This document shows positions 1-64,000 of a stretch of DNA of 64,000 nucleotides, piece after piece. The stretch is from assembly GCA_965649825.1 (NCBI GenBank), contig OZ287703.1, positions 248,001 to 312,000 of the forward strand, in the 5' to 3' direction. A program made the translations under genes and the position numbers. The notes below the pieces were generated by a model. It had not been told where the DNA came from. It was given only the letters and a program-made list of their open reading frames with translations, and did no database searches. Positions within the stretch are counted from its first letter, which is position 1, and each line of letters opens with the position of its first letter. Origin of the DNA: Penicillus capitatus. Its lineage: Eukaryota > Plantae > Chlorophyta.

Positions 1-1014
1 CGAACAAACGCCGATTCCGTTCGAAACAGACGCCTTGACGAAAATCCAAAAGTGCAGCTGTCGTATCGTCTGGCATTCGGGTTTCCAGAATTCGGAGCTC
101 GAGATCACGAAACGATGCATCAAGGGTGTCGAACACTTTGAACAGCGCTCTGGTGCCTGGCCACGGCGCAAAGGCTCGAACCTTGTTGTGCAAAGCAATC
201 GCTGGCCGTTCGAACAGGAGCAGCGATTCCGAGGCATCCATCTTAGGCGCATGGGTAACGCCAGCGGTGTTTTGCGGTGTGTAAACGGCGGTTCCGTTAA
301 AGACGGACGGCAACGATGCGATCAGCAACTCGGTCCCGATCGAAAAGAGCTCATCGAGCAGTTCAGGCGCCTGAAAAGAGGGACGTCGTGACGGAGAGAG
401 ACGATGAGATAGGTGACTTGGATATTGGCGTCGATGTCGACGGCATGTATCGCGAGAATGGGACCGGCGTCCAGTTCTCTCACTGTGCGGGCAATCGAGA
501 CGCCCGTTCGATCGACGCCATCTTCGATCGCACGGTTCACCGGCGCCGCTCCACGATACTTCGGCAGCAGACTGGGATGGATGTTGAGCGTTCCGCACGG
601 CGGTATCCGCAAAAAACGCGTCGGCAGAAGATTCCCGTACGCAGCTGTGATGCAGAGATCGGGTTTCAGTATCTCCATCTGAGCCAGAAATGCATCGTCT
701 CTTGCCGAGGCAGGTGTCAAGAGTGTGGTCTCGGGGATGTAACCGCAGTCCAACGCCAAGGCAGAGACGGGCGTCGGCGATGGAATGTTTCGGTTTTTCC
801 GCCCTACAGGTTTGTTGGGCTGACTCACGACGGCCGTGATCTCGAAAGGACACATCGGTTTTCTCGACTCCTCCAACAATCGCTCCAGTACATTGGCTGC
901 GACGGATGGCGTCCCGAGAAAGACGGCGGATTTCTTAGCGAATGCCCTGACGCCATGACGTGTACTTAAGACACGGACCCGCGGCAAAGAAAGCGCTGAG
1001 ACAATCCGCGGCAT
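1..1014 (-). CDS. FMT: Methionyl-tRNA formyltransferase, organellar (3' end runs off the window; alternative in-frame ATG at 1038)
   Basis: Motifs VFLGTP, VVSQP, TAAYG, LNIHPSLLPKYRGAAPV and LDAGPI. After a 47-nt intron (371-417) the frame continues APELLDELF...HNKVRAFAPWPG. The N-terminus is Arg/Ser-rich like a transit peptide. Confidence 0.93.
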
Positions 1015-1036
1015 TTGCGTGAAGGTCGCTATCGCC

Positions 1037-3261
1037 ATGCGACATGCGTCGCGACATCTCTTCCTGCAAGTTTGGCTCAATGGATCAGCCGCCCGTCCGC
1101 TCTTGACCGTGGATCGAACGCATTCGCTCTTTGCGTCATTCTCGAGCGGAGCCGAACCACCGGATGACGATTCGAAATCGCCGACGGTGTCCGGATCGAC
1201 GGAAACGACAAAGCCGAACCTCAAACGCAAAGTGGACGCTGCTTATCGTCCCGTTTACGGCCTCAACCAACCGCATCCGAAGATCTCATCCGAGATGGAT
1301 CAATACATCTTCAAAGACATGAAATCGTGCATCCCCCGTCCGATCGTTTCGTCATGTGGATTTCGCTTTCATCAGATGCGAAGAGATCGAAGGCGCGGTC
1401 TACGAGATTTGGGATCGAATGACGATGCGCGAGGTCGAAGCTGCCTTCTATGCCCTGAAGCGACTCAACGAATATCCCCCGACGTCTCTCCTCGAAAAAC
1501 TCTCGCAGAAGACCATTCAAGTGGCCGACGAGATCACCTGTCGTAACATCTCCTCCATCTTTCTTGCCGCCGCCCGTCTTAAGTACTGGCAAATGGATGG
1601 TATGGAGCGAGGGAAAGAAGGCCGGGCCATGTGTCTGTAGGTATTTCAATCCTGCATTGTTTAATTGTCTGGCGAGGGAGGCTATGAAGCCAGAGAAGCT
1701 ACAGGACTTTCAAGGCGTCTTCTGCGGAACGATCGTCTATGCAATGGGCGCCCTGCAACGGCATTTCACTCGATCGCGGCCTCCCGTTACGAATGACGAA
1801 TCCATTGAGCTGTACTTCCCTCTGCAACTGGACCTGCTCGAGACGATGGCGCATCGAACGTTAACAGTACGCGACGAAGCTGGGCATACCAACAAGAACA
1901 TCGGCAACTTTGTCTACGGTCTAGCCATGATGCGACACAGGTCTGTCACATCAATGATGTCCTTCTCGAAGTCTGTGTGGTGATTGGACAGGCATGAGCC
2001 TCTGCTGAATGTATTGGCAGAAGAGGCCACACGTGTGGAACGCATCGACATCTATAACGAACAGGAAGTCTCTAACATCATCTACAGCTTCGGCATTCTC
2101 AATTTCCGACACGAACGACTGCTCTCTCATTTCTGCGATATCCTGCGTCAGCCACGTCGACTGGAGGAATGGACAGAGCAGGGACTATCGAACACCATCT
2201 ACGGTTTTGCCCTACTCGATTATCGACCGCCCAAAGAAACGACGTTTGCGCTGATCTGGGAGACATGCAAAGAACATCGACTACATCGATTCTACAATCA
2301 ACATTTGATGAATGTGATCTATGGATTGGCGACACTAGGGGTCAAGAGCTATCGCGTTTTCAAGTGTCTTCTGGATGAGCTTCTGTCACGGAAGCATAAG
2401 TTCGAGTTTATGCTGACGGGTCTGTCCAGCATTGTCTACTCCTTTGCCAATGCCGGTATCTACGCAGACGGTATCAAGATTTTCCTGGAGGGTCTCACCC
2501 TGAATCGGAATCTCCCTCAGTTAACCAACTGGGCCATAACGAATCTCATTCAAGCCATGGGGAAGTTTCCAGGCGAAACGGAGCTTCTGCCGAGTTTTCG
2601 GAAACTGGTGAAGGAGGCAGCGAGTGGTGAGCGGCTCTCTGGATTTACAGAACGGCATTTTGCTATGTCTCTATTCGGCCTGAGCATGTCCGATCTCAAG
2701 AATTCGCTGGATCCTATGCATGTCTCTCAGATCGTTCAGGCGGCAACCTCTGCGGGGATGGTGCCGACCTACACCGACCAAGGACTAGCTAATGTCATCT
2801 ATGCCTTGGTGCATCTGAGTCATGTCGACCGAGAGATCCACGATCGATTGGTTCTAGAGGCTGCTAAACGTGTCCCGCATCTCCCAGGCATCACTATTGC
2901 CACGATGGTGTACTCCTGGGGTCTCGTTGCTTATCGCAATGAAGCGTTCATTCGTGCAGTGCTGGATAGACTCAAATCGCCAGGTGTCGTGGAGGGGTTC
3001 ACAGAACACATACTAGGCAATTTGCTGCTGGGACTGGTTCGATTGAAAGTCGATGATTCTGTGATCTATCGGATACTGATCGACAGAATACGACAGCCGG
3101 ATATTTGGGAGAGGTTTGTGTACGTCACATCGCCGAGCTGCATCGAAGAGCTTCTCCGGACGGAATGGATCGATGATAATTTTCGCATAGCACTGACCCT
3201 GAATCTAAAGCAAATCCTGGCGAAACCAGAAATGGCCGCAACTTACAAAATGAAAATGTAA
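1037..3261 (+). CDS. OPR/FAST-kinase-like helical repeat protein, probably organellar RNA-binding; no RAP domain seen
   Basis: ORFs join through introns 1327-1375, 1583-1640 and 1941-1991. Repeated ~38-aa units (e.g. EQEVSNIIYSFGILNFR, EQGLSNTIYGFALLDYR, DQGLANVIYALVHL). Presequence-like N-terminus. Confidence 0.8.
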
Positions 3262-3570
3262 AGAAGCTATGGACGCTGATGACTTGAACAACTTTTTTAA
3301 ACCAAAGACAACTGCGTCGCACAACGCTCTTTGGAATGTTGCGACGAAAGGTCTCGTGTCGATTGTCCATGCAGACAGAGTATGAAACGCTGATGGTCAG
3401 ATCAAGTGGTGTTTGCATAAACATCCACGTCATGTACCCCTGTGATATATTGATAGCATTTCATGGATAAGTAGTTTTGTCAACTCAACGAATACGTATG
3501 CATACCCAATGGTCGGAGCATGTGTGTGTTCTTCGGCATCAAGCGCCGACATTAGATTTGTGTCGAACCT

Positions 3571-6500
3571 CGAAATGATCGAGCTCCGGTTCGTCGACTG
3601 CCGTCGAACCGATTTTTTAGCTTGCCAATTTACATCAGTTTGAGATGTACGTGAATCTTATGATCGACCACAAGTCGAATTGTAAGCGCACTGTCCTTGT
3701 TGTAGAGTGTATCAATACCACCAAAACCGGCGAAAAGAACGATTTCTGGTTCAACTGCATACTGTGGTAAACTGATTTTGTTTTAACAGCCAGTTTTTTC
3801 GTATATGCACTATGAACGCCAACGGTGACAAATGGCAAATCGAAGAGATAGTCGAGGTTTCATCGAAAGCCAAGGACACAGTGATAAAACCTTCCCTAGA
3901 CTTTTCGAAGCTCCGCAGTTTCACAACCTTGTCGTTCAGACACACAGAAACGTAAACGACGACGAAGGCGTATCGTTTGCAAAGACTGTTGAAACGTCTG
4001 TAGTCTGGAATTACGGCCAGGTACGAACTAAAACGTCTTATCAAACGCACTAAGATCGTTCTCGGCCTCTCCCTAGTCATCTGCGCGAAGCTGGATAGCT
4101 GTCTTGTGACGCGCAGAATGTGTGCGGTACATAACCTCAAGCTGTACTCATTCTTTTTCAAAGGCCATGGAACATAAACTTGTTTTAGCAACTCGACAAC
4201 TGCAGATATATTAGCCGTTGTCACAACTTTCTAATAACGAGAGAACAAATTCCACGTGACGGAGATGTCTAAAATGACTTTACAACATAGATAGTTGAAT
4301 TCTTACAAACAGCGAAGCGATGCTTTTCAACAGTCACCCTCGTCGGAATAGAATGAGAACCCAGACGACTGGCCTTAATCGAGTTCTTCGGGTTCGATAT
4401 CGATCTGTTCGACTGCATTGATTGACTGAGTTTCGATTTGCTCGATTGTCGTCGATCGATTTCGGTCTGTCAGATATCAATTTGTTCGATTGCCAACAAT
4501 CGACGAAGTTTCGATTCGTCTGATGGCTGTGGATGAAGCTTCGAGACATTCGATCGCTATCGAACGACGAAGTCTCAATCGAGCGCATTCGGAATGAGAT
4601 CGGACAAGCTTGATGGCCATGTTATGACAGGTTTCGATAAATTGCGATTCGATCGTTTCTAATATCGCCGAATCTTAGCGACAACGATTGAATCAGCAGT
4701 CCCTGTGCTTTGTCTCAGTTCTTGTCGCGTCGATCGCAGAGATTTCTACGAAGAATGCTCTATCATCATCACTATCGGCAGGCGATCCGCGCACAGAGTC
4801 GGATATAAATCCACTTCAAAGCAGAAATCCATGCAACGTTCTCTTTTTTACCATTGGTATACATATGGTATCCCTACGCCTGACATATGTGCACATTCGT
4901 CTGCCTCAGCCGCCTTCTGCCATGTACCGTTTTTGGTCTCTGTCGATTCGAGCGATGGTTTGAGAACAATGCCGCCCCGCTGGACGGAACGACACGTACA
5001 TCTGGTAGATCAGACAGTGTCCATCATTGCTCCGCACTCTGAAAAGGAGGAGAACGTCGAGGTGCTTTTGAAGAGAGATAAGCTCATGCATTACCTGGAT
5101 ACTGTCAAGTACTCTGTGGAGGATCCGAAATCGCTGACGGAAACGTCTGGGTTGCTCTTGGCCAGTGTACTGCGTCTTTCTCCTGTAGAGGATGGATGCG
5201 GAGTAGTTGGATTCGGTCAGTACTTATCTGAGGAGCGCATTCCCGCGGAAGCGTAGACGGACTGATGTTCGTTTTGCGACATCGAGTGCATCTCGTCTCC
5301 AATGTCCCTGACAGCGACGTCCACGTCTGACTCCGCGTCATCATCATCCGCTTCGACCAGGCTGTCAGCGTCTTTCGTCCACTCGTGCAGTAGAAACAGC
5401 AGCACGAACGAAAGCGTCACTTTGGAGACGTCACTGAAGAAAGATGTTGCTCTACGGTCTGCTGCTTGCTCTGCTGACATGGGTGGCGACGCGTGTCCTC
5501 TGGCGACGTCTGCGATACGACCTCCACAAGATACCCACGCCACGCGGACTTCCTCTTTTGGGTCAGACGCTGCAAGTGATTAACACGATCCGAGGTAACG
5601 ACGAAGAGAGTTTTCTGCGTGCCCGCTGGATGCGCGAACTTGGATTTCCCAAGATCATGAGGGTGAGCGATTCGTTTCGAGAGATGGTTGATGGTTGAGT
5701 CAATGTATGGCAGGTGACCGTCTTCGGCTTGCCGCTTTTGTCGATAACCGACATGCGCTGCGCGAAATCCGTCGTGCTCTCTCGGACTGCACCGTTTGAT
5801 CGCACTACGCTCGTCCAAAGTACATTAAAAATCGTGAGCTCTCGTTTTTGCATTTGACGCGCCTAGAAGGTTCTTCTATAGCTCGTAGGCCTAGATTCTA
5901 AAGCGCTATTTCTATTTGGGTCGCCCTCTGTGTCACCTTATGTCAACGCCATACGCAAAGAGTATGCATCCGCCATGCAAACCAGCAACCTCAAGAAGAC
6001 GTGGCCTTCGTTACTGAAACTCCTGAACCAGCTGGTCATCATAATCGACGAACGCAGGATCGATGGACCCATAGATGTCCAGAGCCTTTTTGTTCAGCTC
6101 GCTCTGGACGTCATTGGTATCGTGGCCTTCGAAATGACGCTGGGAGGATTGGATGGCACTTGCAGCATACCAGAATTGTTGATCGAGGTCGGGCATATCC
6201 AGAAAGAACGACTACTCGATCCCATAGCAACAACATGTTACAAACTCTTCCCTCGCTTGGAAGGAGCGAGGAAGAGGCAGAGAGCGATCGACCGTCTGAG
6301 ACATGAGTACGAAAAGATCACTAAAGAGATGCTCAAGAGGGAAGCGCCCACAGACGGTTCTCGCCCACTCTGGTTCGGACTGCGAAGTTTTCAGCATCCA
6401 GAGACAAAAGAGCCTCTGTCTTACGAGAGTCTAAAAACCGAGCTTGGGGGCGTCATTCTCGCAGGGGCAGACACGACGGCACATCAGATCGCTTGGATCT

Positions 6501-7379
6501 TGGCGGCATTGGCCGAGCATCCCCGTGTCGTCGACAAGATCTTGGAGGAGCTCAGGGAACGAGGCCTCTACGGAGACGGATCAAGGGAGGTCGTGTTTGA
6601 AGATCTGGGAGAATTGGCCTACCTGACAGCCGTCATCAAGGAAGGCATGCGCTTTGTTGCCATAGTCACGAGGACCGTACCTCGTGTGGTTCCGCACGAC
6701 ATGACGCTGATGGGGTATCGAGTCCCGAAGGGCACTCTTGTGGTCATTCCGGGTAATCGTTGGATTGGAACGGAGAAGGAGTGGGGCGATCCCGAAGTCT
6801 TCCGACCGGAGCGCTGGTTGACCGGTGAAGACATGTCTCATGTGCACTACCTTGGATTCTCTTACGGCCCGAGGGACTGTGCCGGGCAGAAACTGGCCAT
6901 GATGGAGATGCGCTTGGTCCTCATCAAGCTGCTCGCCCAGTTCCGTTTCGAAACCGCCATACCATTCGATGAACTGATGCTTCACGGGAAGAACGGTTTG
7001 GCCATTGAATCGGCGATAGGGATCCCGCTCAAAGTGAGTCCGAGAACGGCGAGTTGAAACGTCATTGTTTTTGGCCGAAAGGCACGTCTTTTATTTTTGC
7101 ATTATTTGTTGCCATCAACGATTCTGTCGTTTGGCAATGTCATGGGCAATGCATGCCTGAAAGCACGTGCTGTGCGAACTCTCTTTAAACCATCGCAGTG
7201 AGAACCAGAACATCGTCCTCGCATATCGCAGGAATGGTCAACGATCGAACTAGTCGATCGCAATCGAAGACAGCTCGCGGAGATTTGGCGGCCGATAAGG
7301 GTCGAACGTGGTGAAACCTAGGCATCCGTGTACATCGTGGGCAGTGAAAATTGCTGATCGACGATATTAGCAACAGCCA
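3571..7379. repeat. Left arm of ~3.8 kb inverted segmental duplication (partner 32075-35874)
   Basis: Reverse-complement matches at both ends (TTCGTCGACTGCCGTCGAACCGATTTTTTAG near 3590 vs 35825-35855; the 7340-7379 segment vs 32075-32114). Paired ORFs throughout (3751-4224/35221-35733, 4334-4588/34857-35111, and the P450s). The outer boundary decays gradually. Confidence 0.95.
5444..7057 (+). CDS. Cytochrome P450, ER-anchored (copy A)
   Basis: N-terminal TM helix plus Pro-rich hinge (KIPTPRGLPLLG), I-helix AGADTT, K-helix EGMR, PERW and heme motif FSYGPRDCAG. Introns 5663-5713 and 5834-5881. Confidence 0.95.
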
Positions 7380-8548
7380 GATCTTCAGCGACTTGCTTGT
7401 CTAATGTATCGGATCCCAACTCGTGCGGGGATAGTTCTCGTTCGAAGGCTGCCGGTTTCCGATTGCATTGTCACTCTGTTTTCTCTCTGTTTCAGTCTAA
7501 CACCTTTACCTCTCAGTCATCGTGACAAAGCGATCGTCGTTCTTCGTGGATTTCGAAAGAGATGGACATTACCTGATCGAGACAATCACGTTCGGCAACA
7601 ATCTAGTGCTGTATCTCTCCGATGTCAACGACTCCCATCCACCACGGCAGAGTTGCGACCATAAAACATAGCGAATCGAGCGAAAGTCAGAGAACCGATT
7701 AAATTGTCGTAACATAACAAATGTGATGACAAGACTCGATAAGACGTTCGGAAACTTCCGCTTCTCTTTCGAACGACTGTCTGAGAAAGGGTTCTCATGA
7801 AGAGACACTTTCTTCAGAAATTCTGCGTTCCGAAGAACGCAGCGCGGCTTTGGATATGGTATTGATCGTGAGTCGTACCTCAGCTTAGCTTCATTGGTTG
7901 CGAAACTGCCCCAAGCGAAAGGATGACGTTACCAGATAGACTATATAGGCTAATGATGAAACTTCCGCTTCTGTTTTGTCGGGTTGGGAGTGTGGCGCAG
8001 AGCGCCTTCAAAAATTGTGAATACAGCTTTGTTAGCGACGAAGCTCGGTATTCGTTAGTACTGATATGCTTTGGAATTATTTACGCGTAGTCGTGGTCCT
8101 TTCTCGCAAATACTGAACACTTTTTAAAACAGCTGGTGTTTGTTTTCAAGAACCCCCTTTTATAATCTAACATGACGTTATGATTCTCGTCATGTTGTCG
8201 TCATGCTCATCGTCATGTTGTTGCTTCCTTGGTCGTTCGTTCTTCGGCCTGACAGTACTGTGGCGCAAAGCGCCTTTGAAAAAGGTTAATACGGCTTCCA
8301 TTTCCATCTAGCTCGACGCAGGCGGCCGTTCACCGTGCGGAGCTCCGCTCGATAACTGCCGATGCTACATGCATACACACACAGAGGATAGGGTAATGTG
8401 CGTACTTTGACTCCGGCAGTAGGTCGACAGTTCCTCTGGTAAACCTCAGAATCCTTCTTCGAGAAGAACAACGGAAAGAAAGGAATTACAGACGCTTCGA
8501 AACACGCGTTAAATAGTTCTGTGTTGTAGTAGATGCGTCTGATCCGAA

Positions 8549-8788
8549 GACGGATGGCGCCGCGGATGGCTCGAGATCCGACGGATGGCGCCGCGGATGG
8601 CTCGAGATCCGACGGATGGCGCCGCGGATGGCTCGAGATCCGACGGATGGCGCCGCGGATGGCTCGAGATCCGACGGATGGCGCCGCGGATGGCTCGAGA
8701 TCCGACGGATGGCGCCGCGGATGGCTCGAGATCCGACGGATGGCGCCGCGGATGGCTCGAGATCCGACGGATGGCGCCGCGGATGGCT
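8549..8788. repeat. Perfect tandem minisatellite, 31-bp unit GACGGATGGCGCCGCGGATGGCTCGAGATCC x7 plus a 23-bp partial
   Basis: Read directly from the sequence. No differences seen between units and no spacers. Confidence 0.97.
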
Positions 8789-9484
8789 GTCATATCAGGA
8801 AGCGGACAGCCTGTCCGGTCCGCGGGGCCGTAACCGTTGTCGTCTACCCGTCAATACCACATGCATGGCCGTTTCCAAGCGACTCTCTCCTTCAAGCAAC
8901 TAATCGACCACGCTGTCTTTCGTGCCTCTGCCTATTCTCTAACTTTCTGCACGATCTGATCCGGGTCCGTTAGCGACCGGTTCTCCCCAAGCCTTATCAA
9001 GAATACACGCTTTCTCCTAGATGTAGCTTCACGAGTGAAGAGATTTAGAGTGAAAGGATCTTTAGAGGACCCGCCCATGTCTGGCGAGGCCTTCGAACAC
9101 GACGATAGAGTGAGAACACTATTGTTCGTGTCACGGCCGAACAAAGACTTCGCATAGGAATAGATCGAGTCTTAACGGACTGCATCGTGTCTTCTATCTC
9201 ACCTTATTACGAGGCTTACACCTCACTGATAAGTTCAAAGCGCACGCGCATCACCTTCTATGGCACACCACATGTACAATATGCAGCACTCGGGACAACG
9301 ATCGGAGAACTGTGCGCTCTCTTCAGGCACATGAAGATAACTATCCTAGAGTGCACAAGTCATTCGATATGTTCGATTGCATCTGGCGTTCTCGATTGTT
9401 TGATCACTCAACAGGTTTCAATTACTCGCCACTGAGTTATTTACAGCATCGATTCGCACTGATAGCGCGACTGCGTTTTGCGCC

Positions 9485-10753
9485 ATGAGTCGACCACGAT
9501 CGTCGACAGCTGAGTTAGCTGTCTTGATCGACGGTTTCTATGATGACTTTGAATCGCATCCGGCCGAAGTGGACAGCCCTTCTCCGACGGCAGATGTTAA
9601 CGAATCGGCGGCGGACATGCACGCGACAGACGAGGCCTTGCCGCCAACACTGGATTCCGCTAGACAAGTGAACGAACTCATTCTGATTCGCGTCCCGACA
9701 CTGGAAAAAATGTTCTCAACAGATGAATCACGACCTCACAGAGACACATGAGAACCTTTGCCGTCGAGCAAAGATCGTTTTGCAGCAGCGTGCACAAGGA
9801 CGACAGCGACCGGTTTTCGATGCGTCCAAGCTAAACGAAGCAGAAGCACGTTTTAGAGCTTGCCTAAAGCTCCACCCACAGATCCAACAGGAAAAAGCAG
9901 ACAACGCAAACCGTTATCGCGAAAGAATCTGCGATCTTCAGAAAGCCTCTCCTCACATGCGGTGCTGTATCAAATGGTTATGACGTCTGTTGTAGTTGCG
10001 ACGTCAAGGAAGAACAGGTGTCAAAAATCCGAAAGACGTTCACACAGTTTTGCGTTGATATCGCACACAAGCACTTTGAGGACGATCGACCGGCGATGAA
10101 AGTACATACATAGTGTGGCAGTAAAGACGTGTTCGATCCGTGACCGGCCTCGGCAGACTGTGCAGACTTTGTTAGAAGAGGAGAAGACGGTTGCACAAGA
10201 GATGGAGGAGAAGAGACTGGAGAGCATCGCGATGGAGAGTCAGAGACGTCTTCTTGAGAAGAGGATGAATGACCGCGATTGCCTGGGCGATGGACTGCAT
10301 TTGATGGACTTTGAGCAACTGAAGATCGAAAACCAGACCCTTCACGAAAAGATCGATGAGCGTCATCATGAGCTCATGCAGTTGAAGAAGAAAACAGGCA
10401 CTGCTGTTCAGGTTTCTTGATCGTATGCGCGGATGAGCCACACGTGGATGGCCTCTTAATAGGTTTTGACACATGTTTGTGAGAAACGTCACTTCGTGGC
10501 CGCCGAGATCGACGCAAAGAAATCGCTATTGAATGATGATGATGAAATCATGTCTGAGCAGAAGTCGCGACTACAACAACGAAAGCTTTGTTGCACCTTG
10601 ATGCAGCGTCAAAAAACATATCTCGACCGCCATTGCTCAAAAGTGGTGGACAAAGCGCTTCTCGACGATATCCAGAGGCTTAAAACAATCAAAGTCGCAT
10701 TGCTAAAGCAGTTGGCCCATTTGCGGGACCAATTCACTTCTGTTCATGTATGA
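9485..10753 (+). CDS. CCDC96/CFAP184-like (DUF4201) ciliary coiled-coil protein
   Basis: Diagnostic GLHLMDFEQLKIENQTLHEKIDER...KKKTGTAVQ-VLTHV. Five exons can be joined through short GT-AG introns. Confidence 0.85.
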
Positions 10754-11560
10754 AATGCTGAACACATTTCTTTGATCCGCCACGCTTTCCAAATTTGTTT
10801 GTTTCTTGCTTTTTTAACTATCTAACATCTTTTCTAAGGACAGCAACAAATGAACGGTATTGACAGCTCAGATCCCTTTCCCGGTTTATCATTTGAGAAA
10901 AGTTCCGATCATTGTTAATTGTTGTTCGTCATACACAGCACATCCAGCAACGATGTCGAAGCTGCGACATCATTGCCAGACGCGTATGGAGTTAGTTGGT
11001 TGGGTGTTTAGCACAAAGCATTCTTGATCGACGAAATGTGAAAGAATGCTCAGGCCTGAGATATCGTGGAGTTATTAGGCAAGCTTAATCGAGGGCAAGC
11101 ATAATAAAACAGCATGAATAAGAATACGAAATCTCATCACGCCCTGGCAGAATATAAGGCAGAGGGCTTTGTTTCGATCAGAAATTGATACAAAGACAAA
11201 AATGACAAGAGCTTCCTTCATCAGTCATTGTGTGCAAGAGGTCTTGAGGACGGTGTTTAGAGCTAGGCTTGGTATGTCATCTAAACTCTCGTCTATATCA
11301 ATCCGCTCGCACAGAGTGACAATCAAACTACGAGAGACTGGAGCTCTCGCCCCGTCGTGGCAGCTATCTATCATCAGAGATGCCGAGACGGACAATCGCA
11401 AGGGGAAAATTCATCAATTCGAGGAAAGTAATGATAAGGAGTGTGACGGATACCAAAGAACAGAAATAAGGACTCAATCAATCACCGTGGAGATCTCTCT
11501 TTATTGTAGCTTGTTGTGCACACACATTTATTTTCTCTTAAGAAAAAGTTGTCTTCATCC

Positions 11561-12319
11561 TCATGTTTTCTGTCTGTACTTACTGAACCCAGACTTCGCG
11601 ATTGAGGCACCTATCAAGAAACACACGGCGGCAGCGGAGACAGCTCGTTTCACCCACTTCACTCTTCGACCTGCACTTTCCTGCCCTTCTGTCTCAGAAA
11701 CAGCGCTCGTGGTGGATGCACGCACCTATCCAACACCCGTCCGTCCGTCCATCAGATCGAACATCTCAAGCATGACGGCAGACATTACCTGCAACGTGCG
11801 TGCTGAACTAAAATTGACTTGAAATAGGTGTTCATTTGTGCGTGCGTCTCTGGTCGCATGCAACACGGGCAAGGATTGCACATAGTTGACCAAAGACTGC
11901 AAGATCTGTCCGTCCCTATCAGAGACATGGAGAAGCTCATCGACCCGCTGCTTCAACGCTTCGTTGATCGTTTGGTATATCTCAACAGACGACTTCATTA
12001 GTTTTACGTAATCTATCACACTTAACAGCTCACTCGGACTCTACAGGCGATAGACCTAACGGACGAGAATGATATGGACACTGCGCACCACTTCTGCTAC
12101 GGTCTCATCCGAGGCATCGGAAATCTCTTTGATAATTCTTCTAGCGGCATCGTTCCATTGGTCTAGCGCGAATTGCTGCCTCAAGATGCATTCCTCCTTC
12201 TGCTGGGTTGAAACGGCGTCGTCTGTTGGTGACCGTCGGCATCGATGCTGCAAGGCGCGGCGATGTGCTGAGGTCTCGACACTACGCGACGTGCATGCTC
12301 GCTCTGTATGGCCCAACAT
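11561..12319 (-). CDS. Hypothetical helical protein with a C-terminal hydrophobic segment (tail-anchored candidate)
   Basis: ORFs 12056-12319 and 11726-12019 can be joined. Intron 11726-11788 leads to a last exon ending ...AVSAAAVCFLIGASIAKSGFSKYRQKT*. No family recognised. Confidence 0.5.
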
Positions 12320-12466
12320 GCTGATATCGTCCCGTCGAAATCTGTGCTAATCTTTGTCTGTCTGTTGGTATATACAATTGAACGAACGACCCCGCAAACA
12401 GTACAAGCGAAAATCTCTCGATTCCAGTGAAATGCGACCATTTGACCCGCGTAGCGTACAGACCAT

Positions 12467-13460
12467 ATGTCGAGTCGAGTCGTTACACAGTGGCCATCGT
12501 TCTTTCCCGATCAACTCCAACGCGTCACTTCGCTATCGGCACTAAAATGTGCGAAAAGGTATCGACGCGAAGCCATGTATGTCCCATGTCTAGAACGGGA
12601 CGTGCCGACGGCGCATATCCCACCAGCACGGAGAGATGCAAGCAAACATCCCGTCTGCTTCTTGCATGGCTTCGATAGTTCGAGCCTCGATTTTCGAGAA
12701 TTGCTGCCGTACGTCGAAGACCGTTGCGAAGCCTGGGCCGTCGACCTCGTCGGTTGGGGATTCTCAGATCACTCCCTCTTCGTCAATGATCCATCGCTTC
12801 CCAATGGTCCCGATGTCAAGAAGGAGCATCTCTATGCATTCTGGAAACAGTCCATCGGACGACCGATGTGTGTCATGGGGGTCTCCTTGGGAGGCGCAGT
12901 GGCGATCGATTTTGCCTTGACCTATCCAGAAGCTGTCAGCACTCTTGTTCTGTCAGCTGCTCAGGGGTACACTGATGGTCTCGGAGTGCTCTCACGTGTC
13001 CCTTCCTTCGTGGCGAAGCTCGGTGTGCAGATCCTTCAAACTGAGGCACTAAGACGAGCGGCAAATACGATGGCATACCACAACAAAGAGATCGATATCG
13101 AACAGGCCATGACGATCGGCCGACTCCACACACTTTTGCCAGGTTTCATCCTCGAATACTATGTAAGGACGGGTGTTGTGTCGAGATATCTGTTTAGGGT
13201 GGATGGAAGCTTCGTTGGCTTTCATTCGGAGCGATGGCTACTCTTTGAGTGACAAGATTTCGTCCATCGATGTTCCGACACTCGTTGTCTGGGGAAGAGA
13301 GGATCGTGTGCTCGGGACAGCACCGGCTGAACGATTTGCATCGGATATCGCAGATGTACAGCTCCGATGGATCGAGGCCTGTGGTCATGCCGGACACATA
13401 GAGCAGTACCAACAGCTGGGCGATCATCTTTTGACATTTCTCGAAGAAAGGATTCCGTAA
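12467..13460 (+). CDS. Alpha/beta-fold hydrolase
   Basis: FLHGFDSS, AVDLVGWGFS, nucleophile elbow GVSLGG, VVWGREDRVL and CGHAGHIE. Intron 13143-13197. Confidence 0.92.
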
Positions 13461-13488
13461 AAGATTTTTGTTTTTGTTCGTTTCCTGA

Positions 13489-14400
13489 TCAATTTGGCAA
13501 AATGGGATTCTTAACATCGTTCCCGTATCTGCTCGCTGATCGCATTATACTGCTGACTAGAGCGATCGCTATACCAATCGAACTCAACAGAAAGGCTGCA
13601 GGGATCAGAATCCGAATCGAATCGATCGATGTCGACGTGTGCTGATCGGCAGCAATCGATCGATGCACTTCAAAGATCGGTTTGTCCTTGAGTAACGATT
13701 CGATTTTTGACGGGCTTCGAAAAGGAAACTTTCCCCATTGATATGCGCATGCAAGCTCATCGACCTGCACGAACAGGTGACGCACAAGGTTTTTCGTGTC
13801 GACGACGTGCATTGACAGAAATACGATCAAGGTAAGAGTCGATCTCACAGCTCCCTTCGCACCAACGTCCCTTATGGCGTCCGACACAGAGTTTCCACAT
13901 CAAGTCCTCTCGCTTTTGCGTCCGCATAAAGGGCGTCCGGCCGCAATCGATCTCGATCGTACGATTGTCGCCTTTGGCAATAAAGGTCACTCGAATGTCT
14001 TTGGTAAGATCTGTCTAAAACGGGCCTCAGATGCGCGTTAACAGGCAGCGATCTGAGTACGAGCGAATGGCCGTCGGTGCGTCGATCGAGCCGTTCCGTC
14101 GTCATCATCTTGCCCTGTTCGTTCGCGGTCAAAGGGTGAGTTGCTGGCGGAATGTTGTAAACGGTGTCGCCGTCGAGGACGACAACCCATTTCATGTTCT
14201 CATTCCCGCGTTGTTTCTGGAGAGGCTCTTCCCCGGCTGCATAGAGAAACACGAATGAATAGAGAGAGTTGTATGGAAAGTAAAAGGATGCTTGGATAGA
14301 TCGTCGCGAACGACAGAATCACGATCGAACCGATGAGAAAACCGATCGCTGCGCTCGGTGCGATATCCACCCATCGACAGCGATAGGAGGATGCATCCAT
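13489..14400 (-). CDS. Possible hypothetical membrane protein; gene model and strand uncertain
   Basis: Minus-strand ORF pieces have hydrophobic N- and C-terminal stretches and plausible short introns. Plus-strand donor-like sites also occur, so the call is unresolved. Confidence 0.3.
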
Positions 14401-14454
14401 CCGGTCTCGACACAACAATGCACCACACGTCGCGCATTTTGTCGAGATGACATC

Positions 14455-15194
14455 ATGATCGTGTCTTCGGCACTGCGATTGCGTCCGCCAAAATTGCAGC
14501 AGGCGACACGAAGACGCCATTCCCAGATCGATCTGCGATATGTACCGGTTTTCTGTCAGAAAGGCTTTGGAAAGGAGGGCCGATCAAAGAAAGGGCCGAT
14601 GTCAACGAAGGGCATCTCTTACAAGCAGCTAAAAGAGAAAGGTGTTTTGAATACGGATCAAGGATGGCTGCCCGTTGCCAAACTTACAGATTTTAAAGTC
14701 TCGCCTATCCTTTTCGATGCACGTTTTGCAGACGGTTCTCATTCGTGAGGGATCTAGAGCCACCTGTCCCGTCATTACGACGACTGGCGTGGCCGTGGTT
14801 TTGTACAGAGTAAGAGAGAAGGTGTTTTGCTCAGCAGCCAATTCCACTGCCTATCGTTTCCCAATGAACGATGCTCGGATCTTTGATGGCCCCGAAGGTC
14901 CGGCAGCTGAGTGTCCACTGGATGGTACGACCTACGATCTCCAAACTGGAAAAGTACCTTCACATCGCTACAGAACCGTCGATGACATCGACTGTGTCCA
15001 GGTTCTCGAATGGTGTCCCAAGAGCAATCCGTTACGAGCCGTACTTGGCACCCTCAAAGTAAAAACCATTGGCCTCTGTGTCATCTCATCTCATGGAATG
15101 CGTGCACGGACAGTCGAGAGAAGATCCGAAACCGCTTTCTGTGTACGATGTGGTCGTGGCAGATGATGGGGCCATTTTTACAAAGCTTTTTTGA
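14455..15194 (+). CDS. Plastid Rieske-like domain protein (PSB33/TEF5-related fold, ligands degenerate)
   Basis: Transit-peptide-like start, GWLPVA, VVLYRV, CPLDGTTYDLQTGK-VLEWCPKSNPLR and LSVYDV. Three short introns. Confidence 0.8.
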
Positions 15195-15263
15195 CGGGAA
15201 ATTGGAATCTTGAGAGCCGTTGAGTGTATGTTCTCTGCCAACAACAACAGATGGATGCCTTTC

Positions 15264-17015
15264 TCATTTCTTTCTTCTGGTAACGACGAGCTCGTCTTTC
15301 CCCAGACTTCCAAATCTGGCGAAGAAGTTGAGAAGGACGATGGCCAAAAAACACGCCGTTGCTCCACCTGCAAAGCACCCGACGTTACCCAGGCCTCTTG
15401 AAGAGGTGACATCCGACAGTATCCCAGCCACACTATTACTGGCAGCCAATGCAAAGCCTACACCCAGACGGCAGTGCACAGCGAAAAGAGCAGAGGTGTG
15501 AGACGGACCGAGAATGAAATCGGTGACAGACCATGCTGTTCCAGATAGCTTCCCGACACCTTCCACGTTGCCCGTTGGCATGTAGGAACCGATCATCGAA
15601 AGCGTAATGCTGTGCGTCATAGACATATGCAGCGCGAGGAGACAGGCTCCCAACCACATTCCTACAGGAGTGATGATCAGCTGGACACAGAGGGTGTCAA
15701 AGTGTACACGCACCCCATCGGTGACCAAACTGAGGCAGACCAAAGACAGCATCGGCTGCGATCATCAACATGAAGCCAACGGTCAACATTCGATTACGAC
15801 TGGCCACGTTTGTTCCGGCAGCTTTGGAGAGTGGGGCCGTTAACAATGCCTGGACGCTCATCTGCACCATGGCGAGTGTTGCCAGCTCTGTCTTGGGCAT
15901 CACCTGAAGGGCGACAATGTCTCGCCTTGTGCTGATTCTCTTAAACGGGCGCGCACTTGTTTGGCTCTCAACATTAGGAAAGACGCATCAAATCGGGCAA
16001 AGTACAGTACTAGGATCACTGCTAATGCCTGCCAGTAGGCTGGCTGGAAACTCTTGGCGATTGCCTGGGCTTTCTGCCACAGACTCAACTGCACTTTTGG
16101 CTCCTGTGTCTCCTTCGCCGCCGCCGCCGCCGTCTGTTTTCGATCGATGGCCTGTCTGAGATCGTCTTGAAAATTCGAGAACACCCAGAGCAGGGCGATC
16201 GCTGGCGGAACGGAAGCGGCAGCAAAGGTTAAGATATAATTCTGCCCTGTCAGGGCGAAAACTGCAGCAGCTAGACTCGATCCAATCAGTGCGCCAATGG
16301 TGGCCAGCGAGAACCGCATGCCGTATGCCGCATCGGGACTGTCACCCGATTTCTGTGCCAATTCATTCATGACAGCTTTCGTCGGTGCCTCTCGGACACC
16401 TTTGCTGACTCGATCGAAAAGTTTCCCAAAGACGATGAAATAGAGACAGGCCGTGACGCCAAAAGAGGCCGATACAAATCCAGACAGCGCAAACATCGGT
16501 TTGCACAGAAGCGTAAGAAAAATGCCAAAGAGAACCACTCGGATTTGAGATCCCAAAATATCGCCGACGACACCGGAGACGCCCTTGGCTAACTGTGCCA
16601 GAAACTGAGCAGCGCCCTGGACAGTGCCGATTTTGGTGTTGCTGAGTTTGAGGACGTCCTGCATGTAGACAGGTAGATAGGTATCGTGTATGAAGGTCGC
16701 AATTGAACAGAGCATCTGACCAGTGGCGAGAGCAAAGAGCTTTCGGTTGCAGACGGGATCGGAAAAGACAGAGAAGAGCCCTGCCGCTTTGGACTCCTTC
16801 GATGCTGTTACTCCGGCGTTCTCGGCTGCGAACGTACTAACATTGCGCCGGGAGTGCGAGACGACGCTTCGGGGAAGATGAATCGACGCGATCGGCGGTC
16901 GGGGCGACGATCGCGGCACAATGGAACGAAATGCGACGCTCCGATGGTCGACGCGGACGACGCCCGAAAACGTGTTTCGACAACGCATGGCTCGATCGAT
17001 CGACGTCGACCTCAT
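15264..17015 (-). CDS. Major facilitator superfamily transporter with a transit-peptide-like N-terminus
   Basis: About 12 hydrophobic segments over three exons. GVVGDILGSQ motif-A-like loop, DRVSKGVREAP and AYGMRFSLATIGALIG. Confidence 0.88.
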
Positions 17016-17236
17016 CTGCGATCAATCGGAAAAATGGAACCCTATCACCATCCTCTTAAACACCAAAGCTGCATCGTGGGAAAGTAAATCGGTAGTCTGG
17101 TGGATAACAGCCGGCCGAAATCCGCCGTTCACGAAAGGGATCGTACGTTGTTGTCGGTAAAATAGAGGAGAGGAAAAGTCGCTTCTCTTTCTGCAGAGAG
17201 CATCCGACAGATCTGCTGAATCGAGGATCTTTATTC

Positions 17237-19337
17237 TCAGTGGTGCAGAGCTGCGTGGAAGGTCGCTTGCTTCTCTGCTGCCTGTTTTGCCGCCTCTTCT
17301 GCTGCTTTCTTTGCCATCGACTTGAAATACAGCGCATCGGGATGCGGCGGATCTGGAGCATTGGACCAGTTGTGCACATAGTGCCCCATTTCCTCTTCTG
17401 TCAATAATGCCTCATCAAGTTGTTTGGTAATCATCTCCTGCACCATTGCCATCCGTGTTAATCATTGAGATCGATATCGACGGAGTAGATTAGAGATAGC
17501 TTACCTCATTCATATTGGCTCCGATAAACACGATCTCTTGTCGGCGATCGCCAAAAGGTCCATCTTCGTCGAAGTCGCTGTAGATCATCTGCCTCTGAAG
17601 AGGATTAGGAGGGAAATGATCTGGATGGACGTTGACCCACCAATCCCCTTCTTCTCTTAACTCAAAATGCTGCCCAGCATGGGACCAATAAAAGGCAGAG
17701 ATGTGTCCATTGGCCAACCAGGTAAAGCCTTTCGATCGCACAACGCGTTTGATGGCATTGTCCCCTACCCCTGGCGCCATGCCATCCAATGCAGAGTTCT
17801 GCGTAGCAGGAAGCCAACGCAAAACGAGCTGACGCAATCTACACATGGGCTTGCCATACAGCCAGAGAACAGACAAGATATCGCCAACCTGATTGGATGG
17901 AACGGCTTTCTACGAAGGTAAACAAAAGAAGTGATGCCAAACTTTTCTGCAGGCGTAGCATTTTTTGAGCCATGATCATGGTGCTCGTGCCCATGCTCGT
18001 GCCCATGCTCGTGACCATGGTCATGGTGTCCCTGTCCCTGTCCCTGTTGTTTGTGTTCGTGGTGCTCTTTGTGGCTGTGATCATGATCATGGTGCTGTTC
18101 GTGGTGTTCTTCGTGATCGTGATCGTGATCGTGATCATGGTGCTGTTCCTTATGGCTGTGGCCCTCACCATCATTTTTGTGATGGTGGTCGTGAGCTTGG
18201 TTCTGGGCTGCCATGACAGAACTGCGGTGTTGTGCTTCGATGTTCATCTTTGATGCAATTCCTGATCGCTGAATCATCTCCATTGGTATCTAACACACAT
18301 CCCCTGTTCTGTATGGCATTTTTTGACCCTGTCATCAGAAAGACCTTCCCGAACGAAGCCGGCACGACATGGGCTAGCGTGTTGAGCGATGACATGATCG
18401 ACTTCAGCTGCGCCATTTTCTCCTCATCAATCGCATCTGCTTTGTTGAGGACAATCACATCCGCACATTCAATCTGCTCAACCAAAAGATCCACAACTGG
18501 ACGATTCGTGGATCCACCATCTCCCAGATCAGGACGCATAGACATCGGCGCCTTAGAACTGTAATCATTAATAAACGTTGCAGAATCGACCACCGTGATC
18601 AGTCCTTGCAGTTCAATGCGACGCGTAACGGCGAATCCCATCGCAATGGCATCATTGAACGAATCCCTGATGTTTTGCGGTTCTGCCACACCGGAGTTCT
18701 CCAAAATGACGCTAAAGAGTGAGACGAATAAAGAAATGTGTGAGAATGCGTGTGGGGGTACTGACCGCTCATACGGTTCTCCGCTTTGATCTCCATGTTC
18801 AATCAGCTCAGCGAAAGCGGGGAAGAGTTCCTCGGCGGCGGAGCAACAGGCACAACCGTTCTGCAGTTCGACCATGTCAGCCAACGCCGTCTTCGCCGCT
18901 GAAGGGGCATCCGAACGCGATGTCGAGTTGCGAACGAGTTTCGCGTCGATGTTGACACTTGCCAAATCATTCACCAAACAAGCGATTTTGCTCGTCGAGT
19001 TTTCCAAAATGTGCTTCAGCAATGTTGTCTTGCCTATATATGCATCAACAAGAAATGTGCCACGTCGGGAGCGAACAGACATACCGGCGCCTAAAAAGCC
19101 GCTCAGCATCGTCACCGGAATGCGACGGTAGTGGACATGCGGAGAGAACGACATTGCAAAAGACACCACGGAGATTCTCTACACAGTCGATTTGGCGAAT
19201 GGATTTTACTGACGCGCGTCTGCACAAACAAACAAACACCCACACGTCACATCATCAGAGATTCCAAACCCCGAGAACGTTTTTGACGATTCGCATCCGA
19301 TCGCATTTGGCGCGAGAAAAGTGGCGCTGAACGCCAT
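17237..19337 (-). CDS. COG0523/CobW (ZNG1-type) metal-chaperone GTPase with a long His-rich insert; start uncertain
   Basis: IPVTMLSGFLGAG-KTTLL Walker A, ELQNGCACC (GCxCC), ENSGVAEP, QIECADVIVLNKAD, C-terminal VVRSKGFTWLA and GDRRQEIVFIG. His-rich block about 17975-18200. Confidence 0.93.
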
Positions 19338-19451
19338 GAGACGGCTAAGGCGATAAAGAAACACACGGCCAGGCATCATTCTTTCCAAAGAGCCTGGGTA
19401 CATCACGACGATGTGACTGACGGGTGCGTGTTTGTTGTTATCTATCGTTCA

Positions 19452-21484
19452 ATGCACAAAAAAACGACGTCGCGGCATACACCCCAGCAAGACATTCCTA
19501 TCGAGCTTGGTATCGTGCTCACCATCTTTTATCGTTTTCTAGACGCAATGGCCATTCGAAGTTTCGTTGGATACGGACGGGCTGTGTCTTTTGCTTTCTC
19601 TTCGCTGTCTTCACTCTATATAGCGTCTTGACGGTAAGGCAACCACGTCTCGATGCGATAGTGAACGCCATGCAGGAGAAATTGAGTGAGACGATGAGAC
19701 TGAAGCAACGCATAATCGACGACGTCTCGTCAAGCAGCTGCGTCGATGGCGACCGAACGCCCAAAGTGCATTCCGATGACCGATCGCGTCGATATCGATC
19801 GGTGTACAGGTCGCGATGATGTTCATGTCCTATGGGAAACTGCACAATGAACCAATCTGGCGTGCATTCTTCGAAGCAGCAGGTCCTATCGATACATCGA
19901 CGCCATCGTTGATCACAAGATCGCAAACCCACAGGTCGTCTCTGTCTCAAACACGAACCGCCTGCCAACCTCACCGCAGCGCCACGGCTATCAAATTCTT
20001 CGGACGTTCGACAGCAGTCCCCTCTGAGAGTGAGCTGTCACGTCACGAAGAGATCGATCTCTTGAGACGATCGCGATGATGTTGTTGAGAGGCGATTGCA
20101 TTCCGAAGATCAGCAACGTGTGTTCGATTGTTCGTCGGAGGAAGCATCGATCGAGAGTGAGGTGGAGAGACTCACTGCCAGTAATCCGCCCTCGTCGCCC
20201 TCGACAGCCGTCTATCGTGAGCCTGTCTGTGCCTTGCAGTCGATTGGAACGCGACGGATCTCGTTGCTCGTCAGTCGCTCTTCACCGTCTATGTCAATTC
20301 CAAGGCATACGACGATACAGAGGAGCCGAGTATCTTCACCGAACATGTCATATCACGGGTCATGAACACAGAGAATGGCTATGCACAGTTTACGCTGGTC
20401 GCCGCCACACTTAGATTGCTCCAGGCAGCATTGGAGAATCCCCTCAACAGGTCGCCACGACACAGTGCTGCCATCTCGCCCATACGATCGACTGCCTTTC
20501 AGGAAATTTGTCCTATTATCGGAGTCATGTGTACCGATCCATCCGCCCGAGCTCATCCATGCTCAGTTAGTCACCGAGCCAAGGAGTCGACTGAATGCCT
20601 GTCGGCATGGAAATCGGAATCTTGGACGGTGCGTGTACTTGCTTTTGCTTTTCTGTCCGACGCGTATCGTGGCGATGATGACAGATGGAATCACAAGATC
20701 GTGGATTACAAAGTCTGGCGAAAGAGTTCTCAGTTTATTGCCCTCAAGAGAAGCCACGCGTCACTGGCGGCCGACGATGCAGAACTGTCGGCGCGGTTTC
20801 AACAGTATTGCTTTACAACGTGGGATCCAATACGGAATCTCTGCGTCGCAGATGAGCACTACTTCCCGACTTTGATAGCTTATCATGGACTCGAGAATCA
20901 AGTACGTATTCTTATGATGGTGCTCATAAGCACAAACGAACGGGCGGACGGACATCGCTCCGTATTCTTGTGATTACAGACAGATTGCCAAGGATACGTG
21001 ACGAGTTCAGAATGGGACACAGGTCGAGATCCGTGGCATCCCGTTTCTTATGAAGAAGACGCTATTCACCCAGAACTCTTCAGAAGGTCTGCCAGTGCTG
21101 CTCGCTCACTCTGTCTGGAATGCCAGATGGCTGACTGCAAACAGGTTAGCTGAAAACGGCAAGGCATTGCAGGAATGTAAAGTGGATATCGCACGCGCAT
21201 CGGTCGCAGCGATTTATGAAGGATTCACTGGAACAGGATGTATTGCTCGCGAGGCAGATCTTCCCAAAAAGACAAACTCCACCCTTTGGGTCAAATCCGT
21301 TACACAATGAAGCAAGCATCTATGAACAATGGTGTTGGCTGCGTAGATGGTGAAGAAAGGGTTCTATCCTTTGCTGTACCCGTGTCCCTTATTCTCACGT
21401 AAATTCTCGGTCGATGTTGTGCGGAAAACGCTTTCTTCTGCATTGTCCTGCAACGGAACTGGTCTTGGCTATTGGTGTTATTAG
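19452..21484 (+). CDS. Core-2/I-branching (GT14/DUF266) glycosyltransferase, type II membrane; start uncertain
   Basis: N-terminal TM, KVAMMFMSYGKLHNEPIWRAFF, FVLLSESCVP, WRKSSQFIALKRSHA, ADEHYFPTL and C-terminal CPLFSRKF. Confidence 0.85.
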
Positions 21485-22069
21485 GCGATTCGTTGCCACG
21501 TCTTAAACAATGAGAACATTAAATAAAGCATGGTTTCAGACCTCACTCATGCTCGACTTGCTTTTCATCTTTGCACGCGCAAAGATGAAACTATAATTCG
21601 TCGACTTAGAAAAACAACGAAGAGTCAAGGACAAGTTACGTCCTTCATGACATACACGTACGTCATAGTGTCTTCTTATCTTGGATCTATCAAAGGAGGA
21701 AGGAGATACGTCAATAGCAAGAGAGGACGGAGGGAATGGGGGCGGGGGATGTACAACAACATGCACCACCACCCAATTTGGCTTGACAGCGTTGGAATTT
21801 ACGAAAACAAGCACCCAAAATGGGAGGCAACAGCATCGCATGCATGTACGTACGAATAGTCAATCTCGCAGCTCGTTTGAAGAAGCTTAAATACTTCTTT
21901 TATTAAGTGTGTATTTGTTGTTGAACCCGCATTACGGATGAGGCGATCGATATACAGTACAGTAGTAAAGAATGGGCATGAAGACTATGAGGGGAAATGA
22001 AGTGCCCGATCGATAACGATGGAGGTCTGTCTGTCTGCTTGCCTGCTTGCCTGTCTGCTTGCTGGCCAA

Positions 22070-25000
22070 TTACTCGCAGATGCTCTTTCTTCTTCGCCGT
22101 TCCTTCCTGTCTCGCACCACCGTGGCAATGGTGGATAGAATTCGGCTTTCGACATGGTCTGCAGTGGAGACGGGAAGGATCACGGGATCCGAGGGACCGG
22201 CGACAGCTTCCGAGACATCCTGCTTGAATGCCTCCGTCTCTACGACGGTGGCAATCTGCGTCTCTTCAATGCCACGTTCCATGCTCTCCCTCGGTTTGTA
22301 AGCAGACAACTGCGAATTGGTACCTCGTCCGCGACTGGCCCACTTCATATGCTTCTTTCCGGTGGGCGTCGACAGAACGACGGAATCTTTCGTCGAGGGC
22401 GGCGCGATGACAGACGACGGATTACGAATACCAGTGCCCGTAACGTCCGCCGTAGGACATCCACTCATCAGATCGGCACGTGCAGCCATGTAACGAATCG
22501 CCTGTTCCAGTTTGAATTTTTCTCTGCTCAGGATGGTGTACTGCTGTCGCATTTCCTCCAGTTCCGTCTTGAGTTTCAGGTGATACTGGATCTTCTGCTT
22601 AGAGTTGTGATGACCCAGCAATGATCCGGAAGACTGCATAAGACCTGTCACATCAGCATTGAGCTGCTCCGAGCGTTTGTGAAGGTGCAAGTTCTCTTCT
22701 TCCAACCGCTGGACCTCCAATCGCATGGCATCGCTGTTTCGCAGCTGATGACGATACTGCGCAGCGAGTTTTTGCGATTCGTTCACTTTCCGTTCAGCTT
22801 CGCGCAGAGCCTCTTTGAGAATATCGACTTCATCGAGATCTTCATCAGCAGATGCGTTGGTTCCCTCGAAGAATGCTAAACGGTCTTTCGCCTCGCGTAG
22901 CTGTTCTCGAAGCTGTTCGTTCTGCTTTCGAGTGGAAACCGCGACAGCTTGAGCGGCAGAGACTTCCGAGCGGAGCTCCTTGATCGATGTCGGCTCCAAT
23001 TTTAAGGCCCGAATCTGAGACTCGTATCGCTTCTTCTGCTGATGCAGCAAAGCACGCAGTTCGTTCTCCGTACCACTGGCAGCATGGCGATCCTCCTGTC
23101 CCGCATCACCCGCTCGTTCTTTCAGCTGCGCCAGTTCCCGTTCGAGTCTCTGGAGCTTCTTCTCACGCTCGGCGAGTTTTGCCTTGGCACTCGCGGCTGC
23201 TTGTTCCTGCTCGCGTGTGATTTCCGTATTCTCCTGTTTCAACGCTTTCACCTGCATCTGTAGATCCTGAACCAGTTGCGCCTTCTGTCTGGCCTCGTTC
23301 TCGGCCTTCACCAATCGAATCTCTGTCTTCTGACTCGCACCTTTGGCCGTCTCCGTACTGCGCGCAGCATTATTCATCTCTGATTGCATCTCGCGAATCT
23401 CTTCTTCGCGTTCCTCGAGCGCCTTCTGCACGGAAGCGAGTCTCTTGGCCAGTTGACCTGAATTCTTCTCCGTATTCGTGTGTGTCGTGTCTAACTGAGA
23501 TTCGAGTAAGCGTTTTTCGGCTCCGAGTTTGGCGAGTTCTTGCGTCTGTGAGGCAACGGTGGACTGTGCATTCTTGTAGGCTGTCTTACTTCGAGCCAGC
23601 TTCTCCTCCACTTCCGCTTTCTGCTTCAGCGTCGACTCCACTGTCTCCTCTGCCTTCTTCCTGCTCTCCACTGCCTTGGCCAATCGGCTCTCCACTTTGG
23701 ACAACTCCTTTCGCATTTCCGCTGCCGCTTCTTCTTTCTTCTTGCCGTGCTGCTTCGATTGCGAAAGATCCTTCTTGCATGACTCAAGCGTTGTCCGAAG
23801 ACTATCGCGTTCTTTCCCGAGTTTATTCAATTGTTCCTGCAGAACGGATAATGTACTACCCTTCTCTCCCACATTGTTTCCCAGTTTCTGGACCTTCTGT
23901 TGAAGTCCCTGGACGGCGGCATGACGCTCAGCGAGTTCGACCTTCGTGGCCTCCAATTCCGATTGCAACTCAGCCACTGTCTGAGCTCGCGTCGCACCTT
24001 CGGACTCATGTACTTCAGCTGCCTTGACGAGATCCTCATTCGTTGCTTGGAGTTCTGCAGCCTCCACTGTCTTTTCGCCCAACTGCAGACGCACCATCTT
24101 CAGTTCGTTCTGCATGTTGGCACGGATCTCCGTGTCCTCTGCCATCTGGGCCTGAGCTGCATCTAGCTGCTGGCTATAGGAGTTGATGGTGTTCTCCTGT
24201 TCGGCTAAGGATCGTCGCAGCGATTTTTCTTCTTTCTTCTGACGCTCGAGTTCACCGACCTTGGCTTTCTTCTCCTTCAAAACCGTCGCGACTTTGTTGC
24301 TCAAATGTTTCAATTCGCTAGCCTACAACACACAACAACCTGTATCACCACCACCCATCGCTACTAAGCAATTATCCAACTTGGGTTTCGGTCAGCTTTT
24401 CGAGCTCGGTGAATTTGGTTTGACGGTCCGTTGCCACCTGCGTGAATTTTTCGAGTTTCTTGCCAAGATCTTGCTCCTCTTCGTCATTAAATTCTCCCCC
24501 GAATGACTTGGTGATGCTCTCCACTCTGCTTTGCAGCATGAGCACGTCTCTATCTTTGGATTGAAGATTCTCTTTCAAGGCAAACATCGTCGCTTCCGCA
24601 TCCCTTAGCGAGTCTTGTGAGGTTTGTTGATCGTTCTCCATTTTTGTGAGTTTGGTTTCAAGCTCTTGCACAAACTGATCACGGTTTCTCAACTCTGCCT
24701 CTGCAACAGAAAGCTCTTCCTGCAGCGACGCCAGCTGTTTTGCTTTTTGGTCGTTTTCCTCGCGCATGTTCCTGAGTTCCTCTTCCAACTCTGCCTTCTC
24801 CTGGAGAATAACCTCAAGTCGTTCCTTCAGTTCCTGAATCTCAGCACGAAGCTTCGCAACAAGCTCCTCTGATTCTGTTTCGCGCTCCGCGGCAACGGTG
24901 AGCTCGGCTTTCAGGACAATGATCTGTGCATAGTTTTCCGAGATGAGACGCTCCGTTGCGGATTTACTGGCACTCAATTCCTCTTCGAGAGCAGCCAGTT

Positions 25001-26044
25001 GTTCCTGTTGGACGTTACTCAGTGCCTTCATGTCGGCAAATTGTGTGTTAAGGGAGTCCTGCGATTCGGATTTCCGCGAGGCGGACGATTCGGCCGCGGC
25101 TAGCCGCTTCTTGAGTGCCTGAATTTCTTTTCTTTGCCTATCTTGATCTTCTGCGTGGTCTTCTTCCATATTCACCATCTGCTTCTCTAATTCCGATAGT
25201 CGCTGTTTCGCATCGCTCACTTTCGCTTCGGCAAACTTACGACTCTCTTCAGATTTTTTGACTCTCATGTTCATGTTGGCTGCAGCAACACACAACCTGT
25301 CACATCAACACCGTAACCAACAACGTCCTCACACACCAAGCTCATTCTCGAGTTTCTTTTTGTCGGTTTGGATTTTGGTGTGTTCCCGCTGCGACTGTGC
25401 AGTGAGTGCCTTCTGCTCGAGCAGCTTGTTCTTGATATCGCGCAGCTCAGTCTACAGTCAGACAACGAAGCATCTTAGTATAAGAGTGAGAAAAGGGCAG
25501 CAACGAACGTCGAGTTCGGCTCTTCGCTCTGGACTCATGCCGGATTCGCGGATGACTTGTTGAAGCTCCTACATGACATTCGGCCATCATCGCGTCTGAC
25601 GCCTAGCCGTTGCGAAGATACCATGATTTTGGCTTTGGAAATGCGGAGCTCCGTTTCCAAGTCTTTGATTCTGTTTGTCGTCCAGTCGGTCGTGCGCGAA
25701 CCCGGTCGCGACGGAATCCGTCTCCTTGGTGACGTGGACATACCGCCCGAGCCATCTACCGCACCACACGGCAGACCCTTAAATGCCGTCTGAACCGTCC
25801 GGCGTGCATCGTCTTACCCTCGTTGACGCTGCTCGAAAATCGGCCAGAGCCCTTAAAACCTGACCGCGGGTCTACCTTGTACCCGACGTCACCGAGGTGG
25901 TTTGGGTCGTAGTCTCCTGGACCTACAACGCCCGACGTGTCCATGCGCTGTCACAATGATGCCCGCCGCGTCGTGGCCTAGGCAAGATGCACCTGGCGAT
26001 GGTAAGTGTGGCCGAAAACGTTCGCTTTTGTCGCGGCCGAACAT
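22070..26044 (-). CDS. Long coiled-coil protein with HMMR/RHAMM-like N- and C-terminal motifs and no motor domain
   Basis: Spliced N-terminus MFGRDKSERFRPHLPSP-GPGDYDP...GFKGSGRF, more than 1000 aa of E/K/Q/L heptads, and C-terminal LLGHHNSKQKIQYHLKLKTEL. Confidence 0.8.
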
Positions 26045-26440
26045 GTTATTTCTTGTCTTTCTCTCTACACGTGAAGCGAAAGCGGTTGATGACTACTTGA
26101 AAAACGCAGACGTGCTGTAAGTCAACCAGTATTTTTTACGGTAAGAATAATCACCAAGAACGGCGAAAAGCAGCTAAGCGTATAATAATTGGCAGTACGC
26201 CAAATGCACCGCCGTCGTCTTCTCCCAACCGTCCTTTTGCTAAAAAAGCACAGTTTTGGCAGCGAGGGGTCGAGATCACCAGAGAATGCAGATGCCGAGT
26301 GTACAGACGGCAGCTGTCGATCGTTTATTCGAAACGTGTCTTCATTCCACCCTCTCTTCCGCATTCATTCCATCCAGTTCATGTCAGAAGAAGAGCATCA
26401 TCTTCAGTCATGTCCTGGCAGCGGAGTGCATGCTTGTTAT

Positions 26441-26617
26441 TGGATGGATAGATGGCGGATGGATGGATGGATGGTGGAGATCAAACGATAACAACAAGAC
26501 CAATGACATCTATAGCAATGATATCAATAATGAGTAGTACTTAGGACATCGAACTCGATCGCACGAGAAGGAACGGGACAGTTCAAACATACAACAACAA
26601 CAACAACAACAACAACA
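26441..26617. repeat. Microsatellites: imperfect (GATG)n at 26441-26474 and (ACA)9 at 26591-26617
   Basis: Read directly from the sequence. Confidence 0.9.
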
Positions 26618-26947
26618 TATAGACACAACAAGCACGCCGCACTCAGAACGACCGATCGACCGACCATTAACAATTGAGAACAACGATCCTGTGAAGCGCC
26701 TGAGCTTCGTCGTACAAAAATGAAATTGCACACAAACAGATCGCAAAAAGGTCCACGACAGAGTAGGAAAACGACGTTTGTGATCCACGACACAGAAAAG
26801 GAAAAAACAAGCGCATCAGTACGTTGTCTACTCTTATTATTGCACGGATATACTACTAGTATAATGAAATCTACATCTCGCTTCTAGGATGCGTGTGATT
26901 AAGGAAGACAATTGCGGTCTGCTTGCCTGCTTGCCTGCCTGTGGTGC

Positions 26948-28840
26948 TTACTCGCTCGCAGCTGCTCGCCAAGATTCTAGACTCTTCGAGACTCTCATGC
27001 TCAGAGCCAGTTTGATGAAAGTGTCTGGCGGCGGAAGCGATGTCGGTACATCTGTGGACTGCATGATGACCAGGGCATCGTCTTCCCTTGATTGCATCAG
27101 CCTGGATTCCATACATTTCATAATAGCCAGAGCAACTCTCAATGACATTTTCCATCCTTCCAGCAGGAAGACATCCCAGACGCGCAATACATGTTGGAAA
27201 GGTAGTACATAGCAGAAGAGAGCCATCCACCAACTGACGGTAAAATCGGCAAGGGGGAGATCCTCAGTACCCGCTTCTATCCGGCGCCTCAGATGAGGCA
27301 TCTTGTCTCCAAGCACGTGCATCAACTTGGACTTGAGCTCTTGGGTCAGAGGGAAACCTTCGAGGTATAGACGACGGCAGCCAATGGGTTCTCCTGCGGT
27401 GGAAGGACGCGGGAAGTTAAGTGCTTCTTCGCGCATCATTGCAGCAAACGTCCAAAATGCATCCTCTTCAGACATCACCAAAAGCAAAGTGCCGAAGACC
27501 GGTCCCATACTTTGAACATACGCCGCCTACAGTCTCCCACTCACGATGCCGAGATCGATCAGTTCGACGAGGACCTCAGGGTCGTAAAGGGAGTAGGCTT
27601 TGAGGCAATTAAACAGCGCTTCCTTTCCAGGACCTCCCTGCTCCACAAAGAAGATGTGATGCGGATAGGTCCTGTCGAGATCCTTCTTTATTTCATCTTC
27701 CCATCTGCTCCACGATCGAACAAGTCGTGCATACACTCCGGGGTTCTCTTGTTGCAGTGCTCTTCCACCTATAGAAGGGGAAGGAAGATGCAGAGGGTGC
27801 AGCAAGCAGCATGAGACGGTTGACCTGTGAGAAGAGGCCAGACTCGGTAACGCCAGTCTTTTGGTATCCCTTTACGCGCCCGTTTCTTGATCAATTTCGA
27901 ATGCACTTGACAGATCTCTTCCCAATTTTCTTCTGCATTGTGTAACATGACTCTCCATTTTGCTTGGCGCCGAACAGAACGGCGATCGTTTGGCGGTTCA
28001 TAATGAACAAAAGGAGACAACCGTTCTACTAAGAACACACAGACATGCATGCCCATCCCTTTCGATAATGCAGCAACGACAGTCCTCACCGACGTCTCCG
28101 TCGACGTAAAGAAATCCATAGCCATCCACATCGCTTCGAGCGGATGTTTGTATGGAGCTCTCTGAATAACAGGTCACACCAGAATATTGAGTCGTGTCCA
28201 TATCGCTCCGGATGCGACCTGCCGCAGTCGTCCGATGACTGGGTGATGTCAGCGGATTCTCTGAAGAGGTACTGACATCCAAGAAAGGCATCTCCTGCGT
28301 ACTCGCGCTGCTTCCTCTGGCCGTGGTCTGCCGTTCCCTCGACCCGCCCATACCTGTGGAGGTGGACGGTCCTGAAACGTGGAGGAGGCATCCTGGCGAA
28401 AAGTCGGATGTCATCCATGCCGCTTCATTTGTTCTCTTGGGAATTTCGCGACACCAGGTTGGCGAGATGACAGAGTTCGACTCGACGAGTGCGTTCGTTG
28501 GATGCAAATCTCTTATTGCTGCAGCATCATCTTCGAGGAAAGAATGCAAGAAACTATCAGAATCGAAAGAGGGCACGACGGATGGCCCAAATGAACAAGC
28601 ACTGTCATCGCCAGTGATGATAAGGCACTCTCCAGTACTGCCGAGAACACCACTGCGTTTATGATCCAAGGAGATTTCCGCAGTTTCTGTGGCATGCACC
28701 AAATCTGAAGCTGAATCCAGCAACCCATCGATGCATCCCATCATCCCACTCAATAGAGACTTCTGACTATCGCCCTGGAAACGCACACATCTACAGAGGC
28801 AGAAGAGAATGCGGATGGGACGGACGGGTTGTGTGCTCAT
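26948..28840 (-). CDS. TBC-domain Rab GTPase-activating protein
   Basis: DGYGF, RARKGIPKDWRYRVWPLL, IKKDLDRTYP (arginine finger), LKAYSLYDPE-VGYVQSM and EEDAFW. Several short introns. Confidence 0.92.
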
Positions 28841-31019
28841 CTGACAACGTCTGTTTTGTTTTATGGTTAGAGGTGTGTAAATGAAGTTTCTTGAGGTGAA
28901 AAGAATTGCCGTGCGGCGTCGGGCCCGTTGTAACGGGAATCTCTGTTGAACAGCTGTTCGCTACAGTGACGTCAATGCGTTGGTCCTTTGCACTACATTA
29001 CAGGCCAACGGATGTCCTGTCCAAATAATGCAGCAGCTTTACCTAGTCTGATGCCGGCCCACGTACGCGTGATGAAGCGTAGCTAGTCAACGGCGCACCT
29101 TCTGAAGCGCGGCTCCTCTGTACGAATCGTCGGTGCCGGTTAGACGATTACTGCCTTCAACTTGCGATGCATGTGCAAACGCAGGTTACGTTGTTAAACA
29201 AACGACGCTTCAGAACATGTATCGAGAACACCGTCTATTTAGACAAGTGCCTTCGGCGGTGGCGGTGGCGGTGGCGGCGATCACAATTTAGGGCGGAGAA
29301 GTCTTGGAGAGGGCGGAATTGGAGTACTGCTGTGCTTGTCGCCGTTTTGTGCGTGCTTCGTTGTTGGACAACACGAACCGTCAAACAGTGCAGATGACTT
29401 TTTCTGATGGCACGAGGCCGTGCATGCCTCGACATTGGATGTGGTTGGATGGTCGGGTATCTTCCGGTGACATCTATGTGATCGGAACGTTGCGGTTATG
29501 CGACGGATGCTTGTCACATCAACATCAAAAACGCTGTCGAGCGTTTTGGAGAATCGATGGGCTGTCGATTGCCTAGAGCTTCGAAATCATATCGCGACAT
29601 GTGCGCATACGTGGCTTGTTGTGGCTGAGCCTCTACTTTGGTATAAGAGGAGGGAATATTTAAGAATTCAGTGACTGCGGTGGCATTGCTCTGGTCCTTG
29701 TTGAGAGGAGGATCCAGCGCACCACTTGTCCTGCCACAGGCTTTTTGCGCATAGGCGACCATTCAAAAGCGACATGTCTGTCAATATTGGACTAGCTGAG
29801 CAAGCATGACATCAGAATGTTGCGGGCATTCGTCGTCAAGAATCGATGTCATACGCCAAGAATGTAACACCAAGAGCATCAGCTGGTGAGATAACCTTAG
29901 TGATGAGACAGTTGGAGTTTCGACCGTCCGCTTCTCCACAGACGACCGGCGCCTGTTCAGTCTGACAAGACTGATGCGACGAAGAGCCAAAAGTACGCGG
30001 AGCGATTGAAAAAAGTGTATGGGGTTATGCCCCCATCTCACTCACCGAGTACACTAACGATCATTGCCAAATGCGTTTGTCTAACGCGATAACATTGTCG
30101 CCGCAGAGCGCAAGGTTTTCGGAGTATGACTCTATCGACATGTCTTCCTTATCGGTGACGTTACTCGTTGGTCTTCTTGTCGTGCACATTCCGGACACGG
30201 TCAACCGTCTTTCCGACCAAACCGAATACGCAGTCAACGAAAAGACGCAGAGGTGGCGCAATCAAGTCGGTATCGAGAAAAACGTTTCGTCAATCTCAAC
30301 GACGGGCCATCTGCTTTCAAAAAATATACGAGACAATGGTTAGAGAAAACGACGACAATCCGTCGAAGGCAAAACCACTTAGTAACTGTGGTGTTAGACG
30401 GCAATACGTCGCCGAGTTTATCGAAGACGATGAGGTCGCTCAGAAGACCTGGTAATGGAATAGGTATGTGTCGTTCGAACGGCCAATGCCACATTTGTTC
30501 ATTTGTTGCGAGGCATTCGATCGGCCTAGTCGATGATCGCGATTTACAGCAAGACGTCTCAACGAGGTATGCGCATCGTCTATCGGCGTTCAGTTGGCGA
30601 TAAGTAAGGCGACTTATTTATGGCCATCCTCCAGTCGCCGATCGGACATGAAGCATGCATATCGGGAGATATTGTGAACCGGTGTTGCCTTCGCCAAGGG
30701 GTCATGTCATTCTGTCTTGTGATGAAGGGGTTCATCGCGCAGAGAGACACTGATGACTCATCTGAGGCGTGTTTCTGTGGTGTTTGAACCTGCTTCGGTG
30801 AGTCACATCAATTTTCGGGTATAAATGTGCAACTCTGAACTTTGAAAGGCTTCTGCTCCGAGCCTGTAAAAGATTTCCGCTGCATTGATCGTTCGACGGC
30901 CCGGCCCGGCCCGATACAACACCGGCAATAACAAAAATTTGAAAATCTGTATGTCACTGAAACCTGATAGATAGACACCGGAACGATTGACCAACAGCTC
31001 GATTCGATCGAAAAAACGA

Positions 31020-31091
31020 GTGGATCGTTATCGAACAGATCGATAGGTGGATCGTTATCGAACAGATCGATAGATCGATCGATCGATCGAT
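31020..31091. repeat. Two tandem 27-bp copies of GTGGATCGTTATCGAACAGATCGATAG followed by an (ATCG)n run
   Basis: Read directly from the sequence. Confidence 0.9.
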
Positions 31092-32074
31092 TACGCAAAA
31101 CATCTGAAATCGATTTGCCTACCAAGATCCACAGTTCATACGTCAATCAGAATGATGGACTCTGCACAATCTGTAGATTAGAGACAGATTATCAAGATGT
31201 TGTTTGCCATGAAGTGCGATAAAATGCGCTACTAGCACTTTCGGCATCGGTACTTTTCATTCTCGAATGTCTATGGATCGACAGACAGAGTCGTAGAATT
31301 CTCTCTTCGCTTAGTCATTCTTGTCGGGTAACTATCTTCGTTCTTTCAGATTGGACGAAATGTTTGAGAGTCGTACATAAAATGTTTACCTTTTCTAGCC
31401 CGCTTGCATTAACAAAGCTCTGGCCATGAAGGGAGAGAGAGATCGCCGCCATCGTCAGCAACAGAACTCACGATTTCGACTGCTAAACATTAGACGGATG
31501 AACGGCAGCACTCTAGTGTCATTCGGTCGAGCGCGTTTGGCATCGGCCATTGGTTCCGCGTCGTGAATTCTTCAAAAGACCAAAACGTTTTTACACCTAA
31601 TTCATCATGAAGTCTGTATTTATCGCTTCGATCGCAGCATCCCATCAGTTTTGCCTGTCGCATCGGACTGTCATCTTTCTGATCCCTCGTCACCAATGTG
31701 ACATCATGGTTCCGTACCATGAGGAGTTCACACTAGTGAAATCATCAACGAAAAGGTACCAGCGAACGGCAATGCGCACCTTGGGCAAAAAAGCGTCTGC
31801 CCAGACGGAAAGAATCGACAGCAAAACAAATAACTAACATACGTTCCAGCCACGAAACAACGACTTGGGTAAGACAGCTCATTCTAGCAGATTTGCAGAC
31901 AAAACAATTCACGGCAGCACCAAACTTATACGAATCTTTCGACCGTGAGCACTAGAAAGAATTACCCCAGTAATCTCCGCCGATGCATCGCGAGGATCGA
32001 AGAGCAGTCATCGCTTCGTAACTCAGCTCTCCATCAACGCTTAATCGCGTCGTCGTCTTCACCTACCTCGCGAA

Positions 32075-35000
32075 TGGCTGCTGCTAATATCATCGATCAG
32101 CAATTTTCACTGCCCACGATGTACACGGATGCCTAGGTTTCACCACGTTCGACCCTTATCGGCTGCCGAATCTCCGCGAGCTGTCTTCGATTGCGGTCGA
32201 CTAGTCCGATTACTGATGATTCCTGCGATGTGAGAAGGACGATGTTCTGGTTCTCACTGCGATGGTTTAAAAGGAGTTCGCACAGCACATGCTTTCAGGC
32301 ATTCATTGCCCATGACATTGCCAAACGACAGAATCGTTGATGGCAACAAATAATGCTAAAATAAAAGACATGCCTTTCGGCCAAAAACAATGACGTTTCA
32401 ACTCGCCGTTCTCGGACTCACTTTGAGCGGGATCCCTATCGCCGATTCAATGACTACACCGTTCGTCCCACTGAGCATCAGTTCATCGAACGGTATGACG
32501 GTTTCGAAACAAAACTGACTGAGCATCTTGATGAGGACCAAGCGCATCTCCATCATGGCCAGTCTCTGCCCGGAACAGTCCCTCGGGCCGTAAGAGAATC
32601 CAAGGTAGTGCACATGGGACATGTCTTCATCGGTCAACCAGCGCTCCGGTCGGAAGACTTCGGGATCGCCCCACTCCTTCTCCGTTCCAATCCAACGAGT
32701 ACCGGGAACGACCACAAGAGTGCCCTTCGGGACTCGATACCCCATCAGCGTCATGTCGTGCGGAACCACACGAGGCATTATCCCCATGACGATGTAGGCA
32801 ATCCGCATGCCTTCCTTAATGACGGCTGTTAGGTACGGCAATTCTCCCAGATCTTCGAAGACGACCTCTCTTGCGCCGTCTCCATAGAGTCCTCGTTCCC
32901 TCAACTCCTCCAAGATCTTGTCAACGACACGGGGATGCTCGGCTAGAATGGAGAAGAGCCATGCGAGCTGATGCGCCGAGGTGTCTGTTCCAGCGAGGAT
33001 GACAAGCGCAACCTCGGCTCTGAGGCTATCATATGACATCGGCATTTCTGTCTCTGAATGGTAACGGTCTCGTAATCCGAACCAGAGTGGGCGAGAACCG
33101 TCTGTCGGCGCTTCTCTCTGCAGAATCTCCTTAGTGATCTTGTCGTATTCGTGCGTCAGACGATCGATCGCTCTCTGCCTCTTCCGTGCGCCTTCCAAGC
33201 GAGGGAAGAGTTTGTGGCATGTCGTTGTGATGGGATCGGATAGTCGTTCCTTGAAAATGTGGCCGACCTCGATCAACAACTCTGGTATGTTGCAGGTGCC
33301 ATCCAATCCTCCCAGCGTCATTTCGAACGCAACGGCTCCAATGACGTCCAGAGCAAACCGAACAAGGAGGTGCTGGAGGTCTATGCCTTCTTTGGTTCCG
33401 TGTTCTTCAATTTTGACGGCCAGTTGGTTGGTGGCGTTCATTAACGACGGCCACACCTTCTTGAGATTGCTAGTTTGCATGGCGGATGCATATTCCTTGC
33501 GTATGGCCTTGACATAAGGAGACACTCTTCTCTCTCCCGCCAGATGTGGAGCTTTGGAACTCAGCCCTAAGAGCTATTACACGTTCTTGCCATTGCTGAA
33601 AGCAAACAACGGGCTCTCACGATTCTTGTCGCTCTTTCGGGGGCTTTAAAGCGAGGGAACGCTTCAGACCTTGAGAGTACGATGGATTTCACACAGCGCA
33701 TGTCGGTTATCGTCAGAATCGGCGAGCCGAAGACTGCCACCTGCCAGAAACTGCATAAACCATCTAGAGAAGCGATCAGTTTACTCTGAAGATTTTGGGA
33801 AATCCGAGTTGGCGCATCCAGCGTGCACGCATAAAACATTCTTCTTCGTTATTTCGGATTATGTTAATCATGTCGAGCGTCTGTCCCAAAAGAGGATATC
33901 CGCGCGGCGTGGGTATCTTGTGAAGGTCATATCGCAGACGTCGCCAGAGGACACGCGTCGCCGCCCATGTCAGCAGCGCAAGCAGCAGACCGTAGACCAA
34001 CATCTTTCTTCAGCGACGTCTCCAAAGTGACGCTTTCGTTCGTGCTGCTGTTTCTACTGCACGAGTGGACGAAAGACGCTGACAGCCTGGTCGAAGCGGA
34101 TTATGATGACGCGGAGTCAGACGTGGACGTCGCTGTCAGGGACATTGGAGACGAGATGCACTCGATGTCGCAAAATGAACATCAGTCCGCCTGCGCTTCC
34201 GCGGGAATGCGCTCCTCAGATAAGTACTGACCGAATCCCATCCCTCTGCAGCTATCCTCTCTAGGAGAAAGACGCAGTACACTGGCCAAGAGCAACCCAG
34301 ACGCTGCCGTCAGCGATTTCAGATCCTCCACAGAGTACTTGACAGTATCCAGGTAATGCATGAGCTTATCTCTCTTCAAAAGCACCTCGACGTTCTCCTC
34401 CTTTTCAGAGTGCGGAGCAATGATGGACACTGTCTGATCTACCAGATGTACGTGTCGTTCCGTCCAGCGGCGGCATTGTTCTCAAACCATCGCTCGAATC
34501 GACAGAGACCAAAAACCGGTACATGGCAGAAGGCGGCTGAGGCAGACGAGTGTGCTCATATGTCAGGCGTAGGGACACCCGACGTATACTGATTGCGGGA
34601 AAGAGAACGTTGCACGGATGCAGAGCTGCAAGTGATTTAGATCCGACTCTGTGCGCGGATCGCCTGCCGATAGTGATGATGATAGAGCATTCTTCGTAGA
34701 AATCTCTGCAATCGACGCGACAAGAACTGAGACAAAGCTCGGGGGCTGCTGATTCAATCGTTGTCGCTAAGATTCGACGATATTCGAAACGATTGGATCG
34801 CAATTTATCGAAACCTGTTATAACATGGCAATCAAGCTTGTCCGATCTCATTCCGAATGCGCTCGATTGAGACTTCGTCGTTCGATAGCGATCGAATGTC
34901 TCGAAGCTTCATCCATAGCCATCAGACGAATCGAAACTTCGTCGATTGTTGGCAATCGAACAAATTGATATCTGACAGACCGAAATCGATCGACGACAAT

Positions 35001-35874
35001 CGAGCAAATCGAAACTCAGTCAATCAATGCAGTCGAACAGATCGATATCGAACCCGAAGAACTCGATTAAGGCCAGTCGTCTGGGGTCTCATTCTATTCC
35101 GACGAGGGTGACTGTTGAAAAGCATCGCTTCGCTGTTTGTAAGAATTCAACTATCTATGTTGTAAAGTCATTTTAGACATCTCCGTCACGTGGAATTTGT
35201 TCTCTCGTTATTAGAAAGTTGTGACAACGGCTAATTTATCTGTAGTTGTCGAGTTGCTAAAACAAGTTTATGTTCCATGGCCTTTGAAAAAGAATGAGTA
35301 CAGCTTGAGGTTATGTACCGCACACATTCTGCGCGTCACAAGACAGCTATCCAGCTTCGCGCAGATGACTAGGGAGAGGCCGAGAACGATCTTAGTGCGT
35401 TTGATAAGACGTTTTAGTTCGTACCTGGCCGTAATTCCAGACTACAGACGTTTCAACAGTCTTTGCAAACGATACGCCTTCGTCGTCGTTTACGTTTTTG
35501 TGTGTCTGAACGACAAGGTTGTGAGACTGCGGAGCTTCGAAAAGTCTAGGGAAGGTTTTATCACTGTGTCCTTGGCTTTCGATGAAACCTCGGCTATCTC
35601 TTCGATTTGCCATTTGTCACCGTTGGCGTTCATAGTGCATATACGAAAAAACTGGCTGTTAAAACAAAATCAGTTTACCACAGTATGCAGTTGTACCAGA
35701 AATCGTTCTTTTCGCCGGTTTTGGTGGTATTGATACACTCTACAACAAGGACATCACGCTTACAATTCGACTTGTGGTCGATCATTAGGTCCAGCTGCGT
35801 CTCAAACTGAAGGAAATTGGCACGCTAAAAAATCGGTTCGACGGCAGTCGACGAATTATAGATCGCTCATTTCG
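32075..35874. repeat. Right arm of ~3.8 kb inverted segmental duplication (partner 3571-7379)
   Basis: Reverse complement of the left arm. Noncoding tracts are near-identical and interrupted by diverged blocks. Confidence 0.95.
32398..34003 (-). CDS. Cytochrome P450, ER-anchored (copy B, paralog of 5444-7057)
   Basis: Same three-exon structure as copy A. AGTDTS, EGMR, PERW and FSYGPRDCSG are present and the ORF is intact. Confidence 0.95.
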
Positions 35875-36103
35875 TATTTGAGTAATGTCAACATGGCGGT
35901 TGTGTTCTCGAAGAACATACTTGTCACTTATCATCCATAACGTGTGTACGACTCTTGTCGACATCACCGCTTGGCAACGATGCTCTGTCGATGATTCTCT
36001 GAAGCGTCGAAATCACAACGTCCACTTGCAATGGGTACGCAAAACGTAATGTGACGGTACGCGCACCGACGATTCCTTCTCGCTTAGCAAACGTTTCGTG
36101 GTT

Positions 36104-36873
36104 ATGGCATATCTATTCGACTTCTTCTATGCCTTCGATGGCATGTGCAGCAACAGTTTCGGCTCGGATGTCGAGCTACGTTTTCCAGACGGAACCTCGC
36201 TTTACGCTCATTCCGTTCTTCTCTCCTTCGGATCGTCTGTGCTACGACAAAAATTGAGATTAGACGGTACGACTCTTATCGAAATGCCAAACTCACGCAA
36301 AGAAGTCTGGCAAGTCATCCTCAATTGCCTCTACCCGACCAGCAGTTTTAAACTACACGCGACACGCGAGCAGCTCATCGACGATCCCCTAACGGTAGAG
36401 TCGTCTGTCATCCTTTCGGTTTTGACGACTTTATCCAGAACGAAGTTCTGCAAGAGTGCACGAAGTTTGAACTGCAACGCGTTGCCAGTCTATACGATGC
36501 GGCGTTGTGGTCTCTTGTCCAACGAGGCGATGATCGCACTCAGGACGCACTCCCTTCAGACAATGAAGACGCAATGCACATCGATGAAACCGCTCGCAAA
36601 TCTGTCAACTACGCGACACAGTTCCCTCTCCACGACACTCTTCGCGCTGCAAAGCACCTCAATCGAACACAGTACATCAAGTCTATCGACCGCCATCGCA
36701 CTGCGATGAAACGGAAGCCGCGATTCACCGCGTACTTGTCTCTCTCGCCAAAAACGCCGAAGAGACAAGAGAATACGCCGAGGAAGGCATTCGAGACGCC
36801 GATCAAGCTCACCGTCGATCGCGTCCAATGTCCCTGTTGCACAGAAATCTTCGAACACCTTCGCCGTGGATGA
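36104..36873 (+). CDS. BTB/POZ-domain protein
   Basis: SDVELRFPDGTSLYAHSVLLSFGSSVLRQKL...WQVILNCLYP is a typical BTB signature. One intron near 36394-36437. Confidence 0.8.
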
Positions 36874-37020
36874 TAGACTGGCCAAGCAATGCCGTGTTCT
36901 TTTGCTCCTCGAACACGAAATTTTGTGCATCGCAATAGATGGAAGACCGCATATATGTGGAATTGACGCCTCATTGGGCAACGTTTCCTTTCATGTGCCT
37001 GGTCACATCGTGCATTCTCC

Positions 37021-37681
37021 ATGGCCAAAGTGGTGAAGTTTCTTGCGCTTGGCGGCGTTACGTTCGGCGGGATCCTGTATGGACGCGTAAGATCCGTCAT
37101 ACAAAAGGCGATGAGCATGCGACTCTCCTTTAGCTATATGTCAACTTACTGTCGGCCGAGAGCAGCGTTCGTTCGATCGAGAGGGAAATGAAAGCGACGA
37201 CGACAGAACGCGAAAACCTCGAGCACGAGATCACGACGAGTCGAAAAACGCTTGCCGAACTCGAATCCAAAGGGACAGCGAAACTCCAGGCAATGGACGG
37301 CGACTTTTCTCTAGTCCATGCCATTCATTTTGCCATCAGGAGCAATCGACGCTGAAACAGAGAGTGGAAGAGACGACGTCCCTTCTGTCGAAGCTCAAAA
37401 ACGAGCTTCTCCAAAGCAAGAACGAATTTGACCGACTGCAGCTGAAGATCAAAGAAACGACAACACGAGTGGATCGTCTGAAGCTCGTAGACACCGAAAA
37501 ACAAACGTTTCTGAAGGTAACTCATCTCAATCGGAGTTGGATTCCTTCCAGTGCGCTCTGTTAGGAAACCGAAGGTCGTAAAGTACATGCCATGGAAGAT
37601 GTCGCAGCTGCCAAAAGAGCGATGGAACTTCGAAATCTACCTGTGATAAGCTCCGTCTTCTTTAAAGATAGTTCCAAGTGA
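37021..37681 (+). CDS. Small hypothetical protein: N-terminal TM helix followed by a coiled coil (~170 aa)
   Basis: Four exons join in frame: MAKVVKFLALGGVTFGGILYGR | LYVNLL...KLQ | EQSTLKQ...FLK | ETEGRK...DSSK*. One intron is GC-AG (37290-37339). Confidence 0.65.
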
Positions 37682-37724
37682 ATCGAATTCCCATCGATGT
37701 CGCGAATCATTCTTATCGGCCTCA

Positions 37725-38578
37725 TCATTTCGTTTTCGTCATCTCTTCTGCTTTGCGATACGCGGCGTGGACCGCATTGATCACCGTTCCTCGAAAAGCG
37801 TTGCTCTCGAGTTGTTTGACACCTTCGATCGTGACACCTCCTGGCGATGTGACCATGTCCTTTAGTGGTCCGGGATGCTTTCCAGATTCCAGCACCATCT
37901 TTGCAGAGCCGAGAACTGTCTGCGCTGCGAGCTGAAGCGCGACTTCTCGTGGAAGGCCTGCTAATACCCCACCATCGGACAGGGCTTCGATCATAAGGAA
38001 AACATAGGCTGGGCCACATCCACTGAGCGCAGTGACGGCACTAAAAAGGGTCTCGTCCAATTGGAAGATGCGCCCGACGGATGAAAAGAGTGATCTAATC
38101 ATCTCACCGTCTTCTGCTGTTGCCTAGACCACTTGCTCTTGATAACGTGTGCGTCGCCACAGCTGTTTACTTTTCCTCCGAGGCACATTGCAGCTGCCGT
38201 CTCAGCAACGAGGCATGGTGTGTTGGGCATCACCCTGATGACCTTCGCTTCATTGCCAAGATGCGAAATTAGATAGTCGAGCGTAATCCCAGCAGCAATG
38301 GAGATGATAACGTGTTCAGGCTGTAGAACGGGGCGGATTTCTACCAACACGTTGCCGACGTACTGAGGTTTGACGGCGATGAAAACGAGCTGACTGCTCG
38401 ACGCGACTGAGGCGCCACTGTCACAAACGGTGGCTCCCATTTGCTTGAAGACTTTCACTCGATCCGGCGCGGGGTCGCAGCAATATATCCGATCCTTTGT
38501 GACGCCGCCCCGTTTGATGAAACCGACAGCCAGGGCTTCAGCCATCTGACCTGCGCCGACGAAACCGATAGACGCCAT
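37725..38578 (-). CDS. P5CR: Pyrroline-5-carboxylate reductase
   Basis: IGFVGAGQMAEA, VIRVMPNTP, ALSGCGPAYVF, LKDMVTSPGGVT. One intron. Confidence 0.96.
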
Positions 38579-39167
38579 AGAAGCAACGACGTTTTCAAAT
38601 CGGCTGATTGTCAATCTAACCCGCTAGAAAAGCGCAAACGCAGAAAGAACCGACAACCATGAAATTGAAGAGACGATCTGCGCAACAAAATCCCTGACGA
38701 TGCTCTTTTTCTTTTTTGGAAAGCTGGAGAATCGTACAAGCACTCTTCTTCGTCTTCCGATAGTCGTCGTCAGTACTAAGTTTATGTGTTTATGGACGAA
38801 TGCTTACCCTGCATTAGTTTCTGAATTGATACTCTGATCTATAAAGATATTTCGATGTGGAAAAAGAAAACTCGATTTGTGAGACGGGAGACGTCACATA
38901 GAGAAGAAAGCACGATCATCCGCACAGCAGTACACCGACGTCTAAAGCCACCGTGGACATTAGAAACTTCGTTGACACAGGACGTTCCCGTGTAGCACGC
39001 ACACCTTTCTCTTGACACGGCAACCTCTCGATTTCCCTTGTTTGCGGAGACGTCAAATCGAAGTTCTCTAAAAACGAAGACGATTTCGCGACGGCGACCG
39101 TGGCGAACTCTAACGACAAGTCACATCGTCGGCGAAGAGCAAAGCAAGCGACGGCGTCACGATATCG

Positions 39168-42100
39168 ATGCACGTGTCACGCAGCGCTGTTCGCTTTTGG
39201 AAACTCGCCAAGCTCTTTCCAGCCAACACCTCTCGCGGTAGTTCCGTCTCGATCTACGCTGCGCCAAATCTCGAGTTCCACCACGAGCATACCGTCAGGC
39301 AGCTCTCTTCCACCGGATCTGATGAATCCAAAGGCGATGATAAAGATCTTCTGGACTGGAGGAAAACGATCACCGGCGTGATAACCGATTCGCAATTCGA
39401 ACGAGATATGGACGATTTCCTTCTCTCCAAGGTAATGGAAGAGGGTGCTGAGCATAACCGTCTCACCAACAAAGGCCTCTCAACCGAACCCGTTCAAAAG
39501 ACCACCAGTCCAAACAATGAAGATGTGCCAAAAGAGACCAAACAGACACACTCGAAGACGGCTTTGTCGAGTCCTTCCTGGCAATTCTCAAACAAATTTG
39601 GCACAGTCCGATCCAAGATCCCGTCATCTGTGCCCGAACCGAGAAAAGGTGGAGAAGACTTACTCGATGCAATCGCTGAGGAAACGCATCAAAATATTCT
39701 CCGTCTTGGGATGACAGATGTTTCTCAGATTACTGAAAGGGATGCACAGAGCATTGACTTCTTCTTCGGTCCTCAAACGAAAACACCAGTCTACAGTCCC
39801 GACACTCTCGCTCTCAAAGATGACTACAGCGATCTCACGGAGCCAACGAAAGTGGAAAGGACGGATCATGGAGTTCCGTCTGGTATAGGCGGCGGATTCA
39901 GAGTGAGTGTTTACCGTAACATCACAGGCTCGCCAAAGGTCCTGTTCAATACTATGCGCAAACAGATTCTGGAGTCTGTCTCCCAAAGAGTGCAAGATGC
40001 CAGAGATTCACCACACCTGACGTTTATGCAGCAGTTCTTAGATTTGACGAAACCTGGAAAGACAAATGGCTATGAGGATATGCGGTTTCGAGTAAATCAA
40101 ATGTGCGCATCACTGTTGGAAAAATTGCCGAAGCTGTCGCCTGATGAACTGGCACTCGTGAGTCTCGTCTTTGGTAAACTTGGGTACACCAATTCTCTGG
40201 TCTTCTCTTACATCCTTGATGAACTACAAAAGCCTCAGATGCTCTCGTCGATGAAATTGGATGCCTTGTCTAGCACCGTCCTGACGTTGGGCATGTTGCA
40301 GAGCACCGATTCTGAGTTCTTTGGCAATGTCTTGACTGAATTCCGCCACAGATTCCATGCAAGGAACACAGTCGCCATTCCGCCTTACTCCTTTGCCTCT
40401 TTACTTTTGGCATGCTGTTATCTGAAAGCGGTAAACATGGCAGAGAAGCTATGCATTGGACTGCTGGAGATGCTCTGTAAAGACCCTGCCGCGATCTCAT
40501 GGAATGACTTGGCAGTGGCTGTCTATGTTATGGGTCAGCTGAGACTCGTTCAGCCCAATGTTCTGACCATTCTGCACACCAGACTGGCACTGAAAGAGAA
40601 CCTTCAGGATCTGGAGTGCTCCGCGTGCTCTGTCCTCCTCCTAAGCTTGGAGAAGATTCTGCATGTCGTGCATCACCGTCTACATCACCCAATGTGCAAA
40701 GACATCTATTCATTACTGGAAGATCATGTTGCGCAGCTCATTAGTGATGATCAGATCGACGTGACATCCATCCCGGACTTGATACGGAGCTTGAGCTTTC
40801 CTGGGTTGGAACGGGTGGAATGCTATCCGATTCTGGGAAAGCTCCTTCTCAAAGATGGCGCTATCCCTGCAAATCTGTCATTGTGGACGCTGATCTATCG
40901 TTTGATGTCTGGCCATGCAAATCTCATGTATCGAGATCCTGCCATGCTGAAGGCCCTCAACACGCGATTTCATGAAGCCAAATGGGCTCGAATCTCTTGC
41001 TCGACTATTGCACAGTTGCTGCACGTTGGTTATCGGCTGAGGGGCCTCGAAGAGAGTTTGGTTGACAGATTGGTCGAGTTAATGTCCACCACTGCATTCT
41101 GGGATCAAATGTATCGGGCCAAAGATGCTGCCAGAATTGCCTACAGCCTTGCCGGATTCGATAAATTGACACCTCAGATCTTTGAGCATTGCTGGAAGAA
41201 ATGTGCCGCGATACCGTTTTCTCAGTACAATCGGATGAGGCCACAAGAATGTGTGGACACCATGTTTATCGCGCAAGGACTGTTTGATGGTTATCAGCAC
41301 ATCCGGCATCGCTTCTCAGCTTCCGAAGCACGGAAGCACATTTCTCAACAAGGACGCAGAGATCTGTACAATATGATCCGAACGAAGAATTTGGCAGAGT
41401 CTGGACCGCAGACGACATCGCAGAAAGCTGTTGCGGAATACCTGCAGGAGATGGGGGTGCAGCTGACATGCCCAGCTTTGCTGGAAGATGGACTCTATCG
41501 GGCAGATCTGGCGCTTCATGATACAAAGGTCACGCGCCCTTTTGCAGTGCATCGAATCCCCACAGTACATTTCTGTCATTTAGGCCATTGTCTTTGTTCC
41601 GGGCATGAGGGCATACTACACCACTCCGCCTTACGAGATGAATGGAGCAATACTGATCAAAAAGAAATCCTTGGAAGCACTCAAAATTACTGTGAGAGGG
41701 GGACAGTATCTGGTGGAGATCTCTGTAGATATGTCTGTCTGGCTTAGGTTGTCATCATCCGCGAGAAGGAATGGCTGGATACTCCCGCAGCGGAGAAACA
41801 GAACTTTCTGAAACAGCAGTTTGCCATGCAAGGCATATATCTGGATAAGCTGTGTCACAAAGACACCCCGCGACTCTCAGCACGTGCACGGCGCTCTTCA
41901 GAGAATGTCGAATCAGGTTTCTCATTTTCTGTCACTCTGCGACACGCCGTCTCTTTTCTGCAGAGATCCGAAATTGGCTGGATGCGCGGAGCATCGTATT
42001 GAGTCGATTGATGAAGGCTGATCTGAAAGAAATACTGCAGGAGAGGGCATCGATTCTGGAGGAGGAACAGCAAGAGCGCTTTTCGCAGATGGCAGAGATG

Positions 42101-42262
42101 TCTCTTGTAGAGAACAAACTGTTTCCGGCCGAAACGCCAGGCAAGAAAAGAACACTCGCCTCGAAGCGCAAAGGAGATCTGATTAAAGATATCCTCGCAA
42201 TAGAGGTGCATCCATCCATCTCATTTCTGAAAAAGCCTTTGATGGCGATCTCGTGCACATAG
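39168..42262 (+). CDS. Helical-repeat protein with a C-terminal RAP domain (OPR/FASTK-like), probably mitochondrial or plastid
   Basis: Presequence-like start and helical repeats (LSPDELALVSLVFGKLGY; MKLDALSSTVLTLGML). RAP-like SQKAVAEYLQEMG...EDGLYRADLAL...YYTTPPYEMNG...IKKKSLEAL...VVIIREKEW. Confidence 0.8.
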
Positions 42263-42404
42263 GCAGAGAAGCTCTTTGGAGATCGACGGCCGCCGTTACA
42301 GAATCAGGGCCAGCCTAAAACTGCCCTACAGAGTTCATAGTTTTAACGAACACGGCAGTCGAGTCGTATGCAAAACGGCAAATCCTGAAAGGACAGGGGC
42401 ATCT

Positions 42405-43822
42405 CATTTTCCACTACCGAACACAGCTTGATCGCCAAGCTCTTGTCCTTTCATTCCTTCCTCCACCGCTTTTTGAAAGAACGCATCGAGTGTGTCTTTT
42501 CCATAACTGGGCGTCAACGCAGCGCTGTACTCTTGCTTTACTGAGTCCCACACCAACATGCTCTCAGCCGCATAATAGCGGCCGATTCGGGCAAACTCTA
42601 CGGTATCCTGTACAAGACTGCAATCGGGAGATGAGCGTGGGGATGAAGACCGACCTCTAGATTCGGAAAGAACCTCTCTAGGAATTCAAAAACGCCGATG
42701 ATTCCATCCATCAGTCCCAGTGGCACGGCCAGTGTTCTCTCCTTCTTTCCCGCGTGTTTAAAAATCATAGCTGCCTGTTCGAGCGGCGTGACGGCCTCCC
42801 CTGGACCACCGATTGGTAATATCTTGTTTGCCATGGCTTGTTCGGTGACAGCGTCTGCTATAAAAGAAGCCAGATCTGCTTCGCTGATAGGTTTGCAGGC
42901 TGTCAGACGTCCATCGCCAAACATAACAAAGGGACCGCCATTCTTGACAGACTCCACTTGACCACCAAGGCTTTTGAAAAAGGCTGTGGGACGTACAATA
43001 CTGTAGGTCATGTTTTCCGCCGCCTACACAGGATCGTGTGCCGATCGATGCCTTGGTAACCAATCGACCTGCCATCAGAGCAGCTTCGAACTTGAGCTTG
43101 GCACGTTGAAATTCGAGCAAAGGTTTCTGAACGCAGATGGCAGAAAGCAGAACGAAATGGGAAGCACCCTTCTCCTGCGCAACACGCAATGTATGCATAG
43201 TGGCTTCATAGTCGATCAACCAGGAATCACGCTACGCATCACAAGCACCTCTAGCACCTGAGAGACTCAGCTGGCATGAATGCAATGCACTTTGCCCCCT
43301 GTTCGACTGGCAAGACAAGAAACAACGACATCGATAGGTGTGCGGAAAGCTTCTGATTTTAGCGAGTCTATCGATGTGACGTCTCCAAAACGCACATCTG
43401 CTCCTTCAAACGCCTATTGGAAGAGTGATGTAACATGATCATATGTGTGATAGATGTGAGGGAAGCCACTTGGCGTGTTTTCTCTGCACTGGTCTCGCCG
43501 CCGATGCCACTCTTTTCCCGCGCGAAGGCGATCACATGGTATCCCCGTTTAACAAGCTCCTGAACCTGCCCAGTCATTCGTTGGGAAAAGAATACACATT
43601 TCTGCATCGTACAACAAATTTGCCGATGTATCCCGTCGATCCGACGACCAGTACGTTAATGTCTTTCGCCGATCGATTCCGATAGTCTTCTTGGACAGGC
43701 TCGACATACGTTGCCTCACAGGAGGCCTCGATGTTTCGTGGATTGGCAAGGGTTAAGAATTCTGAACACTGACGGACTGACTGACAGGTCGTGAGAGAAA
43801 CCGGACGGCGGCAGGAGTGCAT
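42405..43822 (-). CDS. DVR: 3,8-divinyl protochlorophyllide a 8-vinyl reductase (NADPH type)
   Basis: [78 protein letters not shown] and [13 protein letters not shown]. Multi-exon. Confidence 0.94.
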
Positions 43823-44184
43823 ACATTGGTGGACGTTGCCTTGCTTCGATGGCCGGATGGTTGCCCCTCATATCTTTCGCCCAGTCGTTGTTCGATCGCC
43901 TGCCAGCGTCGCTGTCGTTTCACTTGTGCAGCTATCGATGTTGCATTCGCAGTGATCCGTTGCCAGTGTCCTCGCGAACAACACGCCATCGATCTCGGTT
44001 TCTGACCGTCTTGTCAGACACGCGCGTTAATTGATCGCGACAATGCGCGACAATGACTCAACTGACGAGCGTAACGTAGCAGATGCTGATGAGATAGTCT
44101 AGCTGGTCTGGACGTGATACACAACATTCCTCGCGCATCCTACGTTTGAAGATTCCTCTACCTCTGGTCCAGCTTTGCGTCGGG

Positions 44185-44790
44185 ATGGAGGCAATGACGC
44201 CAGTCGATATGTTCAACTTGTCAAAACGCGAATCTACATTACTCGTTGTCGTTTTCTATCGCGGTGCTTGGTGCCCTTTCTGTACAGGGTGGTTCAAGGA
44301 ATGGCTAAAAATTGAGAATTTCGCGACACGACTGCGAAGTCTAAATGCTGCTTTTCTGGTTGTATCTTCCGAAAATCAGGATGAAGTCGAACGTCTGATG
44401 AAGAAGCTGGGAATGGACACCTTTGACGCAAGAGCCTTCGGAATTGGCGATCCAGAGAATACACTGGCATTGCACTTGCGTCAGGAAGGACTGTTGAATG
44501 TGGCCATCACCGGCGAACCGGGTCCCTACACGATAGGTGGATGCAGCTATCCTCGGGGGATGGTCCAACCCGCTTGCTTAGCTTTGGAAATGCGAGATCA
44601 TCAAGCTCATGTATTGTATTCTTGGGCAACTGTGCCGAAGATGATGAATCTGCACGGAGCCACCGATCGACCATCTCCTCTCAAGATTTGGGATTATGTT
44701 ATGAATGCGATGAAGCCAGATGGCAAGAAAATGAAGAAGCCAAAAGGAAAGACGATGCGATATATCGGAGCACATTTTGGAAAGGGATAG
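44185..44790 (+). CDS. AhpC/TSA-family peroxiredoxin-like redoxin (start may lie upstream)
   Basis: VVVFYRGAWCPFC, GDPENTLA and GMVQPA. The visible ORF has no introns. Confidence 0.8.
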   Translation: MEAMTPVDMFNLSKRESTLLVVVFYRGAWCPFCTGWFKEWLKIENFATRLRSLNAAFLVVSSENQDEVERLMKKLGMDTFDARAFGIGDPENTLALHLRQEGLLNVAITGEPGPYTIGGCSYPRGMVQPACLALEMRDHQAHVLYSWATVPKMMNLHGATDRPSPLKIWDYVMNAMKPDGKKMKKPKGKTMRYIGAHFGKG

Positions 44791-45428
44791 GACACGGTCC
44801 CACATGTATTTTGGCGACGGTTTTGCATGTGGATCTGTCCTGTATAGACACTCAGAAGGGACGGGATTTCATATTTACCGTCTCTATCCTGTAGTAGACA
44901 CACGAGATGTCTGGATTGATGTTTAAGTCACTCATAAAACCGAACGTATTATTTGCAATGTGCTTGCTCTTTTCGACCGCCTTAGATCGAAAGCTTTGCC
45001 TTTCTAAGTCGCTGACATTGTTATGGATTCGACTGTAAAGTTGTTGACGCCATCCGAAGCGTATAAATGATAATGCATCTATCTGATAAACGCGACAAAT
45101 ATCTTCACTAAGAATTGCGTGGTCGACAGTTGTTAACGCGCCCGTTGCCGTTCGATCCCTCCCATCCTAGTGCATCACCCCTGATCGTAACCAAGGCACA
45201 ATCGTCTGGCGCATAACCGTCGATAGAGATGTACTGTACCTTGCGTAGGCAACGTGGCGACGAAACGCTGAGTCTGGTCGTCCGAAGTGACCACCCTCCA
45301 CAACAGCGTCTGTTATTGACTAACTGGCCGTTAAAACGGTTAAGACTTAAGACATCAAATCAAGGACATGACGCGCATTGTTGGTCATACCCCACGTCGA
45401 TCGAAAGCGACAACGCACCGCGATCGAC

Positions 45429-48237
<2,809 letters not shown>

Positions 48238-48548
48238 AGCATTGCTGAATGAACATTTGTGTGCGAAACCGACACTGCAGCTGTCACATCAAGGCAAACG
48301 GGTCGCTCACTCCTTGTCTCCAAGACACCCTTAAGCACTTCGACGCCTGGCGTTCTCGTTCTTCGACATCGCCCTCCTTGGGCGTCAGCGGTTCGTCAAG
48401 GAGCACGTAGTGATGCATTCATTCATGCGTCAGAAGATGGGACGAGCGAGTGCGTTCATATTCGTCATCGACAGATCACGTCGGATGTGACATCTCCACT
48501 TCGGTCGGTTCTCCTCTGTCCTGCTGAGATCTCAAGCTCGGCCTCTTG

Positions 48549-51289
48549 ATGGGCGAGTGCACGACCGTTATGTCACGTGTCTGGCTTCCGCGTTGCGTTT
48601 CGTCGTGCCTGACGACGACGACGCCATCGCGTTCTGCATTCCCGTCTTTGCGTCTCGTCACCCATCGCGCCTTCGCTTTGCCGTCGCGGTGGGGGGATGC
48701 AGCCTCGGTCGATATCTTTTCCGACGACTTCCTTATCGAAACGTCCGAAACTCCCTTCGTTGACGGTAACACCGAAGACTTGCGTCGCACCAAATGGTTG
48801 ATGCGTATCCGCGACGCAGATAGCGACGACGAAGATGGAGCCTTGGAGGCACCAAAGGAAGATGCCTTCGACCAGCAAGGACAAGAAGAAGGGCGACGAG
48901 AGCAGATCACACCATCGATTACGGTAGAATGGCGTCCCCTTATCCCGAACAAACGCATCCGGCATCGCAGCAAGGGACCAGATCCATGGCAGGTCAACGC
49001 GCAACACCACGTCCCAATCCTTGATGTGACGTATGCCTGACAGTAGGAAGGGAGCTTGGAATGGGAGTTACTGCGGGCAGGCATTCCGCATGAAGATGTT
49101 GAAAAGGTCGCGACGGCAGCATCCGCGTGGAGAGTGACACCATTGGGACGTCCTCTTATCGACCGCCGGTCTCACTCTATTTCTCACTCTTTCATTGCTC
49201 ACAGCATACCGTGCAGAAGAAGATCTCGTGTCCAACGCAACATACGGGGCGTGGTCGATCATTTGGAGCACGTCTGTGGAGTGCCGCTCGGTCTTCGAGG
49301 TGTTGCAGAGATTCTGATGAAAACACCGCAGATATTGCTGTGCAAGGTCTCCCACACAGACAAATGGAGCAGCCGTGTCATCGAACTGGCGGCCTTTATC
49401 CATCGATACGGACACTGCAATATCCCCCGAGTACTCCATCAACATCCCTCTCTCACTCAAATTCGCTTGTGTTAGAAATGGGCCGTTTCTCCAACGCTCG
49501 GTCGATGGGTCGAACGTCAACGTTGGATGCACGACATCGGCGAGATCAAGGAAGAGCGTATACAGATTCTCCACGCGCTGGGGTTTTCGTTCAATCCATC
49601 TCGTCTCGTTATGGATCGAGAATGGACGAACTGTTTTGACGCCTTTAAGAACTGGCGGTTGCAAAACGTCGAACTGAATCGCGTTGTGGATGTTGCTGGA
49701 TTGCGATGGTTCGAGGCAGGAGGATGGCCAGCCGCTCGACTGGCTGTCTGGGCGATTCTCCAGAGAGAACTCAGATTCAGGGGCGCCTTACCAGACGATA
49801 TCATCCAGCGACTCGACCACGCGAGATTTGAGTGGAAGGTGGATCCCGGAAATCGTCGACTGAAGGATTGGCTGTCGGGTTTCGGCAAACTGGTGATCGC
49901 TGTCCACAATCACATGTCTGCCGGCAGCAAGAGGTGCATTGAACACAGACATCGCCTTGCTTGTGCGTCATGTGTGCGTTTTCAGCAACATGTCCTATTC
50001 CATGGACGACATCGCGATCCCTGACCGATCGCCGGATTCTCTGTACAAAAGAAAGATGGACATGGATCTGTGGCACGAATCAAACCAGTCTCCATCTCGC
50101 TCCATTCCTGCCATTTCCGCGAAACAGGGGATGCCGAAGGTCCGTCAGCTGAGAGATGTGCCGCTGGCTCCAGAGGTGGAGCAGTGGTTGGAACAACAGC
50201 AGTTTCTGTGGAGACACAATCGGCTGTCCGTGGGACAGGTCTGCCACAGCAGATGATCTAGAATGGTGCTAATGGGAGTGAGATGCTTAGGTGGCACTGT
50301 TCTATGCATTGGGAGTGGATCTGGATTCTTACAGTCGATTCGAATGGGTGCATTGCGCCCATCTGGCTGCCAAATTCGTGAACGACTTCGATATCGATGT
50401 ACCGTCAGAGATCGATGATCCGATGCTCATACCGGAACGAAAATCTGGACCACATCTGCTCATCATGCCCAAAGATATCGTATCTGTCTCCAGAGGCGGA
50501 GACATCGTGGAGCGCGTGGAATTGGAAGCCTTTCGAGCCATGAAGAACGAGGTCGATGTTCTGGAAGCAGAGCCCGAGACGCTAGCCACCGTGGAACTGC
50601 TCCGTGCAGGTGGGAGCTTTGCACTACTCGAAGAGACAACAGAAAATCCACCCTGGCAAAACGCCGAACAAGATCAGCGCATCCGGTCGCCCGTGTGCGA
50701 GTGGATCTCGGCGCAGCAAGCGTTGAACCGAGAACAACGACTGTCCCATCATCAGCTCGAGTACCTAACAGCGCTCGGTCAGCAGCATCTGTCCTCCAAG
50801 TTATCCACAAGGGATGGTGTGTATTTTAGGTCTGGCATGGCTCCTGGATGAAGAGATCGTCAATATGGAGGACGTTTTGTGGCGGAAATATTTCGAGAGG
50901 ATTCAGTCGTCCACGTCACTCGATGCACTTCCTCTCCCTCTGGATGTCTTTCTCTTCTATCAACGTGCCTTGTATCGCATTGGATTTCTGAGTGCTGAAC
51001 GGACGAAGGCGTTGGAATCGATCGGATTCCGTTTCGCCTTTCACGCAAAGACAGAAGACGACAGAGAATGGGATCGACGCCTGTCCTTCTTCTTCAAGCG
51101 AAAAATGCATCCCACACAAGTTCAGGTCATCCACTCCTACCTTTGGGCGCCCTTACCATCCGTGGGATACAGGAGGACACGGTTGACGGTTTTAGAATCT
51201 GGATCTATCGTCAAGAGAAGAGGCTCTCCTCTTTGCCGCCTGTACGAGCCCTGCAGCTCCGGGTGCTCAAAGACGCGTTCACGGTGTGA
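48549..51289 (+). CDS. Organelle-targeted protein with multiple helicase-associated (HA)-like domains
   Basis: Transit-like N-terminus. Repeated HA-like units (KWSSRVIELAAFIHRYGHCNIP...LGRWVERQRW...EERIQILHALGF; WLEQQQFLW; ERTKALESIGF). Many short introns. Confidence 0.72.
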
Positions 51290-51402
51290 TGGATGGATGG
51301 ATGCCTTTCAGATGTTGGTTGATCCAGTTATACCTAACGGCATCGGACATCGATGCTTTTCGTCACAAACGGTGGTCGGTCCACAATGTCACACGATTTT
51401 TT

Positions 51403-52644
51403 TCACTCGATGTTCATCAACTCGATTTCGAATGTCAGATCGGCGTTGGGCGGCACGGCGGGTTCTGCCCCATGCGAACCGTACCCCATCTTGGCAGGCA
51501 CCGTCAGTTTTCGCTTGTCTCCGATCCTCATGTCGTCCAGTCCTTTGTCCAGACCCTTCACCACTTCGCCTTGGCCGTAACAGAAACTGAATCCCGTTCC
51601 TTGGTTCTCGTCAAACATCTTGCCATCTTTCAGCCATCCCTTGTACTTTATCGTCACTTTCTTCCCCGGCAAAACCACCTGGCCCTCTTCGTTACCATAA
51701 GACAGGTTCTCAATCACAAAGCCATTGCTAAAACGACGAATGCGTTTCTTTTTTGGATCCATCTTGGCAGTCTCTGACCCTTGACTTTTCTCGACATGCG
51801 GATTCTCTGGCGGCGGTGTTTCCACTTTCTGCTGCTTCGCCTGTCGCTCAGAGACGCTGGCCATTGCCTGCTTCGCCTCTTTTCGTTGTTTCTTCTTCAG
51901 TTTTCTTTTCTGCGATTTGGACAAGCTGGTCGGCGTCTCGTCCTCTGCTGGCGCCGCCGCCGCCGCCGCCTTTGCTTTCGGTTTGTCTCCATGGAGCTTC
52001 GGAGACTCCACTTCTTCCATCGCCTCCAGTTCCGGCTCCTCCTCGTCATCATCATCCTCGTCATCTTCAGAGCTATCTCACACAAACGTCACATCATCAC
52101 ACCAAGTCGTGTAGGCACCCACGTCTACCTGGTATCATCTCCCTCTTCCGGTATCTCAGCCATCAGTTTATGCATCTTTGCCTTCCGGCCTCCTTTTCTT
52201 CCGTTCATCATCATCGCATTCAATACTGCATCGATCACACACGCGTCCATTTTTGTCGGCAGCCGAATGGATCTTCTCACTTTCCTGTTCTGCCGCCGCT
52301 TGGTCCTCTTCTTCATCGAAATCGAAATCGACGTCTGCCTCATCGTTATCTTCCATCGCCGCCAGGGTACCCGTGATGTGTATATCGCTCGTACCCGTCG
52401 CCTTGAATTCTGTATACTCCGTCAACGGCAGATCGAGCGACATGAAATTGCGTCCTGTCGATTGCAGTGTTCCCAAACTGATCCACACGTCGTCGCTCGT
52501 CTTGAAGGAAAGCGTCGCGTAGTTGATGAGAGACGGACCCTCTGCCAACGCCGCATGCGTCACGTGCCATCCTTCGCCACCAGGAGGCGGAACGAACGGC
52601 GTCGTGGCCGATGATTTGACGATGAGAGAATAGAGTCGCGGCAT
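51403..52644 (-). CDS. Nucleoplasmin-like plus FKBP histone chaperone (FKBP53/Fpr4 type)
   Basis: N-terminal NPL-like beta domain (HVTHAALA...SLGTL...IHITG), acidic and basic linkers, and a C-terminal FKBP (GKKVTIKYKGWL...GQGEVVKGLD...VPPNADLTFEIEL). Confidence 0.9.
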
Positions 52645-52805
52645 CTGTGGAAGGCGCTGCGTTCGTCGAATGAACAGGCGGCGAAGATGGGACTGCCTTT
52701 ACACATTCAAGCAGAGGAATCGGCAACGTCCCATCCAGAACAACGATGACACGACCCTTAAATATCGGAATCATCAACCGTCTGTTATCCCTCCGTCATG
52801 CAAGA

Positions 52806-53898
52806 CTACGAACACTGTTGTTTATTTGCGGTCGTCGTGGTGGTCATGTTCTCCACTTCATTCCTCAAGGCGTCCCTCTCTTTCGTCAGAGAGGACAAAT
52901 AATGCTCGGCATTTTGGACATGTTCCATGAGAGCCTAGACGGAGACATGATAGAAAGAGTGAGATGATGCGATGGATGTGTGAGATGGTTGGACTTGGCT
53001 TTCGGATTCTAAGACCCGAGTGTCCTGCTCGATCGATTCGATGTCGTTTTCCAATTTCTCCTTCTCCCTTCCGCACAGCAGCATCTGGATCATGAGCGTA
53101 TCGTGCTGAAGCTGCAGCGATTCGACATGTCTCTTCTGCTTCTGTTTGGAACGGGCGGCGCTTTGACGATTGGCCACGATGCGTTTTGCCTTGCGGGGAT
53201 CCATGTTGGGATCCAGTCTGGGATCCTTGGCCGGTTGCCGTCCACCTTTGCCCTTTTTCTTGTTCGGCCGGAACAGCAACATGGCTTGAAGGCATTCAAT
53301 CCCCGAGAGTTCTTTGACGATTTTTTCGAATGTCGCTAACGGCAATGTGCCGTCGGAGTTGAGCGATGCTGTCAGTCGATCCAATGCTGCCGACAGGGCC
53401 GACGGCCGATCCTTTCTCTCGGCACTGCTGACATCTATACCCACACGGCATGACGTCGCATCCACGATCAAACGAACACATTTCTCACACATTTGACAGA
53501 AGCCGGCGAGAAGCTGCGGCTGTGTGTGCTTGAATCGAGGCTTGTATGGGAGTAGACGCGTGTTGGGTATGGCGAAGTCGGTTGGCCTTTCATCGACTCC
53601 TATCGCCATCATCCCAATCTCACTCAATCACTCTCACTCTTTCTATCCATCCGATCGCACGCACCTTCATTCGGGCTTCAGGAAGCGGTGTCCTCGGTAC
53701 GGACGCTAGATGGTGTTGGGCAAGGCTTGTGGTATCGGCTAAAGCATTCTGGTCACCATCTGCACTCGTTCGTTTCGTCGTCATATGTTTGAGAATGTCT
53801 TCAGGTTCCGTAAATATTGTCTCCGTCACATACTTCTGCTCTTTGGTAGAGAGGACTCCAAGGAAGGCAGGATCGAACAGAAACTCGCTCTCGTCCAT
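52806..53898 (-). CDS. bZIP transcription factor (group I, VIP1/RF2-like)
   Basis: DPRKAKRIVANRQSAARSK followed by a leucine zipper. Three exons. Confidence 0.88.
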
Positions 53899-54509
53899 TT
53901 CTACAGCAAATAGTGATAAGACAGAAATGCTAAACTGTCGAGTCAACGACCCCCAGACCGACGAAACGCCGCGAAGGGAAAGCCGACGCCGAAGGTACGG
54001 GGCGAAACGCTGAGCTGTGTTGAGAAATGCACGAAGGAGAATGCGTTCGGTTGATGACGTGCGTTTAGACAACGTGTGCGGTGCAGCTCGCCGTCGACAG
54101 AAATGCGAAAGTGTCTGAACGTCGCGAAGGCGTAACAACGTCTTTCCTCACTTGCGTTTTATCGAACGTCGTTCCTTATATGGAAACGTACTTCGTTGGA
54201 TATTCAGAGAAGAAGCTTGACAGAATCTCCCCAACGACGCCGACGCTGCCGCACGCGTCTGCCGCATTAAATGCATCGATTAAGGCGCACGGAGATGACG
54301 GCCACGACGCAATCGAAACCCCAAATTCAGATCATCGTCACGGTCAACAAACAATGCTCATGATGAAAGGGTGGATGTTAAGATCGTGGCCGGCAGGTCC
54401 TGCCAAAGTTTCGTGTTAAAAATCACATAGGCTTTCTCTATGACGTCCGCGATCGGCAGAAAATCTCTGTCGTTGTTGGATCCATAGAGGCGTCAGGCAT
54501 CCATGCTGT

Positions 54510-57289
54510 CTACCAATCGAAGTTATCGGCATGGACACGACGTGACGGACGCCCTCGACCGCCAGAATTTCTGTCGCCAAATCTCGATCGATTCGATCGA
54601 TTGAACTTCGAACGACGATCGTGGGAGGATTCGCCGCGACTGTAAAAACTGTCGACATCGACGTCGTCGTCGAAATCGTCATCATCATCGCTTTGTTGAC
54701 GGAATCTCGAAGTTCGATCCGTGAAGGATCTGCCTCGACGGGGAAAACTGCTGCCATCGTCGTTGTCGCCATAGCCAAAATCATTCCATCGGTCTCGCTG
54801 GTTACCAAAACGATTGCCGCCGCCGCCGCCACGTGATCTGTTACCTCTAGGACTCCGGAAGCCAGATCTGCCGCCAAAACGGTTGCCACGATTCGTCGCG
54901 CGTTCCGGAGGACAGTTAGCGACGATGTGATCGAGACTGAGCGCTTTCGGGCGATCCACTTGGATGCCATTGAGTTTAGGATTCTTGACGGATGCATTTT
55001 GCAATAACTGCATCGCGGCAGCAGCGGGGAGATCGACCATTGCTCCAGTCTTCTGCGCCGCTCTGTCCTCGATCAGCTCGTGGCTACCAATGTCCTGCGA
55101 CTTGATCTCTTTATCCAGCAACTCCGACAGCGTGTGCAAGATTTGGCCGAAGCCATTGAGGCGTCCAGGTCGTGCCAGTATCCGAATGGTAACATATCCG
55201 GTCTTTTGCGTCAGCAGACTGCGTGGCTGCGGTACGTGGGTGAAACCACTCATGGTAGCCAGCGCCGCCGCCAGTACCTTTGATCCGTCGCTCTGTTGTA
55301 ACATCTTCTCGGCGGCCGGTTTAAAAAATTCGACCACTTCTGGTGTCACCTTAACCATCTTGTCCAAGAGACCTTTGGTCGATGCCTGCATGACATCTCT
55401 GGGATTGGGCGGTCCAATCATCTCGATGTCGGTTTGACTGGCACGGATGATTTTGTGAAAGGACGCTACTTCTGGCTTCGTCACCATCACCAGCGTAGTC
55501 CCTTGCTTTCCAGCACGACCTGTTCGGCCACTGCGATGCACAAAACTCTCATGCGTCTAAACAGAAACGACAGGAGTGAGGGATCTGGATGGCGATCAAG
55601 TGGTACGCACTTGGGGGCAGTCGTAATGGACGACCAGATCCACGGATGGAATATCGAGACCCCGTGCCGCAACATCTGTCGCAACGAGGCACGAGAACTG
55701 CCCGTTCCTGAATCTTGCCAAAGTCATTTCTCTCGACGACTGGCCAATGTCTCCGTGCAACACGGCACTGGATACGACTTTACCAGCCACGGCATAAACG
55801 ACATCCGCTTCGCGTTTTGTCTGTGTAAAAACGATGCTCTGCTTTCCGGCAGCATAGGTCGATAAAAGATCCCCCAGCATCTTCCGTTTTGAATCGCTCT
55901 GTACCAGGATACCCAATGCCTTGATGGTATCCGAGATCTTTCCGGTGCCTTCGTCGCCCAAGAGATCCACGATGAGTTGATTGGACAGGTACTTCCTTGC
56001 CACTTTGCGAACCCATGCAGGCAGCGTCGCTGAAAACAACATCGTCTGTTTCTCTTTCGGCGTATATGCCAAGATCTTTTCCATGTCTTCCTCAAAACCC
56101 ATATCCAACATCTGGTCCGATTCATCCAGAATAGCAAATCGAATCTGCAACGAACGAACGTGTAGAGGCACGGTACTGCGGCAGGCTAACCGCAGAGAGA
56201 TCGAGTGCGCGTTGCTCGGCGAGATCGATGAGTCGACCCGGTGTGCCCACGGCCACATCCACGCCTTTTTTGAGATCCTCGAAATTGGTCATGCGGGAGA
56301 CACCTACAGAGATCCGAATGCAGTAATCCCTCACTCGCTCCATTTAAGAATCGGCATCCTTTCGCCGTCGCACCTCCGTAGAACGATTTGACCGACAGGG
56401 CGGGGCAGATGGACTGAAATTCGCGGCACACTTGGTTTGCTAACTCCCTCGTCGGCGTAATCACAATCGCACGAGGTGATCGCCGAGAAGATTTCCGATT
56501 GCCAGACTGTTTGTCCTCCTGGTCACCATTCTTGTAAAAAGAGCGATGATAAGACGGGTCATGTCCCACCCACCTTAAGCAGATTCTCCACGACAGGAAT
56601 GGCAAAAGCCAACGTTTTGCCGGAGCCCGTTTTGGCCCGACCAATAAGATCCCTTCCTTTCATGGCAGGATCGAAAACGTGCTTCTGAATAGGAAACAGC
56701 GCTGTGATGTTACGTTTCGCCAAAGCCGCCAACGTATCGGATGACAGTCCACAATTCTTAAGCTGCACACGAACGAACAAACAAACAAACACAACTCTCA
56801 GCACAGTCAAGCGTTTCACCGAGGAGTGAACGCACCAAGAGGGACTCGTCGGTCTTGTCTGCCTGGACTTGAAGCAGATCTTCATCAGCTTCCGCCTCGG
56901 AGGCGGGATCGTCGATCTCCGACTCGCTCGCCGAATCCACGCTGCGGACAAGATGCTCTAACGCTTCTTTCTCTTCGGTTTCGGACTCTTCCGCAGCATT
57001 CGGCGTCTACAACGCAGGATCTTTCTTTCATGCCACGTCTTTGTGTACGCTACCCTACCGCCACAGAGCTGAAGGCCTCGGAGGAGACTCCATTAAAAGA
57101 GACGCAGTTGGCACGAAGAAATCCAAGCGCCGTCTGGTGACGCATCCATGTGACGGACGGCCCTCGGGCAGCCGTTGAGGCACGGCGCGTCCATTTCGTC
57201 AGCGACACAGCACTGAGTTTGCACGACCTCACAGTGTTTTCGAGAGGAGACGCCGATCCGACGGCGCACCGCACGCCGCTCGTCCTCAT
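54510..57289 (-). CDS. DEAD-box RNA helicase, RH3/DDX21-like with GUCT-type C-terminal region and RGG tail; organellar
   Basis: LFPIQ (Q motif), AKTGSGKT, PTRELANQ, LDESD, SAT, ATDVAARGLDIP, HRSGRTGRAG and PRSLLT. Transit-peptide-like first exon. Confidence 0.92.
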
Positions 57290-57600
57290 TCCCCTCCGAA
57301 CAAACACCGCGAAGGTGCGACCGACTGCCGTGGAGGAATTCGTGGTGACAGGAGGGAGAGAAAACGGAGGCGATCGATGCGCACGATGTTCGTTATGATG
57401 ACAAGACGCTGAGTCCTATCATTGCCATCCGCAGAGGCCTGTCTGCGTCGATACACGACAGCAGCAGTCCGAGACGCATAAAGAGACACGGTCAAGATCC
57501 GACGGGTACAGGGACTGCATAGGTGCAGCACCTCGACGGGACGCGGCCTTTGTTTCTCGACAGGATTTCAGGCCGACATGGATCGATTGATAGTCGTGGT

Positions 57601-58736
57601 ATGGGATACAACGGTTGGCGCTGCATTTTTTATCGCAAAGAATCTGTTGTCGGCCACTCTTCGAAGGGCGGTCCGTTTTCTCGACAGAGGATGGTCTTCA
57701 CATGCATGTCGTCTTTTCGGACGGAGACGTTTGGGTCAGATGCTCAGTTAAGTATGGAAGAGCGAGTGTGTTCTGTCGTCGCGGCGGTGGGGAACGCCTC
57801 ACGCAGTGTGGAACCTTCGGATGATGTGCCTTCCTTGCAGCCACCTAAGCCTGTCGTCTCTGTCAAGAAGCTCGGTATAGAGCGCAGGATATGCGAGTAC
57901 AGAGACATCTGTTTTTATGGGCGCAGGTCGTGTGAAGCGCCAGTGGCGTAACCGAAGGGGAGCAGCAAGTGTTTCCTCTGTTGGTACGTTCGAGGCGCCA
58001 GAACAAGTGCTGTGCTCGAGAAGTTGCTCATTTCCTGAGGATACAAACGATCGGGAAAATCCCTTGCGTTCTTCGCTGAAGAATACTCAAGACAAGTGTG
58101 ACCTCACCTGTCCCATCATTCTCACACTCAAAGCGACGGTGCCTGTGCAGCAAGGATATGAACAAGCTGTGTCATCACAGCTGCGAAACGACGCAGACAC
58201 TTGATTCAACGACATACACAGTTGCTCCAATGCACCACGAAGCACACGTGCCGTTGCCACACGTATGTCTAGAGAGATAGATGTCAAAGGATCCTTCCTC
58301 TAAGCTCCATCGCTGTTTAGGGCATCGAGAGTGGCGAAGTGGCTATGGATAAAACAAGGAAGACGGGCATCAAACGTCTGACAGGCTACGCGGATTCATT
58401 TGAGCAGCATCTTGATACGATTCATTCAGCGAACGATGGAGATGTCTACGATCTGAACACGATCTACAGTCCGACTTCGAAGCCCCATGAACTGTAAGTT
58501 CGTCTGATCTTTTAGATCGACCCTGATCCGGATGATCGGATAGGAACTTGAATCAGCAAGAAGTGCAGTTTGCTGAGGAGAAGGATGTTCATCTGGATAC
58601 TAGACAGAGATGCTCGCTCTTCTCTTTCTGGTTGCCACTGCGATGCATCAATTTTGTTCACCTTCTGCGATCTGGGTTGACGAAACTCGACAGCATGAAG
58701 TCATCTTCCAAGACAAATGCCGGCGGCCGTTGTTAA
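57601..58736 (+). CDS. Hypothetical low-complexity protein
   Basis: Several plus-strand ORF pieces can be joined by plausible GT-AG introns. No recognisable domain. Confidence 0.4.
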
Positions 58737-59615
58737 CCCCTTCGGTGGCGACTCAGATGGATGGAATGGCCATGGCAGATGCATAGGGGCTGTGGACCAT
58801 GGTCACTTAGTGGAGGGAGGGTTGCTGACATCCACCATCTAATGCTCTTTCATTTCTCTAAAGACAATGCTGTTGCTGTGGCTAACTAGTGGCCTTCCTC
58901 CTCTCAACGATAATAAGGTGCGTGCGCAATGAAAGACGATTAACGAATTTGGTGCCGAGAACATCTGTGGTACCTACCTCTTCCGCGTTCCCATTTCTTA
59001 TACTGTCTCTCCAAATAACTTCGACTCGCCTTTTGTTCGATGTATCATGTTTTCTCCTGTCTCGTATAGTATTGTCAATAATTCGCGGCCTCTCTGTGAT
59101 CTGTCAGCATATGCAATGGATGCGTTGAGTTTAGGTGCCTCATGTTCATTGATCACTTTTCACTCCAGAGAGAGAATAGGTATCTTGCATGACGCTAGAG
59201 AATTGCTTTTGCGATGTTCAAGTTCTGAGGAGCATGACTCTCAGGAAATTTCTCGTTCTTACACGACACCTTGTGAGCTATGTTATTGTCGTTGTCAGTC
59301 GCCATTGTAACGGTCGAGGTTCCTTTGTCGCTGTCGCTGTCACGGCTTGAGGATCGTTCGTTTCAGAGACGTTAACTTCCACAGGCATTACTTGCTATCG
59401 TCTGAACCATTTGCCTCAGAAGTCTCAGATACTGCTGCAGTTCAGACAATTGCGTTTTCAGTGACCTCCTAGAAGAAAAGAGAGAAAACGTGAAGTTTCC
59501 GTTCTCAATTCGCGACTTCCACTCAGGTTCGTTCCTCCACTCACTGTGAATTTCATGCGGAACGTCTAAGGGTTGAGGTTTTTGTAGCTGAACGGAAAAG
59601 GTCTTCGAGGAAAAG

Positions 59616-60854
59616 ATGTCTCGCGTCCTACTCGCAAGTGCACTACTGAGCCTATTGGTTATCTCTTCGTTCGCCGAGTCCTTCGAAACTCGTAGAAATC
59701 GACTTTCATTGTGTTTAAGTGGACGACACGCCGCGGATGTTTAGGTCGCGTGGACGTACGTTCGCTACTACAACAGAAGAAAGGGAAAGGCGGTGGCAAG
59801 GGTAAAGAAACCCCCACAAAGGAAAACGCCGTAAAAGAAGGAGAAAAAGTCAGCAAAGCCGAAGCCAGAGCGAAAAAGGCCGAAGAAATTCGCGAGGAGA
59901 AGGCGTTACAGGCATTTGCCCGTCAAGAAAAGAGACGCCAAAAAGAGAAAGAAGAAGTACTAAAGAGAGCAAATAAGGAAGCGGAGGTCGAACTGACAAA
60001 ATTCAACAAAGCATGTGCGACCGTTAACAACGGTGTTCATTTTTGACTTGTCTTTGCAGTGAGCGAAGAGGATCAGATTAAAGTATTCGTGAATCTGTGG
60101 AGAAATGCCAGAGGTCCGACCATCCTCATCCTGTTGACAAAGCTCATTTCCTCCTCAAAATCGTCCGCTGCGTCGTACACTCAAGGTGTGGATGTGGCCT
60201 CGATGGCGGCGGCGGTTGAGGGTGTGACTGTGTAGTTGTGGCGGATTCTATGCTGGAGGCTCAGAGAAAAGGATTTTCCTTTCAAATTTCGGACGGCCTC
60301 TCGGCTGCCTTAACTATTGTAGAAAACGAAGAAGATGGGGAGCCACTTCTTGATGCCGTCATGCTCAACATGAGGGCCAAGAACGGCGCCAAGAAAGGAA
60401 GTGGTTGTACCTACGTCAAGAATCTTTTTGAAGGTCCTTCATCTCTTGTCCTTCTCCTGCAGCGCCTTGATCGATGTCGTGCTCAGATTCGGAGACAATT
60501 GCCATGGAGAATGGCTACGAGATGGCTTTCACACGCGCTTTCGACGACGATGAGTATCTACCGATCGCCGAGTGTTTCTATGCGCCGTGTGACAAGGCTG
60601 CTCTCGCTTGCTGTAAGGACAACAAAGCTATATCGACAGGCAGCTGCAACTGTGATAAGAAAGAGCCCAATATATGTGACTTCAACCTGTTCCTCCATGC
60701 ACCGCGTCCAATTTGGAAATGCAACAGTGAATCCTGTTCCGTCCAGAAATGCCTATGTCCCTTCGTCAAAACGAAGAAAGCGCAGCCTAAGGGAAAGGGA
60801 CCAGCCAAGGGCAAGGGCAAGCCGAAGAGAGGCAAGAAGGCCAAGAGGACGTAA
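59616..60854 (+). CDS. Putative secreted protein: signal peptide, Lys/Glu-rich helix, Cys-rich C-terminal domain and Lys-rich tail
   Basis: Starts MSRVLLASALLSLLVISSFAES. The last exon carries about 11 Cys (ECFYAPCDKAALACC...CNCD...C...C...C...CLCP) and ends KGKGPAKGKGKPKRGKKAKRT*. The internal exon structure is approximate. Confidence 0.6.
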
Positions 60855-61449
60855 AGCGTCCCGCCGCCACTTGTCGATGGTCCTTGGCAAAGCGGGGGTG
60901 AAAATGACTTTCATACCTCCTCTGTTTGATGATGCGGTGCAACGTTTGGCATGGATCTCTCTTGTCATGTTCTTTAAACACGATTGAATCGAAGCAATAG
61001 TCTGCCCGACTTCATCTGCTGTTCTTGACTTTAAGATGACGATGACAACCAAGCCAGTCTTAGCTCATGGTTCTGCATGTTCGTGACTTGCATTCTCTCG
61101 AACACCTTAAGATGACAGACAATACGAGACGTACTGTGTAAAGTCTCAATTGAGTTTCTGACGACGATTCGACGACGCCTCGCGAATGCGATGAGCCACA
61201 GAGAGCACGCATTGATTAAGGCATTTATAATCCATCCAGAATTTCTCGTCCTTTGCGGTAAGTACTAGGCAATGTCCATAACGTTCATCAGCTAAATAAG
61301 ATTCCACGCAGCTGGTGTGTTTTGAAACAAACAGGTGAAAGGAAATGCAGATCGTTAGAGAATAACCAAAATTTATGCCGAAGCTGGAAGTGTGCGAGAA
61401 TTCGCCGCAGACATGCATCCTGAATCACCTCCATGTGCAGCCAGCCCAC

Positions 61450-62557
61450 TCAGGCATTGAAGAGCAATAGAGATGCGGCCATTACGGCCATGCCGACAAA
61501 AACACTCCATGTGACGTATTTGTCTTCCGGATCATACATCAGCGCCGTCGGTATCAATTCTCGCACAGAGATATATACCATGATTCCGGCGACGAGGCCA
61601 AAGAGAACAGCATACGCCAGATCTCCCATGTTCGAGAGCACCACCCATCCAAAGATGGCGCCAATCGGCTCAGATACACCGGAAAGGAATGCCCAGAAGA
61701 ATCCCCACTTTCGAGATTTCGTGGCGTAGAACACCGGCATCGCCACGACGATGCCTTCTGGGATATTGTGCAGAATGATGGCGATGGCGACCGTCGCACC
61801 AGCCGTTGGATCTGCCAGAGTTGCGACGAAGGTGGCAAGACCTTCTGGAAAGTTGTGCAGCGCAATGGCCAAGCCACTCATAATCCCCACACGTTGCACG
61901 TGCTGGACATGCGGATCTTCGGCCATTGCTCTTTCGCAACTTTGTGCACCGCATGGATCCACAGAAGAGGACTGCAAACGCGACAAATTCTGTTTGATGA
62001 CAAGACGGCTACAAATGGTTGTGTACCTGATGACGGACAGTGCCCATTTCCATATCCTCACAGGCTGTATCTTTGACAGGGAGTTGCATTTGCGGCTCGT
62101 GCTTCGTGAGCTCTTCCTTTAGAGAAGGATGGTGGCCATGGTCGCAGAAAAAGTGGACCATGGCATTTAGAATGGCTGTGAGACTGATGCCAGCGAAGAA
62201 ACATAGTGTGGCATATCTCATGGCCTCGTTGTCGCTGTATCCGTGGTCTGTAAAATCGTCGACCGACTTGATAAGGAAGATCTCGCCGAAGGACACGTAT
62301 CTAGCGATTGGCCTCCGTCAAGGCGGACGAGCACAAAGAGAGGTACGCGTACATCATGACGCCGGCAGAAGATCCGAGAGCGACAGCGAGGACACGTTTG
62401 TCTGCCAGTCTCGTGCAAAACGTCAACGAGGCACCGATGAGGGTGGAGAATCCCGCGGCGATGACCAGTCCAAACGCCAACGCCACGTCCGAGCCAGTCT
62501 CGAGACCCTATACATACACCGACTCCCAATTTTCCGAAGCGTCTCTCACAGTACCAT
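61450..62557 (-). CDS. ZIP-family metal transporter, ZupT/ZTP29 type (copy 1)
   Basis: AGFSTLIGA, SAGVMM-YVSF, ALHNFPEGLATF, ILHNIPEG, SGVSEPIGA, MVYISVRELIP. The first coding exon appears to be only the ATG (62555-62557), followed by a 47-nt intron. Confidence 0.93.
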
Positions 62558-63802
62558 CTTTTTTTGTGTAAGCAACAGAGGCAGAACGTTTCGCGGGAAA
62601 GCAGCAGTGAACAGTTTCGACCGGAAACGCCAACAGCAGAGAACAGCAATGAATGGAGGACCGTCCAAGTGGTGGTGGTAGTGGCGAGATCTTAATGTTG
62701 CGGCAATGTGCGTGTGCCGGACACGCGCTTACAGCTGGACCGCATCAGAACCGTGCGTGCGACAGGCGCGTGTCGCGCATCGATGCACCCGCTTACCTGA
62801 CCGTGCTCTGAACAGGACAGATGCTCAAAATCATGACAAAAGCTAAAGACGACGTCAGTCACACCCACACGCCTTTACACTTCAGAGATTCGCATCGCCG
62901 ACGGGCGTCAAAACGAAGCGCATTCGACGTGTTAATGTCCTGGAGGGTATTTGACTCATGCTCGAGCAAGCAATGAAGATAAAGTACCTAAGGTCTCCGT
63001 CATTCGTCGGCCTTCTATTCGTCGCCGAATGCAATTCTCATTTGCGAAGCTTGACGACGGATTGCCCTTTCGACACTGTCCAACGGCTGGACCTAGGTGA
63101 AACCGCTGCACCATGCCGTTTGTCGAGATATCGAACGCAAGGGGTTGACGCACTGTTCGTTATTCGATGGTCTTTTCCTGGTGCCGTCGTCTATCCTTCA
63201 CTCTTGTGCATATTCGGACGATGCCCACCATGTCCATTTTCTATCAGATCCTGCTTTACAGTGGCAATGGCAAGGTGAAAGAGCAAGAGGCTGCCCGTTC
63301 AATCGCATAACATAAAAAAGACATCCATGGTGGGATCGTCAGAAACGACACCTGTCGTGTCCCTGTGTCCCATCGAACGTTGCGATAGTAGAATGATGCA
63401 GTTATGCACGTTGCTGCAAGAGCCATTTCTTAAACGCCAACCGAAAAGGGACAAAACTCGAGAATCTTACGAATCGCTGCAACGTTTTTGTTTCTCGAAT
63501 ATGTCAAACGAATGAATCCGTCACATCAATAACCTTGCACATGTCTGCGTGCCATCCGCCTTGTTTTCGAAGGAGATAGCACGACATAGTATCCAGAAGG
63601 TCTTGTCAAAGGAAATGAATGTCTGCGATTATGGCTTCGTTCTAACATCATCGTCGGCTCTGAGCACACCAGACAGATATAAGTTATTCATCATGGCATT
63701 TGATGGACTCCTTATGCAACGCCATTCGTTACTCTCGATATCCCGCCAGCAACAGCGATTCTCATGACTATGGCTGACAAGAGCATGCAGAAGTAAACAT
63801 CG

Positions 63803-64000
63803 CTACAAGCTGAAAAGCAGCAAAGAGGCAGCCATGACTGCCATACCGATAAAAACGCTGGCCGTTACGTACTGATCGTTTGCATCAAATTTCAAGGCCG
63901 TTGGAATGAGTTCCCGAATCGAAATGTAGACCATCATGCCTGCCACGACAGCAAACATGATGGCGTATGCCAAGTCTCCCATGTTCGAGAGCACCAGCCA
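63803..64000 (-). CDS. ZIP-family transporter (copy 2, 3' end only; the rest lies beyond the window)
   Basis: LSNMGDLAYAIMFAVVAGMMVYISIRELIPTAL...GMAVMAASLLLF is clearly paralogous to the C-terminus of copy 1. Confidence 0.88.
   Translation of the reverse strand, partial: WLVLSNMGDLAYAIMFAVVAGMMVYISIRELIPTALKFDANDQYVTASVFIGMAVMAASLLLFSL

Follow-up and report, generated by a model that had tools for sequence, protein, structure and literature searches.

The window analysed here, a stretch of 64,000 nucleotides, contains a natural flip/flop region of the kind known from yeast and humans, and not a demonstrated enzyme switch. Two P450 genes lie in inverted repeat arms at the ends of a block of genes that is reversed in a sister genome. 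The locus is probably a passive flip/flop region of a nuclear chromosome, in which the copying of a cassette, exchange between the arms and inversion have come about without designed function. The locus is nuclear, since it has spliceosomal introns, a U4 snRNA and nuclear-type genes, which also rule out a plastid or bacterial origin. Among named organisms, the best relatives are Caulerpa lentillifera, Bryopsis and Ostreobium; the host is probably a green alga of the Bryopsidales, related to Caulerpa, and the coenocytic organism envisaged in the original prediction is plausible.

The arms were delimited by joining six collinear inverted pairs (Table 1). Arm A and the reverse complement of arm B form one blastn alignment of 3,818 columns with 89.7% identity, a similarity far above chance, and enclose a spacer of 24,695 bp, which bears out the predicted inverted arms of about 3.8 kb. 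Loci L004 and L005 are unbroken from window position 41853 to 35533, reaching 340 nt into arm B; judged by the collinearity of its outer edge with the sister genome, arm B is probably the original copy. Its interpretation as an assembly fold-back or haplotype duplicate was ruled out by the 10% divergence and the 24.7-kb unique spacer, as well as by the same two-arm architecture in two independent contigs of a related genome. The outer 1.3 kb of the arm displayed no coding signal, and its alignment to the sister genome is limited to two or three short pieces of about 100-250 nt. That the arms might stem from a transposable element or a recombinase was also considered; the outer 1.3 kb has no Pfam match, and a copied methyltransferase-P450 cassette fits better.

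The spacer holds about 8-10 genes, so the previously estimated number of about 10 is reasonable. They encode CCDC113-like, alpha/beta hydrolase, MFS, CobW, Branch glycosyltransferase, CCDC39-like coiled-coil and RabGAP-TBC proteins, together with unnamed ORFs and the U4 snRNA. No recombinase-type Pfam match was found among the called genes within about 10 kb either side of each P450, or among the ten longest ORFs scanned in window positions 1984-28840. The Pfam matches of the called genes are thus consistent with the earlier remark that no site-specific recombinase is visible.

Table 1 Features of the inverted repeat locus, in window positions.
Feature	Position	Strand	Description
Left flank	1..3430	+	FAST/RESC6-like gene 1984-3261; 87.5% identity over 3.4 kb to sister genome, at its left-side P450
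Arm A	3571..7379	+	Outer non-coding segment, methyltransferase relic, P450-A, P450-A 3' region
Outer 1.3 kb of arm	3571..4869	.	Mostly 98-100% A/B identity; 86-92% at both its ends
Methyltransf_33 (EgtD-like) relic, arm A	4887..5163	+	3' third, aa 263-356 of 378; tblastn with L003 methyltransferase
P450-A	5444..7057	+	Exons 5444-5662, 5714-5833, 5882-7057; 504 aa, intact
Sole CDS part where A and B match perfectly over 66-82 nt	6680..7084	+	aa 380 to stop
Spacer	7380..32074	.	9449-30467 part inverted relative to sister genome
Segment X	7380..9370	.	Adjoins arm A; genome-specific; U4 snRNA-like gene and tandem array
U4 snRNA-like gene	7800-7924	minus	In segment X
Tandem array	8549-8788		Perfect 31-nt array, in segment X
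Segment W	31080..31518	-	Adjoins arm B; single-copy in window
Arm B	32075..35874	-	Outer edge collinear with sister-genome right flank
P450-B	32398..34003	-	Exons 34003-33785, 33740-33621, 33573-32398; 504 aa, intact
Methyltransf_33 relic, arm B twin	34559-34248	minus-strand coordinates	About aa 263-367 of 378
Right flank	35875..41853	.	BTB, P5C reductase, 859-aa ORF; collinear with sister genome at its right-side P450

Each arm carries an intact three-exon P450, as had been predicted. Both genes are transcribed inward, with GT-AG introns of 44-51 nt and stop-free reading frames, and both proteins match PF00067 in Pfam (E 1e-58 and 1e-60). Their heme-binding (FSYGPRDC(A/S)G, aa 439-448), ExxR (EGMR, 366-369) and PERW (422-425) motifs are present, and they align end to end, with gap-free exon junctions, to full-length homologues such as Caulerpa lentillifera g363.t1. 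In the PDB, the nearest relatives, CYP11A1, CYP3A and CYP46A1, match at an E value of only about 1e-24. The two proteins share 78% amino acid identity (83% at the nucleotide level), and dS in the gene bodies is 0.4-0.7. Their differences are concentrated at aa 98-130, 283-322, 370-378 and 481-487, which we take to be the expected substrate-recognition regions (SRS), placed from motif landmarks. Positive selection was considered for this divergent core and is not demonstrated, as dN/dS ranges from 0.13 to 0.76 and never exceeds 1. The homogenised upstream region (1.9 kb) of each P450 lies inside the same arm as the gene, so a flip need not alter expression.

Identity between the arms is unevenly distributed. 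It is about 99% across 3643-4643 and 90-98% per 100 nt across 4942-5540; overall, identity is about 99% in the outermost 1 kb of the arms and about 97% in the outermost 1.9 kb. The longest perfect runs (254, 169, 149, 149 and 100 nt) all lie upstream of the ATG, and those within the CDS (82, 68 and 66 nt) all lie near its 3' end, within 6680-7084, so that of the near-identical tracts proposed both outside and inside the coding region, the former are mostly there and the latter reduce to these short ones. No perfect run of at least 40 nt occurs between 5433 and 6679. An enzyme joining the SRS1 region of one copy to SRS4-6 of the other, as originally proposed, would need a crossover in 5930-6410, a stretch that is 74-86% identical and in which every perfect tract is shorter than 40 nt; on this distribution, such chimeras are the least likely products. 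Because the genes are preceded by the longest identical tracts (100-254 nt), most crossovers would likely give no chimera. The other likely sites, at aa 380-504 (6680-7084), would exchange C-termini only, with the putative SRS6 among the swapped residues.

The window's genome (G1) was compared with a sister genome from another metagenome (G2; ERZ26696514 ctg303800), a near-identical haplotype or strain of it (G2p; ctg303791) and a more distant outgroup (G3; two Logan contigs). In the non-coding DNA upstream of the genes, the arms are 97-100% identical to each other, whereas the genomes are 62-77% identical or unalignable there, and constraint is therefore no explanation for its homogeneity. 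In exon 3, dS is 0.38 for A-B, 0.43 for A-C1, 0.33 for B-C1 and 0.19 for L-R of G2, with values between genomes of 0.51-0.77; the single-copy FAST-like gene has a dS of 0.39 between G1 and G2. All paralogs group by genome despite their conserved positions, and by these measures the arms are evolving in concert. G2 and G2p have flanks that are 98.8-99.3% identical and a FAST-like dS of 0.0, and their right arms are only 75-82% identical where the two arms of G2 are 99-100% identical. Read from these identities, the difference is fresh arm-to-arm homogenisation. The mosaic identity pattern and the concerted paralog evolution confirm that exchange between the arms occurs, and non-crossover gene conversion demonstrably homogenises two parts of each arm, the non-coding 1.9 kb upstream of the gene and the 3' end.

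The arms also retain a trace of their origin. Instead of a full-length methyltransferase domain, each contains a truncated Methyltransf_33 relic, by which the arms can be recognised as copied from a methyltransferase-P450 cassette. Their homology to the methyltransferase-P450 cluster loci (L002, L003 and L006) begins inside the methyltransferase 3' end, at about 4870 for L002/L003. The same relic is found in the sister genome, and intact methyltransferase genes flank the third P450 paralog.

The sister genome differs from the window in the orientation of the inner block. G2 has two convergent P450s 26.5 kb apart, and G2p has them at about the same distance. On the FAST-like side (L007, L010), the order is window 1-3430, an arm, W, and then 30467 to 28258 reversed; on the P5CR side (L005, L004), it is window 41853 to 35533, an arm, W, and then 9449 to 16792 forward. 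The inner block was read at both ends, and the stretches between the compared parts were matched by length (11.5 and 11.8 kb, versus 11.5 and 11.7 kb in the window). By this contig order, G2 and G2p have at least 9449-30467 of the window reversed, with both flanks and both arms remaining in place; left-flank homology stops at the same point (window 3430 = L007 11441). On this evidence, at least one repeat-associated inversion of the block since the split from the sister genome is demonstrated at the level of assembled contigs. Of the original prediction, a block inversion between the arms thus stands as at least one flip, and frequent flipping finds no support.

The breakpoints fall in 31518-35533 and in 3430-9449. 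In the sister genome W lies within both arms, beside the same inner-block end as in the window, which indicates that it travels with the block and makes the tighter interval essentially arm B. The other interval comprises arm A and 2 kb of genome-specific DNA, so a breakpoint just outside arm A is possible. Segment X has no match to the sister-genome inner arm extensions except in its last 230 nt, and no U4 snRNA, sought as a synteny marker for X, was found in the related loci. Arm boundaries differ as well, being 3.8 kb without W in arm A in G1 and 4.15 kb with W in both arms in G2. To map the crossover point, sites were sought at which both A and B and L and R differ; they were flank-type in 12 cases and inner-type in 6, with no spatial switch that would place it, as concerted evolution erases orthology. 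In G3, the P450 is absent from this locus at either junction. A scan of JGI metagenomes with the FAST-like protein for further genomes gave no match, and a full-text literature search for the four accessions returned no mention. Other relatives of the coiled-coil gene were on contigs too short for synteny.

These observations can be assembled into a history, which we infer as follows. A cassette comprising the 3' stump of Methyltransf_33 and a P450 would have been copied from the methyltransferase-P450 cluster about 46 kb away, and it now stands in inverted orientation at both ends of a roughly 25-kb block of 8-10 genes. General homologous recombination would keep trading sequence between the arms and also with the third paralog. 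The inversion would have arisen by crossover within the arms; one gene adjacency common with the outgroup suggests that the G2 orientation is ancestral, and hence that the flip took place in the window's lineage. Selection, low identity or both may limit conversion in the central P450 bodies, which would thereby stay diverged, with their differences concentrated in the putative substrate-recognition regions. Flipping would be rare and without designed function, and P450 mosaicism would arise mainly through conversion tracts among the three paralogs, not through reciprocal half-gene swaps.

The original prediction went further, to an active recombinational switch in which frequent flips, perhaps differing among nuclei, and crossovers in exon 3 would produce up to four distinct P450s. 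We regard this as very improbable. A programmed switch would call for a recombinase of its own or for expression that depends on orientation; no recombinase was found among the called genes around each P450, nor was there an orientation-dependent promoter, and switching in the sense of frequent, regulated or phenotype-changing flipping gains no support from assemblies in which the contig runs through both arms, each P450 ORF occupies just one contig of its assembly and both G2 haplotypes have one and the same orientation. Among one genome of the window's species and two G2 haplotypes, no case of both orientations within a species was seen. It is true that the genes are convergent and of the same length and phase, so that any in-gene crossover gives intact chimeras, that arm recombination is demonstrably recent and ongoing, that one inversion is documented in what is probably a siphonous alga, and that A and B differ at the presumed substrate-recognition regions. 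Nonetheless, coding tracts of 66-82 nt are confined to aa 380-504, the SRS1 and SRS4 regions have no tract of at least 40 nt between them, and dN/dS is below 1 throughout. The orientation of the yeast analogue is likewise reported to be stable on laboratory timescales (PMC9731477).

An artefact of assembly deserves more weight, and is still unlikely. The window orientation is read from a single contig at 30x coverage, the one contig for this genome, and a mis-join in the 1-1.9-kb near-identical outer tract would mimic an inversion. If the repeat were real and the assembly had taken a wrong path through these outer tracts, the true genome being G2-oriented, the map would be reproduced exactly, including W beside the P450-B body. 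Arms of only 3.8 kb and 10% divergence are, however, spanned by ordinary long reads, and the contig is continuous for 495 kb; from this length and the contig naming, the assembly is presumably long-read. The genome-specific X and the arm boundaries unlike those of G2 moreover show real structural divergence at the junctions. These boundaries, with the lack of a P450 at either junction in G3, would also suit the opposite order of events, in which the repeats are the product of the inversion (by staggered breaks or replication-based inversion-duplication) or second copies were gained independently. Inverted duplications at the ends of an inversion are a known outcome under the staggered-break model in Drosophila. 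We find this order very improbable: in both genomes the two arms occupy the same flank junctions, for which the most parsimonious history has them arise once, ahead of the split, and flip once thereafter, independent origin requires two duplications into the same site, and arm-to-arm exchange is directly evidenced.

For the passive flip/flop region preferred here, the closest analogue is that of Saccharomyces chromosome XIV. There, according to Salzberg et al. (2022, PMC9731477), inverted repeats of roughly 4 kb, made of paralogous protein-coding genes, bound a block of roughly 24 kb with about 10-15 genes; as at our locus, the repeats are homogenised within genomes, orientation varies among related genomes, and general homologous recombination acts without a dedicated recombinase. 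The yeast region, as described there, shows both orientations within species and recurrent re-inversion, whereas ours shows one difference between two species-level genomes; its arms are almost identical, whereas our gene bodies are 17% diverged at the nucleotide level with homogenised flanks; and its cargo is sporulation genes rather than the P450s of a green alga. Human inverted segmental duplications, such as FLNA-EMD at Xq28 (PMC3961182; bioRxiv 10.1101/2020.04.20.051185), similarly combine concerted arms with a unique segment flipped by NAHR; these inversions are population-genotyped with measured recurrence, and their repeats, unlike ours, usually lack two diverging functional enzymes. 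The nearest real example of the proposed switch is the mating-type flip/flop of Ogataea polymorpha, where about 19 kb between inverted repeats is inverted by homologous recombination without a site-specific recombinase, upon starvation, and a centromere-adjacent position silences one MAT locus (PMC4238957, PMC5720833). At our locus, by contrast, an inducing pathway, a position effect and within-population heterogeneity are not evident.

Bacterial hsdS/shufflon systems and the plastid inverted repeat share with the locus an invertible segment between inverted repeats. The former, however, have a dedicated site-specific recombinase, short sites and frequent half-gene reassortment, for which the locus has no such gene, and the latter is organellar with essentially identical copies, whereas the locus is nuclear. 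Hybrid P450 genes created by paralog recombination are familiar from CYP11B1/CYP11B2, CYP2D6/CYP2D7 and CYP21A2/CYP21A1P, which are direct repeats whose crossovers lead to deletions or duplications. The A/B/C1 and L/R/C2 mosaics are the same phenomenon of ectopic recombination or gene conversion between paralogs; our arms are inverted, unlike these repeats, and a crossover would yield a balanced inversion and two reciprocal chimeras.

There is very little chance, in our estimate, that somatic flipping reaches an appreciable frequency, such that nuclei of one siphonous thallus would differ in orientation and, following crossovers within the genes or conversion tracts, in P450 repertoire. A small family comprising A, B and the cluster copy would thereby be diversified by somatic recombination, perhaps in connection with the neighbouring EgtD-like methyltransferase cluster. 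Should reads show both orientations in one thallus, this would represent a rare instance of coenocytic nuclei that are somatic mosaics in structure. The locus is a clean natural green-algal example of a well-known process, mainly adding a flip/flop instance that is neither yeast nor animal, and illustrates that inverted paralogous genes can be both substrates of concerted evolution and hinges of balanced inversions. Annotators should be aware that the two P450s are mosaics and not simple orthologues of their positional counterparts. As two near-identical haplotypes already differ, ectopic recombination must act very quickly in reshaping this lineage-specific family of P450s.

A repeat search of the window recovered six collinear inverted pairs. 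Joined up, they form arm A (3571-7379) and arm B (32075-35874), with a spacer of 24,695 bp between them. Direct alignment of the arms gave 89.7% identity over 3,818 alignment columns, confirming the inverted repeats of the original prediction. The intact three-exon P450 proposed for each arm was also recovered, and both genes are transcribed inward. Their introns are GT-AG (44-51 nt), and their products, 504 aa each, match PF00067 (E 1e-58 and 1e-60), carry the EGMR, PERW and FSYGPRDC(A/S)G motifs, and are aligned end to end by full-length homologues with no gaps at exon junctions. P450-A (arm A) and P450-B (arm B) share 78% identity in protein and 83% in nucleotides, with dN/dS below 1 throughout (0.13-0.76). 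Their differences cluster at aa 98-130, 155-186, 283-322, 370-378 and 481-487; placed from the AGxDTT, ExxR and Cys landmarks, these clusters appear to overlap the usual substrate-recognition regions. Identity to the nearest named proteins, from Ostreobium and Caulerpa, is no more than 30-37%, and among PDB entries the best relatives, CYP11A1 and CYP3A, reach only E ~1e-24. Among the matches listed from ENA assemblies, the P450 lineage is greatly expanded, with dozens of paralogs at 40-50% identity on the same few contigs of 1.3-4.1 Mb.

From ~4870 inward, the arms are 74-82% identical to loci in which a third P450 paralog follows immediately downstream of an intact methyltransferase, and this homology indicates that the arms are copies of a truncated methyltransferase-P450 cassette. 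In the window's genome (G1), the third paralog (C1, protein P0003, locus L003 on the window's own contig) sits ~46 kb beyond the window's left edge, in a group with three methyltransferase genes. Here and in the sister genome (L006, L002), it is clustered with two to three intact Methyltransf_33 (EgtD-like) genes adjoined by alpha-amylase, PGM and PP2C genes, an arrangement that may represent a small biosynthetic cluster. The sole sign of a mobile element seen near the P450 copies is an ORF encoding a retroelement integrase domain (Integrase_H2C2; L003 20413-20946), ~10 kb from the paralog.

Features of the repeat pair, its surroundings and the sister-genome junctions (positions in the window)
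Feature	Coordinates	Strand	Details
P450-A	exons 5444-5662, 5714-5833, 5882-7057	+	intact
P450-B	exons 34003-33785, 33740-33621, 33573-32398	-	intact
Arm layout, outermost part	3571-4869 (arm A)		~1.3 kb non-coding DNA
Arm layout, second part			Methyltransf_33 (EgtD-like) gene, final third only (aa 263-367 of 378)
Arm layout, third part			intergenic, ~0.2 kb
Arm layout, fourth part			P450, transcribed towards the centre
Arm layout, innermost part			3' sequence, ~0.3 kb
Arm A vs arm B, non-coding upstream	3643-4643		~99% identity
Arm A vs arm B	4942-5540		90-98% identity per 100 nt
Arm A vs arm B, end of exon 1 to mid exon 3	5540-6700		56-87% identity, dS 0.4-0.7
Arm A vs arm B, 3' end	6700-7340		88-98% identity
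Sister genome, FAST-like (left) side (L007/L010), read outward-in	1-3430, arm, W (= 31518-31080), then 30467 to 28258 reversed
Sister genome, P5C-reductase (right) side (L005/L004), read outward-in	41853 to 35533, arm, W, then 9449 to 16792 forward
U4 snRNA	7800-7924	-	Rfam RF00015, 49.1 bits vs gathering score 46, full length
31-nt tandem array, perfect	8549-8788 (wider array 8487-8819)		7.7 copies, 100% matches, unit GACGGATGGCGCCGCGGATGGCTCGAGATCC; in G1-specific segment X
27-nt tandem repeat	31020-31081		2.3 copies; adjoins segment W, where homology to the sister-genome arm extension stops
CCDC39-like long coiled-coil gene	ORFs 22070-24313, 24372-25295	-	coincides with the skewed stretch 22000-26000

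The sister genome (G2, contig ctg303800, assembly ERZ26696514) and its near-identical haplotype or strain (G2p, ctg303791) each carry a convergent pair of P450s between the same outer flanks as in the window; the pair is spaced by 26.5 kb in G2 and by a similar distance in G2p. The flanks of the two haplotypes are 98.8-99.3% identical and their FAST-like gene has a dS of 0.0, as against 0.39 between G1 and G2. The order of window segments on both sides of the haplotypes indicates that flanks and arms stayed in place and that the inner block (at least 9449-30467) was flipped between G1 and G2/G2p. The middle of the block was compared by distance: it spans 11.5 kb in G2 (11.5 kb in the window) and 11.8 kb in G2p (11.7 kb in the window). 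Since segment W (31080-31518, beside arm B) is attached to the same block end in both genomes, the W-end breakpoint is placed between W and the unique flank, at 31518-35533, which is essentially arm B. The other breakpoint interval, 3430-9449, consists of arm A and the G1-specific 2-kb segment X.

The proposed mechanics, a crossover between the arms that inverts the block, are sound, and there is one documented inversion; the more specific claims exceed the evidence. The orientation in G1 comes from one 30x contig, and an assembly misrouted in the almost identical outer sequence would mimic an inversion; we regard such an error as improbable. The second arm might instead have arisen by inversion-with-duplication, or independently in each lineage, but in both genomes homology in the left flank breaks off at the identical base (window 3430, equal to L007 11441), and these origins are less parsimonious than a flip of the block between arms already in place.

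The outgroup, G3, a more distant relative represented by two Logan contigs (SRR33785045 and SRR33785046; L008, L009, L011), has no P450 at this locus on those contigs. In window coordinates, its left flank is followed by 16796 to 9735, next by 36089 to 38581 and last by 17234 to 28774, so that the CCDC113 end of the block lies near the BTB/P5C-reductase flank, a neighbourhood common to G3 and G2. From this we infer that the G2 orientation is probably ancestral and that the flip probably occurred in the window's lineage; the polarity is an inference because G3 carries other rearrangements too. The CobW-to-RabGAP half of its block lies beyond the P5C-reductase flank, which means more than one rearrangement in this neighbourhood. 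The third-paralog cluster is in direct orientation to the left flank in G1 (~46 kb away) and in G2p (~122 kb), and inverted in G2 (~56 kb); the left context of G2p differs too (breakpoint near L002 6762 / L006 6688). These differences point to further rearrangements of the paralog region, one of them between near-identical haplotypes.

Sequence exchange between the arms shows in their mosaic identity. The homogenised upstream DNA cannot owe its near-identity within a genome to constraint, since between G1 and G2 it either fails to align or shows an identity of only 62-77%; recent gene conversion could account for it. The P450 copies all cluster with others of their own genome and not by position: dS in G1 exon 3 is 0.38 (A-B), 0.43 (A-C1) and 0.33 (B-C1), and in G2 it is 0.19 between left and right arm copies (L-R) and 0.18 between the left copy and the third paralog (L-C2), with 0.51-0.77 between genomes. 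The nearest relative also switches locally, as at 6256-6553, where B-C1 identity is 91-93% versus 75-83% for A-B. Most telling are the two G2 haplotypes. With flanks ~99% identical, they match at only 89% in the upstream stretch of the right arm (L004 7948-9507 vs L005 8228-9793), and at only 75-82% in segments where G2's own arms are 99-100% identical. Arm-to-arm homogenisation has thus taken place since the haplotypes diverged, and one of them carries freshly homogenised arms. The P450s are truly mosaic, in a manner that resembles ordinary gene conversion between the loci of three paralogs.

Near-identical tracts had been noted both inside and outside the coding region. The outer ones are substantial, with perfect runs of 254, 169, 149, 149 and 100 nt upstream of the ATG, and these are the tracts best able to support homologous recombination; a crossover there would move whole genes and give no chimera. 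Within the CDS, the perfect runs of at least 40 nt are only 82, 68, 66 and 42 nt long and are confined to 6680-7084 (aa 380-504), with none between 5433 and 6679. A crossover within 6680-7084 would swap ~17 residues at most, including putative SRS6 (aa 481-487), and could not join the SRS1 of one copy to the SRS4-6 of the other, so the predicted chimeric enzymes find no backing here. As anticipated, no recombinase-type domain was found among the called genes. The presumptive promoter of each P450 lies inside its own arm, leaving no obvious read-out of orientation; each P450 ORF occurs on one contig only of its assembly, and G2 and G2p share one orientation. Together, these observations do not bear out a recombinational switch. 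The original observation is confirmed, and its interpretation partly supported.

The window's sequence is contained in a 495-kb contig (ctg340373_30x_l) of the ENA metagenome assembly ERZ25074695. It encodes nuclear-type genes with spliceosomal introns (FAST/RESC6-like, MFS, CobW, RabGAP, MCM and DEAD-box helicase). The best named relatives include Caulerpa lentillifera, at 37% aa identity for the P450 and 50-51% for two proteins of the flanks or inner block; relatives from Bryopsis sp. and Ostreobium quekettii stand at 35% and 30%. A siphonous green alga is a reasonable but tentative assignment for these sequences. Segment X, missing from related loci, holds a U4 snRNA ~420 nt inside the inner end of arm A, and none was found in seven related loci. 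The 31-nt array at 8549-8788 was turned into an ORF by a prokaryote-style gene caller. Strong strand asymmetry at 22000-26000 (AT skew -0.24 to -0.29, GC skew -0.11) is a compositional effect of the CCDC39-like gene's codon usage and not a structural feature.

The nearest true switch by homologous recombination is the Ogataea MAT flip/flop (PMC4238957, PMC5720833), whose regulatory features are absent from this locus. Human inversions mediated by inverted repeats (PMC3961182) are of the same class. Closest of all is a flip/flop region on Saccharomyces chromosome XIV, described in PMC9731477 as 24 kb with 15 genes between 4-kb inverted repeats of paralogous genes, which are continually homogenised; its orientation is there said to be stable on laboratory timescales and re-inverted repeatedly in evolution. 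The locus in the window belongs to this already known kind of system, the inverted-repeat flip/flop.

Follow-up and report, generated by a model that had tools for sequence, protein, structure and literature searches.

A mosaic of old and young sequence in two inverted P450 paralogs of the green alga Penicillus capitatus

The window analysed here is a 64,000-nt stretch of nuclear DNA (contig OZ287703.1, positions 248,001-312,000, forward strand) from Penicillus capitatus, a green alga with Bryopsis as its closest named relative; all coordinates are positions in this window. It contains two intact cytochrome P450 paralogs, designated copies A and B, which are best read, with a probability of roughly 0.6, as a patchwork produced by gene conversion among at least five P450 paralogs on the contig, with an old core and young edges. 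That gene conversion has acted on an older A/B pair is well supported by the alternation of young and old tracts along the two arms, by conflicting segment trees and by exchange with other members of the family.

The P450 pair, its inverted arms and their neighbors

The genes and the repeat that carries them are as follows.

5444-7057, forward strand: P450 copy A, with exons at 5444-5662, 5714-5833 and 5882-7057 (GT..AG splice model, open frame)
34003-32398, reverse strand: P450 copy B, with exons at 34003-33785, 33740-33621 and 33573-32398
3571-7379, forward strand: inverted-repeat arm A (3.8 kb), comprising an ORF-free stretch, a Methyltransf_33 (MT33) remnant, the P450 and 322 nt of 3' flank
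35874-32075, reverse strand: inverted-repeat arm B, in the ancestral genomic context
7380-32074, no strand assigned: 24.7-kb spacer between the arms, with genes inverted in orientation relative to B
4887-5203, forward strand: 3' remnant of an MT33 (EasF/EgtD-like) gene, detected by tblastn with the intact MT33 proteins of loci L001 and L002

Both copies encode 504 amino acids, and their coding sequences align without an indel; the proteins are 77.8% identical, differing at 112 of 504 residues. Intron 1 measures 51 nt in A and 44 nt in B and is 65% identical, which bears out its earlier description as heavily diverged, and intron 2 (48 and 47 nt) is 71% identical. The four A/B peptide pairs quoted in the initial annotation, including the HGKNGLAIE and SGTNGVVIE versions of substrate-recognition segment (SRS) 6, are reproduced exactly by these gene models.

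Copy A matches Pfam PF00067 (E=9.9e-59, 199.7 bits, with a cut-off of 22.8), and the last-exon proteins of both copies bear precomputed hits to the same Pfam family. The motifs of copy A include F439-SYGPRDC446-AG, the ExxR motif E367-GM-R370, P422-ERW and the I-helix sequence A307-GADTT; in copy B, CSG follows the cysteine and the I-helix reads AGTDTS. An AF2 model of copy A (pLDDT 89.7, pTM 0.90) has the canonical helices A-L, and a Foldseek search with this model returns CYP3A5, CYP97C1 and BM3 as neighbors with a probability of 1.00. CYP3A5 (5veu), CYP97C1 (6l8h) and P450 BM3 are its best structural neighbors, with TM scores of 0.74-0.85; the algal protein has ExxR, PERW, the Cys loop and, in the I-helix, AGxDTT in common with them, at no more than 23% identity to any solved P450. 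The usual threshold for membership of a named CYP family is 40% identity. Because its closest named relative in a protein search, an Ostreobium P450, is 30% identical, the algal P450 would fall outside all named CYP families by this rule.

Arm B has P5CR upstream, and approximately 1 kb of its downstream sequence is common to L003 and L004. In these related genomes there is only one P450 at the syntenic locus, and the genes directly downstream of it are those found in the spacer. Because the surroundings of B are ancestral at either end, A would be the derived copy. The region downstream of A (7380-9448) has no detectable homology to the region downstream of B or to the L003/L004 intergenic DNA, even at a word size of 7, and thus shows no sign of the simple staggered break from which the inverted duplication could have arisen. 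The flanks of A and B carry common derived indels.

Members of this P450 family usually have an EasF/EgtD-like methyltransferase gene as their partner. The MT33 remnant in arm A corresponds to residues ~263-367 of 378 and is frameshifted; its counterpart in arm B lies at 34559-34248. A 23-nt deletion in the remnant is common to A and B and is absent from the other paralogs. A literature search for an algal methyltransferase of the EgtD/EasF type paired with a P450 returned nothing relevant.

Mosaic divergence and exchange among family members

The arms differ at 400 positions, which are ordered as a structured mosaic. A two-state HMM divides them into alternating tracts of 2.4% and 24% divergence, with non-coding flanks that are 97-100% identical.

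3660-5541, forward strand: young 5' tracts, from HMM segmentation and alignments (1.8-3% divergence)
5542-6679, forward strand: old core of 1138 nt, comprising codons 34-378 and both introns (23.7% divergence)
6680-6928, forward strand: young tract that runs from beta-sheet 2 through PERW and the haem-binding loop into the first part of helix L (2.8% divergence)
6929-7002, forward strand: old island of 74 nt in which helix L ends and the greater part of SRS6 lies (21.6% divergence, dS 0.53)
7003-7379, forward strand: young tract with the final 18 codons plus the 3' flank

The 5' young tracts take in codons 1-33 and the 187 nt before the ATG; these 187 nt are 98% identical, whereas the introns are 65-71% identical. 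The old core, whose counterpart in B is at about 33905-32776, contains SRS1-5 and a diverged block in helices D and E. All distances are Nei-Gojobori/JC estimates computed on a recombinant alignment, and by these estimates dS between A and B runs along the gene as 0.16, 0.45, 0.60, 0.045, 0.53 and 0. It is 0.45-0.60 across codons 34-378 and 0.045 over codons 379-461; within the old core, the strongly conserved non-SRS codons 226-270 combine a dS of 0.75-1.0 with an omega of 0.06. The interval 6722-6927, for which about seven substitutions with two synonymous had been counted by eye, has exactly seven mismatches (6746, 6751, 6756, 6825, 6838, 6881 and 6891), and these are five non-synonymous and two synonymous changes by codon position. 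The 6929-7002 island has unique derived states in both A and B. Small old islands are also found in non-coding arm DNA, at 4805-4870, 5185-5208 and 7218-7258 (HMM, alignments). The initial annotation had proposed an older duplication homogenised by conversion, and this proposal is upheld by the difference between flanks at 1.8-3% and a core at 24%, and by the comparisons with third paralogs that follow.

At least five P450 paralogs on the contig exchange tracts. Site patterns change strongly from one part of the gene to another (p=1e-47 by chi-square), with triplet counts that favor A=B in the 3' flank (114:8:8), A=L001 in 5882-6100 (31:12:21) and B=L001 in 6301-6679 (58:14:19). Segment trees conflict, with sister pairs supported by bootstrap values of 74-99.5%: A and B are sisters over codons 379-461 (99.5%), whereas B is sister to L001 over codons 271-378 (97%), where A falls outside the other six copies with 94% bootstrap support. 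Tract detection, which had been suggested as a check, was carried out with a simplified implementation of our own of a Sawyer-type permutation test; it recovers a concordant A/B fragment at 7006-7056 (p=4e-4) and a B/L006a exchange fragment at 6411-6511 (p<2e-4). The strict, mismatch-free form of the test misses the 6680-6928 tract because that tract has seven later substitutions; the HMM and the site-pattern tests catch it.

The SRS4 of B is identical to that of L006a, B and L006a are 5.4% diverged over the core tract 6240-6606 (our own count), and codons ~240-350 of B belong with the L001/L006 array lineage. The core of A retains ancestral I-helix states that are also found in distant homologs. 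In the second core segment, dS is 0.32 between L001 and B and 0.21 between L005 and L003, as opposed to 0.61 between L001 and L005, and same-genome paralogs at separate loci are thus closer than positional orthologs, as in concerted evolution of the family. The flanking genes have a species-level dS of 0.25-0.55, similar to that of the A/B core. In a search of 5.8 billion proteins with copy A, only P0001-P0007 exceed 70% identity, and a cluster look-up added the relatives L006a, L006b and P0244. The searched collection holds no core donor closer than 5.4% to the core of B or ~15% to that of A; the nearest sampled relative of B over 5664-6163 is 13-31% away, and that of the core of A 15-29%.

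A different history, to which a good deal less probability is given, is a recent inverted duplication of the whole 3.8-kb arm, some 2-3% divergence ago, after which ectopic conversion from other members of the family overwrote the middle of A, of B or of both; the spacer may have been inverted at the same time, and some donor paralogs may have been lost or left unassembled. The single P450 at the syntenic locus of L003 and L004, the ancestral context of B on both sides with A derived, and the derived flank indels common to both copies all agree with it, as do the direct evidence for B/L006a tract exchange and the free exchange among at least five family copies on the contig. However, the nearest sampled core relatives are more distant than the flank divergence of 2-3%, and the donors would therefore have to be unsampled. 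In addition, old islands at 3571-3659 and 4805-4870 lie in parts of the arm that are missing from the other paralogs, and a donor for them is not among the known paralogs.

Some of the same observations weigh on the preferred reading of an older, repeatedly converted pair. The donor for the core of A is absent from the searched collection, and retention fits as well as import from a lost or unassembled paralog. The single P450 at the locus in related genomes favors a lineage-specific and possibly recent duplication, and an old duplication in situ must be of about the age of the species split, given that flanking dS is approximately that of the core.

Substrate-recognition segments and the role of selection

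SRS boundaries were transferred via a HMMER alignment to CYP3A5 from the CYP3A4 SRS residues; the mapping, presumed to be correct, rests on this alignment and on a comparison with AF2 secondary structure. The initial annotation had described the copies as differing almost only in their SRSs. The enrichment stands, in that 41 of the 108 SRS residues differ compared with 71 of the other 396 (OR 2.8, p=1.8e-5; inside the old core alone, OR 2.0, p=0.005). The confinement does not: those 71 differences (63%) are outside the SRSs, dS is high throughout codons 34-378, SRS2 has two differences and SRS3 none, and residues 153-186 (helix D, the D-E loop and the start of helix E) accumulate 19 differences with an omega of about 1.0. 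This D/E-helix block is far from the active site. Omega between A and B is 1.04 in SRS1, 0.18 in SRS2, 0 in SRS3, 0.30 in SRS4, 0.78 in SRS5 and 0.44 in SRS6; pooled over the core SRSs it is 0.45, and in the non-SRS core it is 0.19. No window or SRS of the A-B pair has an omega clearly above 1. Across the family, 17 of 24 hypervariable sites are in SRSs (OR 10, p=1e-7), and relaxed constraint would also be expected to produce SRS enrichment.

The stronger claim of the initial annotation, that selection protects specificity residues, amounts to a model in which conversion sweeps the whole gene and selection removes those tracts that overwrite SRS residues, so that the remaining differences mark the determinants of specificity. 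Several features are in keeping with it. The young coding tracts hold just 6 of 108 SRS residues, although a circular-shift test of whether they avoid SRSs is borderline (23/504); the 74-nt island between young tracts covers SRS6; the boundary between the core and the young tract, at 6679/6680, directly follows the SRS5 tetrapeptide, which is hypervariable; SRS sites are also hypervariable in the family as a whole; and the same idea has been proposed for primate CYP2D (PMC4419802). Against it, the old core runs as a single unbroken block through introns and through highly conserved codons at which dS is saturated, the D/E-helix block is diverged as much as SRS1, and omega nowhere exceeds about 1. 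Non-coding DNA has old islands of similar size and divergence, so that unconverted patches are not peculiar to SRSs. The SRS4 of B was itself converted from L006a, and SRSs are therefore without general shielding. Furthermore, tract ends set by the last mismatch drift by construction into the mismatch-rich SRSs. Protection of SRSs by selection is consequently considered unlikely as the main cause of the mosaic, on a par with the recent duplication discussed above.

Two further explanations carry very little weight. The inverted arms would be an assembly artefact if haplotypes had been mis-joined or the contig were chimeric, and the contig does come from a 30x assembly, with a second sample showing two parallel contigs per locus; this is nonetheless highly improbable, as each arm has unique flanks with interpretable synteny, the 400 differences are structured and both genes are intact. 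Still less credible is a recent duplication followed by fast adaptive or mutational divergence of the middle without conversion, which would account for amino-acid differences that gather mid-gene and are SRS-enriched, but is contradicted by a dS of 0.45-0.60 and introns at 65-71% that match replacement-site divergence, by the grouping of each core with a different third paralog, and by a three-point branch omega of about 0.28 for A.

Under the preferred reading, non-reciprocal recombination among paralogs would build the A/B patchwork. Since B and L006a differ by 5.4%, more than the 2-3% that separates the A/B flanks, the middles of A and B would already have been distinct when the edges were last homogenised. 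Heteroduplex rejection is generally known to limit recombination between diverged sequences and, applied to the A/B core, may spare the middle from conversion once it is past roughly 15-20% divergence. Inside the old block, the P450 structural core would be under strong purifying selection, whereas SRS1, SRS4, SRS5, SRS6 and the D/E helices at the surface could change freely or be pushed to do so, so that ordinary P450 constraint could produce the SRS-enriched amino-acid pattern. A and B differ at predicted active-site positions: residue 303, which aligns with CYP3A4 I301, is Gly in A and Leu in B, and the SRS5 tetrapeptide (residues 376-379) reads TRTV in A as opposed to MGIM in B. It is plausible from these replacements that A and B bind different substrates or differ in regiochemistry; the two enzymes probably take different substrates or hold one substrate in a different orientation.

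Comparison with known systems and implications

The primate CYP2D6, CYP2D7 and CYP2D8 genes are P450 paralogs extensively homogenised by gene conversion (Yasukochi & Satta 2015, PMC4419802), in which non-SRS sequence groups the paralogs and SRS residues separate them, a pattern read by those authors as a constraint of substrate specificity (PMC4419802). The algal copies are likewise P450 paralogs homogenised by conversion with differing SRSs. However, their unconverted part is one 1.1-kb block and not a set of separate SRS patches, and they are inverted and 24.7 kb apart where the CYP2D genes are in tandem. The exchange involves at least five paralogs, spread over several sites on the contig, and takes place in an uncharacterised P450 family of a green alga. 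A second comparison is with vertebrate CYP1A1 and CYP1A2, which Goldstone & Stegeman reportedly described in 2006 as a mosaic in which an old duplication has converted segments and divergent segments that include SRSs. The algal pair also consists of older copies with converted segments and divergent SRS-bearing segments, and differs from CYP1A1/CYP1A2 in its single unconverted block of 1.1 kb, the inversion and 24.7-kb separation of the copies, the participation of at least five paralogs, and a green-algal host with an uncharacterised P450 family. The ampliconic palindromes of the human Y chromosome undergo arm-to-arm conversion around an invertible spacer, and their arms are uniformly about 99.9% identical. 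The algal locus resembles them in its inverted arms, spacer and near-identical non-coding arm sequence, but the algal arms are mosaic, with a center that is 24% diverged and contributions from third-party paralogs.

The A/B mosaic thus repeats a pattern already published for CYP2D and CYP1A and is unsurprising to P450 specialists. Its value is as a clean, well-delimited non-animal case of conversion and constraint jointly shaping a young P450 family, in which near-identical regulatory and 3' regions are joined to old and different catalytic cores. A and B form a natural chimera pair suited to SRS-swap work, and the repeated linkage of this uncharacterised green-algal family to EasF/EgtD-like methyltransferases makes it a candidate specialised-metabolism cassette. 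More speculatively, the MT33-P450 cassettes of this ulvophyte-like alga may form a combinatorially diversifying family in which frequent conversion, besides homogenising, moves whole SRS modules between paralogs and generates new active-site combinations. SRS1 may have moved in this way between L004 and L002 and also between L003 and L001, as may SRS4 between L006a and B, and A may retain a module that is otherwise extinct. If this is true, module shuffling would serve specialised metabolism, possibly that of N-methylated aromatic amino acids.

The P450 genes and their inverted arms

The two P450 copies, A and B, are carried by inverted repeats separated by 24.7 kb:

3571-7379 / 35874-32075, inverted 3.8-kb repeats (arms A and B)
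5444-7057, + strand, P450 copy A; exons 5444-5662, 5714-5833 and 5882-7057; 504 aa, intact
34003-32398, - strand, P450 copy B; architecture as in A, introns of 44 and 47 nt
4887-5203, + strand, 3′ remnant of a Methyltransf_33 (MT33, EasF/EgtD-like) gene in arm A, frameshifted
34559-34248, - strand, MT33 3′ remnant in arm B

The introns of copy A (51 and 48 nt) are both GT-AG, and the two coding sequences align without indels. Copy A matches Pfam PF00067 (E = 1e-58), and both copies contain the ExxR, PERW, FxxGxRxCxG cysteine-loop and I-helix AGxDT(T/S) motifs. Modelled with AlphaFold2 (pLDDT 89.7, pTM 0.90), A shows the canonical helices of a P450, and its nearest solved folds are CYP3A5/3A4, CYP97 and P450 BM3 (identity ≤23%); the sole named P450 relative is an Ostreobium protein (30% identity). 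The host is eukaryotic, its introns being ~50 nt long, and a CobW-domain protein in the spacer has its best matches in Bryopsis sp. and other green algae (50-61% identity).

Each arm comprises ~1.3 kb without ORFs and the MT33 remnant beside the P450. The ORF-free stretches (3571-4880 and 34576-35874) are 98% identical to each other; only short pieces are homologous to sequence upstream of L003 and L004, two counterparts of this locus in a second sample, and the stretch is absent from the other paralogue loci. It may be regulatory, what is left of a decayed gene, or a relic of a mobile element. In the second sample's genomes, a single P450 occupies the locus syntenic with the window. Ancestral neighbours are kept on both sides of B, which is not so for A, and the genes 3′ of the relatives' single P450 (CCDC113-like and abhydrolase; 9449-12790) are now 3′ of A. 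The spacer (7380-32074) is therefore inverted relative to B and the duplication is tied to its rearrangement, which may have been an inversion with a duplicated breakpoint or a flip-flop between the arms.

A perfect 31-nt tandem repeat (8549-8788, 7.7 copies, 100% identity) lies ~1.2 kb downstream of arm A, and degenerate copies widen the array to 8487-8819. Between 22 and 26 kb, a strong skew in both AT and GC is due to long ORFs (22070-25295, - strand) that encode a coiled-coil protein rich in Lys, Glu, Ala and Gln; Pfam gives no hit for the 747-aa ORF and only a weak GAS-domain hit for the adjoining one. A 190-nt direct repeat (61458-61647 / 63811-64000; 71% identity, 2.35 kb apart) reaches the window end.

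Tracts of different age

Segmenting the aligned arms with a two-state HMM (states of ~2.4% and ~24% divergence) reveals a mosaic:

Young tracts (1.8-3.3%): 3660-4804, 4871-5184, 5209-5541, 6680-6928, 7003-7218, 7259-7379
Old tracts (18-37%): 3571-3659, 4805-4870, 5185-5208, 5542-6679 (the core), 6929-7002, 7218-7258

Identity is 98% over the 187 nt 5′ of the ATG, and 65% and 71% in the introns.

Synonymous divergence (dS) between A and B
Codons 1-33: 0.16
Codons 34-165: 0.45
Codons 166-378: 0.60
Codons 379-461: 0.045
Codons 462-486: 0.53
Codons 487-504: 0

Because the same contrast appears at synonymous and non-coding sites, a recent duplicate with adaptive change in its middle is ruled out; the segments differ in age, which supports the gene conversion between paralogues proposed in the initial annotation. 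Its quoted peptides and intron-1 lengths (51 vs 44 nt) agree exactly with the sequence. Its by-eye count of about seven mismatches in 6722-6927 is also right: there are exactly seven, which comprise five replacements (I402V, N405T, G428D, A447S, K450R) and two synonymous changes. The whole tract 6680-6928 has likewise gained five replacements and two synonymous changes since the last homogenisation (omega ~0.8, n = 7 changes); A447S in B falls right behind the haem-ligand cysteine.

Relationships also change along the gene. With L001, a family member on the same contig, as third sequence, site patterns (A=B : A=L001 : B=L001) in the flanks are dominated by A=B (46:5:8, 51:3:7, 19:4:3, 12:0:0, 114:8:8). 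In 6301-6679, B=L001 prevails (58 vs 14 and 19), and in 5882-6100 A=L001 is ahead (31 vs 12 and 21; heterogeneity along the gene, p = 1e-47).

Segment trees: grouping and bootstrap
Codons 34-113: B+L001, 87%
Codons 114-187: A+L001, 74%
Codons 188-270: B+L001, 85%
Codons 271-378: B+L001, 97%
Codons 379-461: A+B, 99.5%
Codons 462-486: A+L001, 78%
Codons 487-504: A+B, 99.5%

Permutation tests detect an A-B fragment at 7006-7056 (p = 4e-4) and, over the I-helix, a fragment at 6411-6511 between B and L006a, another copy on the contig (3 of 41 polymorphic sites discordant, p < 2e-4). In trees rooted with distant homologues, A branches outside the six other copies over codons 271-378 (94% of bootstraps), and it has kept I-helix states (ELG, WILA.LA) that those homologues share.

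A recent duplication of the whole arm, followed by imports into the core, is the less likely history. The relatives do carry a single P450 here, flank-gene dS between genomes (0.25-0.55) about equals A/B core dS, and a donor could be lost or lie outside the sampled copies. However, the best match, B core tract 6240-6606, is still 5.4% from L006a (manual count), and over the rest of the core A and B are each 13-38% from every sampled copy. Both distances exceed the 2-3% flank divergence, so that, for the donors available, A and B already had different cores at the last coalescence of their flanks, which speaks for the annotation's older copies with homogenised edges.

Substrate-recognition sites and selection

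The six substrate-recognition sites (SRSs) were moved from what we take to be their CYP3A4 residue ranges onto A via a CYP3A5 alignment, with the AlphaFold2 helices as a check:

SRS1, residues 99-130
SRS2, residues 209-226
SRS3, residues 240-252
SRS4, residues 297-318
SRS5, residues 371-381
SRS6, residues 478-489

Across their 504 residues, A and B show 112 differences, 41 within the 108 SRS residues and 71 among the other 396 (OR 2.8, p = 1.8e-5), so that the enrichment is real; the claim that the paralogues differ almost only in SRSs is not borne out, since 63% of the differences fall elsewhere. Residues 153-186 (helix D, D-E loop and start of helix E, at the surface), which the annotation did not mention, hold 19 differences (omega ~1.0), and SRS2 and SRS3 are nearly unchanged. 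Within SRS1 (B′ helix region), 20 of the 32 residues are not shared; opposite CYP3A4 I301, A has Gly and B has Leu; and over the part of SRS5 that matches CYP3A4 369-373, A reads I-V-T-R-T-V where B reads I-V-M-G-I-M. Given these several differences at predicted pocket positions, it is plausible that A and B bind different substrates.

The annotation further held that selection shields the SRSs from conversion, and it is this half of its interpretation, not conversion itself, that finds less support. Only 6 of the 108 SRS residues are in young coding tracts (23/504 in a circular-shift test), SRS6 is covered by an old island of 74 nt with a young tract on either side, 17 of the 24 sites with at least four states among seven paralogues are SRS sites (OR 10, p = 1e-7), and the SRS5 tetrapeptide is distinct in all seven. 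However, the old core forms one unbroken block of 1138 nt that includes both introns and codons 226-270 (omega 0.06, dS 0.75-1.0), old islands just as large and as diverged also occur in non-coding DNA, omega nowhere exceeds about 1 and reaches ~1.0 in the surface D/E block, and conversion has reached SRS4 of B, whose protein sequence is the same as in L006a. Shielding is rather unlikely. A neutral barrier would keep the core unconverted equally well: conversion requires long near-identical stretches, so that on general grounds a segment already ~20% diverged would no longer be converted. The SRS-enriched replacements inside the core match what relaxed or diversifying constraint gives rise to in any P450 family.

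The MT33-P450 family

The contig has at least three further family members, L001, L006a (intact, 504 aa) and L006b, which has an in-frame stop in place of Trp408 (PGTR*IG) and is a pseudogene unless the stop is a sequencing error. L006a and L006b stand in tandem (L006 8001-9350 and 11394-12521). Mutual core identity of the three is 92-100%. The second sample (ERZ26696514; ctg303800, ctg303791) has counterparts of both loci, L003/L004 for the window and L002/L005 for L001, each pair on two parallel contigs that may represent haplotypes, subgenomes or two strains. Between L003 and L004, identity is 97-99% over ~200 nt 5′ of the P450 and its first codons but only 69% around SRS1, where L004 resembles L002 and L003 resembles L001, as if patches had been exchanged from one locus to the other. 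Intron 1 of L004 has a ~280-nt insertion (aligned to 5713) found in no other copy, and that of L002 appears GC-AG.

At other loci an intact MT33 gene lies 5′ of a same-family P450. This two-gene cassette recurs at L001 (4368-5504, 10056-11195, 12290-13350), L002 (4128-5321) and L005 (4055-5248, 8213-9400); a literature search for such a pair in algae found none. Both window MT33 copies are 3′ pseudogene remnants only, with a common 23-nt deletion, and the A and B P450s are intact despite the dead local partner.

With dS of 0.32 and 0.21 between same-genome paralogues vs 0.61 between positional orthologues of different genomes, the whole family evolves in concert. The same combination of conversion and distinct SRSs is reported for vertebrate CYP1A. 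In primate CYP2D, too, paralogous P450s are homogenised by conversion while SRS residues stay distinct (PMC4419802), as in A and B. The inverted arms recall the arm-to-arm conversion of palindromes, but are mosaic rather than uniformly identical. Speculatively, and with a still smaller likelihood than shielding, conversion might shuffle SRS modules among MT33-P450 cassettes and so give rise to new active-site combinations.
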